Source: a virus (taxonomy: Duplodnaviria > Caudoviricetes). From it: a stretch of 64,000 nucleotides of DNA. A program made the translations under genes and the position numbers. The DNA lies in IMG/VR virus record IMGVR_UViG_3300037067_013742, positions 96,001-160,000 of that record. One strand, written 5' to 3'. The notes under the pieces are model-generated. The model was not told the DNA's origin, searched no databases, and saw only the letters and a list, made by a program, of their open reading frames with translations. Positions within the stretch are counted from its first letter, which is position 1, and each line of letters starts with the position of its first letter. Shown here piece by piece: positions 1-64,000 of the stretch.

Positions 1-2
1 CA

Positions 3-3000
3 CTAGCTCTTGCAATTCTTGCCCTGCCATTCTTGCGGACTAAGGAAAGCCCAGAAGAGTTAAAGAGAGTCTATAGTGGTGAAGAACAAGTTGCTGTTCG
101 TTCTGGCCGTTGGTGGGAAGCTGGTCGTACTCCATACGAAGGAGGAAGAGCCTACTATCGTCCGCATAGAGTAGCAATGATGCGTTCGGGTTCTCACGAA
201 GCTGCCCTTTATGGCTCAGAGAGTAAGTATTGGGAGACCGATCCCGTACTCCATCCACTAAGATTCTTATTTAATCCTTATGAACGAGAGAACCTTATGT
301 GGGAGCAGGGCTATAAATATCCTGTTTCCAAGACTCCATTTGAAGACTTTCCAGTACTCGGTCCTGTTATGGCCGCAACTATAGGAAGGATTATTAAACC
401 ACCTCGCTTTCAGGGTAGGAACCAGTGGCTACCAGAAGAATTAGAAGAGGGCCCGAGAGGAATGAGGGAGACTCCTGGAGATGAACCAATTCAAAGAGTT
501 GGTTTAAGGGGAACTATCTCTGAACAGTTTTATCGGTTGACTGAGTTAGCTGGTTTACCGGGCTTTGCACTAAGTGCAGTTAAAGGAAAGGTTACTGGTT
601 CTGAAGGTTTCTTCGAAGGACGAAGATGGGCAACTGCTTCTCAGGTATCAGGAGTTCAACCGGCTTATTGGTCTCTAGATATAGGCGGTGCTGCTCTACT
701 GTGTATTGAAGAGAACGCTATTGTTCAAACTGGCAGAGGATGCATTCCAATAAGAGACGTTGTTATTGGAGATACCGTTACTTCTCGTAATGGTGAAATG
801 CAGAAAGTCTGCAATATTTCATCCAGACCAGAAAATGATCTTGTAGCTCTAAAGATTAGTGGGCTTGGAGTAGAGTTAAAAGCTACTACAAACCACGTCC
901 TCCCAGTTTTCAAAGGCTCTATATGTCATTCCCATAATAGTAGGAAGTGCATCCCAAAGAGGGCAAAGCGTTGTGATACTTGCTCAAGAAGAAATCTTTC
1001 GATTCAAGCAATCGATTGTCAAGTTGGAGAGGTTGCTAAAGGGGACTTTGTAGAAGTTCCGTTACCAAGAGATATATATGGAAGCCCTATTTTTGATCTT
1101 AGTTCAGCTAAGGGCTGGTCAGCAGTAACCGAAAAATATGTATATCCCTGCGCGAGCTTTTCATATGCTTTTGCTTGGGAGCTATTGGAGAGAAATCAGT
1201 ATCTAAGCCGGAAGGAGCTTAGAGACTTAGGAATTTCAGATAGTATCGCCAAAGAAGTCCTTTCCGAATTTCGCAATGGGAGCAGTATAAGGAGATGTGA
1301 ACGTTGGATAAAAGTTAATGAAGATTTGGCATATTTCTTAGGTTGGTATACGGCAGAAGGATATATAAACAACTCTTCCGTATGCTTAGCTCTTCACTTA
1401 AAAGAACACGATATTGCCTGCAGTCTTGGAGAGATTGCTCATAAGTACTTTGGCGCTAGCTACGGCATTTATAAGAATGGGGATAATGGTATTCGGCTTA
1501 GCATTCCTTCTTTTGGGCTTGCGGCCTTTTGTTCAGTTGTTGCTCCTGGAACTGCCATAAACAAGGAGCTTTCTACTATTCTTATGAACTCGTCTCTTAG
1601 TATTAGGGCCTCTTTTCTTCGTGGTTATATGTTGGGTGATGGCTTTATTAGTAGTAATAAATCTAAAGCTGGTATTTCAACATCTAGCCGAATATTGGCT
1701 TCGCAAGCTTTGCTTATCGGACTCTCTCTCGGATTTCATGGTCACTCAACTCTCGACTATTTGGAAGAGGGGGGTGGACTCTACCCTCAAGGGGGCACTA
1801 GAAAAGATACAATACGGTCTTATGTTGTATGGGCGCGAGAAACAGTTAAGTTACTTCCGGAGTTTTTGTCTGGTGATCTGCAAAAGCTTCCAGAGCATGG
1901 GAATAAGTATTCGAGCTTTATTATAGGAGATAAGGCTTATTTCCAGGTTAGTGACATTTCTCATATTCATGGGCAATTTAGGGTCTGCGATCTTGAGATT
2001 GAGAATCTTCATTATTTTACTGCTGAGTTTATAACGGTTCATAACTCAGAATCCGTCCGACGTTACATTCCAAATAGGCGTTCTAGTATAGAAGAGTACA
2101 ACCCTCTTTCATCAGGTCTTCCTAGCTGGCTACCTGGCCCGGATTCTCAGTACTTTCTAGACTTTAGTAAGGCTGACATATACGGAAAGGTAAAAGAGCC
2201 TTGGGCTCGTCTTCCAGGTCCAGGTTATTCACAGCTTCACCCAGAGCTAAAGGGCGTAGATCCAGAGCAATACTCACCCTATCATCGATACCGCGTGCTA
2301 GCTGACGTAGCACCATGGAGCCGTGAGTATGGTGCCTATAACCGAGTAATGTCCAAGTATATGGGAGAAGGTCGGCTTACTCCCGAGCAGATGCTTGAGA
2401 TCCAGGCAACTAGGAAGAGAGTTCTAGAGGTAAAGAAGGCAAGAGATTTCCAGCCTTATATGTACGATAGTGACGCAATCCAGAAGATGACTGTTCGTGT
2501 TACTGGTGAGCTCGAGCCTGGCGTCTATACAACAAATGCTTTTGGTGAGGCTCCAATCGTTATGGCAGGGGTAAACACCTCTGAGCTTTCTCTTGCCTCA
2601 GTTGCTCGCCAAAGAGGAAGTGCTGCTAATGCTCAAGCAGCTATAAGGCAGGGCGCAGCAAAACGAGTAGAGCTTTCTGACTATCTAAGATCTTATATTC
2701 ATCCTGGTGCTGAGGTCGATATCTTTGTCCATAAAGATCCGTCTCTTATGATGGAGTATAGCGACGAAGGTAAACCTCAAGTACAAGCCATCATCTCTGC
2801 TGCCGGAAGAAATATAAACCGTGAGCTTTTAGAAAGGGGCTTAGCTCAAGCAGCGGAAACTAGCGTAACTCTTGACGCAAAGATGGCTGTTGGTCCAGTA
2901 GAGAGAGGTTTCGGCGCAGTCTGGGAGAGGTTTACTCATGGCGCAGAAACTCCTATGGAGAGTTTTACTCCCCTTGCTCCCATAGCTAAGTTTGTTCACC

Positions 3001-3965
3001 AGAGATCTGCTCTAGAAGAATATCAGCGTACCGAAGTTTATGGAAAAGACGTAGCTCTCTGGCAGACTCCCGTGAAGAGCTTCTTAGCTCCAGGTTTCTC
3101 TACTATGGCTCATTGGGCTGGTTGGAGAGGCTTACCAGGAGAGGTTCGAGAGCGATATATGGTTGAAGAGTATTTTGATCGCCTCGAATATATGAAATAC
3201 AAACGGCTTGAGTCTGAGGCAAGAGCAAGAGGTGAGGGTCAGGTTGCTGCTCAATATTCAACTCAGTTAGCCAGAACTAAGGTAGGGGCAGATCTTTATA
3301 GCAAGTGGGGACCTCTAATGGCTCTCTCCACAAAAGAGAAGTCATATTTTAGAGAGTTTGTTGAAGCGCCTACTGCTGCAGAGAGGAGAGAAATTTCCCG
3401 TATTGTATCTCCTCAAATGAGAGAGATTCTACATGCTCAGTGGGGGCAGAGAGCTGCTGATGCAGCTAGGGCTAGAATGGAAGCAGGAGCACCACAAGAG
3501 GGTGGAGACCTTGCTTCTATAAACCGCTTTTATGCAATGCAGCGGTCTTCTGAAGCAAGGCAAAGAGCTATTCAACAATCTAACAGCGAGATGCCAGTTC
3601 CCGCCCCTTCTTGGATTGGCTGGGATCCTAAAGCTGAGATGGAAGACTATAAAGTAAAGACCGTTATGGAACAGGGTCTCAACCCTGTTAGTTTTGGTAT
3701 TTGGGGAGGGGACTTGGCTCGTGTTGCTAGACGGCCATGGACTCATCCAATCTCTGTTGCAGTTCAGGGCGAGGCTAATGAAATGGTTTCTCCCGGCGCG
3801 TTAAGAAGCAGCTTTAATATAAGAATGGGAAGAGCGGGGCATAGACCCCCAAGTGCCTTTCTTTCTAGCGCGGGAGATAATGATATAGAAGTTCGATCTC
3901 CTGGTTATGACAGACTAAATCGCTATGCTGGTCCCCGTGGCGATGATACGATTATGCAATTCTAA
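3..3965 (+). CDS. Large virion/tape-measure-region protein (5'-truncated) with an intein and a degenerate SNase-like OB domain
   Basis: The frame is open from nt 3 (LALAILALPFLR...), so the TTG at 33 is probably not the true start. It heads a tail/baseplate operon. Intein at 702-2045. SNase-like segment at ~2484-2850 (IVMAGVNTSE...GRNINRELLERGLA). Confidence 0.6.
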   Translation, partial: LALAILALPFLRTKESPEELKRVYSGEEQVAVRSGRWWEAGRTPYEGGRAYYRPHRVAMMRSGSHEAALYGSESKYWETDPVLHPLRFLFNPYERENLMWEQGYKYPVSKTPFEDFPVLGPVMAATIGRIIKPPRFQGRNQWLPEELEEGPRGMRETPGDEPIQRVGLRGTISEQFYRLTELAGLPGFALSAVKGKVTGSEGFFEGRRWATASQVSGVQPAYWSLDIGGAALLCIEENAIVQTGRGCIPIRDVVIGDTVTSRNGEMQKVCNISSRPENDLVALKISGLGVELKATTNHVLPVFKGSICHSHNSRKCIPKRAKRCDTCSRRNLSIQAIDCQVGEVAKGDFVEVPLPRDIYGSPIFDLSSAKGWSAVTEKYVYPCASFSYAFAWELLERNQYLSRKELRDLGISDSIAKEVLSEFRNGSSIRRCERWIKVNEDLAYFLGWYTAEGYINNSSVCLALHLKEHDIACSLGEIAHKYFGASYGIYKNGDNGIRLSIPSFGLAAFCSVVAPGTAINKELSTILMNSSLSIRASFLRGYMLGDGFISSNKSKAGISTSSRILASQALLIGLSLGFHGHSTLDYLEEGGGLYPQGGTRKDTIRSYVVWARETVKLLPEFLSGDLQKLPEHGNKYSSFIIGDKAYFQVSDISHIHGQFRVCDLEIENLHYFTAEFITVHNSESVRRYIPNRRSSIEEYNPLSSGLPSWLPGPDSQYFLDFSKADIYGKVKEPWARLPGPGYSQLHPELKGVDPEQYSPYHRYRVLADVAPWSREYGAYNRVMSKYMGEGRLTPEQMLEIQATRKRVLEVKKARDFQPYMYDSDAIQKMTVRVTGELEPGVYTTNAFGEAPIVMAGVNTSELSLASVARQRGSAANAQAAIRQGAAKRVELSDYLRSYIHPGAEVDIFVHKDPSLMMEYSDEGKPQVQAIISAAGRNINRELLERGLAQAAETSVTLDAKMAVGPVERGFGAVWERFTHGAETPMESFTPLAPIAKFVHQRSALEEYQRTEVYGKDVALWQTPVKSFLAPGFSTMAHWAGWRGLPGEVRERYMVEEYFDRLEYMKYKRLESEARARGEGQVAAQYSTQLARTKVGADLYSKWGPLMALSTKEKSYFREFVEAPTAAERREISRIVSPQMREILHAQWGQRAADAARARMEAGAPQEGGDLASINRFYAMQRSSEARQRAIQQSNSEMPVPAPSWIGWDPKAEMEDYKVKTVMEQGLNPVSFGIWGGDLARVARRPWTHPISVAVQGEANEMVSPGALRSSFNIRMGRAGHRPPSAFLSSAGDNDIEVRSPGYDRLNRYAGPRGDDTIMQF
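702..2045 (+). mobile_element. Intein with LAGLIDADG homing endonuclease (448 aa)
   Basis: Block A CIEENAIVQT, block B ATTNH, LAGLIDADG-type motifs LAYFLGWYTAEG and FLRGYMLGDG, block F VCDLEIE, block G ITVHN followed by +1 Ser. Confidence 0.93.
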
Positions 3966-3990
3966 AGTATCGTGTTAGGTTTATTACAAT

Positions 3991-6900
3991 ATGGTAAGCC
4001 CATTCAATCTGCTACGAGCAAATGCTTCTATCGATAACCCCTTCGGTGACGGAGAAGATGTCTTAGGTAAGGCCTCTCGCCTGGCTGCTACAGGAGCCCT
4101 TCTTACAGGGGCTGGATACGCTCTCTACCGAGGTTATCAAGATCAGAAGACTTCTGTGCAGCGAGCCGTAGAAAGCGCCAGGAGAGCGATCCAGGGCCCT
4201 TCTGGGTCATTGCCTAGAATGATGACAAGAGCGCCTCTAGAGGTTCAGGAGAAGATGGTAGAAGAAGCCTTTAGAGCTGGGCAAGATACTATGTCTCCTC
4301 TTGGCTGGAGAACCTACCTTAAGAAGGTTTATGAGAGAGCGGCCTATAAAGCCGGTGTTCTTACTGATGATGAAAGAATAAAGTTAGTAGAAGAACTAGG
4401 AGATGTTGGGGGCTCTTGGGAAAACGTAAGGGGTCATCTAAAAGAAAACGAGGGAGTTCTTGGTGGACTGGAGGGGGTCTATTCAGAGATTAGAGAACTA
4501 GCTAATGGTCGTCTTCCCGGAAGAGGAGGGATGAGTGGGGCCGAGTTACTAAGAGATTTCTCTACTGGTACTCCGGGAGCTCCAGAGATTGGGCCACTTC
4601 TTCCAAATCAGCACCGGATGGGTTCTAGTGCTTATGTCAGAAGTGCCTTTGAACCAGAGGGCAGATTTTGGCAAGAGCAGTTTCCATTGGTTCCTAATAG
4701 GGAATCAAACGTAGAGTTGATTGGTGGCGGAGGTTTAAACCAAGCTCAGGCTAGAGCAAAGAAGTTCTCAAGAATGAGTGGTATGTATGTTAAGGCGGGG
4801 GTTAGAGATATTACTCGTGACCGGAACTTTATTGGCGGGAAGGCTGCAAGGAACAAGTTTAATATTGCCGGTACAGGTGAGGTAAGCCTTACCATGAATG
4901 AGTATCAGGTTGGTGGTAAGGGTAGCCGCCACTTCTTCCAAATACCAAACGCAAAAGAGATTAAGACTAATGTTGGTAGTGTCATGCTTGCTGCTGCAGA
5001 CCATAGGGGCATGGGTTTCTCTGCTGTTGGTAAGTGGACCATTCAGGTAAAGGGCAAAGACGGGAAGTTGACTAGGAAGGTTGTCGACTGGAACACCGGC
5101 ATCAACACTCTTGTTTTTGGTGGGGAGGGACTATCTTCTGGTAGCTCTTTAACAGAAAGACTACACGCTGCTGCTGGCGATGCAAGAGAGCAACGTAGAA
5201 TTCTAGATAACTTTAAGACCGAAGTTAGTGCTCTTATGTATAGAGTTGATGGATCTCAAGCCTCTATGACCCAGGCTTTGTTCCATAGTGAATCGGCCGT
5301 CCCTATAGAGTTGTCGGCTGAAAGGATTATGGATCCTAACTATCGCAATACTATGGATCAGGTTAAAAACCACTGGGACGAGATGGTTAAGTCTGGCCAT
5401 AATATAGGGCCAATGTCTAGTGCTACTTCTATGGGTGAAAGGTCTCGAGTTTCTCTTCGTGATTGGGCGGGCGAACTAGATGTCTTTGGGGCTAACTATC
5501 CAATGGAAAGGAAGTTCGCTGGTCGCTTCAGGGGAAATTATTCTCTGAGTCCTAGAGCAAGAGAGGCAATGGAGACACGCCCTATTATGGGTAAAATCCC
5601 TAGATCTATGCCTACGACAGCAACTTCAAGATTTGGAGAAGTTGTATCTAATAAAACTCCCAACGTCTTTACTTACTACTCTCTAAAAGAGATGAAAGAC
5701 TTGCGACCTGAGGAGGCCGTTCTTTCTAGAACAGTTGCTCCAATGGTTGAGTTTACCGAGAAGAAGACATATGAAGTCGCGCGGGGTACAACTAGAGCCG
5801 CTATTGGAGAAGAGCTTTCTACCAACCAAAGCCTAGGGATAGATTACAGGACCGGGAAAGAGATTAGGTCTGCTGCATCAGAAGGTCATATGACCGAGAG
5901 GATTCTAGGAGCAGTAGATAAAGGAGATCTTATCGAGTTAGAAGTTGAGCGAACTGTCCCATTTCAAGATGGGTTGAAGGGTTATACCCGTAAGGTTAGA
6001 TATCGAATAGCTAGAGAAAGTATGACAGAAGAACTAGCTCATCAGTTTGGGATTAATGCTCAAAGCCCTGTATATAAGTATAGCCACCATATAGAAGCCG
6101 CAATGGACGTAGAGGCCCTAAAGAAGATTCCAGGAGAGGTTTACGGACAGATGGCAAGCGGCCTTCAGTATATTGCTGCAGACAAACTAAAGGGTGTTCG
6201 TTCTAGAAGAAGAGGGAAGGGGAGGGGGAGAACTTTTGGCCCAAAGAAAGGATTCCAAAAGTATAGGAATGCCCATGTTAAAGATATGTGGAATTACGTC
6301 AACAATGCCGACTTGAGAGAGAAGTATCTTACGCGAGTTGCTAAAGAGGGTGAGAGCCTAGCTCGACAGTTTGGTCTAAGCGAGAACCTTCTTCATCACG
6401 GAGCTGGCTTGGGCCTTCTCAAGAAGGCAGCTGGTTGGAATCTTAGCTCTTCCGATATTGGGTTAATTGGTGGCTTTTTCCATAAGCAGCTTTTCTCTGC
6501 TCTGGGTGGAGATATGGCCGCCTCTCAAAAGATGGGAGAGATCTATAGGGGCATTGGACTTTCGACTAGCGACATTAAGGCCCTTATGACTTCTCAGGGG
6601 GTAATAGGAGGCCACGCTCTAAACATTGGAGATGTTGACTCTCTAAAGGTTGTCGAAAGAGCTGGCCTAGATCCTCGTGGTCTATTAGAAATAAAGGCTC
6701 AGGATTGGGGACAATTGGGAGACGACGTTATAGCTGAGTTCGCAAGAAGAATTCCAGATAGAGGAATGGGTGAACTGATTACGGCTACCAAGTCCATGGT
6801 TGGCTTGGCCGCAGACATCCCCGAAGGAACTAGGGGGGTCGAGAATGCGGCAGAAGCTATGGAGCTCATCGGTAAAGAGAACTTTGTCTGGAAGGGCGGG

Positions 6901-8724
6901 GGACGAGAGCTATATATTCCAGCCGCTGCTGGTGGGCATATGGGTGAATATACCCAGGAGGTTGGTGAGAGGGCTGATATGCCCCTCAAGAAAGCCTACC
7001 GTCAATATATTGAGGCAAGGGGACGAATTACAGACTACGAAGGAATGATGTCTGGGACTGACTATCAAGACCTTCCAGACTATGAAGCTTTAAAAGTTAA
7101 GGCCACAGAGTTAGAGGATGCTCTTCGTAATCAACTTGGTCATGAGATGCTAGGCTCAACTTCTCTTAGGGGAAAGATCTTTGGTTCATTAGAATTGACG
7201 GCTAGTACCTGGACCGGATCAAAAGCCTCATCTCATTTAAGTATTGAGTATGGAAGTATAGACGAGCTACTTAACGATCATAAGAATCTCTTCGTGTCTG
7301 GCATAACAGAGAAGTCATATAAGAGATTACACAACGACTTAATGAGAGTTGCCAGCGAAAAAGAGAAAACCTTCTTACAGGATCAATACAGACGTTTTAT
7401 GGCCGGCGAGAACATTCCCACAATGGAATGGAGAAACCCTCTTATTGGCCCCCAAAGTATGACACCTGGATATATTCGTAGAGTAGAAGCCGATGCAGAG
7501 GGCATATATATCAAGAAGATGACGCTCAATAAGGATGGTAGGGCTGTCGATGTTTCTGGTATGGCTGCTAAGTCTGGTGATATGGACGGCGACCAGATTT
7601 CCCTAATGCTTATGGGAGACGAGAAGGTTGCCGCTGAGATAGACAAGACCCTACATTCTGCTAGTTGGAGAAAAGATTATGTAGCAGCTCTAGAGAGGAA
7701 GCAGGACCTAGAGAAAGCTATTGCTGCCTCTGCTGCCGGGAGAGACCTCGGTCGAGCTAACTATGAGGGGTTGACTCGCCATGTTGGCGTCAAGATGGAG
7801 ACCGGTATGATCTCCACTCTTGTAGATGATATGAAGGCTACGGCTGCTTTTAACGCTTCGAGCAAAGAAGAATACACAATAATGTCCGAAATCTTTGCTC
7901 GTATGTCGCAGGCCCCAATTTCTTCCAAACATGGTCTTTACGCTAGTGAAGTAAGCGATTTGCTAGATGAGTTTGTCTCTAAAGACAAGGGTCGTGTTAG
8001 CGGTGCATTAGAAGATGTATGGGACATCCTTATGGGAGAGGGGAAGGTTGAGGGCTATAACAAAGAAGAAGTTATCAGTAAAGTAAAAGGCTGGGTCCAA
8101 ACCTCTTCTAATAATGGAGAGTTGTCAGCTCATCGTGCTGTTTGGCGCGCGGCAAATAAAGCAGCTAAAGGTGGGATTGCCGGAGAAGTTTCAGAAGATG
8201 CCCTAGTTCATATTATCAAAATGATGGAGAGTGGTAAGGGAGATCTAAATGCTGCTCTTGTTAGAGAGATGAGGATGGGGCCCGGCTCTGGTATTTCTGC
8301 CTCTAGAGCAACAGTAGAGGCTGCTAGTAATCTAGGTGGAATGGCTATCAATGCCTTCAAGAAGCACTGGAAGTATCCAGCAATGGGCGCAGCTGTGGGT
8401 CTTGGTATTGCTGCTTTAGGCGCGGGAACATCTATAGCTATGCCACGAGAAGACGCTTCTATGAAAGCGACAGAACTTATGGCCAGTCGTGGTCCAGCCG
8501 AACTTCAGATGCCAAGCGGAATTCAGAATAGAATTCTTACTTCTGGCGGGGGCGGGATGCAGGCCGGATACAGAATGTCGTATAGTGGTGATCTGAATAG
8601 TTCTGGAATGAATGACTTAGCTGGATTTGGAGCTGGTGTTGGTGGTAGGGTTACTGTGAGAGATAACCGAGGAGCTATATCTCCTCAGTATATAGATAAA
8701 GCTCAAGACGAAAGGTATATCTGA
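3991..8724 (+). CDS. Putative virion-associated single-chain two-barrel (DPBB) RNA polymerase
   Basis: GDMDGDQ (DMDGD at 7579-7593) preceded by WRNP (R at 7432) and LRGKIFGS. Upstream beta-like segments EEAVLS (5710), DGLKGYTRK (K at 5977 and 5992) and EAAMD...GQM. Gly/Ala-rich hydrophobic stretches at both ends. Lies in the tail operon. Confidence 0.65.
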   Translation: MVSPFNLLRANASIDNPFGDGEDVLGKASRLAATGALLTGAGYALYRGYQDQKTSVQRAVESARRAIQGPSGSLPRMMTRAPLEVQEKMVEEAFRAGQDTMSPLGWRTYLKKVYERAAYKAGVLTDDERIKLVEELGDVGGSWENVRGHLKENEGVLGGLEGVYSEIRELANGRLPGRGGMSGAELLRDFSTGTPGAPEIGPLLPNQHRMGSSAYVRSAFEPEGRFWQEQFPLVPNRESNVELIGGGGLNQAQARAKKFSRMSGMYVKAGVRDITRDRNFIGGKAARNKFNIAGTGEVSLTMNEYQVGGKGSRHFFQIPNAKEIKTNVGSVMLAAADHRGMGFSAVGKWTIQVKGKDGKLTRKVVDWNTGINTLVFGGEGLSSGSSLTERLHAAAGDAREQRRILDNFKTEVSALMYRVDGSQASMTQALFHSESAVPIELSAERIMDPNYRNTMDQVKNHWDEMVKSGHNIGPMSSATSMGERSRVSLRDWAGELDVFGANYPMERKFAGRFRGNYSLSPRAREAMETRPIMGKIPRSMPTTATSRFGEVVSNKTPNVFTYYSLKEMKDLRPEEAVLSRTVAPMVEFTEKKTYEVARGTTRAAIGEELSTNQSLGIDYRTGKEIRSAASEGHMTERILGAVDKGDLIELEVERTVPFQDGLKGYTRKVRYRIARESMTEELAHQFGINAQSPVYKYSHHIEAAMDVEALKKIPGEVYGQMASGLQYIAADKLKGVRSRRRGKGRGRTFGPKKGFQKYRNAHVKDMWNYVNNADLREKYLTRVAKEGESLARQFGLSENLLHHGAGLGLLKKAAGWNLSSSDIGLIGGFFHKQLFSALGGDMAASQKMGEIYRGIGLSTSDIKALMTSQGVIGGHALNIGDVDSLKVVERAGLDPRGLLEIKAQDWGQLGDDVIAEFARRIPDRGMGELITATKSMVGLAADIPEGTRGVENAAEAMELIGKENFVWKGGGRELYIPAAAGGHMGEYTQEVGERADMPLKKAYRQYIEARGRITDYEGMMSGTDYQDLPDYEALKVKATELEDALRNQLGHEMLGSTSLRGKIFGSLELTASTWTGSKASSHLSIEYGSIDELLNDHKNLFVSGITEKSYKRLHNDLMRVASEKEKTFLQDQYRRFMAGENIPTMEWRNPLIGPQSMTPGYIRRVEADAEGIYIKKMTLNKDGRAVDVSGMAAKSGDMDGDQISLMLMGDEKVAAEIDKTLHSASWRKDYVAALERKQDLEKAIAASAAGRDLGRANYEGLTRHVGVKMETGMISTLVDDMKATAAFNASSKEEYTIMSEIFARMSQAPISSKHGLYASEVSDLLDEFVSKDKGRVSGALEDVWDILMGEGKVEGYNKEEVISKVKGWVQTSSNNGELSAHRAVWRAANKAAKGGIAGEVSEDALVHIIKMMESGKGDLNAALVREMRMGPGSGISASRATVEAASNLGGMAINAFKKHWKYPAMGAAVGLGIAALGAGTSIAMPREDASMKATELMASRGPAELQMPSGIQNRILTSGGGGMQAGYRMSYSGDLNSSGMNDLAGFGAGVGGRVTVRDNRGAISPQYIDKAQDERYI

Positions 8725-11426
8725 TGCCTGGTGACGAAGAGACTGTTGACTGGGAAGCTAATCTCCAGAGTATCGGGGTTCCAGCTGAATCCCAGACTCA
8801 GAGAGCTCCGAGAAGAACGCCCCGTAGGCAACCAGTAAGCTCTCACTGGGAAACAGAGATGCAGACTCTAGAGGGGGCAACTGAAACTACTGCCGACTAT
8901 CTTCGCGGGACTTCAGAGTGGAGAGGTGAAGAGTATGCTGCGATTCAGGCTCACGATGTAGCTAACGCAGAAGCGAATAGAGGTACGCCGCATCCAAGTC
9001 GGTCTGAGCTTTATCAGCAGTGGAAAAATGCAGGGCAGGCAAGGCTAAGAACTTTAACCGAGCGATTTGGTCAAGACGCAATGGTTCTTGGCCATCTCTT
9101 ATTTAAGATTCCGCCACTTGCTATAAGGATTCGTAAAAGTAATATTACTTATCGTTGGAAACCCTTAAGAACCAAAGAGTCCATTGCTGTTAAGTCTGGT
9201 AGTGGTGAAGCTTGGATTGAAGTAGATCTTGCTTTTGTAGGACTAAACCAAATCAATACTTCTCTTGGTGGTTTAATCACACTTTGGAAGAAGTCTCCTA
9301 TCTGTTTCATAGAGAATCTATATATCAGGGAAAATATGCTTCCTGAGAATGATGTAGATTCTATGGCTGTTCGATTAGAGAATCTAGTTATTGATGTTGC
9401 CGCGGGAACTCCAGATGCAGTTTGGGTTACTGCGATGATGTGTTGGTTTAACTGGAAACCATTCTCCCAGAACTTCTGGTTTAGAGAGACATGGGAGGCA
9501 ACCGAAGACCAGCAGACCGAGGGTGGTAATTCAGGTACGGCAACTACTACTTCTACCGAAGAGAGAGCTTCTGCCAATAGCATAGTCGATCTTTCTGTAT
9601 TAGAAACTCCAGGTATTGTCTCTTCTTCTAATCCAATGGAGGCAAGGCTTTCACATGTGGTCCAAATTAATGATCCTGGTGATCCACTTGTCCGTCCTAC
9701 TCAGCCTGTTGTTTATCCCTTTAACTCACAACCTTTTATGGACTATATGTCGAGTGGACCAGATGTAGCTCCTCCGATAAGTGAGTGGACTGATAACGTT
9801 ACGATGAACTGGAAGTCTTTAAAGAGGTTGCTTGTTCCTCAGCAGTGGCAGTGGGATCTCAATCATCCGCCGGAGGTTCCGGCATCAGTTCTGGTTAGTG
9901 CGCCCCCCACATCTTCGCCACAAGCAAGCCCTGTTGCGGTTACTGGACCGAGGGATATTGTCATATTTATGGGCGACTCTATCATGAAAGGTATCTGTGG
10001 GTCTGGCCATGAAAACTTAACCTTTGGCGGATCAAATCCGACCTATGATCCTAATACCGACTATCTAAAAAGTGGTTGTTCTAATATACCCCCGCACCCA
10101 AGGTTTACTTATTACTCATTAGCCCTTTCTGGAATTGGAAGCGCCAACCTAAAGAGGGCGTGGAATAAGAGTAAGACAAATTCGGCTCTTAAGGTTTCTG
10201 GTGGGGCAAACCTTAGTCGGGTTGCTGGAGTGGTTATTCTTTGTGGGCTAAACGATGGAAATAACTACCCGACAGCGCTAAATTCTCTAATCGATATAAT
10301 GCAAGATGTTAGTAGCGCTGGTGCAATTCCAATCCTTCTACCACTTCCCCCTGAAGGTGATTCTTTAAATGCCACGCCCCATATCTATAGTGGCTTGAGA
10401 AGTACTGGTGCAAGTACAGCCTGGCGAGAGACGGGAACTAATACTTGGTTGGCAAATGTTAACTCTTATCATCAGTCTGCCATTACTCGTGTTCAAAACG
10501 AAGTGCCTAATGGTTGGGGTCCGGGTCGGGCTGAAACTGATTATCATGCAGATGCTTGCGAGGTGGGAACTAGTAGGACTGATAGGTCTCTCCCGCTAAA
10601 GCGAGACTACATGACGACTCCTACGACCCATTGGTCTGACCCAACAGGAGCTGGTCGACAGTTTTACAACTACCATCCAAAGGCGCAGGCTAATACTCGG
10701 CTAGCTGCTTGGATTGAGCATAGGCTACCTTGGAATGCGTTTTCTGGACAGAATGACACCTCTAGTCCTGCATCAAATGCTTATACCGTTACAGATATAG
10801 AAGACGGAGATACCATAACTGTTCGACAGGGAGCTGGTGCTGAAATAAAGCTTCGTCTAAAGAATATCGATACCCCAGAAACCTATGGAGCTCGTCCTTC
10901 TTACAATATGTCTTTGGGTACTGGCGCTTACTCAAATGCCGATGTTCTTCGTTGGATGCCTCACGCTCAAGATAGTTGGAGACCGGCAGATCAGCAGTGG
11001 GGAGCTAAAGCAAAGGCAAAGTTGGTAGAGCTTACTGGTGGGGTTAACGCAACGATAAGAGTTGAGCAGCATGGTAACGATTACTACGGTCGTAAACTTG
11101 CTACCATATTTAAAGGTGATGTAAACATCAACCTGAGGTTAGTTGAGCTTGGGTTGGCTTGGGCGAGTACAGGTGGAACTGACGGAACCCAGGGTGGGCC
11201 ATACGAGATAGCAATGGCAGAAGCCGGCGGTCCAGTCCCAGATGCAGATCCGAGAAGGCCAAAGGTTGGGATGTGGGCAAGCCCCACCGCGGTATTGTCT
11301 GGATATCCATCTGATATTCCAACAACTATTAGAAGTGTTCTTGAGAGAATGCAGTTTCCCAAAGACTTTAGAAGGGACTATCCTTCTGGTGAAGATACCT
11401 GGCGGGCTGAGCCAGCTGGTGATTAG
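8724..11426 (+). CDS. Tail/baseplate protein: tube/hub-like N-domain + SGNH/GDSL hydrolase + thermonuclease (SNase)
   Basis: IFMGDSI (GDS 9972-9980), CGLND (10242-10256) and YHP (10671) fit SGNH. DGDT (10803), RLKNIDTPE, DYYGRKLA and NINLRLVELGLAW fit SNase. TGATG overlap with the previous gene. Confidence 0.8.
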   Translation: MPGDEETVDWEANLQSIGVPAESQTQRAPRRTPRRQPVSSHWETEMQTLEGATETTADYLRGTSEWRGEEYAAIQAHDVANAEANRGTPHPSRSELYQQWKNAGQARLRTLTERFGQDAMVLGHLLFKIPPLAIRIRKSNITYRWKPLRTKESIAVKSGSGEAWIEVDLAFVGLNQINTSLGGLITLWKKSPICFIENLYIRENMLPENDVDSMAVRLENLVIDVAAGTPDAVWVTAMMCWFNWKPFSQNFWFRETWEATEDQQTEGGNSGTATTTSTEERASANSIVDLSVLETPGIVSSSNPMEARLSHVVQINDPGDPLVRPTQPVVYPFNSQPFMDYMSSGPDVAPPISEWTDNVTMNWKSLKRLLVPQQWQWDLNHPPEVPASVLVSAPPTSSPQASPVAVTGPRDIVIFMGDSIMKGICGSGHENLTFGGSNPTYDPNTDYLKSGCSNIPPHPRFTYYSLALSGIGSANLKRAWNKSKTNSALKVSGGANLSRVAGVVILCGLNDGNNYPTALNSLIDIMQDVSSAGAIPILLPLPPEGDSLNATPHIYSGLRSTGASTAWRETGTNTWLANVNSYHQSAITRVQNEVPNGWGPGRAETDYHADACEVGTSRTDRSLPLKRDYMTTPTTHWSDPTGAGRQFYNYHPKAQANTRLAAWIEHRLPWNAFSGQNDTSSPASNAYTVTDIEDGDTITVRQGAGAEIKLRLKNIDTPETYGARPSYNMSLGTGAYSNADVLRWMPHAQDSWRPADQQWGAKAKAKLVELTGGVNATIRVEQHGNDYYGRKLATIFKGDVNINLRLVELGLAWASTGGTDGTQGGPYEIAMAEAGGPVPDADPRRPKVGMWASPTAVLSGYPSDIPTTIRSVLERMQFPKDFRRDYPSGEDTWRAEPAGD

Positions 11427-11437
11427 GGAGAAGCACT

Positions 11438-12673
11438 ATGTCAGACTGGGACCTCTCGCCGTTTAATCTTTCTCCCTCAATATGGGGGACGATTTACTTT
11501 CGGTCTGCTGTTACTACGACTCCTCGTCGGCATCCTATTACGGCTGATGACGTTTTATGGTTAGCCGCATCTGCTGCCCACGAAGATATAGAGTCAACCT
11601 TTTGTATTTGGTGCGAAATACAAAAATTTTGTGGTGGTAATGGGACCAACTTAGCTAATTTTGTTGCTTTATTTTCTGCTCCAGTAAATCCCAACTTTGC
11701 GTTTGGGCTAGAGCACTTTTCTTCTGGTCGTCTGCTATCTGAACCATCGGCTGGAGCCAACGGGATTCCTCCTCGAGTACCGGGTCCTTCTGACGAATCT
11801 CGTCGCCCGGAATTTCAGGCCTGGTATCGGGCCAACCCAAATGGGGGAAGGCCTCCTCCCTCGGTTGCAAGATGGGACCGTCTTACTATTTGGGAGCGAG
11901 AGTGTCTATCGAGAGGAGAATTTAGACGAGCTCAGTTAGTTGGGGGTTGCTCTCCGGCTGTTAGAGCTGAGATTTGGGCAAATATGCGGTTAGCCAAGAA
12001 TAGGGATAATGATGCTTGGCTTAGATTGAGTAGACGATACTCAGCTAATATAGCAGCTTATCATATCTGTACTGGCCAGTGGGGGAATCCAATACCTGGT
12101 TTTGACGACTTCGCTTCGCAGAATTCCATTCGCAGTGAAGTTACTATTCTTTCGGATAATCAAGCTGATCGAAGCCGTGTTCTATCTGAACTTTACGTAG
12201 GTGCTGGTCGTCGTGGATACGATCCAACAGCAAGGGCTTTTGCATTTGGGAACACTAGGGCTACTGATGCCTTTCAGTACCATAAGACTCCACGTATGCG
12301 AGAAGCCGAAGCTCTTGTTTGGATCGTACCATCTTCTACTATTGGAGGAGACGATACTCGTCGTCGGCCAGTTACTACCGTTGCTTTAAACGGGGCGGTT
12401 CCTGGAGTGATCTATTCTGGTGGACGAAGTCGGTATGTTCCTCCTCGTTCTGGGGGAGTAGTAGAAACTACTCAAGAAGGTCTTGCTCCAACAGAAGCAG
12501 TACCAGCTGGAACTAGCGCCATGTCTAGTTCCTCAACAAATACTCAAACTAATACAACCTCTGACCCCATCGCCGTTCCTCCTCCTAGGGCAGAGATTAT
12601 GCAGGGTCTAGTAAGTTGGGCCGATGGAGCTGAGATTCAGCTTGGACAGTCGGGCGGAGGTCGGAGACAATAA
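11438..12673 (+). CDS. Hypothetical virion protein; weak resemblance to SleB/Hydrolase_2 lytic transglycosylase
   Basis: GGGAG RBS. N-terminal VLWLAASAAHED...FVALFSAPVNP pattern. Ser/Thr-rich C-terminal linker. Confidence 0.35.
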   Translation: MSDWDLSPFNLSPSIWGTIYFRSAVTTTPRRHPITADDVLWLAASAAHEDIESTFCIWCEIQKFCGGNGTNLANFVALFSAPVNPNFAFGLEHFSSGRLLSEPSAGANGIPPRVPGPSDESRRPEFQAWYRANPNGGRPPPSVARWDRLTIWERECLSRGEFRRAQLVGGCSPAVRAEIWANMRLAKNRDNDAWLRLSRRYSANIAAYHICTGQWGNPIPGFDDFASQNSIRSEVTILSDNQADRSRVLSELYVGAGRRGYDPTARAFAFGNTRATDAFQYHKTPRMREAEALVWIVPSSTIGGDDTRRRPVTTVALNGAVPGVIYSGGRSRYVPPRSGGVVETTQEGLAPTEAVPAGTSAMSSSSTNTQTNTTSDPIAVPPPRAEIMQGLVSWADGAEIQLGQSGGGRRQ

Positions 12674-15600
12674 TGGGACCGGTATTTCCTGAATCGACAG
12701 CTATTACTTCTCCAGAAAGCCCTGGAGTTAATGCCGGTTGGGTTTGGGCGCCTAAAGTAGATCCAACTTCTGGTGAGTATGGCGTTTTTATTAATAATAG
12801 TAATCAGATAGATCTTCCTACTAGCGGAACTGTTATTAGTAGTATGAGAGTAGTTCTCTCTAATACCTTCGCTACCTTACCGGTATGCGGGCATGCTTAT
12901 GCTACTGCCCAATTTATGGGAAGAGGATCAACAGAAGTTTCTTTTCAGCTAAGTGGGGTTGGTAACTATCAGCTATCACGCCTTCAGGCAATGATGGAAG
13001 AGTGTGAAAAGAACGCTAGAGACTTCAGGAGGATTAAGGGTGCCGCACAAGTTGACTTCTCAAACAATCCCCTCCTAACTCTATGCGGAATAAAGGATGG
13101 CATCGTAGCTGGAGTCGACGCTAAAACTGAAGAGGGGTATACCGATTTATATCGCATGACTCTTTCCTTCACATCAGAAGGACATCACGCCGAATCTTGG
13201 GAACAGGAGAACTTTACAGCTAGTTCATCTTTTATGCAGATTCTAGATGCCCTTATGTCGAACATAAGAGTTGTAGAGGAAACTTACGCACAATCACTTG
13301 CGCGACTAAATAACCCAACCTCATTACAGATTCTTGCCTGGCCAGCTTACGTTCCAATTAGAAGCATGGGTGGAAGATATGGTCAGCTTGTTACTTCTGC
13401 AGATGGGATCTTTGAAGTCATCTCAGCACAAGGACAGATAAACGTAAACAGAGCAAGAGATGCATTTGTAGATGAAGAAAGACTTCGTCCAAGTTTTGGT
13501 CATGGGACTACACCGCTTGGTACTTCGTTTAATGCTGGAGAAAGAGCTGTAATTGCAGCTCCTATTTTGACCGCGGCTAGAAGGGAAGATATTGGTACTG
13601 CTTGGTATGAGTCAAACCAAGGAAGTGGCTTGACTTGGATGTCCAATGTTTGCGAGGAATTTGTCGAGCTTCTTAATGACTTAATGCCAACACTTCCGCC
13701 AATCTCGTTCTTTAGAGGGCCCGATAAGGGAATATATCAGAGAGTCGTGGCATCTTCTTCCGAGCTAATGACTGGAACTCTTAGAGAGACACCTCCATTA
13801 TTTGCACGACAAGATAGCTCGCTCGTACAAGCAATGAGAGGGTTAAGGACCCAATGGTCAACACCAGATGCTATCAAGCAAGCTCTTCTTCGGGCTCAGG
13901 GTCTTCTGATGAGCTTTGCCCAAGAGACATTCTGGAACTATGTTGGAGAGCCTAGCTTTGAAGTCTATTTTCCGGGCGTAAGAGATAGGGTTATTGGTTC
14001 TCGTGAAAATTCACTTAATCCAGCTTATCCAGATCTTGATCTGCCAGCTCACCCAAAAACTCATAGCGTTTTGGACACTAACCCAGACTTTTATTTCTTT
14101 AACGATTCCGAAGAGGGAATGTTAAATGAAATAGGCCCAGAGCTCATCCGGGAAATGGATTATCGGCTTGAGCAATCTGAGCTTTCAATGCAGATGCTAG
14201 CAAGTGGTGGAACCTGGAGTGAAACCTATATGGGTCGGTCTAGGATTGGGCCAGATGATCCAGCTGCATATACCGGCTCAATGAGTGATGAGGAACCAAC
14301 CTTTCCAATGGACGGTAGTCCATCTTCTCCACTAACTCTTGATTCTGCTGGTGATGAGGGAGGCGTTGGTCGATTACTTTCTGGTCGGACCGGTGGTTTT
14401 GAGGAGAGTTTAATAGATGCGTTGGTTGGTACTAGCCCAGTGGCTAGATCTTCTAGAAAGAACACGGAGTTACGAGCAAACCGCCGTAGGATGCTAGAAC
14501 AGACAACCCTAGCTATACCAGAGGGTTCTGCAACTTCGCCTCTTGGTCTTGGAGCTGTTGATACAACTGTTTCTCCTGGTGATAGGTCACAGTCTTTTAC
14601 TCGTAACTTTGTAAGGGAGACTCTCCAACAAGGGCTTGTTCAAAGTCCAGAGACCTCTCTTACAATGAGGAGAGCCTTCCCAACATTTAAGATTTACTTC
14701 CTTGAGGACGATATTGGCGATCAGGCAAGAGACCATCTCATGGAGGCAACTCCCAATGGGGCCCTTTCTGGCCTTAGAACTGTTATGGCTTTTGATGACT
14801 TTTATAACTATAACTCCGTTAAGGAAATTCGGCTTGTCAGGAGCCGTAAGAATCCTGCTGACTTATTAGTCCTTACTCTAACTAACGTAGCTGGTCTTCT
14901 TGAAAGAAGGATCTGGGGTCCTAATAATGATTTCCCGACAGAGGCTTATGCTGCTGGGCTTGAGGAGACAGAGCTTGAAAACCCACTAAAGAAGCTGATT
15001 CTGAAAGAGGGGCTGAAGGTTCAAGCTCGCTTGGGATATGTCAATCATCCACATGGGATGAATATCAAGTTTGTGGGCGAAGTTGTTGAGGTTTCTTTTA
15101 ACGCAGAATGTTCAGATGAGGTAACAATCATCTGTCAAAGTTATGGTGCAGAATTAGTATTAGAGCCAAAGGGTATTGCTAGTGATGGAAGGGTAACTTT
15201 TAACGATACTCCTGACATCGTTCACACGATGATGTGCTCTCCTGAACTAGCACATTTTGGGCGGTATTCTTTAAATCCTCAGTACAATCCGGCAGAGGCT
15301 AGAGGAGAGGCCACTTCATTAAACGTGGGTCGTGGTAGTGCTGGGCTTGGGATTATATCTAACCCTCACAACGTATCTGCTTGGATGAGAGACCATCTCC
15401 TCTATCTCAGGAGTCGATATATAATTTCTAATAACCCAGCCGACGATAATATCTATGCGCCGAATGTTAAGCAGCTGTCCGGTCTATGGGAACAGTTCTG
15501 GGCGAATACCGGAGATTGGTTTCAAGCCTACTCTGACTTTCAGAGAGGTCTTAACGATGCCATTATGAGCGTCCCAGTTATCAACTGGATCCATACAATA

Positions 15601-16848
15601 AATGGTGGTCGGTTGATAATGGGTTGGACATCTCGTTTTACAGGTTGGGTTGGCCGGCTTCTTAGTGGTTTAGATTTTACACCTTCAGGGCAGACGGTTT
15701 GGGAGATACTAAAGGAGTGTGAATTACGTCATCCTGGTTGGATCGCACAACCACGACCCTATGGGACGCGGATGACAATGTTCTTTGGTCTGCCAAACTT
15801 TAGGTATTGGGCAGATGAAATTACTTCCGAGGAGACTGTATTACTACAACAACTACGCAATGCGATGAGTGGTTCTGAGGCTCGACCACCTGGTCTGGAC
15901 AATCCTTGGTTGTTAGGAGCCGGTAGAGCAGTTTGGTATGCCTACAGAACACATAAGGACGTCCAAACAAACAGATGGCTTGGAAGTGCCGGTGAGTACG
16001 TTGGGCGTGTAATGGGACGTATTCGTCCCTTCCGTAGGTATCATCTAATAGATTCTGATCATCATATTATTCTTAATAATATTAGAGCCTCTGACAAAGG
16101 AACTTTTAACGCTGTTAACGTCGTCTATAACGGCTCAGAAGTCTATACCTTAAAAGCAGATGATAGTATTCCTGATGAGCGCACTACGATGGAGACCTTT
16201 GACCAGTACGCCAACAGTATTGATAGCGAGCTTATGGCTCGACGTTATGCTATTGGGCTTTTGAACCGACATCTTAAGGACGTCTATAAGGGTGAGCTGG
16301 TTGTAACTGGTATGGACGTAGATCCGTGGGATACCGTTTACCTACATGACTCAAGAGCTGGTCTCTATGGCTGTTTTGATATCGAGCAGGTAGTGGATAC
16401 TATCTCGCCACAAACTGGTTGGATAACTGAAATTACTCCAGACCTAATCACGGGGACAAACGAGTGGTCGACAATGTCTACTCGTAATGCTCGGGAAGCT
16501 GTCTTCGGAGCCCTAATGAATAGGTATGCAGGTAGTACGCTTACAGGGATAGCTATTAGTGGTGTTATTCCTGGAGGTCCACTTCTTGCCTGGGCTGGTG
16601 GCTATTACTTAGTAAGATGGACTCAAGACCGTCAGCCAATCTGGGTCTGTCCTCTCATCTTGGGAGAGCGTCCGTTCTTTGCTGGTCTTGATGGCTTTAG
16701 GCAGGACGGTATCTTTGCTTCTCTTCGTGGTAGGTTGATAGCTGAGGTTGATAATGTTACTCATGGCTGGAGAGCCTTCCACCTCTCTAGTATTTTTGGA
16801 GATACTCTAACAACTATGGGTCAGGCAGCTGCTGGGCAGTTGTCATAA
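12673..16848 (+). CDS. Baseplate hub-like protein (gpU-like N-domain plus gp27/gpD-like hub)
   Basis: QFMGRGSTEVSFQLSG, VQARLGY...FVGEVVEV...VTIICQSYG, QTVWEILKEC and YKGELVVTG...DPWDTVYL are patterns typical of hub proteins. Lies upstream of the gp25- and J-like genes. Confidence 0.6.
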   Translation: MGPVFPESTAITSPESPGVNAGWVWAPKVDPTSGEYGVFINNSNQIDLPTSGTVISSMRVVLSNTFATLPVCGHAYATAQFMGRGSTEVSFQLSGVGNYQLSRLQAMMEECEKNARDFRRIKGAAQVDFSNNPLLTLCGIKDGIVAGVDAKTEEGYTDLYRMTLSFTSEGHHAESWEQENFTASSSFMQILDALMSNIRVVEETYAQSLARLNNPTSLQILAWPAYVPIRSMGGRYGQLVTSADGIFEVISAQGQINVNRARDAFVDEERLRPSFGHGTTPLGTSFNAGERAVIAAPILTAARREDIGTAWYESNQGSGLTWMSNVCEEFVELLNDLMPTLPPISFFRGPDKGIYQRVVASSSELMTGTLRETPPLFARQDSSLVQAMRGLRTQWSTPDAIKQALLRAQGLLMSFAQETFWNYVGEPSFEVYFPGVRDRVIGSRENSLNPAYPDLDLPAHPKTHSVLDTNPDFYFFNDSEEGMLNEIGPELIREMDYRLEQSELSMQMLASGGTWSETYMGRSRIGPDDPAAYTGSMSDEEPTFPMDGSPSSPLTLDSAGDEGGVGRLLSGRTGGFEESLIDALVGTSPVARSSRKNTELRANRRRMLEQTTLAIPEGSATSPLGLGAVDTTVSPGDRSQSFTRNFVRETLQQGLVQSPETSLTMRRAFPTFKIYFLEDDIGDQARDHLMEATPNGALSGLRTVMAFDDFYNYNSVKEIRLVRSRKNPADLLVLTLTNVAGLLERRIWGPNNDFPTEAYAAGLEETELENPLKKLILKEGLKVQARLGYVNHPHGMNIKFVGEVVEVSFNAECSDEVTIICQSYGAELVLEPKGIASDGRVTFNDTPDIVHTMMCSPELAHFGRYSLNPQYNPAEARGEATSLNVGRGSAGLGIISNPHNVSAWMRDHLLYLRSRYIISNNPADDNIYAPNVKQLSGLWEQFWANTGDWFQAYSDFQRGLNDAIMSVPVINWIHTINGGRLIMGWTSRFTGWVGRLLSGLDFTPSGQTVWEILKECELRHPGWIAQPRPYGTRMTMFFGLPNFRYWADEITSEETVLLQQLRNAMSGSEARPPGLDNPWLLGAGRAVWYAYRTHKDVQTNRWLGSAGEYVGRVMGRIRPFRRYHLIDSDHHIILNNIRASDKGTFNAVNVVYNGSEVYTLKADDSIPDERTTMETFDQYANSIDSELMARRYAIGLLNRHLKDVYKGELVVTGMDVDPWDTVYLHDSRAGLYGCFDIEQVVDTISPQTGWITEITPDLITGTNEWSTMSTRNAREAVFGALMNRYAGSTLTGIAISGVIPGGPLLAWAGGYYLVRWTQDRQPIWVCPLILGERPFFAGLDGFRQDGIFASLRGRLIAEVDNVTHGWRAFHLSSIFGDTLTTMGQAAAGQLS

Positions 16849-16863
16849 AGAGGGAATGTTTAG

Positions 16864-17253
16864 ATGAGTCGTGTTGGAAAGGGTTCTAGGCCAACGAAAG
16901 GATACTCACAGCAACCATTTGTAAATGTAGAGTTTGGCTTTATTTTGAGTATCGTAGAAGATCAAGATGAAACTTATTACATTGCTATCGTTGCAAAAGA
17001 AATGAATTCTCTTCAAGCAGATAGCCAACTTGCGATTATGCCAATTGGTCATACGATAGAAGAGTTGTCTTCTCTTTTTGGTGAACCAAGTGATCTGATT
17101 GGTCGTCGAGTTCGGATTGAATATAGGGGTGGTAACTGGAGAACCGGAATGTGTCGTCTAGCTGCCCCTGTTGTTCAGGGTTCGGTTGGGACGGCAATGG
17201 AGGTTCCTAGTCGTGGTTTTAGGTATGCCGTGGCTGGTGGAGGAAGCGTCTAA
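16864..17253 (+). CDS. Small baseplate/spike-region protein (OB-fold candidate)
   Basis: Position between hub and gp25-like gene; GAGGG RBS; beta-rich sequence. Confidence 0.4.
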   Translation: MSRVGKGSRPTKGYSQQPFVNVEFGFILSIVEDQDETYYIAIVAKEMNSLQADSQLAIMPIGHTIEELSSLFGEPSDLIGRRVRIEYRGGNWRTGMCRLAAPVVQGSVGTAMEVPSRGFRYAVAGGGSV

Positions 17254-17573
17254 TGGCAAGACGAGTAATCAAAGCTTATCCAGATGCGGATGCTGGTCTT
17301 GAGGTTGGGCGCAATGCGGTTCGTCTTAGTGGCGGGCGAGAATCTCTAATCTATATAGAATCTAATGGCGTTTATATAGTTGGGCCAATCTCTATTTTAT
17401 CTCAGCCTGAGAATATTCGTATTGGCGCTAGTTGGACTCTTCCCCCAGCTTATAAGGCAGCTCTTCCCTCTACTGCTGTTAACCCTCAGCCAATTCTTGA
17501 GGCAAACTCTCCAGTTGAAGGTTTTTCTTCTCTCGCAGAAGAAGTAGCAAACCTTCTTGGGGAATTGTTATAG
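17253..17573 (+). CDS. Small baseplate/spike-region protein
   Basis: TAATG coupling; short beta-strand periodicity; synteny only. Confidence 0.4.
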   Translation: MARRVIKAYPDADAGLEVGRNAVRLSGGRESLIYIESNGVYIVGPISILSQPENIRIGASWTLPPAYKAALPSTAVNPQPILEANSPVEGFSSLAEEVANLLGELL

Positions 17574-17576
17574 CCC

Positions 17577-17594
17577 TGTTATAGTAGTTGCATG
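17577..17594 (+). promoter_or_regulatory. Extended -10 (TG-T-TATAGT) 6 nt before ATG; leaderless-type
   Basis: TATAGT 17580-17585, ATG 17592, no SD. Confidence 0.5.
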
Positions 17595-18011
17595 TCTACA
17601 GACCTTTACTGGTCTCTTGATGAAGATTATGTTGTCGGAGAAGATGGGGATCTTCGCGATACCAGCTTTGATTCCTTTCGTGGCATATATCAAGAGATGA
17701 GAACTCGGGGGATGGCCAGCTTTTATGATTGGCGAGAACATCCCAATCTTGGTTCTAATATGGATGAGCTTATTGGTCAGCCTAATAATAGGGTCACCGC
17801 AGAAGACGGGAAGGCTAGGCTCATTTCGGCTTTGACGCTTGGCGGGTTTCTTTCTAAGGCTTCTATTGGTATAAGGTATCTACCTATTACCAAGGATCGT
17901 CTTATGTACTTTATCGAAGTTAAAGCTGTTGATATTAATACTGGTAAAACAAGAATGTTGAAGACTCAGATTTTGTGGGATACCCTTGAGGGCAAGGCAA
18001 CGGTGATCTAA
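17592..18011 (+). CDS. gp25/XkdS-like baseplate wedge protein
   Basis: 139 aa; GEDGDL...DWREHPNLGSNMDELIG motif; immediately upstream of the baseplate J-like gene. Confidence 0.7.
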   Translation: MSTDLYWSLDEDYVVGEDGDLRDTSFDSFRGIYQEMRTRGMASFYDWREHPNLGSNMDELIGQPNNRVTAEDGKARLISALTLGGFLSKASIGIRYLPITKDRLMYFIEVKAVDINTGKTRMLKTQILWDTLEGKATVI

Positions 18012-19291
18012 TGCCAGAGTTCGTCGGCACTTTTGGTGAAATCCTAGAACGTGAGTTAAGGGGTGTTGTTCAAACTACCCCAGTACGTCTTACTGTTGCC
18101 GGAAGTAAAGCTAGAGCTATTCTAGAGGCCTCTGCTAGGGAGACTAGTAACCTTGGCGAGCTAATGGACCTCAACATTCAGAGGGCTTTCCTTCCCACAA
18201 GTACTGGTAGATTTCTAGAGTACTTTGGTGCGATGGTTGGGATTGTTAAGTACCCACAGAGAAATGCTGAGGTGACATCTGAAGATAGGGCCTTAAAACT
18301 TTATACGAGGTTCGGGACAAACTTTGGGACTATCAATGGCGGAAGTGGTTTTACCGTTTCGTCTGGAACAATCCTAACAGCCCCCTCCGTTACTACATTC
18401 GAAGATACTCGTGGTCTTGACGATACAACAGCTCCAGATACGGCTGCCGATAGAAGCATCCATTACATAACTACGGCAAACGTTTATTGTGCGGCAGATC
18501 AGACAGAGGCGTTCCTTCCTGCTAAAGCGGCAACTGGTGGGCTATCTGGAAACCTTGCCGCCCCGGGAATGATTCGTTCTCACTCATTTACTTCTTATGC
18601 CGACAATGCTGGCAAGAGTCTTTTAGTTACTAATACTAAGCCAGTTCTAAATGGTTCTGATATTGAGTCTGAATCTTCCTTTAGGTACAGAATATCTAAA
18701 CAGATTACCGCAGTTGAGCGTGCGAACCAAACAGCAATCTCTCTGGCTGCGCTTAGTGTTCCGGGCGTAGCAGATATAGTTATCATTCCATTTGAGGATG
18801 GGGCGGGCCGATTCAATCTCTATGTAAAGTCCATTAGCTCTACAGTTTCGGATAGACTTCTTCTTGCCGTACAAGAGTCTATTGATCGGGTAATAGCTAT
18901 AGGTAATATTGGTTATGCTCGAAGGCCCTATGAAGTTGGGATTGAGATAGATACTAACGTTGTTTATCATGGCGATCTAAAAGAGACTGACAAGGTAGAG
19001 ATTCGGGCGGCTCTGAAGGCTAATACAATTAACTATATAAACTCACTTGATCTTGGTCAGCCTTTAATCCTTCGCGAACTATCTTCGAACCTTCGGCAGG
19101 TAGATAGTCGAGTTACCGCGGTTGGGTCTAATCGAACTACTTTGTTTGATGCCGTCTTCGGATTCTGGCCGGCTAGAATGACAGAGAGCGGGAAGAGGAG
19201 AGAGAAGCTTATTAGTGAGTCAATTGTAGTTCCGGCCCATGCCAGGATTATTGTAGAGCCATCGCTCTCTGACCCAATTAGGTTTATCTAA
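18011..19291 (+). CDS. Baseplate J-like (gp6/XkdT) wedge protein
   Basis: GSKARAILEA, STGRFLEYFG, GSDIESESSFRYRI and AALSVPGVAD are canonical baseplate J motifs. Confidence 0.88.
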   Translation: MPEFVGTFGEILERELRGVVQTTPVRLTVAGSKARAILEASARETSNLGELMDLNIQRAFLPTSTGRFLEYFGAMVGIVKYPQRNAEVTSEDRALKLYTRFGTNFGTINGGSGFTVSSGTILTAPSVTTFEDTRGLDDTTAPDTAADRSIHYITTANVYCAADQTEAFLPAKAATGGLSGNLAAPGMIRSHSFTSYADNAGKSLLVTNTKPVLNGSDIESESSFRYRISKQITAVERANQTAISLAALSVPGVADIVIIPFEDGAGRFNLYVKSISSTVSDRLLLAVQESIDRVIAIGNIGYARRPYEVGIEIDTNVVYHGDLKETDKVEIRAALKANTINYINSLDLGQPLILRELSSNLRQVDSRVTAVGSNRTTLFDAVFGFWPARMTESGKRREKLISESIVVPAHARIIVEPSLSDPIRFI

Positions 19292-20928
19292 TGTTACGAG
19301 ATCTAGAAGATAAGCGTTCATGGCTTACCCAGAGAATGGCCAATGCCTATCCTCCTGGGTCTCGTGTTAGAAGATTAACTCAATCTACTGGACAGCAGAT
19401 TCTTGAGCCTATTGCTCGGGAGCTAGAAGATCTCTATTGGTGGGAAAACTATAATCTTGGTAATTATCTTCTGACTACTTCTGATCCTCATCAGGTAGAA
19501 AATACTTATAGGCTTTCTCTTCCACCTACCTTTGAGTGGAGAGAAAGGTCTGATAGTGATGGAGTTGTATATCTTCAGCCAACTTCCGTTAGAGGTAAGG
19601 CTTCGGGAGTTTGGATGGACCTTACACAAGCTAATGATAATAGCGTTGAGGAATTTTGGTATGGAGTCCCAGACAGGACTTCAGTAGCAGAGGGTCCTCT
19701 TACTTATACTTCTGTTGTCCCGCCGACAGATGTTGGTTCTTTATCCAGCGTTGTACCTGCGACACCAGGAATTCCAAGCCGTTTATGGGTAACTCTTTAT
19801 AACATTGGGGTTTCTGTAAAGCTTTATAAGGGAGTAGCCCAAAGAGCGGCAGTCGAGATTACTGGATATGATGCATACGACAACGAGGTAACTGAAAGAA
19901 TTGTCTTCCCGTTTGACTGTACAATTCTTACAAGAACTAGGTGGGCCGATATTACTAGCGTTATGACTGAGTATATAGATGATACGGCCTACTTTCAGAT
20001 TGAATGGCTCTCTATTGGTGAGCTTAGTCCAATGGACCAAACTGGTGTTCATATTCAGCGAGACGGAGAAAAGATTAGGTTCTATAGTTTAGGTAATGAG
20101 ACCTTTGGCTCGACTTTAAAGCATGAAGTTTTTACGGCTGTAGACCTTCTTACTGTTGAAGAGGGGAATACAGAGAAGCAGCCTGTTTATGAGATTGAGC
20201 TTCTAAATACAAGCGGCTCTAATATTTTCGGGACCGGGATGTCGTTGTGGCCAAAAAGAAGATGGGTAATTGTAACTGATGGTAGTTACTTACATTTCTA
20301 CTTGCCACACCCAAGGTTGGAAGATCGTTCTCCTGTGATAGATAGAACTTCCGAGGTAGTTTTACAGATCCATACGGATAACGAGTTTTATCTTAAGGGA
20401 GATGTAGTTTCTCTAGACTATAACCTACGTCGTCCAATGTTCCGAGTTCTAAAGACGAGGTGGAGTGTTCTTAAGCCCGATGGTACTAGAGTTGGGCTAT
20501 CTGAGGCCGGGGCAGAGATTACTTACGATTCTAATGGTTGGGTGGAGAACCGTCCTGGTTGGAGATTTATGAAGACTGGTCTCCAGAAAGAGCCAATTGA
20601 ATATACCTTTGCCGATAATGGTAGATATGTTTTCTACCTTGAGTCTCTAATAGCAGATGACATAAGTAGTACTAAACGTTATGCAGAGCAAGTTGATGCT
20701 TTAGTAATAAGTGTTGCCTATACAACCGCATCTGCTTCAGTCCCCCTTCCTATCGCTGTGGGAACACCAGACCTGATTTGTTTTGATGCCTATGGTCGTC
20801 CGTGGGTAATGGGGAGCGCTGGGGAAATCCATCGACTCAATTTCCATTACGACAAGTATGTCGCCGACTTCCAGAATAAGGCGATTTATACTAGAGAGCC
20901 TTATACGGAGATAGAGGTTGAGGCATGA
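19291..20928 (+). CDS. Putative baseplate wedge structural protein
   Basis: TAATG-coupled to the J-like gene; N-terminal helical segment in the gpI/gp7-like position. Confidence 0.5.
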   Translation: MLRDLEDKRSWLTQRMANAYPPGSRVRRLTQSTGQQILEPIARELEDLYWWENYNLGNYLLTTSDPHQVENTYRLSLPPTFEWRERSDSDGVVYLQPTSVRGKASGVWMDLTQANDNSVEEFWYGVPDRTSVAEGPLTYTSVVPPTDVGSLSSVVPATPGIPSRLWVTLYNIGVSVKLYKGVAQRAAVEITGYDAYDNEVTERIVFPFDCTILTRTRWADITSVMTEYIDDTAYFQIEWLSIGELSPMDQTGVHIQRDGEKIRFYSLGNETFGSTLKHEVFTAVDLLTVEEGNTEKQPVYEIELLNTSGSNIFGTGMSLWPKRRWVIVTDGSYLHFYLPHPRLEDRSPVIDRTSEVVLQIHTDNEFYLKGDVVSLDYNLRRPMFRVLKTRWSVLKPDGTRVGLSEAGAEITYDSNGWVENRPGWRFMKTGLQKEPIEYTFADNGRYVFYLESLIADDISSTKRYAEQVDALVISVAYTTASASVPLPIAVGTPDLICFDAYGRPWVMGSAGEIHRLNFHYDKYVADFQNKAIYTREPYTEIEVEA

Positions 20929-21926
20929 GCAGCACTTTTCTCAGCTTCTTTTTCGAAGTAGAAGATGGTGGTACGTATACTGGCGTCCCTATTATCCAAC
21001 GTTCAAGGAATGATCTTGACTCTCATGGCTCTCTATTAGATCTAGTTAGACTACCATCAGAGGATGGGGTCTCTTACTATCAGAGACTTGTTTCTGTAAT
21101 CCCACAAAGAGCTAGTTCTACTGGGCCTGGCTTGGTTCACGGTATAACTAGAGAGCTTGGTCTTGAGGAGCTAACGGCTCTTATAATTAGTCCTACTATG
21201 TCTAATGGGAAGACAGTAGCTCCCGCTCCGTTCGTAGAAGTCACGGCAACAGAGGTTATCTTATATTCCAGTTATACAGATGCTAATAATTCTGCAAATG
21301 TAGTTGATCGTCAGATCGATATATTTAGTCACGGGGATGGCTATCTATTAGATGATCTTGTTATAGAGATTCAGCAATCTCCTTACTTTGTTGCTTCTCT
21401 TGGCGACTATGCAACTGGTCAGGAAAAGTCTAACGGGCTTCTTCCAACATCTAGTTGTGATGTAGTAGAGAAAGAATGGGTACCTTCTGGCACTTATTTC
21501 TTCCTTGCTAACCAAGACATCGTTCCGGGAACTCTAAGCTTTTCCGAGACGACGATCTTTGACAAGGAGCTTTCGGCAGGGATAGCTACGGGTGCGACAG
21601 GAGATAGTTTTACTCTTTCCTTTATTGTATCGACCCCAGTGACTGCGAGAGGCGAGTATTACGTGGACTATATTCGAGCCGTAGTAAGTTGTTACTCTGC
21701 CTCTTCTGGATATGGAACTTGTCGGTATAAATACCGAAAGTTTCCTTTAAGGATAAGATGGTCTCCAATAGTCGTATACTCGTTAAGGGATATAAACTAC
21801 AGAACTAAAGTATTCGAGACTGAGAGTATGCCGGATTTCTTAGATAAAGAAGGACTGGTATCTGAGGAAGGCAAAGCAGTATATGATCAGGTATTTGATA
21901 AGTCCCCTTGCTTATGGGGAAGGTAA
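20925..21926 (+). CDS. Putative baseplate structural protein
   Basis: ATGA overlap, GAGG RBS; LDSHGSLLDLVRLPSEDGVSYYQRL resembles the gpI-like LD..G...G..R...E.D..YR.R motif. Confidence 0.55.
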   Translation: MSSTFLSFFFEVEDGGTYTGVPIIQRSRNDLDSHGSLLDLVRLPSEDGVSYYQRLVSVIPQRASSTGPGLVHGITRELGLEELTALIISPTMSNGKTVAPAPFVEVTATEVILYSSYTDANNSANVVDRQIDIFSHGDGYLLDDLVIEIQQSPYFVASLGDYATGQEKSNGLLPTSSCDVVEKEWVPSGTYFFLANQDIVPGTLSFSETTIFDKELSAGIATGATGDSFTLSFIVSTPVTARGEYYVDYIRAVVSCYSASSGYGTCRYKYRKFPLRIRWSPIVVYSLRDINYRTKVFETESMPDFLDKEGLVSEEGKAVYDQVFDKSPCLWGR

Positions 21927-21929
21927 CAA

Positions 21930-24122
21930 ATGAGTCCAGTTCTTAGTAGGACATATACTGACTTTTCCACAAAGAGAATTGTTTACGAAAAGGTTGTGGA
22001 GCGTCGGGTCGGGTTTGAAAAGGACGTTCTTCCCGCTGGTTGGAAGTGGGATTGTCGTCATTTAGTTGGTGACAAGATAGTCGAGACCTTACCCTTTCCA
22101 GGGATTAAGACTAGCCACTTATTAGGTATCCCTCGAGACTATTGGCAGAATGGCCCCATCTCTGGTTCAAGTGGTGACTCTCTTGAGGTTCAAGAGGTAG
22201 TAGAGGTTTTTGCGAACGGTCGTGAGCGTTGGGTTCCCAAAATTCATCGTGGTGGTTTTATAATTTGGCGGCAACCATCATACTTATTTTCTGATGATTC
22301 AGTTATAGAAACACTTGACCCACTATCTTTGGATAGTGATGGTCGGTCAACTCACACATTAGCTAGAGAGCTAAGGCCTAATTCTCCAATTGCGGTAACT
22401 ATTTTTCAAAGGGATTCGTTGGGAGAAATCTCTCCGTGGAGAACTCATCTTCGAAGAGAGCGCTTTTCCGGCCTTCGAGATGTTGATGATAACGAGCTAA
22501 CTACTCGAAGTGGAGATACACTTTATTGGGCAAATGTAGATACTACTAAAAATGAATTTCTCTCTATAGTAAGAGATGATTCTATTTTTCTACAATTTAA
22601 CAAGAGTGTAGTTGAGTCTATCTCTCGACAATTTATTCCTGCAGACATTTTAGATTTCAACGAGATGGAATATCTCGGGACATCTAACGGATCGGACGAC
22701 CAGCAGTTTACGACCAAGTATTTCCCAATTGGAAATAGTTCAAATCTATACTGCTATGTTGTAAATAATGCAACTAGTACTTGGACTGCCTATTCTGTTG
22801 TTACTTCTTTTACTGCGGCCAACCAGGTAATTATCGACTACGATCTTGGTGTCCTGACCTTTGGAACGTCAGCATCTGGACCAACTCCAGCTCTTCCTCC
22901 TAACCGAGCTGTCTACCTTGCTTATCAAGCAGTCCCACGTATTGAATATGAAGAGTACGGTTACTCAGATGTCTTTACGGCAAAGGAAGCTGATGTAAAT
23001 CCAGTTGCTCAAAGTTTGAATAAAGGCTTTGTAGTTGTTGGCAGGGGAGAGCTCGATATCTCTAGCATCATCTTAAGTACAACAAAGTCTTCTTACAAAG
23101 CTGATGCCGATACTTTCGGCCCCGTATATGTCGGCGCCGATTACGCCTCTCTTTTAGCTCACGTCTATTCTTCTGCCGGGTCGTTAGTACCTAATGCAGA
23201 GGTCACGTTCTGGATTACCACGGCTCCGGCAGTTGGTGGTGTTGGTGGTTCCGGAAGCTCTGCTCAACGAAGAACTGGTTATGATGGGATAGCTCGTTGT
23301 GCTTATACTCCTCCAACTTCAGTAGATAGTATGGGGTTCTTTATTACCTCTGTTGGAGTTGGGAATACGATTACTCTTCCGTCTGGTGCTGCTTTTGAAG
23401 ATACGGCTGATGTTTATACCTATCATGTTTTAAAAGACGATCCATGGAAGGGCAAGGTTGGTGCTGATACTTCCATTGGAGAAATTCCTTGGAGCGCCAG
23501 CCCACCAAATGGTCGAAAGGTTATCTTTTATAAGTGGGACGCTGCTGCCATTAACCCCATTACTGGAAAGCTAGGGGCCTATGCTCCAGTCCGGCCTTCG
23601 AGTATTTCTGGTGGCAATGTCCTTACTTATGCTGATACTTTAGTAGCCCCAGATCCAACTCCGTCAAGTACTAACCTTGGTGCTTACTGGATTGTCTCTG
23701 ATAGGTACGTCAGCATCCAAGCTTCTGTATATTCGCCAAGATTAAATAGGACTATTCTTTCTAACACGATTAGAATCCGAGTAGAAATTCCCCTCTATAT
23801 GAGAGGTGAGTATATAAAGAATAACCTAAACGCAATCCCATTTGGTTGGAGGATAAAGGATACAACCTATGAAGTTGCTTCTGCTTTTGGTGGCGCAACA
23901 TATATTTCTATAAATCCATTTGCTGGTCCTTATCCTATTGTTGATGTTATTGCTGGAGAGACTTGGGATCCTTATTGCGGATTTGATCCATACTCATTCT
24001 GGCCATATGACTTTAGCGTTACCGGTCCTTATCCATATGTTTATGAGTATCACGTCCCGCCAACTCCTCCGTTTGTAGAGCGTGGATTTGCGAACCTCGG
24101 ATTTTCGTTTACTATCGTCTAG
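21930..24122 (+). CDS. Virion structural protein with a Big_1-type Ig-like domain
   Basis: AHVYSSAGSLVPNAEVTF...TGYDGIARCAY (~23142-23315); IDYDLGVLTFG motif seen in baseplate proteins. Confidence 0.6.
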   Translation: MSPVLSRTYTDFSTKRIVYEKVVERRVGFEKDVLPAGWKWDCRHLVGDKIVETLPFPGIKTSHLLGIPRDYWQNGPISGSSGDSLEVQEVVEVFANGRERWVPKIHRGGFIIWRQPSYLFSDDSVIETLDPLSLDSDGRSTHTLARELRPNSPIAVTIFQRDSLGEISPWRTHLRRERFSGLRDVDDNELTTRSGDTLYWANVDTTKNEFLSIVRDDSIFLQFNKSVVESISRQFIPADILDFNEMEYLGTSNGSDDQQFTTKYFPIGNSSNLYCYVVNNATSTWTAYSVVTSFTAANQVIIDYDLGVLTFGTSASGPTPALPPNRAVYLAYQAVPRIEYEEYGYSDVFTAKEADVNPVAQSLNKGFVVVGRGELDISSIILSTTKSSYKADADTFGPVYVGADYASLLAHVYSSAGSLVPNAEVTFWITTAPAVGGVGGSGSSAQRRTGYDGIARCAYTPPTSVDSMGFFITSVGVGNTITLPSGAAFEDTADVYTYHVLKDDPWKGKVGADTSIGEIPWSASPPNGRKVIFYKWDAAAINPITGKLGAYAPVRPSSISGGNVLTYADTLVAPDPTPSSTNLGAYWIVSDRYVSIQASVYSPRLNRTILSNTIRIRVEIPLYMRGEYIKNNLNAIPFGWRIKDTTYEVASAFGGATYISINPFAGPYPIVDVIAGETWDPYCGFDPYSFWPYDFSVTGPYPYVYEYHVPPTPPFVERGFANLGFSFTIV

Positions 24123-24131
24123 GAGATAAAG

Positions 24132-26585
24132 ATGGCCGATGCTCTTAAGCAAACTCTAATAAATACAAACTTTGTTGCTGGTGAACAGCCGGATGCGAAT
24201 AAACTAACCAATGCTATTGGTCAGCTTCAGGGCGCTCTAGAACAGGTAGAAGAGGCCATTGGGGATATCTATAACCAACAGTCTTTTCTTGGTAGGTCTG
24301 GTGGTCGTCATGAGTATGACTTATCTCCTCTTCCCTTAACAGGCCCGAATCTAGCCCGTGAAGTCGGACCAGCTGGTCTTTTGAATCCGAGGCATTTTGG
24401 TACAGATTATAGAACTTTGGAGGTAGTTTTCGCAGCATCTCATTCTGTTTCTGGCGATCCTCCAACCAGACATGGATACAATCACTACAATCGCCGGCAA
24501 TTTGTTTTACCAAGAGCTCCAATCATTGCTCAGACATATCCAGAAGATAGTACCTACAGCCAAACTTATTCTTATCTAGTTGGTGGGGCCTATTGGGCTC
24601 TTTCAAATCCAGGGGCTGGCTATACTGATGCAACCGTAACCGGAACTGGTAAGGTTGTTACTCCAGTAACCAACATTTCTAATCTTGCCGTAACTGGGGA
24701 TTACCATGTTAGCTATGATGGGGTGATAACTTTATATGATGAGCTGGATGATGATGGTATTAATCCGCCAGAGGCATTCAAGCTAACCTACAAATTTACA
24801 GATCAATGGGATGCTTATTGGGGGGCAAGTCCTAATGTTCTCCCAGACTTTGAACAGACTACGCCGCTTTGTACTGTTGCTTTAGATGTTGGAACCACCT
24901 ACATCGTAACTTTGCCAATGATGAATGCTCGTCGGGGAACAATAGATCTCACTACGTTTACTGGCGCTTTAAGAGACCTAACCTGGGACAATGCAGCTGC
25001 TGATATAGATCCTATGGACGGGACTCAGTTGTATCTACCCAGGGCCCTGACTGTAAATCTCGTAGATGGAGATGAGATCCCGTCAGGTTCAATTCAGCTT
25101 TGGGACGAGACGGCTGGTAAGGTCCTAAAGGGAATTACCTTTACCTACTTTACCAACTCCAGCGTTCGGGCGAGCGGAGCTGTACTTGTGCCGAGCACTG
25201 ATCGATATCGTTTGGTTGTACCAGGAACCGATATTGCTGGGTGTCTTGGTCATCTTCGCGAAAGCTTCCTACAGCATGACCATACTGGTCGGACAATTAG
25301 AGGTGACGGAAGTTATATGGGCCATCGACTTCATCATGAAGATCTACTAGGTCTTGTAGATGAAGGTGGCATTATTGATACTGATGAGTTCCCAGCGTTC
25401 CGAGAGTCAACTCTCGGGATGACAAGGAATCCACACCCTCAATACCTACATCGTCTTGGTTATAAATATAATGATAAGTTAACTGATGGGGGTGACTCTG
25501 AGGCAAACTGGAACAATGCTCTTCTTGGAGATCTTGTCCTAGGAGATAAGGATGGAGGAGTTGGGTTAGTTGACGATAGCTGGGGTCTGTATTTCGGTAG
25601 TGTTCTAGGTCCTCATATCTACTTTGATCAAGGAGACCACCAGTTTGTTATGTCTTCGGGAGTTGGTGGTGCTTGGGACGATTGTCCATATGGCGGGATA
25701 AAAGTCGGATCTTCTCTTACACTAGGTACTTCTACCGCCGCCGCGTATCCCAGGATAACAGCGGATATGGCTCTTAATGTAACGACCCATTACACCTTGA
25801 TGCAGTCATTTGAGAGCAAGGATGCCAATCGTGGAAGCGTAAGAATATATGCAACAACTGAAAGTACCTTTGGGACTGCTGGTGGGTTAGTAATTACAAC
25901 TAACGCTCAGTTTGTTGCTCTTGGCTGGATGCGGGATACAGACGCATCACAAGCAACCAGAATGGATATTCTCGGCCAAAGGGTTGTGATATCAACCTTT
26001 GATGCAATTGGTGATGCTGATGGTTTATGGACTGATGCAGCTTGGAACTCTGGCGTGGGTGGTTGCGTTCCACTAGAGGTTGTTGGCTATCCCAATACTG
26101 GTGTCGCCACCTTAATGATGGAAGATGCCCTTTTGGGTGTTAAGAATGCATCTTCTGCGGGAAGCAATCCCGCTGCTGGTTCTGTGGTTGTAAAAGATTC
26201 CTTATACGCAAAGAATATTCCTAAGGCCTGGGCTCATGTAGAGTGCGGAGCAGGAATCCCAGTAATATATGATTCGTTCGGTTTTTGGAATGCAGCGGCT
26301 CCCGTTATCGAAGACCGTCCGGCCTACGCTGGAAACAATGTTGTTCTGTCGTTTACAAATGATATGGCAAGTCATTATTACGCAATTTTGGTTACTGGAA
26401 TGGCGGCTGGCGGATATATCTTCTGGGGCTCGCCCGTTATTGGAGCCGAGGAAACACATATAGGTTTTGGAGCTTATGAAGTGTCTACTCACCTTGGGGG
26501 CGCTGAAGACGCTGGAGCTGCAGTAGTTGCGTTAGATGGTAGTAATATTCGTGTTAGCGTTCTTGTTTTCGGCGAGCAAAAATAG
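24132..26585 (+). CDS. Tail fibre-like protein
   Basis: AGGAG RBS; N-terminal FVAGEQPDANKL and a coiled coil; HDH and NPHPQY fibre motifs; C-terminal PKAWAHV domain. Confidence 0.65.
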   Translation: MADALKQTLINTNFVAGEQPDANKLTNAIGQLQGALEQVEEAIGDIYNQQSFLGRSGGRHEYDLSPLPLTGPNLAREVGPAGLLNPRHFGTDYRTLEVVFAASHSVSGDPPTRHGYNHYNRRQFVLPRAPIIAQTYPEDSTYSQTYSYLVGGAYWALSNPGAGYTDATVTGTGKVVTPVTNISNLAVTGDYHVSYDGVITLYDELDDDGINPPEAFKLTYKFTDQWDAYWGASPNVLPDFEQTTPLCTVALDVGTTYIVTLPMMNARRGTIDLTTFTGALRDLTWDNAAADIDPMDGTQLYLPRALTVNLVDGDEIPSGSIQLWDETAGKVLKGITFTYFTNSSVRASGAVLVPSTDRYRLVVPGTDIAGCLGHLRESFLQHDHTGRTIRGDGSYMGHRLHHEDLLGLVDEGGIIDTDEFPAFRESTLGMTRNPHPQYLHRLGYKYNDKLTDGGDSEANWNNALLGDLVLGDKDGGVGLVDDSWGLYFGSVLGPHIYFDQGDHQFVMSSGVGGAWDDCPYGGIKVGSSLTLGTSTAAAYPRITADMALNVTTHYTLMQSFESKDANRGSVRIYATTESTFGTAGGLVITTNAQFVALGWMRDTDASQATRMDILGQRVVISTFDAIGDADGLWTDAAWNSGVGGCVPLEVVGYPNTGVATLMMEDALLGVKNASSAGSNPAAGSVVVKDSLYAKNIPKAWAHVECGAGIPVIYDSFGFWNAAAPVIEDRPAYAGNNVVLSFTNDMASHYYAILVTGMAAGGYIFWGSPVIGAEETHIGFGAYEVSTHLGGAEDAGAAVVALDGSNIRVSVLVFGEQK

Positions 26586-26600
26586 TAGTTAGTAGGTTTA

Positions 26601-28994
26601 ATGGCTACTCTATCCTTCACTTTTATAGTAGATAATGTTTCGCATACTACCAGTATTGGTACGCGGCGAAACATAAAGAAGGCTGTACTCTTTACTCGGT
26701 ACCAGGGAATAGTTAACTCGTCAGAAGCTGTTTGCGCCTATGTTGGTACTAAAGAGATTAATCCCGCCTCTAATCTAAAGATTGTTCATCTAGAGGACTC
26801 TATCCCGGAGAACTCACGCACAGTAATTACTGGCGACTCTCAGTTTGCTAGCACCTCATATAGTTTTGCTTCTAAGTACTTCACTCTTACTGATGTATTT
26901 GGTGACTATGTTTCAGATGAGCTAACCCCACTTTACTGGAAACATATTCTTCCCGATCCGGCGATAGATCCAGACAGCGTTAGGATTTTAGATTCAGAGC
27001 TTAATGAAGTTGATGTAAATTCTTTCGAGGTAGTTCGTATCAATGAGTATGATGCTACGGAACTTCCAATCGATGGATCTTATGAAGAGTGTGCTGTCTA
27101 CAGCAATTACCTAAATTCCTATAATGAAGAAACTGGAGATGTCGTTCTTTATTTCGTTAGGTATGAAGCTATTGGAGAAACTCACTATGAGGTTTTAAAT
27201 CAGGTCCCAGCTTATACTGAGGCAACCTTCGATGATGTCTCAACTATAACTAGTGACCTAAAGTATTGGAGAAAGGTCTATACCATTTCTCCCGGGCTTA
27301 CTTATTACACAATAACAACTCCTACTGTTAGTACATACTCTATTCGGCCGATGGAAACAGGTCGGATTGTTTTAAGAGAGCCCATTCAATCTGACGATAC
27401 GATCCCCTGGTTTGTGAACATCTCAAATGGAGCCTTCTCTGCCTTGAGAGATGGGACCTCATTCTCCTATTCAGTTCCCGAATATAGTAACCAGGACTTT
27501 TCTCCTATAGAGCCTTACAAAGCTTCAATTGACGAAGAGGCCGTTTATATCCGCTCGGACGTAATTAAGGTTGCTAATGGTGATCTAGAGATAGATTCAA
27601 CATTCTTTGTAATGAATATCATTATCAAAGATTATCTTGGCAAGACTCTTTATGCACTAACAACAGATACTTCGGCGGATGGGGAGACCTATTACGAAGG
27701 CAACGATACGGTAATTAGAAATATTAGCGGTCAAGAGGAGCTAGTTCTTTGGGATGGATATGGGATTTCTAGCTGGGATACTAATACTGGATTCATCCAC
27801 TTTAAGAGAGAGTATCCAGATACTTATACCTTTTTAGTTTCTTATTACTATAAGGAGACGGGTTATCTCTATTCTTCTTTAAATTTGAATCCTATCTTTG
27901 ACGAGGAGTATCAAGGTCACTCCTATGTGATTTATATCGTGCCGACTGGTGGAAGTAATGGCAATACTGGGACTCAATCTTCTTCTATCCAATGGATTAA
28001 GGTAGATAGAAGTGGGCGAATTACTGACACTTCCCAAGATGCGGCTACCGGGAACGTAGACCTAAAGAGTGAAATAAATACAGATGGCGAGTATGCCTTT
28101 TACTCTAAGTCGGCGACAACAACAGCAGCTGGTGGTATTACTGGTAACCCGGTTGGACAAGATCATTTAGTAGTTGCCGATACTACGGGCTTTCCGGAAA
28201 ATGGAATTGTTACCTGGACGGATCTTTCTGGGACGGAAAGAATCGTTGGGTTTAATAGCATAACCACAACACGTATAAACTTTACCTCTTATAATCTACT
28301 AGCTGGCATTTTCCCTGGTACTGATATCTATCTCTATTCTTTTAAAGATAGGTTTTCTTCTGATACATCTAACGACTATCAGTGGTTCATTCTTGGTGAG
28401 GCTTACGCCCGCCCAAGTTCTAGAATAGAAGAACTGTCTCTAATTGACCTCAGGTTGCACGGGGGAGTAATTAAAGAGTCTAAGTACTTAGAAGCTTCTA
28501 AGATCGATCCTAGAGCGGTTTGGGCCCGTCCAGAGACCATCTCTACGAGGGGTCAGGTAATACCTGGAGATAGTGTGGCCGTGGTCAAGATACCCTTCAC
28601 TCTTCTTACTGATTATGGTGGAGAGTTTACCGAGCAGGCTATTCTAGAGATCGTCGAGAAAAGGCATCTTGCTACTGGGGTTATCCCAGTGATTATTTAT
28701 CATGGGGCAATTCCAGAGATAGAAAGTATATCTTCAACTTCAAGTTCTATTACAATATGTTGGGCATCAGAGGGTACCGAGTATTCTTATAATGTATACA
28801 AGTCTTCTATGAAGACTGGACCATGGACTAAAGATAACACAGAAGCAATTGCTGGTACTGCATATGGGAATTGCTATACATTAACTGGACTTATCCCTGG
28901 TCTGGTCTACTATGTTTGTGTTACATCTATAAGTGCCACTGATGTTGAGAGTCCAAAGAGTGTAGTATGGGGAGCTAGGACAAGGTTATCATAA
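26601..28994 (+). CDS. Virion structural protein with a C-terminal fibronectin type III domain
   Basis: STSSSITICW...YNVYKS...YTLTGLIPGLVYYVCVTS...ESPKS (~28710-28980). Confidence 0.7.
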   Translation: MATLSFTFIVDNVSHTTSIGTRRNIKKAVLFTRYQGIVNSSEAVCAYVGTKEINPASNLKIVHLEDSIPENSRTVITGDSQFASTSYSFASKYFTLTDVFGDYVSDELTPLYWKHILPDPAIDPDSVRILDSELNEVDVNSFEVVRINEYDATELPIDGSYEECAVYSNYLNSYNEETGDVVLYFVRYEAIGETHYEVLNQVPAYTEATFDDVSTITSDLKYWRKVYTISPGLTYYTITTPTVSTYSIRPMETGRIVLREPIQSDDTIPWFVNISNGAFSALRDGTSFSYSVPEYSNQDFSPIEPYKASIDEEAVYIRSDVIKVANGDLEIDSTFFVMNIIIKDYLGKTLYALTTDTSADGETYYEGNDTVIRNISGQEELVLWDGYGISSWDTNTGFIHFKREYPDTYTFLVSYYYKETGYLYSSLNLNPIFDEEYQGHSYVIYIVPTGGSNGNTGTQSSSIQWIKVDRSGRITDTSQDAATGNVDLKSEINTDGEYAFYSKSATTTAAGGITGNPVGQDHLVVADTTGFPENGIVTWTDLSGTERIVGFNSITTTRINFTSYNLLAGIFPGTDIYLYSFKDRFSSDTSNDYQWFILGEAYARPSSRIEELSLIDLRLHGGVIKESKYLEASKIDPRAVWARPETISTRGQVIPGDSVAVVKIPFTLLTDYGGEFTEQAILEIVEKRHLATGVIPVIIYHGAIPEIESISSTSSSITICWASEGTEYSYNVYKSSMKTGPWTKDNTEAIAGTAYGNCYTLTGLIPGLVYYVCVTSISATDVESPKSVVWGARTRLS

Positions 28995-29512
28995 TGACTG
29001 TTTCAGTAAGATTTTCTCAGTCGACTCTTGGGGAGCCAGTTTCGCTGGCCCAATCTTTAGGCTCGATAACCCCAGGAGCTTCTGCCAATGTCTATGACGT
29101 CTATATTAGCCATACGGGAACTTCTCCCATAACGGATTGTGGAATATATATTATTCCTTATACAGCCGGTATTTATCTTGGGACAAGAACTGCTCAGGAT
29201 GACTTTGATGATATTCTGGTCTGGGGAGATGTTTCTTATCCCGCCTTAACTGGTGGACTTTACGTAAACCAGAATGCGGCTGGTGGCTTTGATGTTGCCG
29301 ACTGGGAGACTTTTAGAACTGGTCATGGTGACTCTCTTGCTAATGCCTTCCCCCTTTCTGTGAATGCTATCAACTTAGGAGCTGCCGTCGCGGGCGAGAT
29401 TGCTTCTGGTGGAGAGGCTCATATAAGAATTAGACTAGATGTTCCGGCTGGCTGTACAGATACTGGCACTTTCTATTTCGACGTAAAGTTAGACTATACT
29501 GCAACCTCCTAA
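28994..29512 (+). CDS. Small beta-rich virion protein
   Basis: TAATG coupling; Ig-like beta-sandwich pattern (IRIRLDVP). Confidence 0.5.
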   Translation: MTVSVRFSQSTLGEPVSLAQSLGSITPGASANVYDVYISHTGTSPITDCGIYIIPYTAGIYLGTRTAQDDFDDILVWGDVSYPALTGGLYVNQNAAGGFDVADWETFRTGHGDSLANAFPLSVNAINLGAAVAGEIASGGEAHIRIRLDVPAGCTDTGTFYFDVKLDYTATS

Positions 29513-29553
29513 ACCTCTCCCCTTATTTCTCTTCGTTATGAAAAGGTAGGCGA

Positions 29554-29578
29554 GTGAGCTACTATAGAAGTTGCTCAT
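29554..29578 (+). promoter_or_regulatory. Imperfect inverted repeat in the longest intergenic gap of the structural module
   Basis: TGAGCTACT-ATAGA-AGTTGCTCA (8 of 9 bases pair in the stem); no U-tract. Confidence 0.35.
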
Positions 29579-29617
29579 TATGTCTTGGCGTAATATTCTG
29601 ACGTTAGTGGTGGTGAA

Positions 29618-31609
29618 ATGATTCCATTTCTGTCCGGCTTTCTAAAGAATCTGCCTGCTATTCAGACTAAGCAGCTCTTGCGGATACTCTCTCAAAGAAG
29701 AGATAGTGGAGAGATAAGGACTCAGGATGAGTTCGTGAAAGAGCTTTCTGTTCTTGCCAATATGATCGGTGGTTCTAAGCTCTCACAAAAGACTCCAGCT
29801 TTAGCCTTTCAGGAGGGAGACTTAATAGAGTCAGATGCAGTTAGAACTTTTCTAGATGCTACGAAGATGGATATGGAAGCCCTTCTTGGAGAGGCAGAGA
29901 ATCTTAGTAACGTTGTTCGCGCGCACCATAAGATTCTTACAGAGAACTATTTCGATGCTCTAGAAGCAGCTCTTGATGAGCTCGAGTCTGATGTAAGGGC
30001 CTATGAAGTTCTTACGACGAGAAAGTTTACTGGGTTTACTAAAAGAATTAAGAGCCTTAACTTTTCTGGATCTAATATGGCGGTTGGTGCCTCTGCTGCA
30101 GATCCTTTCAGCTCTTCTTTATTCTCAGATCTTCGTTCGGGAAAGGCACCTACTTTATCTCCCCCTCGCATGGGTGAGCTGGGAATTCATTTGGGCATTC
30201 TCCCGGATCATAGTGAATATCAAAAACTCTTTACCAAGATCGAGATTATTACAGATTCCACTACTCCACAGACGGCTCTTTCTACAGACGCTGACGGAAA
30301 TGTTCCTGATAATGTAATAGATGGAAACTCTTACACTTTATGGCAAAGGGGTATCCTACTAGATAGCTACCCACCATTTTGCAGGATGAAGTTACTTCTT
30401 TCCTTTCCAGTTCCGGAAAGGATTAGTGCTTTAGTTGTAAGTCCGGTATCTGACGTGCCTCTAAAAATAGCAGATATCTCGTATATAGATTCTGGGGGAA
30501 CCGAGCATGAGCTTGGGGTTGGCTCTATGCATATTGCAACCTCTACTGCTGTTGGCGCGGGGATGACTCGGTCAGATCTTCTTAGCGGAGCTCCACGAGT
30601 AGATATGGAAGATTGGGTTGTCTCTAATAGACCCAAGACTATTCCGTTAGGCGATCTAACCGTAAGTAAGGTAATCTTAACTTTGCAGCAGGGTACTGCT
30701 ATTCCAGCAGAGTTCTACTATTACGATTCAGACATAGGGGGCTGGAGAACTAGTCCGGTATTAGAAGAGCTTTTAAGAGAGAGACTAATGGGTATTGGCG
30801 GATCCATTTCTGAAGACCTTGGCTTTATCGGGCTTGAGGGGGAAGACACAAGGCTTGGTCGGTTTGTGGAGTATCGTTTTGGCTTGCGTGACGTTTACTG
30901 TTTGGAGCGAGAGTATCAAGATACTGGCCTCTTTGTACCAGAGCCGATTACTATAGGTGCTCCGAAAGTATTGGCCTTTTTTGCTGATGCCGAGTTCCCA
31001 ACCTGTGAATCATCTGACATAGAGTTCCTTCTGAAGAAGGAAAACTACGATAGTGCTGGGAGTCTTTTAGATACTGAAGTAATTCCGTTTCTAGCTTATG
31101 GAGATTCATCTGTAGACGAGAGGCTCTTTCTAAAGAGTCGCAACAAAGTCCTTACAACTAAGGGCCTTAACGATACTGCCACTACTCGTTTTTATCCAGA
31201 CTTCTCTAGTTCTTTTGAAGTTTATGTCGGGGAGTCTCTTCTGACTCTCGGGAATGAATACCATATATCGGTAGATGGTGGGTCTACGTGGGAAAGTGTC
31301 GTTCCTCCAGTCGGTGTTACGACTACTCCCAAAGAGTGTCGGATAAGGTTTAAAAATCCGTCCACTAGTGCGATCTTAAGGGTTGTATATACTCCCCTTG
31401 TTTCTGGTCAAACTGAAGGTAGCGAGGTATGGCTAAATGCCAATAGAACGGTAAGGTTAGATAAGTATCAGACATACGTTTTCGATTCTGCCCGTTCGTA
31501 TGGTGAAGTTTCTAGCTGTAAGATTGGGTTGCAGATTCTTGTCCGTTCTAATACTCTGAACACAAGAGTTTCTCCTTATCTAAAAGAGATTGTGATTTTA
31601 GGTAATTAG
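29618..31609 (+). CDS. Structural protein, paralog 1 of triplet (helical N-domain + discoidin-like domain)
   Basis: GEIRTQDEF, NVIDGNSYTLW, C-terminal SPYLKEIVIL; GGTGGTG RBS. Confidence 0.55.
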   Translation: MIPFLSGFLKNLPAIQTKQLLRILSQRRDSGEIRTQDEFVKELSVLANMIGGSKLSQKTPALAFQEGDLIESDAVRTFLDATKMDMEALLGEAENLSNVVRAHHKILTENYFDALEAALDELESDVRAYEVLTTRKFTGFTKRIKSLNFSGSNMAVGASAADPFSSSLFSDLRSGKAPTLSPPRMGELGIHLGILPDHSEYQKLFTKIEIITDSTTPQTALSTDADGNVPDNVIDGNSYTLWQRGILLDSYPPFCRMKLLLSFPVPERISALVVSPVSDVPLKIADISYIDSGGTEHELGVGSMHIATSTAVGAGMTRSDLLSGAPRVDMEDWVVSNRPKTIPLGDLTVSKVILTLQQGTAIPAEFYYYDSDIGGWRTSPVLEELLRERLMGIGGSISEDLGFIGLEGEDTRLGRFVEYRFGLRDVYCLEREYQDTGLFVPEPITIGAPKVLAFFADAEFPTCESSDIEFLLKKENYDSAGSLLDTEVIPFLAYGDSSVDERLFLKSRNKVLTTKGLNDTATTRFYPDFSSSFEVYVGESLLTLGNEYHISVDGGSTWESVVPPVGVTTTPKECRIRFKNPSTSAILRVVYTPLVSGQTEGSEVWLNANRTVRLDKYQTYVFDSARSYGEVSSCKIGLQILVRSNTLNTRVSPYLKEIVILGN

Positions 31610-34600
31610 ATGGATAGATATCGTGGGATAGTAAGTCTCCCTCTTCTAGAAGCTAGGGTAACCCATCTTCTTGACCGTTTGCAAAGTAATGTAAACTTTG
31701 GCAGTTTTCAAACTCAAGAAGAATTAGTCAGAGCCTACGCTGATATTGCCGCAAGAATCCAGAGGGGTAACGACGTTGCTATTTATGACCTACCAAGACC
31801 TATTGCTGGAGGGGCTCTTAACCAAAGTGATCTAAACACTTTCTTCCTTGGGGTCTATAGCGAAATCATCTATCTCCTTACCGCTACAAAGGGCTCTGGT
31901 TCTTTGGTTGAAAGCAATTTTAACTTTGCCGCCGCGGCCATAAGAGAACTTCAGGCAGGAGTGAAGAGGATAAACCACGAGCTAGCTGTCTATAGTCTTT
32001 ACTCTAGTGGGTTTGGCAGTAGTCGTTATCACGGCGAAACCTTTTCTACTGAAGAGAATATCGACCGCGGATCTTCTTTTCTAATAAAGAAGGAATGTTC
32101 TATTAGCCTAGCAGACGGAACTGCTTCTCTTCCGAGGAAGGCCACAACTGATCAGTGGAAGGTTCAGAAGATAGAGATTGGCTCTCTATCTAATGGAGTT
32201 CTTGGCAATAATACAGAAGCAGGAGCTCCAATTAGGGGAACAATATCCTCTATGTATGACGGTAACGTTGATACATGGACGGAATATGAGAAGGTTGTAA
32301 ATGCTGAAGACGAGGAGACTCTTCGGTTAGAGCTAAAGATTTCTCTTGATGACATCCGTGTTGTTAATGGGATTAAGCTACACCCCATTTTCCTTGGGGC
32401 TAGAACGCCTCCAGTTATAGACGTAATAAAGGTTTCCGAAGATGGTCGCGTCTGGACTTCTCTAAAAGATGAGGTCTCTGTCGCTGAATTTATGGGAGAG
32501 AGACTAGAAGATAGATTCCACCTATCTCCCGGATCATCAAGATTTGCTGGAGAGTTTAATATTGTCTTTGCGCCTAGGTTTACAAAATTCATTAGTATTC
32601 TGATAAGGCAATCTTCTTCGTTCCCCATAACTGACGTTTATGGAAGCCGAAAACTTAGATATGCGATTGGTATAAAAGAGATTGCAGTCTATGGCTTCCA
32701 GTATGAGACAGCTGGAGAGCTGATCTCTAAGCCAATTCAGTTTACAGATGACTTTACAGCAGCCTCTATTATCTCCTTGGTAGATCCTCCTTTTGTTCCA
32801 AGGACAGTTGGTGGAGCTGAATACTATCTTTCATTTAATGATGGAGCTTCATGGGATCAGCTTACTTCTCAAGAAGATGCTGACTCTCAGCTTCCAGAGG
32901 TCCTGAGCCCCGAGGCTGCGACTAAGGCTCTTCGGTGGAAGGTTAGACTTTTTAAGGATGAGGCAGCTTTTGAGAAGAGTATCCCGCGGCCCTCTATCTC
33001 TACAAGAGAGATATATAACTATCCAGACAGAAGTCCCAAATCAATTAAGCTAGAGCATAAGCCAAAGGATGGAACTGTATCTGTTTGTGATCCCAATATT
33101 GGGAGTCGCGGGAAACTGTACCCAAAGATGGTTCTTGGCAAAGGTGTCTTCTCGGAGCTAAAAGTAGATCCGGGTGGTGGCGGAAACTGGGAGAGGCACG
33201 GCAATACAGAACTTAAGCTGCAAATCCCAATTAGTGAGATCGATAATCCCGATGAAGTTTATGTATATGTAAACAATGTTCAGTTTGCAAAGGGGATAGA
33301 TTGGTCTGGGGCTGATCGGTTTACGAGGAGGTGTATCGTAAGACGGAGCACAGATGCTTCTACTGATGGGACAGACTCATCTCTTGAAGTTGTATTTGGT
33401 AATGGGGATGGTCTTGCTCCTGTCGGGATGATACCGGCGGCCACTGACACCATCTCTGTCTGCCTAAGTCAGGAATATGTATCGCTAGATGGGATAGCGG
33501 CCCCATATAAATTAAAGTTGGCCTATTCTTCTAATGGCAACAAGAAGGATACTCAGATCAAGTTTGCTGGCCAGCCATTCATGATTGCGGCAAATGAGAC
33601 TCTCCCAACTGGGATAACTAAGTATAAGCTTGTAAATTCTGATAGGGTTAGGCTTGACGAGACCTCTTCTCCACCAAAGCGACTTGTTATAAGGGGTTCT
33701 GATAGTGGACCGTCCTGGGTGGCCGCTTTGGGAAGCACGGCTTCTTATATCGGGGCCCCGGCAATTCCGTCAAGTACAACTTTTATAAGATACCGAGAGT
33801 TTATAGATGGCAGTACAGAATTAGATGCTTCTGGCGATTGGACCCTAGACCCGGTTCGTGGCTATCTTTATATGAAAACGCCCGTAGATGATTATACGTA
33901 TTCAATTTCATATTATCCAGATAGCAGTATTTATCTTGAAGAGACTGATTGGGATTTCGTTTCGGGTAAGCTAGACGAGATAGACGTTTATGAGACTGGA
34001 TATCATACGATTTCTGGATCGCAATCGCTTTCTTCTGGTGTTAAGTCGGCTGATCTTACTGGATCAACTGGGATTGTTCCAAAGAGCGTTCGTATAAATG
34101 GAGACGTTTTTGGGGCTGGAATATCTCCATTTGAAGTCCCCTATATTAATGGGGCTGACGAATTTGAAGTTATGGGAAAGATTCAGGACGAGATAATTCC
34201 GCAAGCTGTTTCTGCTGGTGTTCCAGCAATAGCAAAGTTTCAAATAACTCATCACGAAAACCTTATTCCCACGTCTGGATTTTCCTTTACAAATCAGACT
34301 GGCCCATCTCCTACTTTTACTAATATGGTGATAAATTACGCGTCTTTGGCAAATGTTGGAGATTACTATATAGACGTGGATGGTAGTGGCGTTGATGGCT
34401 TGGGCTATGTCTATGTTGTCTTGACAACTGCGGGGAGTACGATCCCTGCCAATGAGACAATTGCTTATTATTATAGAGATGCATACTCTTCTGAGCGGAT
34501 GAAAGGTTCTTACTCAGTAGATCAGGTAAATGGCAGGGTGTTCTTTTCAGAAGCTTTGTCAGCTACTGGAACAGCTAAATTTAAGTATACTTCTTATACA

Positions 34601-34813
34601 GTTAGCTACAATATTTCTAGAGAGTTTGAATCTGGTAGTGAGTGGAAGCTTAAGGAAGATGGACAAACGATAGTCTTAGATTTGTCTTCTAATTCTTCCC
34701 AGAGTGGTAAGGTATCGGTCCGATATGAGTACGAAGTAGAGAGCTTAAACGTTGCCGACTTAGCTCCTTATTATTCTCCTCTTCTTCGGGCTCTTGCCGT
34801 GAAGGTGGCTTAA
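31610..34813 (+). CDS. Structural protein, paralog 2 of triplet
   Basis: GSFQTQEEL, SMYDGNVDTW, IKVSEDGRVWT, C-terminal SPLLRALAVKV. Confidence 0.55.
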   Translation: MDRYRGIVSLPLLEARVTHLLDRLQSNVNFGSFQTQEELVRAYADIAARIQRGNDVAIYDLPRPIAGGALNQSDLNTFFLGVYSEIIYLLTATKGSGSLVESNFNFAAAAIRELQAGVKRINHELAVYSLYSSGFGSSRYHGETFSTEENIDRGSSFLIKKECSISLADGTASLPRKATTDQWKVQKIEIGSLSNGVLGNNTEAGAPIRGTISSMYDGNVDTWTEYEKVVNAEDEETLRLELKISLDDIRVVNGIKLHPIFLGARTPPVIDVIKVSEDGRVWTSLKDEVSVAEFMGERLEDRFHLSPGSSRFAGEFNIVFAPRFTKFISILIRQSSSFPITDVYGSRKLRYAIGIKEIAVYGFQYETAGELISKPIQFTDDFTAASIISLVDPPFVPRTVGGAEYYLSFNDGASWDQLTSQEDADSQLPEVLSPEAATKALRWKVRLFKDEAAFEKSIPRPSISTREIYNYPDRSPKSIKLEHKPKDGTVSVCDPNIGSRGKLYPKMVLGKGVFSELKVDPGGGGNWERHGNTELKLQIPISEIDNPDEVYVYVNNVQFAKGIDWSGADRFTRRCIVRRSTDASTDGTDSSLEVVFGNGDGLAPVGMIPAATDTISVCLSQEYVSLDGIAAPYKLKLAYSSNGNKKDTQIKFAGQPFMIAANETLPTGITKYKLVNSDRVRLDETSSPPKRLVIRGSDSGPSWVAALGSTASYIGAPAIPSSTTFIRYREFIDGSTELDASGDWTLDPVRGYLYMKTPVDDYTYSISYYPDSSIYLEETDWDFVSGKLDEIDVYETGYHTISGSQSLSSGVKSADLTGSTGIVPKSVRINGDVFGAGISPFEVPYINGADEFEVMGKIQDEIIPQAVSAGVPAIAKFQITHHENLIPTSGFSFTNQTGPSPTFTNMVINYASLANVGDYYIDVDGSGVDGLGYVYVVLTTAGSTIPANETIAYYYRDAYSSERMKGSYSVDQVNGRVFFSEALSATGTAKFKYTSYTVSYNISREFESGSEWKLKEDGQTIVLDLSSNSSQSGKVSVRYEYEVESLNVADLAPYYSPLLRALAVKVA

Positions 34814-36946
34814 GTGGGATATGTTTCTGAAAATAGAACTATCAGGATATTAGAGGACGCTCTAAAGGCTTATCTACTTGAGGGCCGTGTTCCGTCTACT
34901 GGTGAGTTACAAAATGCTTTGTCAGAAGAGGAAGCTGCATTCGGTGCCCTTACCAGGAGTGGGCTTCGGGCGGTCCCCTTGCCAGAGCGTTTTACCGAGT
35001 CTTCTGCTTCCGCCTTTCAAGATGCCTTAGAGGCTATAGACAATGACAGAGAAGTTCTTCTTACCTCTTTGGCTGACGTAAACGAACTGTCTCTTGCAAA
35101 GCTTGCCGAGTGGAACAGCCGCGCTAAAGGTTTAAAGGTTCGTCTTGACAAGCTTCTTGGCAGAGTTGAGTCGCTGGTTCTTCTTGAGTCTGATATTGCT
35201 GGTTATGCTGGATTTGTTGAAGAGGGCTTTCGATCTCTAGAGAATATCGCTTCTACGACAACTGCAAATATAGATACCTCTACCGGCGAGGTTACTCTTA
35301 ACGTCGATAGGGCAGAGGCAGATCCTGGCTCGGGCGGAACCTTAATAGATGTTAGAGAAGCTTCTGTAAGTATAGGTCTTATAGAGAGTGGAAATTCAAG
35401 GAATATACTTAAGGTTGCTGGTGCCTCTCCTAGAAACATACTTTCTGATTCGCTTAATAGATGGGGAGCTGAAGTAGTATCTCGTAATCCAGAAGACTTT
35501 AGAACTTCGAGTATGTCTGGAAAACCAGTTGTCTTAGAAGTGAAGATTGGTCTTGTCCGAAAAGAAGAAGTTTCTAAAGTAGTTCTACTTATGTCCGATG
35601 CTACAGCAGGAGCAAAGAACGTTATAAATCTTCAATATAGCCTTGATGGATATACCTGGGCGAACGTTCCGTCTGAGTCTCCAGTACAGTCTGGTACTGG
35701 GAACTTTATATTCAGATTTCCCAAAACTGAAATGCAGTGGCTAAAGGTTATCGTCTCTAAGGTTTCTCCAGACGAATATAGAGATGGTAGTCCTGTTTAT
35801 GATTTTGGCATTTCTCAGGTAAAGCTATACTCTGAGAGTTTTGAGGTTGGTTCTGATGGTGTAGATCTCTATACCGAAACTCTCATTCCAAAAATGGCGG
35901 GTCAGCTTGTTCTCTTTGGCAGAGCCTCTCTCGAGGTTTGTGAGGAAATTCCGCCCGCAACTTCTATAAGATACTTTCTTAGAGCCTATGATGGGTCGTC
36001 TTATACTGATTGGGTACAGGTTGCTCCCCTTTCTAGAGAAGCAGATTCTTCCAAATCTGTAGTCGACTTCTCAACGCCATCTACAATTTCGTCCGAAGAT
36101 CTAACGACCAGATTCAATTCTTCTATAGATTATGAGGCGTTAGATATTATGCGAGTTGATGGAACTGGTTCGCTCGCTTACCGATTCAATGGGCCTAACG
36201 ACACAATAGCTAACTTCTACCTATCTCATAATGACAACCTGTTGTCTAATCTTGTCTTTCTGAGAAACATTGGTTATTCAGATGGTAAGTACCCAACAGT
36301 AGATGTCGATCTAAAAGTTGGTGATACGGAATGCGGTTGGGGTCTTGATGGAGAAAATATCTATTACTGTGAGTTTCAAGTTAAGAACCCGGCTGGGATG
36401 GAAATTGATTTTGGGACAACCCAGGCTAATCTAGATTCAAAAGTTGTTTCTGGTGTTGTTGAGGGGATCAAGCCTGGTTGGCATAAGTTTAGGACAACTA
36501 GGTCGAACTGGGCGTCTTTAGATAGCACTCTCTTTGTGGCTGCGCCTACTACAGAAGCTCTTTTAAAGGCGGGTGATCCGCTATATCCTTATAACCATAA
36601 GTATCTTATCGAAGGATATAACTATCCTACTTCTTTCATTGGTAAGAAAGTCTATAAGGGAGTTGATCTTTATACTCAACTAAGAGCGACAAGAGTTGGG
36701 ATTAATACAATTTTAGAGTCTGTAGTAGATGCCTCTATTTATGCTATTGATGTCATAGATGGTCCAAAGACGATAGTTCTTCTTAAGTTTGACTCAAGCC
36801 GGCCAAACTTCCAGAATGAGAGAGTTAGGCTTTTATATGACAGGCGGTTTGAAGCGTTTACTGGTTTAGAGTTGAGAGCCTCATTAAAGTCTGATGATGC
36901 AATGCTAACACCAACTCTTTCATACTTTAGAGTTAGGGTTCAATAA
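34814..36946 (+). CDS. Structural protein, paralog 3 of triplet
   Basis: GRVPSTGEL, NILSDSLNRW, LQYSLDGYTWA, C-terminal TPTLSYFRVRV; GTG start abutting the previous stop. Confidence 0.55.
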   Translation: MGYVSENRTIRILEDALKAYLLEGRVPSTGELQNALSEEEAAFGALTRSGLRAVPLPERFTESSASAFQDALEAIDNDREVLLTSLADVNELSLAKLAEWNSRAKGLKVRLDKLLGRVESLVLLESDIAGYAGFVEEGFRSLENIASTTTANIDTSTGEVTLNVDRAEADPGSGGTLIDVREASVSIGLIESGNSRNILKVAGASPRNILSDSLNRWGAEVVSRNPEDFRTSSMSGKPVVLEVKIGLVRKEEVSKVVLLMSDATAGAKNVINLQYSLDGYTWANVPSESPVQSGTGNFIFRFPKTEMQWLKVIVSKVSPDEYRDGSPVYDFGISQVKLYSESFEVGSDGVDLYTETLIPKMAGQLVLFGRASLEVCEEIPPATSIRYFLRAYDGSSYTDWVQVAPLSREADSSKSVVDFSTPSTISSEDLTTRFNSSIDYEALDIMRVDGTGSLAYRFNGPNDTIANFYLSHNDNLLSNLVFLRNIGYSDGKYPTVDVDLKVGDTECGWGLDGENIYYCEFQVKNPAGMEIDFGTTQANLDSKVVSGVVEGIKPGWHKFRTTRSNWASLDSTLFVAAPTTEALLKAGDPLYPYNHKYLIEGYNYPTSFIGKKVYKGVDLYTQLRATRVGINTILESVVDASIYAIDVIDGPKTIVLLKFDSSRPNFQNERVRLLYDRRFEAFTGLELRASLKSDDAMLTPTLSYFRVRVQ

Positions 36947-38058
36947 TGAGAAGACTTAGTACATCTGGTACTGTTCCAACAATTGTCCCGTCTGGATCTA
37001 CGGATGTTCTCAGGCAGATTGAGGACATTATTAGGGGCATCCAAAGCGATGTTGGGCAAGTTATTATTGGTTATAACGAAGATGTCTACCCAATAATTTC
37101 TTCTTTCTCACAAGGGCGGAGCGAGACTAGATGGTCTCTCTCTGATGATATCTACCCGAAGAAAAATGGAATAGATGGCTCTCAGGTTTTTCTAGATAAT
37201 GACGCCTCTCTTTCTCTAGAGGATGGACGTTACTGGCGATCTGACTTGTCTCGGCCAAAGACTATAAAGGAATCTGTAGAGGATTTATATACTAGTCTCT
37301 CAAATAGTATAGATTCCATAAGGGGAGATTTTGCTTCTGTCTCTAGCTATGGAGTTCCAGCTAGAGCGGTTGGTATGATTGGGGATAACATCTTTGATGC
37401 ATCTAAAAGTTCAGACTCTTCTTCTTTAGATTCTATAGCTAATGGGAACGTCCTTCATGTTCTTCAGGTAGCAAGAGATCTTTATGGTGATGCTTATGAC
37501 AGCTGGACCTCTGATGGCTCTATTCTTCTGACTGGCGGGTCGTTAAGAACTATGGTAGAGGGGCTCCTCTCCATCCATAACAGCACTTGGGATTCTAGTA
37601 CGATTCCTCTCCATTCGGCTCTTCCGATTTATAGCACCTATACGGGGACTCCCTATAATGAGGTTACGGCTCTTGCCGATGACGTAATTGGCGGTCTAAT
37701 TTTTGATCCCTCCCAAAATGCCTCAGTTGAAGTCCAGTATACTTTTGAAGCAGCTATTGGATATATGGGAGCTGCTGCGGTAGATGGGGAGCTATATCTC
37801 TATGACATGGGAACTAGTGGAGCTATAGGTGCGGGTACTTTAGTAACAACTTTGTCTACGGCGAGTGTGGCTCAGGGCGCTGGATTTGTAGATAAGGTTT
37901 CTAGTATTCTTACTATTAGTGCTGCTCCAATTGCTGGAGCAAGCCAGATTCTTAATAGCGAGCGGGTCTATGAGATAAGAACTAAATTGACTGGAGCTCC
38001 TGGTCCTGGTGAATATTGCCAGGTCTCTTGGGCTGGCATTGTAGCAAGGCCAACATAA
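36946..38058 (+). CDS. Fibre/adaptor protein A (shares its N-terminal ~220 aa with the next gene)
   Basis: Aligns directly to the next ORF, e.g. DGRYWRSDLSRPKTIKES vs DGRYWRTDLLRPRTIKES. Confidence 0.6.
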   Translation: MRRLSTSGTVPTIVPSGSTDVLRQIEDIIRGIQSDVGQVIIGYNEDVYPIISSFSQGRSETRWSLSDDIYPKKNGIDGSQVFLDNDASLSLEDGRYWRSDLSRPKTIKESVEDLYTSLSNSIDSIRGDFASVSSYGVPARAVGMIGDNIFDASKSSDSSSLDSIANGNVLHVLQVARDLYGDAYDSWTSDGSILLTGGSLRTMVEGLLSIHNSTWDSSTIPLHSALPIYSTYTGTPYNEVTALADDVIGGLIFDPSQNASVEVQYTFEAAIGYMGAAAVDGELYLYDMGTSGAIGAGTLVTTLSTASVAQGAGFVDKVSSILTISAAPIAGASQILNSERVYEIRTKLTGAPGPGEYCQVSWAGIVARPT

Positions 38059-38060
38059 CC

Positions 38061-39440
38061 ATGAGAAGGTTACAAGACATAGGGACTACTGCTTCTATTT
38101 CCACTTCTGGCGCAACTCCTATTGTAAGTCAGATAGAGGATGTTCTTGCCGGAATACAAAGTACTCTCTCTCAAATAATTACTGAGTATAACGCTGAAGT
38201 TTATCCTGTGATCTCTTCTCTTCCACAAGGTCGGGATGACACTCGCTGGAAGATGGCTAATAATGCTATCTATCCAAAGAGGAATTATCTAGACGGCAAT
38301 AACATTTTTGTTGACTCTACTGCTTCGGCCAGGGTGGATGATGGCCGTTATTGGAGAACAGACTTACTGCGGCCCCGGACAATTAAAGAATCCTTTTCTC
38401 AGCTCTATACAGAGATCCAAGATCAGATTGATGGGTTAAGAACCTCTATTTCTAGCTATACGAACGAGGGCCTGACTGCTGCTCAGAAGGCCAGGATCGG
38501 GATGAACATATTCGACCCAATCCTTCCATCTTCTGCGTCTTCGTTAGATGGCTTAACCCAAACCCATGAGCTTAACTTTACTCAAGTGGGAAAAGACCTT
38601 TATGGTGCATCTTGGTCGTTAGATGGAGATGGTCTAGAGAATCTTTACTACTCAGTTAAAGAGATGGTTGATGCTCTGCTACAAATTCATGGCGGGGCAT
38701 GGGATACTGACGTTTCTGTTTTTCATAGCTCTTGGGGAACGCCTCTTTCTATTTCGGAGGAAGGCGTTTCCGTTGAGCCCGGTGTTGCAAATATAGACTT
38801 CGTTGGAGCTAGCGTAACAGCAACTCAAACAGCTCCAGGATCAGTTGAGATTGAAGTTACAACTTCTTATTGGGGAGCAGTTGCAGATACTTCTGAGCTT
38901 CCGAACGTTGTCGGGGCATCGGTTCAAGATGCAGCTTTAGCTGCTGGCGATACAGCTTATGTTACAGCTGACTCTGCGTTATATCTTTGTATTGTCGATA
39001 CCGTTGGATCAGCTCTATGGGTAAGCCTTTTAACTGGAGGACGGGTTTTGGAAACGCCGCTTGTTGATACTACAGATCATGCTACTTCTGCTGGAATTAG
39101 TTATCCAGATGATAGCGGTCTAGAGATGGAAGGCTATAGAGACTTGTCCTTTACTGGTAAGTTTATCTGTGGCGCAAATAACACAATCTCTTTTACTGTT
39201 GAGGGTACAAATGACGAGGATGCTACTCCAGCCAATCGTGACTGGATATCAATCTATGCTTATCGGTCAGATGCAAACACGGTGGTTAACAGTATTGCTT
39301 GTGGTTCTGCTGCAACCGTAACCTTTGGATGGGATTTTGACAACTGCAACTACAAGTATGTACGTGTCCGACTTGTTATTACAAACACTGGTGTTCTGTC
39401 GAATACGGTTGTCATCATAGCTCGGCAAAAGTCGTTATAG
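38061..39440 (+). CDS. Fibre/adaptor protein B (start probably ATG 38061)
   Basis: The MRRL start matches the paralog. ISEEGVSV...IDFVGASVTA fibre motif. C-terminal YKYVRVRL beta-sandwich. Confidence 0.6.
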   Translation: MRRLQDIGTTASISTSGATPIVSQIEDVLAGIQSTLSQIITEYNAEVYPVISSLPQGRDDTRWKMANNAIYPKRNYLDGNNIFVDSTASARVDDGRYWRTDLLRPRTIKESFSQLYTEIQDQIDGLRTSISSYTNEGLTAAQKARIGMNIFDPILPSSASSLDGLTQTHELNFTQVGKDLYGASWSLDGDGLENLYYSVKEMVDALLQIHGGAWDTDVSVFHSSWGTPLSISEEGVSVEPGVANIDFVGASVTATQTAPGSVEIEVTTSYWGAVADTSELPNVVGASVQDAALAAGDTAYVTADSALYLCIVDTVGSALWVSLLTGGRVLETPLVDTTDHATSAGISYPDDSGLEMEGYRDLSFTGKFICGANNTISFTVEGTNDEDATPANRDWISIYAYRSDANTVVNSIACGSAATVTFGWDFDNCNYKYVRVRLVITNTGVLSNTVVIIARQKSL

Positions 39441-39475
39441 TTATAGTAGTTAGCTTAATTCGATAGGTTTGAAGA

Positions 39476-41455
39476 GTGCTCCATATCAACAGATACCCGG
39501 TTTGGCCCGACGGACGCTGCAAGAAACAGTCGGGCTTTGGTCCGTTGTCTGGCACGTTGATCGAGAAGTATGACGCGCGTGCTTGCTTCGATCCCATGAC
39601 GTTGACCAGTGTTGGGGCAGAGAATCCCTGGGGCGTGCCTTACATGCTCTGGACGTCTCTGGACGGCGACACACCGACGATCAACCCCGCCGGAATGACG
39701 CTGGCCGCGACGGGAGCGGGAGTCGTACCGGGGGCGCCCACGCCGTATCAGTACCCATCTGGGGTGGACGCGACAACAGAACGCTATGACGGAGTGGACT
39801 ACAGAAGGGACACGACACATCCTCCGTCTTGGCTGATTACTGATGATCTCGTTATTCTGGTGAAGTACAAGACGTACGACGACTACGGCACTGCGCGAAA
39901 GGTGTTGCTAACAAACCAACCCAGCATCTACACAAATGGATTTAGCATTTACCATATAAATGCGCCAGGCAACACCTTCTTTAGATTTTACTACCTACCG
40001 TTAGCGCATCAAGCCGCTGTCCCCATGGGGAACTCTTGGAGAAGAACACACAATTTTGCTGTTTGCATATTGGACAGATCTGCCGAGAATCTGTATGGGT
40101 GGTTGAATGGCACTCCTGGCGGGCCGTACCATGATGCAGTATTGAATAATGCTACGTATGTGGGCACCGGCTTCGCTGTTGGAGCCTTTACTGATGGCAC
40201 TTACCCGGCAGGGGCTGGTACTGGCGTAGAGTGGTTCGCCATTTATGCTGGCGCCGATCTATACGAATTCTGGACGGCGGATAGCAGCAGGCTAATAAAC
40301 CGTATAACCTGGGAGTCTCTTGGGTTGAGAGAGACTCTTACGAACAGCAAATACTGGGCCTATTCACACCCTGACGGGACTATTCAACCTCCAGCAGATG
40401 CAGGTGATGGGGGAACATCGTACAAGGATCATAATGGTAGGTGGTGGCTAGCTACGCATGACGCCCCGGCCGCAGGAAATCCTAACGGCGCGCTCATGGT
40501 AGGATATGCCCATAATGTCGCATGCAGCGGTACCTATAACATAAACCCCACAGTCACTACTGGGTGGACCGTTTCCGGTGGTGTGTTCTCTGTTGTCAAT
40601 GACGCTGCTGCCCTGCTCGCGGCCAAGGCCGAGGTGTGGGGGCCTGCCGTTTTCAGCTTTGCGAACACTTCAGGCGTTAGTCAGACCGCTTACTGCGGCG
40701 CATCGCCCGCTGTTGTGCCTTGCCACTTCCATTTGCTCGCCAGGTACACTGTAGGTGGTGCTGGCGATGCAGAGATTGGGTGGCGGGATGTCAGTGCCGG
40801 AACATTTACCGCAGTTGGAACTATCAGCGACAACTACGATCTCAACGAGTTTTATTCGCAGACACCGCCTGATTCAGACTGTCGATTCTGTATCCGTGTT
40901 CCAGATCAATGCACGTTGCTGTTCATAGCCCAAAGTCTGAATGGATATAGCGTTGCCGATACTGTGGGCCGCAACAAGTACCCAGTGCCATATACAGCTC
41001 TGGGCGCGTATATGGCTACCATGGGTCGACGCGGGCGAGACTTCTGTACAACAGAGCACACGCCAGCAGCAGCTTCGGATTCCATCACAGTGCATGTTGC
41101 TCCGCTAGGCTGGAGCGGCACGGAGTGTGCTGACGATAACTCGATACTTCAGTGCGTGACGACTGCTGGAGACATACTCCATGCTGAAAAGGCCGCTGCG
41201 GGCTGGGCCACATCTGACGGCACAACGCAGATTCAGACTGTCGCTCCGGACGTGCCCACAAACGGCGTGTACGTGGATGTCTGGACAGCTTGGAAGGGCG
41301 CGCTGCAGTACGTGCAACAGGGGTTGCTGGGTGTAGCCGTGACTGGGGCGTACGATGGAGACAAAGGCACTGCCGGCCCGTTGGTGCTCCAGATACCTAC
41401 CGAAGGCAGCGGTGACTGCCTCGTGAAGTACATCGAGATCCGGGACGTTTCGTAG
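39476..41455 (+). CDS. Putative receptor-binding/carbohydrate-binding protein (ConA/LamG-like), compositionally foreign
   Basis: HNFAVCILDRS...LYGWLNGT...FAVGA fits a LamG-like pattern. Locally much higher GC (44/60 at 39661-39720; 38/60 at 41281-41340). Confidence 0.5.
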   Translation: MLHINRYPVWPDGRCKKQSGFGPLSGTLIEKYDARACFDPMTLTSVGAENPWGVPYMLWTSLDGDTPTINPAGMTLAATGAGVVPGAPTPYQYPSGVDATTERYDGVDYRRDTTHPPSWLITDDLVILVKYKTYDDYGTARKVLLTNQPSIYTNGFSIYHINAPGNTFFRFYYLPLAHQAAVPMGNSWRRTHNFAVCILDRSAENLYGWLNGTPGGPYHDAVLNNATYVGTGFAVGAFTDGTYPAGAGTGVEWFAIYAGADLYEFWTADSSRLINRITWESLGLRETLTNSKYWAYSHPDGTIQPPADAGDGGTSYKDHNGRWWLATHDAPAAGNPNGALMVGYAHNVACSGTYNINPTVTTGWTVSGGVFSVVNDAAALLAAKAEVWGPAVFSFANTSGVSQTAYCGASPAVVPCHFHLLARYTVGGAGDAEIGWRDVSAGTFTAVGTISDNYDLNEFYSQTPPDSDCRFCIRVPDQCTLLFIAQSLNGYSVADTVGRNKYPVPYTALGAYMATMGRRGRDFCTTEHTPAAASDSITVHVAPLGWSGTECADDNSILQCVTTAGDILHAEKAAAGWATSDGTTQIQTVAPDVPTNGVYVDVWTAWKGALQYVQQGLLGVAVTGAYDGDKGTAGPLVLQIPTEGSGDCLVKYIEIRDVS

Positions 41456-41484
41456 AAAAAATCACGCTACACATAAATTATTAG

Positions 41485-41508
41485 ATAGGCTACACTATCT
41501 TTGGAGGG
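41485..41508 (+). promoter_or_regulatory. Candidate -10 element (TAGGC-TACACT) followed by GGAGG RBS
   Basis: TACACT at 41491-41496; a near-identical context occurs on the - strand at ~60926-60902. Confidence 0.45.
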
Positions 41509-41512
41509 TCTA

Positions 41513-41905
41513 ATGACTCTAAGAACTAAAAAAGTAGACATGTCTTCTCTTCCATTTGGGCGGTCTGTTACCTGGAGCTCGGGGACTGGAGACTTTGTTA
41601 ATACTGATATCTTAGATATTCAGGGGTCTCTTATGAAGGGCAGCTCTTATCTATCAGTCCAAGTAGAGGCCGCTTCAAGTTGTACTTTTCGTGTAAACGC
41701 ACGAACTATTAGGTATCCTCTTTATGAGGCCGCATTGATTAATGGAATCAACGCTCCAGATCTTCAGAATGGGGTAGAAGTAATAGACCAGAATGCTCTT
41801 ACTTATACTCTTACAGCCGGTGAGCTTCTAGAGCTTACTGATCTGCCAGTTGCCAACCTTCAGTTTACCGCCCTTGCTGGTACTGTAGTCGTTACTGCCC
41901 GATAA
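41513..41905 (+). CDS. Small beta-rich hypothetical (virion decoration candidate); start probably ATG 41513
   Basis: GGAGG at 41503-41507 sits upstream of ATG 41513. Confidence 0.5.
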   Translation: MTLRTKKVDMSSLPFGRSVTWSSGTGDFVNTDILDIQGSLMKGSSYLSVQVEAASSCTFRVNARTIRYPLYEAALINGINAPDLQNGVEVIDQNALTYTLTAGELLELTDLPVANLQFTALAGTVVVTAR

Positions 41906-41954
41906 ATCTCCCTTTTATAGTAAACTTACAATTAGTTTAAACACGAGGTAAGCT

Positions 41955-43082
41955 TTGTACCTTAAGAATGGCGTGTGGGTTAAAGGTCCTCCTCCAAAGA
42001 GTGTATCTACTAGTGGCCCAAAGGTTACTACTCATCAGGCGCAAAGAACAGCTGTTGTTTCGTCTCCTAGAAGGCTAGATGCTCTTTTAAGGGGCAGAGC
42101 TCGGATTTGTATTAATCGTTCGCTCGGCGGATTGGGAGACATAATTATGGCCACCCCTATTGCGAGGGGCATTAAGAGGAAGCATCCAGAGAGCCACGTA
42201 ACTTATGCAGTGCCTACTGACTATGCTGGTGGGGATCTCTTAGATCTACTTCTTTATAACCCATATATAGATGAGATCATAGATTATAAGATTGTTAGTC
42301 GTGATGACTATGATGCCTTTGCAGATATAACCAGAGCTGGTCTGGCCGAAGAAGTTCGCGCGGCAAAAAATAGAGTTGTTCCTAAGAATAGGATTGATCT
42401 CTTCTCTGAAGAGTCTGGCTTTCCTCTTTACGGAATGACTCGTCCTATTTACGTTATGCTCGAAGAAGAGAGAGCCTGGGGCAAAGATTTTGCAGCAAAA
42501 CAAGTTGCTGGCAAAAAACCAAGGGGACTAATTGCAGTCCATCTTCGGTCTAACGACCCCAAGAGGACTTGGCCAAAAGATCGTGTCAGAGAATTTCTGA
42601 CACTATGTGCAAAGCACAACTACCATACATTTCTATTTGGCTGGGGTGATAATGCCGATGAATGGAGAATAAGTGGAACCACGCTTGTCTTCAACTATAA
42701 GATTAGGCAGGCCGCTGCTATTTTAGATGCTTGTGATCTTCTTGTTTGTCCCGACAGCTCGATGCTCCATCTCGCTGGAGCGTTAAATAAAAGAATAGTT
42801 TCTCTGTTTGGGTCAATGCCACCAGCCTGTAGAATCAATCATTACCCCAACGCCATTGCGGTAGTAAACCAAAAGCTATCTTGTCTTGGCTGTCTCTATG
42901 AACCTTGTCACCAAAATTTCTACTGTATGTCTAGTCTCTTACCAGAGGCCGTTCTTTCTGCCGTAGAGATGCAGCTGAAGCAAGACATAAGACAGCCTAA
43001 TTTGCCAGAGAGTATAGTTGTAAACTCTTCTAGCTTCGAGCAGGATATCTTAGGCACAGAAATAAAGTCTTTCGAAATCTAG
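41955..43082 (+). CDS. GT9-family (heptosyltransferase-like) glycosyltransferase
   Basis: GGLGDIIMATP and DLLVCPDSSMLHLAGALNKRIVSLFG. Confidence 0.9.
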   Translation: MYLKNGVWVKGPPPKSVSTSGPKVTTHQAQRTAVVSSPRRLDALLRGRARICINRSLGGLGDIIMATPIARGIKRKHPESHVTYAVPTDYAGGDLLDLLLYNPYIDEIIDYKIVSRDDYDAFADITRAGLAEEVRAAKNRVVPKNRIDLFSEESGFPLYGMTRPIYVMLEEERAWGKDFAAKQVAGKKPRGLIAVHLRSNDPKRTWPKDRVREFLTLCAKHNYHTFLFGWGDNADEWRISGTTLVFNYKIRQAAAILDACDLLVCPDSSMLHLAGALNKRIVSLFGSMPPACRINHYPNAIAVVNQKLSCLGCLYEPCHQNFYCMSSLLPEAVLSAVEMQLKQDIRQPNLPESIVVNSSSFEQDILGTEIKSFEI

Positions 43083-43086
43083 AAAG

Positions 43087-43104
43087 TGTTATTATTTTCA
43101 CATG
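43087..43104 (+). promoter_or_regulatory. Extended -10 (TG-T-TATTAT) 6 nt before ATG; leaderless-type
   Basis: TATTAT 43090-43095, ATG 43102, no SD. Confidence 0.5.
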
Positions 43105-45603
43105 CAAAATAGCGCTCTCTTTCCATTAAAAGTTTTGTGGACTGGAGCGGTTCCAGATCTTAGTGGGTATGGTTCGGCTTCTAGGGAATATGTTCGGTCT
43201 TTAGATGCTGTTGGCGTTGATGTTGCGGTAGACGCAAAAAGTTTTGAGCCATGGAAATCTAACCTATTAGTTGAACAGATTTTAGATCGCAGGATGTACT
43301 CTCTTATGGCAAAGGATAAGGGAGCCCCCATCCATGTAATACATCTTACTCCCGAGAACTATCCTCCTTATGCTTCTAACAATAAAGCTCGGATTGGTTA
43401 TTATGCTTGGGAAACATCTAAACTTCCAAAGAGTTGGGTTGCTGCAATAGCCAAAACCGTACAGGAAGTCTGGGTTCCCTGCCAATACTTGGCCGACGTT
43501 TCTATTAACTCTGGCGTTACCTGTCCAGTTGTTGTAGTTCCTCACGCAATCCCTCTTCCACCAGAGGGCTGGGTACCCAAGAGTAAGATTAAGGTTCCCG
43601 AGGAAAAGTTTAAGTTTTACTCAATCTTCCAGTGGAGTGAGAGAAAATGTCCTCAAGCTATACTAAGAGCTTACTATGAGGAGTTCTCCCGAGAGGAAAA
43701 TGTTTGTCTTGTCCTAAAGACCTATAGACGCGGTGGAGATGTACGGGAAAGAGATATCGTTCGAAATGAGATTGCCAAGATTAAGAGGGAGATAAAGGGC
43801 CCGGCCTGTCCTCCAGTCGTGCTGATTGAAGAGATGCTTGGTATGTCTGAAGTTTACTCTATCCATTATCACTGTGACTGTTACGTAAGTATGGCTCGCT
43901 CAGAAGGCTTTTGCTGGGTGCCAGATACCCTTGTTGATACATTTGTCGGAATGAAACCTATCAAGAACGTGGAAAAGGGGGATACCGTCCTCTCCCATAC
44001 CGGAGTTCCGAGAGAAGTTTCTGGCTTGACTACTCGTGAGTATTCTGGTGACCTTATACAGTTTAGGGCCTATGGAAATAACATTCCGTATCTTGGGACT
44101 CCCAATCATTTGCATTTCTTTGCTAAGAGGAATGGTCGTAGATGGGATAGCCTTAATGCTAAGAATGTCCTTCCTTCTTGGAGGCCTCTATCAGAGTTAG
44201 AGAGCGGCGATTTTGTTGCTATCCCTCGGCTGAGGTCTACTAGTTTCCCGGCTACCAATGAGATAGATGTTCTTTCTAAAATTACCTCTACTGAATGTAG
44301 AGAAATTCAATTTCATAGTGATGGTCGGTTTTCGCTTAAGGGAAGCTATAAGCAAGAAGAAGGGGCTGTTACTTTACAAGTTGTTGCCAATCATTGTGGT
44401 TGTAGTTTCCAGACTGTTTCTCGGGCATTGCAAGAGACCGAGTCTAGTTGCCCGACTTATGAAGGGGCAAGAAATATGGCCAAAGAGCTGAGCTATATTT
44501 GCGGTCAACCAATGTCAGCTTCTCAGAAAATTTGGTTGGACGATGAGGTCGGTGAATTCTTTGGCCTTTATTTAGCCGAGGGTTGTAGATGTAACGGTTT
44601 TATAGAGTTTGCATCTCACGAAGAAGAGGGTTGGGCAAGAGAGTTAGAGGCGAGGCTTTCTACTAAACTCTTCGGTTCGACAGTTAAAAGTACGAGGCGT
44701 AGTAGGTCGGGCTGGCAGACGACAGCAACCGGAAAAATTATATCCGAGTTCTTTGGTAATTATTTCGGTGGGAAGTGTCAAGAGAAGCATATTCCGATTG
44801 AGCTATGGACCTCACCATGTATTAAGGGGTTAATCCGCGGCCTGTTTTATGGAGATGGACACCAGTGTAAAAAGTCGGGGCGATTCTCTTTTAACTCATC
44901 TTCATCTCGTCTTGCTCTAGATATACGTCTTATTCTTCTAATGAATGGGATCGTGACTCGTCTCGATGTAAGAAGGGCTGATGTAAAGAGGCCAAGTGAT
45001 AACTACACAATTCAGATCGCGGCTGAGCATTCCCGACGTTTTTGGGATCTCTTTGCTCCGAAGAAGTACTATGTTCTTACTGAGCCGTTAGGCACTAATC
45101 GGTGTTCTAATATTCTAGAGTCTCCAGAATATTTTTTGGTTCCTGTTAGGGAAGTATCCAGGACTTTTTATAGGGGCCCAGTCTATAACCTTCATGTCGA
45201 TACTGATGAAAGTTATACCGTTTCCGGTATCGCCACTCATAACTGTATCCCTGTTTTTGAAGCAGCCGCTATGGGGAAGCCAGTTATAGTACCTAACTAC
45301 TCTGCTTTTCCAGAACACTTTAATGATTGGAATAGCTATCTAGTCGATGTGCCCAACGAAATATCTGTTGGTAATATGTCTCATATATCTCCCTTATATA
45401 CTGGAGATATGCTTTGGGGCGACCCATCTATTCCTTCTTGCCGGCAAAAGATGCGAGAAGTATTTGGCAATCAAGAAGCTGCCAAAGAAAAGGGTAGACT
45501 AGCTAAAGAGTACGTTAAAGAATATCTAAACTATGAGGCGATTGGGAGGATAATGAAAGGTCGTCTCGAGAGTATTTATCGTGGAATGATTGGAGAGAAG
45601 TAA
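43102..45603 (+). CDS. GT4-family glycosyltransferase with an intein
   Basis: SGYGSASR, YYAWET, FYSIFQWSERK; the spliced motif SEGF|CIPVFEAAAMGKPVI is the E-x7-E signature. Confidence 0.9.
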   Translation: MQNSALFPLKVLWTGAVPDLSGYGSASREYVRSLDAVGVDVAVDAKSFEPWKSNLLVEQILDRRMYSLMAKDKGAPIHVIHLTPENYPPYASNNKARIGYYAWETSKLPKSWVAAIAKTVQEVWVPCQYLADVSINSGVTCPVVVVPHAIPLPPEGWVPKSKIKVPEEKFKFYSIFQWSERKCPQAILRAYYEEFSREENVCLVLKTYRRGGDVRERDIVRNEIAKIKREIKGPACPPVVLIEEMLGMSEVYSIHYHCDCYVSMARSEGFCWVPDTLVDTFVGMKPIKNVEKGDTVLSHTGVPREVSGLTTREYSGDLIQFRAYGNNIPYLGTPNHLHFFAKRNGRRWDSLNAKNVLPSWRPLSELESGDFVAIPRLRSTSFPATNEIDVLSKITSTECREIQFHSDGRFSLKGSYKQEEGAVTLQVVANHCGCSFQTVSRALQETESSCPTYEGARNMAKELSYICGQPMSASQKIWLDDEVGEFFGLYLAEGCRCNGFIEFASHEEEGWARELEARLSTKLFGSTVKSTRRSRSGWQTTATGKIISEFFGNYFGGKCQEKHIPIELWTSPCIKGLIRGLFYGDGHQCKKSGRFSFNSSSSRLALDIRLILLMNGIVTRLDVRRADVKRPSDNYTIQIAAEHSRRFWDLFAPKKYYVLTEPLGTNRCSNILESPEYFLVPVREVSRTFYRGPVYNLHVDTDESYTVSGIATHNCIPVFEAAAMGKPVIVPNYSAFPEHFNDWNSYLVDVPNEISVGNMSHISPLYTGDMLWGDPSIPSCRQKMREVFGNQEAAKEKGRLAKEYVKEYLNYEAIGRIMKGRLESIYRGMIGEK
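43912..45243 (+). mobile_element. Intein with LAGLIDADG endonuclease and LacI-like HTH insert (444 aa)
   Basis: CWVPDTLV, GTPNH, FFGLYLAEG, LIRGLFYGDG, VYNLHV and ATHN followed by +1 Cys. Confidence 0.94.
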
Positions 45604-45604
45604 T

Positions 45605-46261
45605 ATGGCATATAGCCTAGATACTAAACAAGTAGAAGAGATAAAAGCCCTAAGAATATCTGGAGAGACTTATGCTTCTATAGCCAAAAAGTTTGGCGTT
45701 ACTTTTCAGCATATAGAGGCAATCTGTTCTGGCCGGAGAAAGAAGCTAAGTGTATCAGTAGATCTTCCTGGCGAAGACTGGAGACTAATTAGTTCAATTC
45801 CAGTTTTGCTTGCTAGTAACCTAGGTCGAATAAAGAGGATTGAGACTGGAAGGGTGCTTAAGATTAGAGTAGATCCTCATGGGTATAATACTGTTAGTTT
45901 CTCTTTTGAGTCTAAGAAAAGATTAAAGCTTGTTCACCGACTAATAGCCGAAGCCTGGTTAGGTTCTTGTCCCAGTGAGAAACAAGTTAATCATAAGGAT
46001 GGAAACAAGAGTAATAACACACCACAAAACCTTGAGTACCTCTTTCCAGGAGAGAATGATCTTCATGCTTATAGAACTGGCCTTAAAGATGCCAAAGGCG
46101 AAAAGAATGGTAGAGCAAAACTAACTGAGGAGGTTATTAAGAAGATCAGGGCTCTTGCTTCTAATGGGGATCACTATAGCCAGATTGCTGGGTCTTTTGG
46201 GATTACACCATCCCACTGTCATGCAATCATTACTAAGAAGTGCTGGCGTCATGTGGTATAA
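45605..46261 (+). CDS. Free-standing NUMOD4-HNH homing endonuclease with flanking HTH repeats
   Basis: EDWRLI...ASNLGRIK, VHRLIAEAW...VNHKDGNKSNNTPQNLEY and GEKNGRAKLTEE...W.HV; start probably ATG 45605. Confidence 0.88.
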   Translation: MAYSLDTKQVEEIKALRISGETYASIAKKFGVTFQHIEAICSGRRKKLSVSVDLPGEDWRLISSIPVLLASNLGRIKRIETGRVLKIRVDPHGYNTVSFSFESKKRLKLVHRLIAEAWLGSCPSEKQVNHKDGNKSNNTPQNLEYLFPGENDLHAYRTGLKDAKGEKNGRAKLTEEVIKKIRALASNGDHYSQIAGSFGITPSHCHAIITKKCWRHVV

Positions 46262-46262
46262 T
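46254..46262 (+). promoter_or_regulatory. Consensus extended -10 TGGTATAAT overlapping the HNH stop codon
   Basis: TG-G-TATAAT ends 21 nt upstream of ATG 46284. Confidence 0.5.
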
Positions 46263-46283
46263 GTCATCAACGGTTAAAAGACA

Positions 46284-47321
46284 ATGAAAATCCTATACTT
46301 GAGCGCACATTCTATTTTGGAGTATGATGAGGTTAAATTACTTCACGAATTGGGTCACCAGGTCTTCTCTCCCGGTGCTTATGTAGAGCCTGCTAACCCT
46401 GGTGATGCTTCTCTTCGACCCTCCATCTCTGGTCTTGTATATGATCCAGAGATTCTTCGGCAGTATCATTTACTTGGAGCTGCCTTTCCCGGACAGGATG
46501 GAAAGGACCATCTCTCTAAATCTTTTGTAGATAACTTTGACGTTGTTGTTGTTATGCATATGCCTCGATGGATTGAGAATAACTGGGAGGCGATGAAACA
46601 CAAAAAAGTCATCTGGAGAACTATCGGTCAGTCGGTTGCTTCTGTAGAGCAGAATATGAAGAAGTATGTAGACCAGGGACTCGTTGTTCTTCGCTATTCT
46701 CCTAACGAGGCAAACATTCCTCACTTCTGTGGGCAGCATGGCCTTATCAGATTCGGTAAAGATCCAGAGGTTTATAAGGGCTGGACTGGCGAGAAACAGT
46801 TTGTAATTAACTTTACCCAAAGTATGCAACAGCGAGGTACTGCTTGTGGGTATAAGATCTTTGATGAGGTAACTAAAATCTTTCCGAGGAAGTTGTTCGG
46901 ACCAGAAAACAATCAGCCTGGTTTTGGTATGGGTAAAGTTAGCTTTGAACAACAGGTGGAAGAGCTACAGAAGAACAGATGTTATTTTTATACTGGGACT
47001 CATCCAGCTTCTTATACTCTTAATTATATAGAAGCGGCAATGACTGGAATTCCAGTGGTAGCTATTGGTCCCCAAAATGGAAATGCCGAGTATTGGCGAA
47101 ATCACAATTTATATGAGGTACATAATCTTATCCAAGATGGAGTGAATGGCTTTGTATCTGATGATCCTAATATTCTAAGAAAGAGAGTAAGGGACCTACT
47201 AGCCGACAAGGCTTTGGCCGACAGGGTATCAGAGGCGGGTCGAAAAGAGGCGATAAAGCATTTTGGAGTAGATATGATCCGTGCTGCTTGGGGAGACTTC
47301 CTAAAGAGGGTAGTAGGATGA
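46284..47321 (+). CDS. GT-B (GT4-like) glycosyltransferase
   Basis: MKILYL start; YTLNYIEAAMTGIPVV; IQDGVNGFVSDD. Confidence 0.85.
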   Translation: MKILYLSAHSILEYDEVKLLHELGHQVFSPGAYVEPANPGDASLRPSISGLVYDPEILRQYHLLGAAFPGQDGKDHLSKSFVDNFDVVVVMHMPRWIENNWEAMKHKKVIWRTIGQSVASVEQNMKKYVDQGLVVLRYSPNEANIPHFCGQHGLIRFGKDPEVYKGWTGEKQFVINFTQSMQQRGTACGYKIFDEVTKIFPRKLFGPENNQPGFGMGKVSFEQQVEELQKNRCYFYTGTHPASYTLNYIEAAMTGIPVVAIGPQNGNAEYWRNHNLYEVHNLIQDGVNGFVSDDPNILRKRVRDLLADKALADRVSEAGRKEAIKHFGVDMIRAAWGDFLKRVVG

Positions 47322-48025
47322 AAGATTTAGTCTATACAGATAAGGGCTCTAAGAATTGGCTATTTGAGAAGTATTACTTTGGTGGACAGAACTATAGATA
47401 CTTTACATTTCAATTAGCCCTAAACCTTCTAAAGCAGAGGCATCCAAATCCAATAATCATCGAGACTGGCTGTCAGCGAATGAAGGATGATCTTGGGGCA
47501 GGGATGTCTACCTCGATCTGGGGAGAATACTGTCAACGATATGGGGGTCATCTGACTTCAGTAGATATCTCTGGACAGAACCTAACGGTATGTAAGGAAT
47601 GCACCGCACAATACGCTGGTCTTATTACATATATCCAAAGTGACTCTATTGCTTTTCTCTCTGGCAAGAGAGGAGCTGCCGATCTCCTATATCTAGATAG
47701 TCTAGATTATGACTATGGTGGTCTTCTGAATATCTATGGTGGGGCAGCCGATATAAATGCGGCCATCAAAGCTGTTGACGCAATTCCTCAAGACGAGCTT
47801 CTAAAGAAGCACTCCAATATTATCCTTCCTGCTCAGCAGCATTGTCTCAGTGAACTAAAAGCAGCTGAGAAGTCAGGGATTATAAAGGCAGATACAATCC
47901 TAATGATTGATGATAATCAGCTTCCTGGAGGTGGAAAGTCTAGATTAGTTAAGGACTATCTAGCAAGTACGGGGTGGACTTGTCTGCTTGATCACCAGCA
48001 GACCTTGTGGGTTAGGAAGCTATAG
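47318..48025 (+). CDS. Class I SAM-dependent methyltransferase (Methyltransf_24-like); start probably ATG 47318
   Basis: IIETGC, LTSVDI, SDSIAFL, DLLYLDS and LMIDD; ATGA overlap. Confidence 0.75.
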   Translation: MKDLVYTDKGSKNWLFEKYYFGGQNYRYFTFQLALNLLKQRHPNPIIIETGCQRMKDDLGAGMSTSIWGEYCQRYGGHLTSVDISGQNLTVCKECTAQYAGLITYIQSDSIAFLSGKRGAADLLYLDSLDYDYGGLLNIYGGAADINAAIKAVDAIPQDELLKKHSNIILPAQQHCLSELKAAEKSGIIKADTILMIDDNQLPGGGKSRLVKDYLASTGWTCLLDHQQTLWVRKL

Positions 48026-48046
48026 AGTTTAGGAGTGGAGTTAATA

Positions 48047-49045
48047 ATGAGTAGGACCGTGTTAGTTACTGGCGGCGCTGGCTTTATTGGCCATCATCTG
48101 ATTCAGCACTTGCTAGAGAAGACAGACTACAATGTTATCTCTCTAGATCGGCTGGATACCTCCGGGAACTTGTCTCGGCTTGCTGATATTTTGGAGGGAA
48201 ACCCACAATGGGTTTCTAGGCTAAGAATCGTATGGCACGATCTAAAGGCTGAGATTAATGACCTTATTGCAAAAGATATTGGTCCGGTTGACTTCGTTCT
48301 ACATCTGGCCGCTGGATCTCACGTTGATAGAAGCATTGATGACCCAATGTCCTTTGTAATGGATAACGTTGTTGGTACCTGTAACATCCTTAACTATGCG
48401 AGACTAAAGCTTAAGGACCTTAGACTCTTTCTATACTTTAGTACAGACGAAGTGTTTGGCCCTGCCGCAGAAGGGGTCTTCTTTAAAGAGGACGATAGGT
48501 ACAATTGTGGAAATCCTTATGCGGCATGTAAGGCTGGTGGAGAGCAGCTTGCTGTTGCTTTTGAGAATACCTATAGGATGCCTATCATTATTACGCATGC
48601 AATGAATCTTTTTGGGATTCGCCAGCATCCAGAGAAATTTATCCCTATGGTAATTAGGAAGGTTCTTAATAACGAGACCGTTATGATTCATGCGAACAAG
48701 GACTGTTCTCAAGCTGGGAGGAGACACTACTTAAACACAACTGACCTTTGCGAGGGCGTTCTTTTCCTTATGGAAAAGGGAATATCAGGTCAGAAGTATA
48801 ATCTAGTCGGAGAGAGAGAAGTTGATAACTTACAACTAGCCCAGATGATTGCTGGGATTCTAGGTAGAGAGCTCTCATATAAAATGATTGACTTCCATTC
48901 ATCTCGTCCTGGTCATGATCTTCGTTATGCTTTAGATGGAACAAAGATGGCTATGCTTGGATGGACGCCACAGAAGAAAGTAGAAGAAAGACTTAAAGAG
49001 GTAGTAGAATGGACCGTTACGCATACAAAGTGGCTTGATATTTAG
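48047..49045 (+). CDS. rmlB: dTDP-glucose 4,6-dehydratase-like (extended SDR)
   Basis: TGGAGFIG, HLAAGSHVDRSI, STDEVFG, YAACK, QHPEKFIP and RPGHDLRYALD. Confidence 0.88.
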   Translation: MSRTVLVTGGAGFIGHHLIQHLLEKTDYNVISLDRLDTSGNLSRLADILEGNPQWVSRLRIVWHDLKAEINDLIAKDIGPVDFVLHLAAGSHVDRSIDDPMSFVMDNVVGTCNILNYARLKLKDLRLFLYFSTDEVFGPAAEGVFFKEDDRYNCGNPYAACKAGGEQLAVAFENTYRMPIIITHAMNLFGIRQHPEKFIPMVIRKVLNNETVMIHANKDCSQAGRRHYLNTTDLCEGVLFLMEKGISGQKYNLVGEREVDNLQLAQMIAGILGRELSYKMIDFHSSRPGHDLRYALDGTKMAMLGWTPQKKVEERLKEVVEWTVTHTKWLDI

Positions 49046-49052
49046 GAGCAGA

Positions 49053-50177
49053 ATGATGCAGATAGAACTTTTTAAGCCCTTCTATGGAGTAGAAGAGATC
49101 CTTGCTCTCGAAGAAGCAATTAAGAGCGACTGGTGGACCCTCGGTCCTCGAACTGCCAAGTTTGAAAGCGAATTTGGTTCCTTCTTGGGCTGCGAGCATG
49201 TTGTTGCTCTAAACTCCTGTACTGCTGCCCTAGACCTAGCTTTAAAGCTTCTAGATATAAAAGACGGTGACGAAGTTCTTATTCCCGCTCTTACTTTTAT
49301 TTCTACCGCACATGCAGCTATGTATAATCGGGCAACCCCAGTCTTCTGTGATATTGACCCAGATACACTTCTTCTTAGTCTCTCTGATGTTAAGAAGAAG
49401 ATTACACACAAGACCAAGGTCGTTATGGCGGTCCATTATGGGGGAAGATGTGTTGACATTAGTGAGCTTCGGAAGGTAGTTGGGCCAGACATCTTTATTG
49501 TTGAAGACTGTGCTCACGCTGCCGGTAGTAAGCTGAATGGTCTTTATGCTGGAACGATGGGAGATATTGGTTGCTTCTCTTTTCACGCCGTGAAGAACCT
49601 AGCTACAGGAGATGGAGGGGCTTTAACTACTAAGGATCGTTCTATCGCAACTAGAGCCAAGCGGTTAAGATGGCTTGGTATAGATAAAGGTACTTGGGAT
49701 CGAACTGGGGTAGATCGATCTTATTGGTGGGAATATCAAGTAGATGAGGTTGGCTATAAATATCATATGAATGACCTTACCGCGTCTCTAGCTTCTGTCC
49801 AATTAGGAAGGCTAGCTAAAGCTAATGAACGTCGAGCAGAGATAGCTTCCGTTTACTTCTCAGAGCTAGAAGGCATTAATGAGATTCGTTTTCCTGTTAT
49901 GTCGCAGAATACAAAAGATTCCATTAACAGTTGGCACCTTTATCCAATTAGGGCTTGTCGACGAGATGACCTTAGCTCCTATCTTAAAGGAAGAGGTGTT
50001 ACTACCGGAGTCCACTACAAGCCTATTCATTTGTATAAGTGTTATGGTGATCAGCCCTCTCTTCCAATTGTAGAAGCAGAGTGGAAAGAGTTGCTGAGTC
50101 TTCCAATGCATCCAAGTCTTAGTAATGAAGAAGTTGTATTCGTATGCGCTGAGATTAAACGGTTTTATGGCTTATAG
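49053..50177 (+). CDS. DegT/DnrJ/EryC1/StrS NDP-sugar aminotransferase (PLP)
   Basis: NSCTAAL, VEDCAHA and FSFHAVKNLATGDGG; AGGAG RBS before ATG 49053. Confidence 0.93.
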   Translation: MMQIELFKPFYGVEEILALEEAIKSDWWTLGPRTAKFESEFGSFLGCEHVVALNSCTAALDLALKLLDIKDGDEVLIPALTFISTAHAAMYNRATPVFCDIDPDTLLLSLSDVKKKITHKTKVVMAVHYGGRCVDISELRKVVGPDIFIVEDCAHAAGSKLNGLYAGTMGDIGCFSFHAVKNLATGDGGALTTKDRSIATRAKRLRWLGIDKGTWDRTGVDRSYWWEYQVDEVGYKYHMNDLTASLASVQLGRLAKANERRAEIASVYFSELEGINEIRFPVMSQNTKDSINSWHLYPIRACRRDDLSSYLKGRGVTTGVHYKPIHLYKCYGDQPSLPIVEAEWKELLSLPMHPSLSNEEVVFVCAEIKRFYGL

Positions 50178-50186
50178 GAGTTTTAT

Positions 50187-50891
50187 ATGCAGCAATTTAC
50201 AATTCACCCAATGATACATAGAGCTGGCTTGGGTGGAATGGATCAGTATGCGGGTGGGACAGATAAGACAATTAGTGGTCAGGGATATGTTGCTCATTAT
50301 GATGCGTACTTCAATCACCTAAGATCTCAAAAAGTTAGGCTATTAGAGCTTGGGATTGGATGCTCTCACGAATGTCCCTCCCTCCGGATGTGGGAGAAGT
50401 ACTTTCCTAATGGCGATATCTTTGGCGTGGATATTACTCCAGCCGTAGCGAGCTACCAAGGTAGAGCTAAGACTATTGTTGGTAATTTAGAGGATCCTCT
50501 AGTTGTCGCTAATATCAAAGCAGCCGTAGGCATTTGCGATATTATTATAGATGACGCATCTCACCATGTTATACAACAACAAAAACTTTTCAAAGAGTTT
50601 TGGCCAATGGTTAAGAACAATGGCCTCTATGTTATAGAGGATCTTTGTGGTTCATATATGAAAGCCTTTGGTGGTGGGTATAAGCAAAAAGATACAACGA
50701 TGGAAATGCTAAAGAGTCTCATAGACTGTGTGAACCATGCGTTTTATAAGGTAACATCCTTTTGGCCTCATATGGCTCAGTATGGAGAGGCCCCAGTATC
50801 CGATTCCGTGACAGCATATGATAAAGAGATTGCTTCAATGCATTTCTATCGTAATATAGCCTTTATATTCAAAGGAGTTCCTAGTGAGTAG
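50187..50891 (+). CDS. Class I SAM-dependent (sugar O-)methyltransferase, MycE/TylE-like
   Basis: GTDK, LLELGIG, SLRMWEKYFP, DIIIDDASH and GLYVIEDL. Confidence 0.85.
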   Translation: MQQFTIHPMIHRAGLGGMDQYAGGTDKTISGQGYVAHYDAYFNHLRSQKVRLLELGIGCSHECPSLRMWEKYFPNGDIFGVDITPAVASYQGRAKTIVGNLEDPLVVANIKAAVGICDIIIDDASHHVIQQQKLFKEFWPMVKNNGLYVIEDLCGSYMKAFGGGYKQKDTTMEMLKSLIDCVNHAFYKVTSFWPHMAQYGEAPVSDSVTAYDKEIASMHFYRNIAFIFKGVPSE

Positions 50892-52077
50892 CACTTGTAT
50901 GACGGTCTGTTTTTCCGGAGATCGGAATGACCTACCTCTTGTTTTTGTTGCCGCTTGGAGAAAGTTTATTGAGCGGCATAAAAAAGAGCTACCATTTGAC
51001 GTTGTCTTTATCCACGGAGGCTTTGATGAGACAAAGTTTAATGCCGCTGTAGGTGGGGTCGTTCCGACCTATTCCCTCCCTGGATGGGACAAAAGCTTTG
51101 GTGTTGTATATCCGTCTATGGTCTACGCTTCTGGGTATAAGTACGTTCTTCATATAGATCATGATGCCTTTCCCTCTATTGCAATGCTGAGAGCAGTTAA
51201 CGATCTTCTTGATGAGCATGGGGAGATCGACTTTATGGGCCCGACTAATTTTCCGAGAAGCGTTAATATTCAAGGGTCCGACTTAACAAGAACAAAGTAT
51301 TGTTCAAAAAAGATAATTAACGGAAAGCTTACGATTAGTCACTTTCCATTTGGGATTCCATCAGATGATGGAGACTTTTGGGTAATGAAAAGGGATCTAT
51401 TTTTTGATGCTCAGGCATTAATGTTAGCAAATCTGAAGAGTAAGTATGGAGATGTTCGGCAGGTAAACCAGATAATAAACCATACTCTTACCTATGGAGA
51501 GACCTGTAATATACTTGGCGCCTCTTCTGAGGAGATTCCAACGGGTGTTAGTCAGGATCGTCTTTGGCTTGATGGCGCCTTTCAGGGAGATCTTTGGGTA
51601 TGGATATGTTCTCAGAGACCTCAGGGGGCTGGAATTCTCTCTCCTAGCGGAATTTCCTTTCGGAAGAAGAACCATCTTCGGGATGCCTTTAGTACTATCC
51701 ATCCTGTTAAATGGAGTGAATTAGTAGATACAGATGACGCCTCTTTTCCTTATAAACTAAACGCCTATAATGATGAGTTATTTCATCTGCAGTCTGGATA
51801 CATATCCTGGTGGTATTTACAACCGATGATTGGTAATCAGCCAGACCCATACTGCAGCTTGTTCCAGCACTTCCGTCCTCCTTTCGAATTTTTCTATTGT
51901 CAACACTTTGCGGCAGTATACCTATTGGCCCAACATAATATGCCAGATCTTGCACGTCAGATGGAGGTCTCAATGGGAAAATTGCTTGAGCATAAAGGAG
52001 TTGATCAGCAGGAATTCTGGAGGAAGATTGCGTTAGTACAAGCGTATAGTGCCGAACCCTTGAAGGAGTACATATGA
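50884..52077 (+). CDS. GT-A fold glycosyltransferase-like protein
   Basis: YVLHIDHDAF DxD motif; cluster context. Confidence 0.5.
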   Translation: MSSTCMTVCFSGDRNDLPLVFVAAWRKFIERHKKELPFDVVFIHGGFDETKFNAAVGGVVPTYSLPGWDKSFGVVYPSMVYASGYKYVLHIDHDAFPSIAMLRAVNDLLDEHGEIDFMGPTNFPRSVNIQGSDLTRTKYCSKKIINGKLTISHFPFGIPSDDGDFWVMKRDLFFDAQALMLANLKSKYGDVRQVNQIINHTLTYGETCNILGASSEEIPTGVSQDRLWLDGAFQGDLWVWICSQRPQGAGILSPSGISFRKKNHLRDAFSTIHPVKWSELVDTDDASFPYKLNAYNDELFHLQSGYISWWYLQPMIGNQPDPYCSLFQHFRPPFEFFYCQHFAAVYLLAQHNMPDLARQMEVSMGKLLEHKGVDQQEFWRKIALVQAYSAEPLKEYI

Positions 52078-53099
52078 CAATAGCCGCAATTTTACCAACA
52101 ACTGGTGATCCCTATATTACAGGACTTTGGCTTAATTCCTTTAAGAAGACGTGGGGCAAAGAGGTAGATTCACTTTATGTCTGTATGAACTCGGGAGTAG
52201 ATCAGCCAGTTGCTGATTATGTAGCTCAAGAGTTTGAGAAGCTAGGGGCGCATGTTATTAAGTATAGAGGCTTTACAGATCACGGACAGGCAATAAGGTA
52301 CTGCCTAGAAGCTTGTACTGATGATATGGTCTTTCTTTCCGAAGATGACTTTTATGTTTTGCGTACTGGCGAAATAGCTCGGCTTATCAGAAGAGTCTCT
52401 TCTAATCTCGTTGACTGTATTGTATCTCCTCGCTCTTCTTGCTCTAGTGGAATACACGGTGCTATCGTTTCTCGATTTAACCTTATTGGCTTAGAAGCCA
52501 ACGAGCCTAATTTCTGGCCTTGTCTAGCAATTATCAAAAGATCTTTGTTGATGGAAACCGACCTATGGTTTAATTCAAAGAACTTTGTACGAGGCGTTTT
52601 AATTCCAGAGCTTCAGTGGACACCTGGTGGATCTGAAGAGTGTGGAGATACTTTTGTTTGGACCTCTATTCAGCTTAGGTGTAAACGGCTTCGTTTTCAA
52701 CTAGAGCCACAGTACCGACTTACGACAGAGGATATAAAACAGCAGAAGTCTGACTTTCCCTGGGTCCATTTTGGATCCACCTCAACAACCTTTAACGGAT
52801 CTCTCCTAGATGCCGATGGTACGATGTTAGGAGTTAGAGGAACTTCAAAGGGGCCAAAGATGTCGTTGCCATATATTCCCGACGAACATCTAAGGGAAGA
52901 TTATGAGCGACGTGTAAGTCTTTGGAAGTTATGTTTACATCGCTTTCCAATTCCGCCAGATTCTCCGGCCTCATATTTTAATAAAGATTATTCCGAGGCG
53001 ATAGATAGGCTTATTACTGGTTGTTCCTTAAGTCCGCAGAAGATACAGAGCTTCATGAATATCTACACGAGGATTTTGGCTCCCGTATTAGTAAAGTAA
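52074..53099 (+). CDS. GT-A (GT2-like) glycosyltransferase
   Basis: AAILPT start; HGQAIRYCLEACTDDMVFLSEDD; WVHFG. Confidence 0.65.
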   Translation: MTIAAILPTTGDPYITGLWLNSFKKTWGKEVDSLYVCMNSGVDQPVADYVAQEFEKLGAHVIKYRGFTDHGQAIRYCLEACTDDMVFLSEDDFYVLRTGEIARLIRRVSSNLVDCIVSPRSSCSSGIHGAIVSRFNLIGLEANEPNFWPCLAIIKRSLLMETDLWFNSKNFVRGVLIPELQWTPGGSEECGDTFVWTSIQLRCKRLRFQLEPQYRLTTEDIKQQKSDFPWVHFGSTSTTFNGSLLDADGTMLGVRGTSKGPKMSLPYIPDEHLREDYERRVSLWKLCLHRFPIPPDSPASYFNKDYSEAIDRLITGCSLSPQKIQSFMNIYTRILAPVLVK

Positions 53100-53113
53100 A
53101 GAGCTAAGGTAAT

Positions 53114-54163
53114 ATGAGGGTACTAGCCGATTTACATCATGCAGACCTTTATTATTCTCTACAACTTCTTTTTGAGAGGAGGCTAGGAGCGGAGCTTTAT
53201 CGTCCGATTGGGCTAGAGTGGTATACAGAAGGTTTCTGGAATGTTTTTCCTCATCCGGATACAGCGGGTCAGTATCTGGGGCTCAATCAGGCAATCGACA
53301 TCCCGAAGGATGTTCGTGGGGATCCTCTTCCTAAAGGGGCTAGAGTAAATGAAGAGTATCGTTTTGAGGATGGTATTTACTACGTAACAGACGTTACTAA
53401 AGGAAAGATACAAAGAGCCATAACTCTAGAAAAGTTTAGGAGTATGGAATTTGATATCGTTCTGTCCTCGATGCCTGTACATATAGAGCCCTTTAATCGT
53501 TTAATTGCACAGTCTCAGCCTAAAGCAAAGCACATATTTCAGGTTGGTAACGCCTGGGGTCATCAGCCAGGAGTAAAGAATATTTTGGCATCTACTGCGC
53601 CCTTTGTCGTTCCAAATGGGGTAAATGTTTGTTTCTATCATCAGGAGTTTGATCTAGACGTTTGGAGGTACGACCCTCCAACTAATCATAATGTTGTATA
53701 TAGCTGGGTTCACTGGATGCAAAGAAAGGATCTAATGAGTTCCTTTGCCTCCAAACTTCCCGGGTGGACCTTTCGGTCTTTTGGTGCTGGACTAGAAGAT
53801 CACGTTATGGAGACCCATAAGCAGGCGGAAAAGATGAGGGAGTCTGGTTGGACTTGGCATTACAAACCAGAAGGTGATGGTTACGGATATGCTCCTCATC
53901 GGGCCTGTGCGACCGGTCGTCCTCTTGTCGTCTGGGGAGATTTCTACAAAGGAAAATTGGCTGGTCGGCTAATGGAAGACCTCGTTACTTGTATTGATAT
54001 AAGCCGTCGTACAACCGATGAGAGCATTAAAATTCTTGGAAGGCTTTCTAATCCAGAAGAACATATCAGAATAGCAGAGGCAGCATACAAGAAGTTTAGG
54101 CAGGTAGTCGACTTCGATAAAGAATTTGTGGACATCAAAAGGTTTTTAGAAAATTTAAGGTAG
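53114..54163 (+). CDS. GT-B fold glycosyltransferase-like protein
   Basis: DGYGYAPHRACATGRPLV is a variant of the GT4 EgFG...EA.a.G.Pv motif. Confidence 0.65.
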   Translation: MRVLADLHHADLYYSLQLLFERRLGAELYRPIGLEWYTEGFWNVFPHPDTAGQYLGLNQAIDIPKDVRGDPLPKGARVNEEYRFEDGIYYVTDVTKGKIQRAITLEKFRSMEFDIVLSSMPVHIEPFNRLIAQSQPKAKHIFQVGNAWGHQPGVKNILASTAPFVVPNGVNVCFYHQEFDLDVWRYDPPTNHNVVYSWVHWMQRKDLMSSFASKLPGWTFRSFGAGLEDHVMETHKQAEKMRESGWTWHYKPEGDGYGYAPHRACATGRPLVVWGDFYKGKLAGRLMEDLVTCIDISRRTTDESIKILGRLSNPEEHIRIAEAAYKKFRQVVDFDKEFVDIKRFLENLR

Positions 54164-54165
54164 CT

Positions 54166-54939
54166 ATGTCCGATCGGTTCAAGCAAGTACTAGAGGCTTA
54201 TAATAAGAAGCAAGTCTTCTGTGACTATGCTCCTCTTCACGTTTATATAGAACCAACCAATAAGTGTAACTTAAACTGTTTTCATTGTACTAATGGCCAG
54301 CCTAATGGTCGCCTAAAGGGATTTATGGACCTTGATCTCTACGAGAATATTGTTCGGCAATGTAGGGATCTTAACATTGAGTGGGTATACCTTTTCTTTA
54401 TCGGGGAGTCGCTTTTACATCCTAAGATAAACGAAATGATCTCTTTTGCGCGCGGGCATGGGATAAAAGTTAGGCTTCATACAAATGGGACAATACCAAA
54501 GGTAACGGGTGTTCTTGTCGACGACCTTCATATTTCTATAAATAGTACTGACTTCAGTTATATTCAGAGGAATGTTGATCGTTTAATAGAGTTAGACAAA
54601 CCCTTTGTCTTAGAGTCGATTGATGGTATTTCGCCACCCGTAGAGAGCAGGTATGCTGGATATATTAGTCATAAGGAATATCTGAACTTTTACTTGCCGG
54701 AAAACAACAGGAATGGCTCTACTTCTTTTAGTATGGTTTGTAGTCACCCATATAAATCTCTTGCTATTGGATGGGATGGAGCCTGTGCGCCCTGTTGTGT
54801 CGATGCAGATATAAAGTTTTCTATTGGGAGGCTTCCAGAAGAATCACTTCTTGATATCTGGAATAGTCCACACATGCAAGAAATTAGAAGTCATCCCGTT
54901 GGTATCTGTAATGGCTGTAATATCAAGCGGCTGCCTTAG
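54166..54939 (+). CDS. Radical SAM protein with SPASM/twitch domain
   Basis: CNLNCFHC (CxxxCxxC), GESLLHP, TNG, CSHPY...GACAPCCVD...IG...SLLDIWNS...CNGC. Confidence 0.92.
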   Translation: MSDRFKQVLEAYNKKQVFCDYAPLHVYIEPTNKCNLNCFHCTNGQPNGRLKGFMDLDLYENIVRQCRDLNIEWVYLFFIGESLLHPKINEMISFARGHGIKVRLHTNGTIPKVTGVLVDDLHISINSTDFSYIQRNVDRLIELDKPFVLESIDGISPPVESRYAGYISHKEYLNFYLPENNRNGSTSFSMVCSHPYKSLAIGWDGACAPCCVDADIKFSIGRLPEESLLDIWNSPHMQEIRSHPVGICNGCNIKRLP

Positions 54940-54968
54940 TCTGCTATCGTTCTCTCAAGGAGCTTATT

Positions 54969-55700
54969 ATGTCTATCGAGGAACAACATCTCGAGAAGAT
55001 TGCTAAAAGGTTTAGTTCTAAAGATGGGTACAATGCCCATATGTCCGATTTTGCCTATAGGACAATCAGACCATTTTTCCAAGGTAGGACTTGCCTGGAA
55101 CTTGGGTCTAGTGATGGACAGATGACCCCAAAGCTACTACTAGACTTTGAAACAGTTGTTGCTGTTGATGGGAGTAATACCCAGATTAAAAGACTAAGAG
55201 AATTTCATCAAGAGGAGATATCTCTAGAGCGCTTAGTGACTTATGTATCTCTAATCGAAAACCTACCGGATGTTCTTCCCACTCAAAGTAGGTTTGATAC
55301 TATTGTTGCTACTTATCTTCTAGAGCACGTTGATAATCCAGTTCAAACTCTTTCTACTGCAAGAAAGTTTCTGGAGAGGAATGGGGTTCTTATTGTTGTA
55401 GTCCCTAATGCTAATTCTATTCATCGGATAGTTGGTCAATATATGGGTGTTCTGGAAAGCAGGACAGACCTGTCAGAACAAGATCATCACGATGGTCATC
55501 GTCGAACATATACAACCGAATCTTTGATGGCTGATTTTCACCGAGCTGGACTAGTCGTTATTCGTACTGGTGGTATTTTGCTTAAGCCGCTACCAGCTTC
55601 TCAGATGGAAGTGCTTCCTCGTAATGTTGAAGAGGGCTTCTTTAAAGCCGGTCAAGAATTTCCTAGCTTCTGTTCTTCTATTTTTGTGGTAGGCCAATGA
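54969..55700 (+). CDS. Class I SAM-dependent methyltransferase
   Basis: CLELGSSDG, FDTIVATYLLEHVDNP, VVVPNA and HRRTYT. Confidence 0.88.
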   Translation: MSIEEQHLEKIAKRFSSKDGYNAHMSDFAYRTIRPFFQGRTCLELGSSDGQMTPKLLLDFETVVAVDGSNTQIKRLREFHQEEISLERLVTYVSLIENLPDVLPTQSRFDTIVATYLLEHVDNPVQTLSTARKFLERNGVLIVVVPNANSIHRIVGQYMGVLESRTDLSEQDHHDGHRRTYTTESLMADFHRAGLVVIRTGGILLKPLPASQMEVLPRNVEEGFFKAGQEFPSFCSSIFVVGQ

Positions 55701-57025
55701 AGAGAATTCTTATCGTTCCTGCTGGGACAGATAATGGATACGAGGTTTGGGAGTCTTTGAAGGGACGATATGAAGTCTTCTGTGCTGATGCTCTAGAAGA
55801 TAATCCAACTTCCATCGTCTCCGGACGACACGTTCAGATGCCAATGGGGTTTGGTTCAGACTTCTGGCAAGAGTTATCTTCTGCCTGTAGTCGTCTTGAT
55901 ATAGACCTAGTAATTCCTACTCACGATGGCTTACTAGTTCCGTTAGCTGAGATGGGAAAGGTTGGAGGAGCCAAGGTTTTAACCTCTCCTCCAGAAGCTT
56001 GTCGCGTAACCTTTAGGAAAGACACAACATATTCTTTTCTTCAGGCGAATGGGTTATGGGATATATGTCCATTTCTTGCGGATAGGTTTCCCGCCTTTCT
56101 TCGGCCGAATAATGGTCGGGGCTCTAGGAGTGCCTTTAAAGTAGATGATAAGAAAACCTTAGATCTTTTAGAACAGTTAGTACCAGATAGTATTGTTACA
56201 GAATATCTACCCGGTAAGGAATATACGGTAGATTGTCTCTCTGACCTTAACGGAGAGCTTCTTGGTCACTGCATAAGGGAGAGAGTCTATATTTCTAATG
56301 GCGTTACAAAGATTGGCGTGACGGTAGATAACCAGTCTATTTCTAGTATGGCTGAGAAGATATCGAGTTGCCTCAAGACTTCTGGTCCCTGGTTCTTCCA
56401 GGCTAAGGAAGATAGTGGTGGAATTCCTAAGCTAACAGAGATCAATCTTCGCGTTGGAGGTACCTCTGGGCTATCTAGGATCGCTGGATTTAATCATATG
56501 CTTCTTGCTACTAGGATGTATCTTGGAGAGCCTATAAGCGCAATAGAGCCACCACAAATAGGTGTCGTGGTAAGTCGTGGTCCTATACTTCATACTCACT
56601 TTGATGCTAGGTATATAAGGTTGGTTCTATGGGATCTTGACGACACTATATGGACTGGTGAGCTATCTAAGAATTATCGTACTCCACAAATTATCTCGGA
56701 GGTTGCAGCAACTATAGCTATCCTTGCAACTAAGGGAGTTTTTATGGGGATAGTTACTAGTAACAAGTTGCTTAGAGAAAGTGGTACTTACTCTGTCACA
56801 TCTTTTCTTAGACAGTCCGGAATCCACTTTCCATTTAGCCCAATTCTCTTTTCTCCTGATGGTAAGGCTTCTGCCATTAGTTCCTTTCTGGAAAACTCTA
56901 GCTTTGTTCCTGGTGAGGTGGTGCTAGTAGATGATTCTTTTAAAGAAAGGGAGTGTGTTACTAAGGACTTGAGAATTAGAGTTTTAGACCCAACTCTCCA
57001 TTACCTGCTAAGAGATATAAAATGA
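55697..57025 (+). CDS. ATP-grasp ligase fused to an FkbH/MDP-1-like HAD domain
   Basis: GRGSR, EYLPGKEYTVD and TEINLRVGG (ATP-grasp); LVLWDLDDTIW and LVDDSFKERE (HAD). Confidence 0.8.
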   Translation: MKRILIVPAGTDNGYEVWESLKGRYEVFCADALEDNPTSIVSGRHVQMPMGFGSDFWQELSSACSRLDIDLVIPTHDGLLVPLAEMGKVGGAKVLTSPPEACRVTFRKDTTYSFLQANGLWDICPFLADRFPAFLRPNNGRGSRSAFKVDDKKTLDLLEQLVPDSIVTEYLPGKEYTVDCLSDLNGELLGHCIRERVYISNGVTKIGVTVDNQSISSMAEKISSCLKTSGPWFFQAKEDSGGIPKLTEINLRVGGTSGLSRIAGFNHMLLATRMYLGEPISAIEPPQIGVVVSRGPILHTHFDARYIRLVLWDLDDTIWTGELSKNYRTPQIISEVAATIAILATKGVFMGIVTSNKLLRESGTYSVTSFLRQSGIHFPFSPILFSPDGKASAISSFLENSSFVPGEVVLVDDSFKERECVTKDLRIRVLDPTLHYLLRDIK

Positions 57026-57684
57026 TATTAGATCTTTCTGAAATAGAATATGTTAACTTTAACGAGAGAGACGTTGAGGTTCCTGCTCTCCTATCATTTT
57101 TATCTAAGGTTGGAGAGATTTCATCTATCTTAGATGTTGGCGGAAACTATTCATGGTACACATATGCTTCAAAGGTTAGGCACTTTCTACCTAAAACGGA
57201 GTATACAGTCGTTGATCTTCTACCCGACACAGAGACCGAGAAGCTTGTTGATAGATTTGTGGTTGGAGAAGCAGAGCCACTTCTAGAAGTAAACAAGTTT
57301 GACGTAGTCTTTTCTATTTCTGTTCTTGAACACGTTGGTATAAAACCTTTACGAAGTGAGAATCCTGTACAAGATAGAATGAACTTAGTTACTTCTATTT
57401 GTCTTGCTTCAGAGAAAGGTGTCTTTCTTAGTTTCCCATTTGGAGAAGAGGGGGAATATCCTGGTCAGTATGCGAATGTTACATATGAAGAACTGCTAGA
57501 TATTGGTCAGTTCGCGAACAGAGCAGAGTTCCTCTTCTCTACCCAATTCTTTTTTAATCCATTTCCTCAGGGCCGGGAGCTTTGGTCTGAGATAAAAGTA
57601 GATGAGGCCTCAAGGATCAAACTTAATGAGAAACTTGGTGTTCAATGTGTGTGTCTCGCCACACTTGTAAGACCTGGAAAGTAG
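57022..57684 (+). CDS. Methyltransferase-fold protein (DUF268-like)
   Basis: ERDVEVP, ILDVGG, FDVVFSISVLEHVG and LSFPFG. Confidence 0.7.
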   Translation: MILDLSEIEYVNFNERDVEVPALLSFLSKVGEISSILDVGGNYSWYTYASKVRHFLPKTEYTVVDLLPDTETEKLVDRFVVGEAEPLLEVNKFDVVFSISVLEHVGIKPLRSENPVQDRMNLVTSICLASEKGVFLSFPFGEEGEYPGQYANVTYEELLDIGQFANRAEFLFSTQFFFNPFPQGRELWSEIKVDEASRIKLNEKLGVQCVCLATLVRPGK

Positions 57685-57686
57685 GG

Positions 57687-57702
57687 TATAATTAACGGCA
57701 TG
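57687..57702 (+). promoter_or_regulatory. TATAAT 7 nt before ATG; leaderless-type
   Basis: TATAAT 57687-57692, ATG 57700. Confidence 0.5.
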
Positions 57703-58071
57703 GCACGACTAAAAAAGAACTATCAGGCTAATGTTTCTAGAGATTACGCCCCCCTCTACTGTATCTGTATTGGTGGTAGGTGTGATCTAGTTCAGAATGG
57801 GCTCGGAGTCGATCTGAGCAAGTTATCGAAGGATAAAATTCCTCTCTTAGAGGGCACCGAACCTAACGTCGTATTTTTGACAGATATTCCAAAGCAAGTC
57901 CCAAACTTAATGTTTGTTAAGGTTGTCGTTTTCTATACTTCTAGGTCTCCTGAAGATCTTGTTAAGTTTTGTCGGGAGAATCTGAACGGTATTTTTGTAG
58001 ACTCTGCTAGGCTTTCCACTGAACCAGAACTCGTTGCTACTGAGATTCGAGAATACCTGGAACAGAAGTAA
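57700..58071 (+). CDS. Hypothetical protein
   Basis: ORF with an upstream TATAAT and TAATG coupling to the next gene. Confidence 0.5.
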   Translation: MARLKKNYQANVSRDYAPLYCICIGGRCDLVQNGLGVDLSKLSKDKIPLLEGTEPNVVFLTDIPKQVPNLMFVKVVVFYTSRSPEDLVKFCRENLNGIFVDSARLSTEPELVATEIREYLEQK

Positions 58072-58862
58072 TGCCTACCTCTGGTCTTCTTTTCATCCTC
58101 TATTATAGGGCGGGGTCTCATCTTCTTCTAAAATGTTTGGCTGGAAGACCTGGTAACGAACTTATTGATGGAATCAGTGGGGTATATGCTCCCTCCAACC
58201 TTTTAGTGACCGGGCCAAAGATTACAATTCAACATCTTATAGGAGATGTCCGAGATCTAGACCCCAAACCAAATCCCTCCCAATGTAGATATGTTTACGT
58301 GGCTGATTGGTGGGGTGGAGTATCAACTCATCATCAAGTTCCAGACCCTTATGATGGGGAGACGCTTTCGAGATGGGGATACGAGGAGCTAAGGCCACTC
58401 TTAGATAATTGGAAGGTTGTCTATCTTCTCAGAGATCCTAGAAGTCATATCGAGTCTCTTAGATGTACCACTGGTGAGAAAAAGAATCCCTACCAGGTTA
58501 GAGATTCGTTGGACTATTTCACTTACCAGTGTAAGGCTGCAAGAAATCGAATGCGGGTTGCTCTCGACTCAGTAGCTTCTTCAAGTAACGTCATTACGCT
58601 TAAGTCCGAAGAGCTGATCTCTTGCCCTTCTCGCTTCTTCTCTCAGTTAGTAGCTTTTTCTGGGATGTCTTTGGATGTAAAGGCTATCTTAGAAACCCAT
58701 AAAGCAGATACTCTTACCGCTGCCGGAGACTTTCATAGCACATTTAAGTCTGTTTCTGGATATGAGAATCGTTGGAGTAATTGGACATCTGAAGAGATTT
58801 CAATCTTTAACGATACTGCAGGAGCAGAGGCTAGAGAGCTCGGGTACTCCCGCCTCGCCTGA
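58071..58862 (+). CDS. Sulfotransferase-like (P-loop) protein
   Basis: YRAGSHLL (5'-PSB-like), KVVYLLRDPRSHIES (3'-PB), KSEELISCP and C-terminal NRW...ELGY. Confidence 0.65.
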   Translation: MPTSGLLFILYYRAGSHLLLKCLAGRPGNELIDGISGVYAPSNLLVTGPKITIQHLIGDVRDLDPKPNPSQCRYVYVADWWGGVSTHHQVPDPYDGETLSRWGYEELRPLLDNWKVVYLLRDPRSHIESLRCTTGEKKNPYQVRDSLDYFTYQCKAARNRMRVALDSVASSSNVITLKSEELISCPSRFFSQLVAFSGMSLDVKAILETHKADTLTAAGDFHSTFKSVSGYENRWSNWTSEEISIFNDTAGAEARELGYSRLA

Positions 58863-58877
58863 TATAATCCCAGTATG
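58863..58877 (+). promoter_or_regulatory. TATAAT 6 nt before the gmd ATG; leaderless-type
   Basis: TATAAT 58863-58868, ATG 58875. Confidence 0.5.
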
Positions 58878-59855
58878 AATCAAATAGCTATTGTTAGCGG
58901 CTTAACGGGGATGGATGGCAGCTATCTTGCCGATCTTCTTATTGAAAAAGGATATAAGGTCTATGGGATCGTAAGACGGTCGTCTCGTGGGAACGACCTC
59001 GGCTGTTCTAAACACTTGGCAAATAATCCCAATCTTGAAGTTGTAGAAGGCGATATCACCGATCTCTCTTCCTTAGCTCGGATAGTTGCTCTAGTGCATC
59101 CAGCTCTCTATTTTAATTGCGCGGCGCAATCTCACGTCCAAATCTCTTTTAACGAGCCCGTACATACGGCAATGGCTACTGGGATTGGGTGTCTTAATGG
59201 ACTAGAAGCTATTAGGCTTTCTGGCGTCCATACAAGATTCTTACAATGCTCATCATCTGAACTTTATGGTGGCGTCTCTCCGGAGCCAGCAAACGAGGAG
59301 ACTCCATTTCATCCGAGAAGTCCTTATGCTTGCGCAAAACTCTTTGCCCATTCTTCTGTAGTTCTATACCGAGAGGCCTATAACTTTTTCGCCTGTACTA
59401 CCATATGCTTTAATCATGAGGGTCCTCGACGTGGGCCTGCGTTCGTAACACGAAAGATTACTTTAGCCGTAGCCAGGATCAAACATGGCTTTCAGAAGGA
59501 GCTCTTCTTAGGAAATCTAGATGCTAAGCGTGACTGGGGCTCTTCGAAAGACTATACAGAGGGAATGTATTTAGCCCTTACTTATAAAGAGCCGACAGAC
59601 TTTGTTTTGGCGACTGGAGAGACTCATTCTGTTCGGGAGTTTTGTGAGGCTGCTTTCTCTCATGTTGGACTAGACTACAAAGATTACGTAAAGGTAGATC
59701 CAAAGTTCTATCGTCCGGCAGAAGTAAACGTTCTTCTCGGAGATGCTTCTAAAGCTAAGAAGCTACTTGGCTGGGAACCAAAGACTAAATTTGCTGAGCT
59801 TGCTAGAGAGATGGTAGATAATGATATGCAGTTGGTTGGCGAAAATAAGATCTAA
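58875..59855 (+). CDS. gmd: GDP-mannose 4,6-dehydratase
   Basis: GLTGMDGSYLA, AAQSHVQISF, SSSELYG, PRSPYACAK, FNHEGPRRG and LGNLDAKRDWG. Confidence 0.95.
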   Translation: MNQIAIVSGLTGMDGSYLADLLIEKGYKVYGIVRRSSRGNDLGCSKHLANNPNLEVVEGDITDLSSLARIVALVHPALYFNCAAQSHVQISFNEPVHTAMATGIGCLNGLEAIRLSGVHTRFLQCSSSELYGGVSPEPANEETPFHPRSPYACAKLFAHSSVVLYREAYNFFACTTICFNHEGPRRGPAFVTRKITLAVARIKHGFQKELFLGNLDAKRDWGSSKDYTEGMYLALTYKEPTDFVLATGETHSVREFCEAAFSHVGLDYKDYVKVDPKFYRPAEVNVLLGDASKAKKLLGWEPKTKFAELAREMVDNDMQLVGENKI

Positions 59856-60076
59856 AGTAGCTGATCGTACATTTCTTGTAGCTGAGTAATCTGAGATTCT
59901 AACGTATCCATCCTAGTAATTAAGGCTGCTCTATTCTGCTGGTTGACTATGGTTAGCCTATTCATCTGTTCTTTGTTAATGGCATTCCTTAAAAGCTGAA
60001 GAATAGAGGTCATTGCCCTCTCTATCTTTAAGAGTCTAAGCTCAGTATTTGCAGTGAAGGTAGGATCGATTGCCAC
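59852..60076 (-). CDS. Small coiled-coil protein
   Basis: Heptad pattern LITRMDTLESQITQLQEMYDQL; coupled to the upstream - strand gene. Confidence 0.55.
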   Translation of the reverse strand: MAIDPTFTANTELRLLKIERAMTSILQLLRNAINKEQMNRLTIVNQQNRAALITRMDTLESQITQLQEMYDQLL

Positions 60077-60459
60077 TACTTGTCCTCTTCTTCGTCATCG
60101 TTTACTTCGTGGCCACTAATAGCTTCCGCTACCTTGTCTGCCGTCCTTCTTGCCGACGCCATCTCGGCAAGTTCTGCTCTCTGTATACTTCGGTCTACAA
60201 CCTTACTTCTATTAACGATATAGAGAGCTGAGAAGATCGACATCACCGCTACTGCTGCACCAATATTGAATTCTGGCACTAGCCACCACCCTAGTAGTGT
60301 GACCCCCACAAAGAGTCCTTGGAATATCCACATAGCCAGGAGTGTTAGACTAAATAAAGATAAGAAAATTGAAGTTTTAGAGAGCTTCCCATCCTTATAG
60401 AAGAAGGCGTTCCATAGGTTCTTAAACTTTTCCTTAAGCCATCTTATAAAGTTTTTCAT
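60076..60459 (-). CDS. Membrane protein, holin candidate
   Basis: Basic amphipathic N-terminus, 2-3 hydrophobic helices, charged acidic C-tail. Confidence 0.5.
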   Translation of the reverse strand: MKNFIRWLKEKFKNLWNAFFYKDGKLSKTSIFLSLFSLTLLAMWIFQGLFVGVTLLGWWLVPEFNIGAAVAVMSIFSALYIVNRSKVVDRSIQRAELAEMASARRTADKVAEAISGHEVNDDEEEDK

Positions 60460-60899
60460 CTAGACTTCTCCGTTATAGAATACCTATCGTCTGAAGCATT
60501 GGCTATAGAGCTTGAGTTACTACAAGAGTTGACAGTACCTACTGCTGCTGTGATGAAGGCAATTATGGTTGCCGAGAAGATAGCTTTCATCATCCAGTCT
60601 TGAGTTTTTACTTTAGCTATAGTCTCTTTGACTGCGATGTTTGGGCAATAGGTTGCCGATTCTTCATATCTTTCTCTCATAGAATCTACAACTGCTTTTG
60701 CGGCTGCTACGGTCTCGGCACTTTTGAGGCGACTGTCATTAAACTCATGATATCTATCGTCTTCAGTAGATATCATCCCGTCTACTTTTTTAGATAGTTG
60801 CTCTACTAAGGTATGCGTCCTTATTTGAGACTCAGATAGAAAGATCATCTTTTGGTGGAGTTCTAGGATCAAATCTTCTTGAGACATCATTAAACCCAA
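60456..60899 (-). CDS. Coiled-coil protein with a C-terminal TM helix (XhlA-like/lysis accessory candidate)
   Basis: Coiled coil followed by AIFSATIIAFITAAVG; GGGGAG RBS, so the start may be ATG 60890. Confidence 0.45.
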   Translation of the reverse strand: MGLMMSQEDLILELHQKMIFLSESQIRTHTLVEQLSKKVDGMISTEDDRYHEFNDSRLKSAETVAAAKAVVDSMRERYEESATYCPNIAVKETIAKVKTQDWMMKAIFSATIIAFITAAVGTVNSCSNSSSIANASDDRYSITEKSR

Positions 60900-60901
60900 T
60901 A

Positions 60902-60926
60902 CTCCCCCAAGGGAAAGTATAGCCTA
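60902..60926 (-). promoter_or_regulatory. Candidate -10 element (TAGGC-TATACT) followed by RBS
   Basis: The - strand reads TAGGCTATACTTTCCCTTGGGGGAG, resembling 41486-41508. Confidence 0.45.
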
Positions 60927-60955
60927 AGTTTATTCAGGGGGATAGGGTTTATCTA

Positions 60956-61477
60956 CTAGAAGTTTGTTCTCCAGCGAACCCAAATCTTTATGGGGACTAT
61001 TAGATTATTAAAATCTTCTGTTGTTTCGTAGACATACATTGAAAGGGAGGGTAGTACTCTTTCGCCGCCGGCAGTGGTTCCTCCTACGTTGTGCAGCTCA
61101 ATACGGAAGCCTTCCATATTTGGCCGGTGGTCAAACTCTTCAGATAGGAGAGTGGCCTTCTCCTCAAAAGTAGTTCTAAAAGCTTCTGGGCTTTGTATGA
61201 AGATAGGAACTTCCTTAAATGGAGCGTCTGGCTTGATGTCCCAGATATGAGCCGATGGTCTGTACTTAAGGAGATTCTTTATTGCAGTTCTAAAGATCTC
61301 TTGCGACATCCTCTCGTATTCATTTTCTTCGCGGGTTCTAAACCCAACCTCTGAGAGGAAGTGGTCAAGAACCTCTTCCTTAAATGGAGACTGGTTGGTA
61401 GCTATCTTTAGTAGCTCTTCCTGTGAACCAACTAGCCGGCCTCTAGCACTAGAGGCTATCTTTTGCATCTGACTCAT
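60956..61477 (-). CDS. Hypothetical protein
   Basis: AAGGAG RBS; overlaps the upstream gene. Confidence 0.55.
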   Translation of the reverse strand: MSQMQKIASSARGRLVGSQEELLKIATNQSPFKEEVLDHFLSEVGFRTREENEYERMSQEIFRTAIKNLLKYRPSAHIWDIKPDAPFKEVPIFIQSPEAFRTTFEEKATLLSEEFDHRPNMEGFRIELHNVGGTTAGGERVLPSLSMYVYETTEDFNNLIVPIKIWVRWRTNF

Positions 61478-61991
61478 TCCGTAACTCCTTTAAGTAGTAG
61501 TACCTATTTTGTCTTTTCAAACCTAGATCTGAACATATTATAGCAACTTTTCTTTTTGTTGCCTCTATACCTTCGAATTCAGTAAGGTTCTTTGGAATGG
61601 CAGATCTCTCACATGGTTCTATTGAGTGAATGGCTCTATAGGTTACTAACTTTGAACAGTGATAAGGGATTTTCCATGAGAGCCAATTGACTAGATCGGT
61701 TCCTTTTCCCGGCCGAAATTCAGCAAAGCTTTCTATTATAGAGAGGTTTAAAATTGAGGTAAGGTCTTCTGATTCTGTAAGTCTGATAATCTCGGAGGCG
61801 ACTATTTCCTTAAAGAATCTGGGGGCATAGGACCCGCCTTGTTTTCTTAATAAGTAAGAGGCTACTTGTCTCATGAACGGGCTCTGGGGTTTGGCGACTA
61901 GGGTTATCCAAGGGGAGAGGATAGATAGAATCTCTTCAAGGTTGTTTGTTCTGTAAAGTTGGCGCACAAACTTCCTTGGAAAGATTTTCAT
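61449..61991 (-). CDS. Candidate divergent phage sigma factor
   Basis: LSIIESFAEFRPGKGTDLVNWLSWKI resembles sigma region 2.3-2.4; IICSDLGLKRQNRYYYLKEL resembles the region-4 HTH. Confidence 0.45.
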   Translation of the reverse strand: MKIFPRKFVRQLYRTNNLEEILSILSPWITLVAKPQSPFMRQVASYLLRKQGGSYAPRFFKEIVASEIIRLTESEDLTSILNLSIIESFAEFRPGKGTDLVNWLSWKIPYHCSKLVTYRAIHSIEPCERSAIPKNLTEFEGIEATKRKVAIICSDLGLKRQNRYYYLKELRNESDAKDSL

Positions 61992-62079
61992 AGTAGGAAT
62001 GTAGTAGTCATAAGCACTAGCATCCAGGTTAGGGCGTCTATAAATCCCGACCAGAATAAGTAAACATTAAAGAGAATGT

Positions 62080-62664
62080 CTACTCCCAAGCCGTAATCTT
62101 TTGCTTCCATTTATCCTTTATCTCCTCAAGGAGGGTAATCGGAATTCCCATTGATTCATAAAAGGCCTTAGCCTTCTTATTACTTTTAGATATTACGGCT
62201 CTAAGTCTTTTGAACTCCTCAGGATAATGAAACTTGAACCTTTTCATCTTTGATCTATCTTCTGATCTTAGATATCCTTTTATCTCCCAGAAGATATCGG
62301 TTCCAACCTCTTGGAAGTCTGGAATATACAGAAAGGGTTTCTTCCTGTAAGGCTCACCGTTCTTTGCAACTTTGAAAGTAAAGACTCGTTCTTCGTACTT
62401 CCACTCTTTGCCTATTGCACATAGGTATCGAGCAAAGTTTCTCTCCCATCCAGACCTAAAAGTAATTGTGTTATAGGGGGATGGGAGGTCAGGAGCATTA
62501 CCCTTTTTGGTACGGGCAAACGCCTCTGCAGCTGTCTTTATTGGCTTTGCCTTGGGTTTACCCGAACAAGTAGAGCATGCTTCTATGACTGATATAGCCG
62601 GGTCTAAACCTACATCTTTTCCGCATTTAGAACATTTGACGTGGAGTAGTTTCTTCTTAGCCAT
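62080..62664 (-). CDS. Zn-ribbon + PD-(D/E)XK endonuclease (T7 endonuclease I-like)
   Basis: CSKC...CSTC; FRSGWE, YIPDF and WEIKGY. Confidence 0.8.
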   Translation of the reverse strand: MAKKKLLHVKCSKCGKDVGLDPAISVIEACSTCSGKPKAKPIKTAAEAFARTKKGNAPDLPSPYNTITFRSGWERNFARYLCAIGKEWKYEERVFTFKVAKNGEPYRKKPFLYIPDFQEVGTDIFWEIKGYLRSEDRSKMKRFKFHYPEEFKRLRAVISKSNKKAKAFYESMGIPITLLEEIKDKWKQKITAWE

Positions 62665-62678
62665 GTAAGGCTAATCTA

Positions 62679-63065
62679 TCATATTTGTTTACTTGCTCTG
62701 CGAGGGGTAATTACTTTGATAGCTCTGATGGAGTTGTCTATTCTGATACAGCCCTTTAGCTCATCTAAGAACTCAGATGGCTCACAGTTGCTAATGCTTT
62801 TGTCTGATAGAACAAGAAAGGTTGGATTTTCTACCTTACGTAGAAAGTGTGATTGAATCTTTTTTATTACTTGAATCGCCATCTCTTCTGTTACTACATA
62901 AAGATCTGGGGTAGGCGATCCATCATACTGAATGGAAAGGAATGCTTTTCCATTTAGGGTGTCTATATAACTCTCTTCCTCTGACTCATCCTGTTCTTGC
63001 TCCTCTACGTCTTTTGGTTCCAGCTGGAGCTTTAACTGTCTTAGGATTTCTCGTCGGCCCATCAA
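62679..63065 (-). CDS. Hypothetical protein with an acidic patch
   Basis: ORF within the coupled - strand operon; EEQEQDESEEE tract. Confidence 0.5.
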   Translation of the reverse strand: MMGRREILRQLKLQLEPKDVEEQEQDESEEESYIDTLNGKAFLSIQYDGSPTPDLYVVTEEMAIQVIKKIQSHFLRKVENPTFLVLSDKSISNCEPSEFLDELKGCIRIDNSIRAIKVITPRRASKQI

Positions 63066-63066
63066 A

Positions 63067-63465
63067 CTACCTGTCCTTCATTTCTGAAATAGATTTTAAG
63101 ACTTTTGATTTTAGTAAGATGATAGCTTCCTCGTCCGACCTAGGAAGCTCATTATGCCACACAATTAGGTAGCCCCATCCGTTTTCTCTCGCTACCTCTT
63201 CTTTCAATCGGTCCCTTCTCTTTTGATTAGCAAATCTAGAGGAGGCGTCTAGAATACTTCCTCCAAAAGTAACCGGCTTACCGTGTTGTTGGCCGTGACA
63301 CTCTACGATTAGTTTAAACATAGGAACTACAAAGTCGTAGTGATGGTCGTGTGGCCCATAGCTTGGGAATAGTTTTCTTACGTTTACTTCTTCTTTTATT
63401 GGGGTGAGAGAAAGGATTTCTTTTAGAAGGTTCTTTATACGATCTGAAAAGTCTGACATTAGCAA
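63067..63465 (-). CDS. Vsr/DUF559-like PD-(D/E)XK endonuclease
   Basis: HYDFVVPMFKLIVECHGQQH...QKRRDRLKEEVARENGWGYLIVW. Confidence 0.8.
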   Translation of the reverse strand: MLMSDFSDRIKNLLKEILSLTPIKEEVNVRKLFPSYGPHDHHYDFVVPMFKLIVECHGQQHGKPVTFGGSILDASSRFANQKRRDRLKEEVARENGWGYLIVWHNELPRSDEEAIILLKSKVLKSISEMKDR

Positions 63466-63998
63466 TCTACTTTACAGTTATTACAGTGTTCGCAAATTGT
63501 TGGAATTGATATCTTTCTTCTGGCTATATTACATAACTGCATTATAGCCATTTCGTTTCCAGCTTCTGCTCCAGTACTGGCGATCATTGCGTAGCCTGGA
63601 GATAGTCCCCTCATTGTTGCTTTATAGACTACTAGGAAGAATGGGCGGTTCTGTGCGGCTCGTACTTTCTTCTGGATGAGTAAATGTTCTGCGGCGGGGA
63701 GGATACTACGTCTAATATCCTTCGGCTGTATGGATGTATATATCCAAGTTTCTATTCTATCTGGATGAACTATCACAAAGTCTCCAGAAGAGAATATTTC
63801 TATGGATGAATCTATTGAGGAGGTAAGCTCTGCTGTAGAGAAGATTTCTACATTTTCCTTTGGTAGGTGTCGGTAGAGTTTTCTCGCGGCAAGAATCCCC
63901 TTGATCGAGAGATCCATGTTCTCTCTATTAACTTCTCTTCCGGCCCAAAAGATACTATCCCAGTAGTTAGCTATACTAGAAAAGTCCCACCCCTCTTG
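63459..63998 (-). CDS. 5'-truncated protein with a C-terminal Cys cluster (degenerate Cas4/RecB-like fold possible)
   Basis: The frame stays open past ATG 63917 to the window edge (QEGWDFSSIANYWDSIFW...); C-terminal CEHCNNCKVDC. Confidence 0.4.
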   Translation of the reverse strand, partial: QEGWDFSSIANYWDSIFWAGREVNRENMDLSIKGILAARKLYRHLPKENVEIFSTAELTSSIDSSIEIFSSGDFVIVHPDRIETWIYTSIQPKDIRRSILPAAEHLLIQKKVRAAQNRPFFLVVYKATMRGLSPGYAMIASTGAEAGNEMAIMQLCNIARRKISIPTICEHCNNCKVDC

Positions 63999-64000
63999 TT

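What the first reader, a model, noticed from the sequence alone, without database searches (positions are those of the whole stretch)
41955..59855. Self-contained ~18-kb glycan synthesis/decoration cluster next to the virion module, with no export machinery
Seen: six glycosyltransferase-like genes (GT9, GT4 with intein, two more GT-B, two GT-A), RmlB-like and Gmd 4,6-dehydratases, a DegT aminotransferase, four methyltransferase folds, radical SAM/SPASM, ATP-grasp-HAD and a sulfotransferase-like gene. All are co-oriented directly after the fibre genes. I see no Wzx/Wzy/ABC transporter, priming phosphoglycosyltransferase or obvious TM protein. Established: O-antigen and capsule loci need membrane export. 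Virion glycosylation is known in some mycobacteriophages and giant viruses. Inference: the acceptor is cytoplasmic and phage-made, most plausibly virion proteins receiving a complex methylated, aminated and possibly sulfated glycan. DNA hypermodification or host-envelope remodelling are alternatives.
Basis: partly seen in the sequence, partly recalled or inferred. Interest (0 to 1): 0.85.

Follow-up and report, generated by a model that had tools for sequence, protein, structure and literature searches.

The report
Export-free glycan gene cluster in jumbo phage
A 229-kb uncultured phage carries 18 genes behind its tail-fibre genes that build a methylated, amino-sugar-containing glycan with no export parts; its core genes recur beside capsid or fibre genes in many uncultured phages, so it most likely sugar-coats the virus particle, though this is untested.

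Summary
Window 41955-59855 contains 18 tightly packed, co-oriented genes at the end of a 95-kb structural-gene block in a complete 229-kb phage. They are GT9, an intein-split GT4, two more GT-B enzymes, one clear and one weak GT-A, two 4,6-dehydratases, a DegT aminotransferase, about five methyltransferase folds, a BtrN-like radical SAM enzyme, an ATP-grasp-HAD fusion, a weak sulfotransferase, an HNH homing endonuclease and one unknown gene.

The whole genome has no priming transferase, no sugar nucleotidyltransferase and no protein with more than three hydrophobic segments. The cluster is not an assembly artefact.

New result: a core set (GT4, methyltransferase, GT4, GT-A, GT-B) travels in fixed order through more than 100 uncultured-phage contigs, but O4 and O11 found nothing among 50,697 GenBank phage records. 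The core follows the fibre genes in three distant jumbo relatives. In one large siphovirus clade it sits between the capsid and head-tail adaptor genes, and its presence tracks a Gly-Ser-Pro capsid motif.

One lineage places the core among replication genes, and this phage shows no acceptor motif.

Best reading, at 0.5: virion protein glycosylation. Rivals are host-envelope remodelling, a soluble glycan and DNA glycosylation.

The scan has noted similar capsid-linked cassettes on other DNA, but none with these sequences.

The parts
41955..43082 (+). O1, GT9 (heptosyltransferase-like) glycosyltransferase
   Evidence: Pfam PF01075 at 57 bits, cut-off 22. NCBIfam WaaC/WaaF models score far below their cut-offs. 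Best PDB hits are 3tov and 1psw; TibC was not found. Homologs sit in the same place in G007, G008 and G009.
43102..45603 (+). O2, GT4 glycosyltransferase interrupted by a class-1 LAGLIDADG intein (43912-45243) inside the E-x7-E motif
   Evidence: Hint, LAGLIDADG and intein C-terminal hits. Junctions are SEGF|C and HN|C. Homologs elsewhere lack the insert, with residues 9-270 and 716-827 contiguous, and they hit Glycos_transf_1 above the cut-off.
45590..46261 (+). O3, free-standing HNH/NUMOD4 homing endonuclease
   Evidence: Pfam HNH_3 and NUMOD4. A variant in run X2 lacks it, with a joint from 45609 to 46311.
46284..47321 (+). O4, GT-B (GT4/CgeB-like) glycosyltransferase, a core gene
   Evidence: Weak PF00534 hit. 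Found in 47 of 56 O11-anchored loci at 35-61% identity. No match in GenBank phages.
47288..48025 (+). O5, Methyltransf_24-like methyltransferase fold, an optional core gene
   Evidence: No Pfam hit. The family alignment A4 matches the MT24 family A5 by hhalign at 97% probability. Present in 10 loci between O2 and O4.
48035..49045 (+). O6, NDP-hexose 4,6-dehydratase (dTDP-glucose type)
   Evidence: TIGR01181 at 266 bits, cut-off 365. PDB 8du1 at 2e-56. TDE at residue 137 and YAACK at residue 162.
49035..50177 (+). O7, DegT-family keto-sugar aminotransferase
   Evidence: Pfam at 355 bits. Closest structures are TlmJ, ArnB, QdtB and perosamine synthase.
50187..50891 (+). O8, probable class-I methyltransferase (weak)
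   Evidence: Methyltransf_31 and Methyltransf_11 at E 5e-4 and 3e-3. A homolog is present in L006.
50884..52077 (+). O9, possible GT-A glycosyltransferase (weak)
   Evidence: Atlas features score 0.95 to GT2-like clusters. The family has 36 clusters, and 6 of 27 members hit GT2 at E of 0.013 or worse. It has a DHD motif, but hhalign to the O10 family gives only 4%.
52074..53099 (+). O10, GT-A glycosyltransferase, a core gene
   Evidence: AF2 model with pLDDT 94.6. Foldseek hits TarP, TarS and BcsA at about 1e-8. E90 and D92 of the E-D-D motif are conserved (D92 invariant, E90 in at least 90% of rows). Present in 24 loci.
53114..54163 (+). O11, GT-B glycosyltransferase, the most conserved core gene
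   Evidence: 438 relatives, with the 120 best hits at 48-88% identity, nearly all full length. AF2 model with pLDDT 92.6. Foldseek hits BshA, MshA, HepE, ManT and SdgB. BFVD neighbours are giant-virus GT1 and CgeB-like proteins. No match in GenBank phages.
54166..54939 (+). O12, small radical SAM/SPASM enzyme, BtrN-like
   Evidence: Pfam Radical_SAM plus SPASM. The best PDB hit is BtrN at 3e-7, of similar length. CX3CX2C at residues 34-41 and a C-terminal Cys cluster.
54969..55700 (+). O13, class-I SAM methyltransferase
   Evidence: Methyltransf_23 at 62 bits.
55697..57025 (+). O14, ATP-grasp ligase fused to a HAD-IIIC phosphatase-like domain
   Evidence: ATPgrasp_Ter at 75 bits. HAD-IIIC at E 1.5e-4. 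DLDDT and VDDS motifs.
57022..57684 (+). O15, possible methyltransferase (weak)
   Evidence: Methyltransf_11 at E 4e-3. A homolog is present in L023.
57700..58071 (+). O16, 123-aa protein of unknown function
   Evidence: No hit in Pfam or NCBIfam.
58071..58862 (+). O17, sulfotransferase-like protein (weak)
   Evidence: Sulfotransfer_3 at E 5e-5, below the cut-off. The N-terminal RAGSH resembles a PAPS 5'-phosphosulfate-binding loop. Homologs are present in L005, L006 and L030. The bacterial islands carry a sulfotransferase and an APS kinase.
58875..59855 (+). O18, GDP-mannose 4,6-dehydratase (Gmd)
   Evidence: PF16363 at 381 bits. TIGR01472 at 395 bits, cut-off 415. Homologs at 52-62% identity in jumbo relatives.

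Best explanation
The cluster is a phage-encoded glycan-assembly line that works in the cytoplasm and most likely decorates phage-made virion proteins late in infection.

The host supplies the activated precursors: GDP-mannose, a dTDP- or UDP-hexose, probably ADP-heptose, SAM and PAPS. The phage has no nucleotidyltransferase of its own.

Proposed steps:
1. Gmd (O18) and the RmlB-like enzyme (O6) make NDP-4-keto-6-deoxyhexoses.
2. The DegT enzyme (O7) converts at least one of these to a 4-amino-4,6-dideoxy sugar.
3. The BtrN-like radical SAM enzyme (O12), the ATP-grasp-HAD fusion (O14), the methyltransferases (O5, O8, O13, O15) and the sulfotransferase-like protein (O17) oxidise, acylate, methylate and perhaps sulfate sugars.
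4. Six glycosyltransferases (O1, O2, O4, O9, O10, O11) assemble the chain on the acceptor.

Shown: the enzyme families, their solubility, the lack of any export or priming gene in the genome, operon-like packing with the fibre genes, and the conserved linkage of the core (O2, O5 or MT24, O4, O10, O11) to virion genes in several phage lineages.

Inferred: the pathway order, the sugars, late expression and the protein acceptor.
For: - The cluster ends a 95-kb + strand block of head, tail, baseplate and fibre genes. Its gaps are 49 nt or less, so there is little room for a separate promoter.
- The order baseplate, fibre-like genes, GT9, O2... is kept in G008 (a complete 188.6-kb genome with direct terminal repeats), G007 and G009, at only 24-36% protein identity.
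- Among 56 O11-anchored IMG/VR loci, the core O2-[O5]-O4-[MT24]-[O10]-[F6]-O11 keeps one order.
- In 19 of those loci, and in 67 of 71 decidable capsid-anchored loci, the core starts directly after the major capsid gene and is followed by the head-tail adaptor, tail tube and tape-measure genes.
- A third lineage places the core after a different capsid family, phrog_1357.
- All 67 capsid proteins with the core keep a [STVA]-G-S-P loop, and 58 of them end in E-S-x. All 4 without the core lack both.
- Every lineage pairs the GT trio with a sugar O-methyltransferase type: Methyltransf_24, FkbM or CmcI-like.
- No priming transferase, polytopic membrane protein or nucleotidyltransferase is present in the genome.
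- Precedent 1: Corndog carries an O-methyltransferase and three GTs inside its head-gene block (PMC4351075), and mycobacteriophage virions are glycosylated (Freeman 2023, as cited in PMC12363180 and PMC12619734).
- Precedent 2: Megavirinae carry glycan clusters of 6 to 33 genes for their fibrils (PMC10117803).
- Inteins in O2 here, and intein-like in-frame inserts in the O4, O11 and Gmd homologs of G008 and the Gmd homolog of G009, point to conserved, important genes.
Against: - No glycan has been seen, and there are no expression data.
- This phage's 50 structural-block proteins show no enriched Ser/Thr motif, no Ser/Thr runs, and neither the GSP nor the C-terminal ES-x signal.
- In seven loci (L036, L044, L047, L049-L051, L058) the trio lies between the DNA polymerase and a UvsX-like recombinase, that is, inside a replication module.
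- In jumbo relatives the cluster is followed directly by exonuclease and primase-helicase genes.
- The capsid-motif covariation rests on about three independent core-less relatives, which are also among the more divergent ones.
- The GT folds found match protein-, lipid-, small-molecule- and DNA-directed enzymes alike.
- GT9 together with GT4 is the make-up of LPS-core pathways, which also lack exporters.
Confidence: 0.5

Rival explanations
1. Host-envelope remodelling. The soluble or peripheral phage GTs act at the cytoplasmic face of the membrane on a host lipid-linked or lipid A-core acceptor, and host flippases, ligases or transporters carry the altered glycan to the surface. The effect could be to block superinfection or to stop progeny being lost on cell debris.
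For: GT9 and GT4 are the enzyme types of LPS inner- and outer-core synthesis. Those enzymes have no transmembrane helices and their operons have no exporter (established knowledge; GT9 hit). O10 is most like the wall-teichoic-acid glycosyltransferases TarP and TarS. Bacterial copies of the core sit in ordinary chromosomal islands of Cohnella and Paenibacillus, together with ManC, a sulfotransferase and an APS kinase.
Against: The phage has no priming transferase, flippase or ligase of its own. The position between the capsid and adaptor genes, or behind the fibre genes in one transcription direction, suggests late expression, when remodelling the surface of a cell about to lyse is of little use. 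The core also occurs in bacteria without LPS (Paenibacillaceae) and in phage-like contigs binned with Saccharibacteria, so LPS core cannot be the general acceptor. The capsid motif covaries with the core.
Confidence: 0.2
2. Soluble product. The cluster makes a free cytoplasmic methylated oligo- or polysaccharide, like mycobacterial methylmannose polysaccharide, or a small glycoside of aminoglycoside or nucleoside type that acts on the host or on competitors. It would not be attached to any virion part.
For: O11's Foldseek neighbours include the methylmannose-polysaccharide mannosyltransferase 7qsg, BshA and MshA, which act on small-molecule or soluble acceptors. GT4 plus O-methyltransferases plus a GDP-mannose supply is the make-up of the export-free MMP pathway (own knowledge, not checked in a paper here). 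The best solved relative of O12 is BtrN, and O7 resembles inosose aminotransferases of aminoglycoside pathways. The ATP-grasp domain is of the Ter type, which is linked to nucleoside-like metabolites (Pfam name).
Against: This reading does not explain the repeated placement next to capsid or fibre genes, or the capsid-motif covariation. No phage is known to make such a product. The BtrN match covers only the radical SAM core (residues 26-98).
Confidence: 0.12
3. DNA hypermodification. The GTs attach a glycan to a modified base in phage DNA to evade restriction.
For: Seven loci place the trio between the DNA polymerase and recombinase genes, and in jumbo relatives the cluster abuts the primase-helicase gene. 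O11 aligns with T4 alpha-glucosyltransferase at E 3e-7. Phage DNA GTs related to LPS enzymes add hexose, HexNAc or heptose, and some such clusters lie near structural genes (bioRxiv 10.1101/2023.12.21.572611).
Against: The known routes to a glycosylatable base lack detectable parts. No thymidylate-synthase-type hydroxymethylase was found in G000, G004, G006 or G008, and no C5 DNA methyltransferase in G000, G004, G006, G007 or G008, with positive controls in both cases. There was no Tet_JBP hit either, but that search had no positive control. Constant O-methyltransferases, amino-sugar tailoring and a sulfotransferase are not known features of DNA glycans. Bacterial chromosomal copies come with ManC and APS kinase. 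The capsid motif covaries with the core.
Confidence: 0.1
4. Artefact. The cluster is host chromosomal DNA or a chimeric assembly joined to phage DNA.
For: Many of the genes have their closest relatives in bacterial glycan pathways.
Against: GC and skew are flat across the junctions. Contigs from two studies bridge 41.9 kb, and one 154.9-kb contig spans the whole stretch with no differences. The same gene order is found in three related phage genomes. Inteins and a homing endonuclease typical of this phage lie inside the cluster.
Confidence: 0.01

Closest known systems
Mycobacteriophage virion glycosylation (Che8, Corndog, Myrna; Freeman et al. 2023, known here only through PMC12363180 and PMC12619734; Corndog cassette described in PMC4351075)
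   Same: Both use soluble phage-encoded GTs without export genes. Corndog places an O-methyltransferase and three GTs inside its head-gene block, much as the core sits here. In the mycobacteriophages, glycans are attached to the capsid and tail tube.
   Different: There is no detectable sequence relation: O4 and O11 find nothing in 50,697 phage records. This cluster has 18 genes and its own nucleotide-sugar tailoring (two dehydratases, an aminotransferase, a radical SAM enzyme, an ATP-grasp, a sulfotransferase-like protein), against 2 to 4 genes in the mycobacteriophages. The host is unknown and the samples are from groundwater and landfill. No glycan has been shown.
Giant-virus autonomous glycosylation clusters (Megavirinae fibril glycans, 6 to 33 genes, PMC10117803; Mimivirus polysaccharides, PMC8456856)
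   Same: Both are virus-encoded clusters that combine a 4,6-dehydratase, an aminotransferase, methyl- or acyl-transfer and several GTs. Both make rare bacterial-type amino sugars in the cytoplasm for the particle surface, and the content varies by clade around a common theme. O11's nearest viral folds are giant-virus GT1 and CgeB-like proteins.
   Different: Those are eukaryotic viruses and the clusters are not shown to be homologous. Here a small core is conserved while the tailoring genes O12-O16 had no match in any of the 56 O11-anchored loci.
LPS core (waa) biosynthesis enzymes WaaC, WaaF and WaaG
   Same: GT9 and GT4 folds, soluble or peripheral enzymes, and no exporter within the gene set.
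   Different: O1 scores far below every heptosyltransferase equivalog cut-off, 46 bits against 185. The core occurs in LPS-free Paenibacillaceae. No Kdo transferase or ligase was seen.
Bacillus spore-surface glycosylation (CgeB/YkvP-type GTs and the sps genes); own knowledge, not checked in a paper here
   Same: Export-free glycosylation of a protein shell that assembles inside a cytoplasm. O11 relatives carry PF13524, the CgeB-type domain. Bacterial copies of the core are in spore-forming Cohnella and Paenibacillus.
   Different: No link of those islands to sporulation was tested. Only 4 of 301 sampled genomes of that family carry O11.
Phage DNA glycosylation (T4 alpha/beta-GT; the 5hmC-GT clusters of Pyle et al., bioRxiv 10.1101/2023.12.21.572611)
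   Same: GT-B enzymes related to LPS or teichoic-acid GTs, heptose among the possible sugars, and some clusters located near structural genes.
   Different: No hydroxymethylase and no C5 methyltransferase were found; a TET-like enzyme was not found either, but that search had no positive control. Methyl, amino and sulfo tailoring is unlike known DNA glycans.

Membership tests
Phage virion-protein glycosylation system (mycobacteriophage type) | Phage-encoded soluble glycosyltransferases with no export or priming genes | tested here: met
Phage virion-protein glycosylation system (mycobacteriophage type) | GT and methyltransferase genes embedded in or joined to the virion structural operon, as in Corndog gp35-38 | tested here: met
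   The window cluster ends the structural block. The same holds in G007, G008 and G009. The core lies between capsid and adaptor genes in 67 of 71 decidable loci. Exception: one lineage has it in a replication module.
Phage virion-protein glycosylation system (mycobacteriophage type) | Glycan shown on capsid or tail proteins by mass spectrometry or staining | not testable with these tools
   The phage is uncultured and no proteomic data are held.
Phage virion-protein glycosylation system (mycobacteriophage type) | Sequence homology to the Che8, Corndog or Myrna glycosyltransferases | tested here: not met
   tblastn of O11, O4 and O9 against 50,697 phage records found no match.
Phage virion-protein glycosylation system (mycobacteriophage type) | Recognisable acceptor site on virion proteins | tested here: inconclusive
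   GSP-loop and C-terminal ES-x covariation was found in the siphovirus clade. Nothing was found in this phage.
Wzx/Wzy- or ABC-dependent O-antigen or capsule locus | Priming phosphoglycosyltransferase (Bac_transf or WecA/MraY type) | tested here: not met
   PF02397 and PF00953 are absent from the 229-kb genome, with positive controls.
Wzx/Wzy- or ABC-dependent O-antigen or capsule locus | Flippase, polymerase or ABC permease (polytopic membrane proteins) | tested here: not met
   No ORF has more than 3 hydrophobic 19-mers by the crude hydropathy method.
LPS-core (waa) type pathway | A true LPS heptosyltransferase (WaaC, WaaF or WaaQ equivalog) | tested here: not met
   The best equivalog score is 46 bits against a cut-off of 185. 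Only the general GT9 Pfam domain is met.
Phage DNA glycosylation cluster | An enzyme that creates the hydroxymethyl base: a TS-type dNMP hydroxymethylase, or a C5 methyltransferase plus a TET-like oxygenase | tested here: not met
   PF00303 and PF00145 are absent from the complete genomes G000, G004, G006 and G008. PF12851 is also absent, but that search had no positive control.
Virus-encoded autonomous glycan cluster (Megavirinae-like logic) | Clustered nucleotide-sugar tailoring enzymes (4,6-dehydratase and aminotransferase) together with several GTs and methyltransferases in a viral genome | tested here: met
   Compare PMC10117803.
Class-1 intein (within O2) | Cys1, a C-terminal His-Asn, a +1 Cys, a homing-endonuclease domain, and a host gene that is contiguous in relatives | tested here: met

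The most novel reading that the evidence does not exclude
The five-part core (GT4, Methyltransf_24-type methyltransferase, GT4/CgeB-like GT, GT-A, and the O11 GT-B) may be a widespread and so far undescribed virion-glycosylation module of uncultured phages. It would be shared by jumbo myoviruses and by a large siphovirus clade of roughly 40-kb contigs, and would write a methylated glycan onto a Ser in a conserved capsid Gly-Ser-Pro loop and/or the C-terminal Glu-Ser. The jumbo phages would then add lineage-specific amino-, acyl- and sulfo-sugar tailoring, as giant viruses do. The Cohnella and Paenibacillus islands would be the cellular counterpart, glycosylating a cytoplasmically assembled protein layer.
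Probability: 0.4. Interest if true: 0.78.

Novelty: new variant of a known kind. Interest (0 to 1): 0.63.

Why it matters
Phage self-glycosylation has been shown only for a few mycobacteriophages. If this core module does the same job, sugar-coated virions are common among uncultured phages of groundwater and other habitats, and some jumbo phages rival giant viruses in glycan complexity.

This would bear on phage stability, on recognition by hosts and grazers, and on immune recognition in therapy.

The work also yields concrete tests: a defined gene set, a candidate acceptor Ser in a neighbouring capsid protein, and cultivable bacteria (Cohnella luojiensis, Paenibacillus alkaliterrae) that carry the same core.

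Tried and rejected
- Near-DNA search of the cluster in GenBank phages found no match.
- O9, O11 and O4 searched as proteins in GenBank phages found no match.
- O9 in IMG/VR by pattern scan found no relative. GT9 found only three distant loci.
- Motif search in this phage: di- and tripeptide enrichment and Ser/Thr runs in 50 structural-block proteins against 248 others showed nothing convincing. The GSP and C-terminal ES-x signals are not present here.
- GT9 against protein heptosyltransferases: TibC-type chains did not appear in the PDB search at E up to 1, so there is no support for a BAHT-like protein heptosyltransferase.
- O9 against the O10 family by hhalign gave 0.3% (single sequence) and 4% (profile), so homology is not shown. 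The PDB phmmer search of O9 found nothing.
- The Tet_JBP search had no positive control, so it is uninformative.
- No RNA holder was listed for this stretch, so expression could not be examined.
- The sigma-70 promoter and terminator scan was at or near shuffle level and is uninformative.
- A YTATAGTA word lies 35-40 nt upstream of both O1 and the fibre gene at 39476. Six of 25 genome copies lie within 70 nt upstream of a start, against 4.8% expected. This was found post hoc and is weak, so it is not used as evidence.

Full report
**Setting.** The window is bases 96001-160000 of a 229,064-bp IMG/VR virus record that CheckV rates as complete. The baseplate protein is about 30% identical to those of Bacillus phage 0305phi8-36 and related jumbo myoviruses. 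A simple ORF call gives 316 genes. Nearly all + strand genes form one 95-kb block (genome 60.5-155.9 kb) holding head, tail, baseplate and fibre-like genes. The finding covers the last 18 genes of that block. The next gene, on the opposite strand, converges on it at 59852-60076.

**Observation.**
- Strong assignments are GT9 (O1), an intein-split GT4 (O2), an RmlB-like 4,6-dehydratase with an intact TDE/YxxxK (O6), a DegT aminotransferase (O7), a radical SAM/SPASM enzyme (O12), a Methyltransf_23 enzyme (O13), an ATP-grasp_Ter plus HAD-IIIC fusion (O14) and Gmd (O18).
- Two genes with no Pfam hit were resolved by modelling. O11 is GT-B (pLDDT 92.6; BshA, MshA, HepE, methylmannose-polysaccharide ManT, SdgB). 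O10 is GT-A (pLDDT 94.6; TarP, TarS, BcsA), with a conserved E-D-D.
- O5 is a Methyltransf_24-like fold (hhalign 97%).
- O9 as GT-A, O8 and O15 as methyltransferases, and O17 as a sulfotransferase are only weakly supported.
- The O2 intein has canonical junctions (Cys1; His-Asn; Cys+1) and cuts the E-x7-E motif, so the enzyme needs splicing to be active. Relatives have the uninterrupted gene.

**No export machinery.** No cluster protein has a transmembrane-like segment. In the whole genome no ORF has more than three hydrophobic 19-mers. Bac_transf, Glycos_transf_4, NTP_transferase and GT2 families are absent, with positive controls in reference genomes. The phage therefore depends on the host for activated sugars, and for any export that might occur.

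**Not an artefact.**
- GC is 0.41-0.44 across the cluster, like the rest of the window. Only the fibre gene at 40-42 kb is richer, at 0.517.
- The stretch is held in runs from three studies, one groundwater and two landfill.
- One 154.9-kb contig covers 40500-60400 without a difference. A contig from another study bridges 40500-42284, and a 13.2-kb contig covers 46721-59878. Either of the first two runs may be the record's source, so at most one is independent.

**What travels with what.**
- O11 is unusually conserved. It has 438 relatives, and the 120 best hits are 48-88% identical, nearly all over the full length. Yet O11 and O4 find nothing among 50,697 GenBank phage records.
- Fifty-six IMG/VR loci were recovered with an O11 profile. 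O4 accompanies O11 in 47 of them, O2 (without the intein, often in two copies) in about 40, O10 in 24 and O5 in 10. The order is always O2-[O5]-O4-[Methyltransf_24 MT]-[O10]-[F6]-O11.
- The tailoring genes are patchy. Gmd, O17, O8, O9 and O7 occur only in a few jumbo relatives. O12, O13, O14 and O16 occur in none of the 56 loci.
- The picture is a conserved glycosyltransferase and O-methyltransferase core with a variable periphery.

**Context of the core, by lineage.**
1. *Jumbo relatives.* G008 (188.6 kb, direct terminal repeats, complete), G007 and G009 have homologs of the window's baseplate and fibre-like genes (18011 to 39440) at 24-36% identity, in the same order and direction, followed by GT9 and the core. 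In these phages an exonuclease and a primase-helicase follow downstream.
2. *A large siphovirus clade.* The order is minor capsid protein, scaffold, major capsid protein, O2, O2', O4, MT, O10, F6, O11, then head-tail adaptor, tail tube and tape measure. Anchoring on the capsid protein instead gave 79 loci. All 67 that carry the core have O2 starting directly after the capsid gene, and four loci lack the core.
3. *A third lineage* (L010, L018, L023). The core follows a different capsid family, phrog_1357.
4. *A fourth lineage* (L036, L044, L047, L049-L051, L058). The trio, with an FkbM methyltransferase, lies between a DNA polymerase and a UvsX-like recombinase. This is the main counter-observation.
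5. *Bacteria.* Cohnella luojiensis, a Cohnella MAG and Paenibacillus alkaliterrae carry GT2, GT4, a Gmd-like gene, ManC, O2, O2, GT4, MT24, F6, MT24, O11, a sulfotransferase, a second O11 and an APS kinase. Housekeeping genes flank this island, and again there is no exporter. Only 4 of 301 sampled genomes of that family have O11. Two phage-like contigs are binned with Saccharibacteria.

**A lead to the acceptor.** In the siphovirus clade, all 67 capsid proteins followed by the core keep a [STVA]-G-S-P loop, and 58 end in E-S-x. The four without the core lack both. These are L122 at 50% identity, which is inside the identity range of core-bearing capsids, L143, and the near-identical pair L146/L147. 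That amounts to few independent contrasts, so I treat it as a lead. It does echo the C-terminal glycan sites reported for mycobacteriophage capsid and tail-tube proteins (as cited in PMC12619734). The window phage shows no comparable signal.

**Mechanism.**
- Shown: the enzyme families.
- Inferred: Gmd and O6 make NDP-4-keto-6-deoxyhexoses from host GDP-mannose and a dTDP- or UDP-hexose. O7 aminates at least one of them; its nearest structures are TlmJ, ArnB, QdtB and perosamine synthase.
- Inferred: O12, whose best solved relative is the alcohol-oxidising radical SAM enzyme BtrN (similar length, E 3e-7), may create a further keto group. O14 may N-acylate the amino sugar. The methyltransferases and O17 cap the product.
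- Inferred: the six GTs build the chain. O-methyltransferases accompany the GT trio in every lineage, so a methylated glycan is the common product.

**Weighing the readings.**
- *Virion glycosylation (0.5).* It best explains the repeated, independent joining of the core to capsid or fibre genes in one transcription direction, the capsid-motif covariation and the lack of export genes. It has precedents in Corndog (an O-methyltransferase and three GTs inside the head-gene block, PMC4351075), in other mycobacteriophages (PMC12363180), and in giant viruses with clusters of 6 to 33 genes (PMC10117803).
- *Host-envelope remodelling (0.2).* It stays possible because GT9/GT4 pathways need no exporter of their own.
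- *A soluble methylated glycan or glycoside (0.12).* It fits some fold neighbours but not the synteny.
- *DNA glycosylation (0.1).* The replication-module lineage and published DNA-GT clusters near structural genes (bioRxiv 10.1101/2023.12.21.572611) suggest it. However, no hydroxymethylase and no C5 methyltransferase were found in G000, G004, G006 or G008; no TET-like enzyme was found in those genomes either, but that search had no positive control.

**Relation to earlier notes of this scan.** Several other windows yielded GT and methyltransferase cassettes between the capsid and adaptor genes. Those notes pointed me to the Cluster O paper and to the C-terminal serine idea.

**Verdict.** This is a real, well-delimited and unusually rich phage glycan cluster. 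It is a new variant of a known kind. Its interpretation as a virion-glycosylation system is the best-supported reading but is unproven.

Noticed in passing
window 45590-46261 (O3): The HNH/NUMOD4 homing-endonuclease gene is polymorphic. A landfill-metagenome contig joins 45609 to 46311, skipping 701 bases with 25 other letters between, and has many substitutions in the flanking O4 start. O3 is therefore a mobile free-standing endonuclease next to the intein-bearing O2.
   Followed up: partly
L011:3639-5549, L011:10001-12220, L011:12968-14977; L014:11065-13059: In the complete relative G008, the O4, O11 and Gmd homologs each carry an in-frame insertion of about 300-390 residues with intein-like junctions. 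G009 has one in Gmd at the same site. With the O2 intein here, mobile elements repeatedly target the glycan genes of this clade.
   Followed up: partly
L069-L147 (capsid genes of a siphovirus clade), e.g. L013:2729-3643: The capsid [STVA]-G-S-P loop and the C-terminal E-S-x are present in all 67 (motif) and 58 of 67 (C-terminus) capsids followed by the GT core. Both are absent in the 4 capsids without it (L122, L143, L146, L147).
   Followed up: partly
L064 and L068 (Cohnella luojiensis), L062, L065: These are chromosomal islands in spore-forming Paenibacillaceae with the same core plus ManC, a Gmd-like gene, a sulfotransferase and an APS kinase. Housekeeping genes flank the island and no exporter was seen. 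The distribution is sporadic, 4 of 301 sampled genomes.
   Followed up: partly
window 39476-41905: The 659-aa fibre-like gene (GC 0.517 against about 0.43 nearby) and the 134-aa ORF after it have no homolog in the three jumbo relatives, although their neighbours do. They are probably a swapped receptor-binding end.
   Followed up: partly
window 41915-41922 and 39441-39448: The word TTATAGTA lies 35-40 nt upstream of both the first glycan gene and the last fibre gene. Six of 25 genome copies of YTATAGTA lie within 70 nt upstream of a start codon, against about 5% expected. It is a possible phage promoter element.
   Followed up: partly
L036, L044, L047, L049-L051, L058: This phage lineage has the GT trio plus an FkbM methyltransferase between the DNA polymerase and UvsX-like recombinase genes. 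It is the one context that does not fit a virion link.
   Followed up: partly
L061, L063: These phage-like contigs carry the core and are binned in Candidatus Saccharibacteria MAGs. L063 is about 70-77% identical in protein to the siphovirus locus L032. This is a possible host hint for that clade.
   Followed up: no
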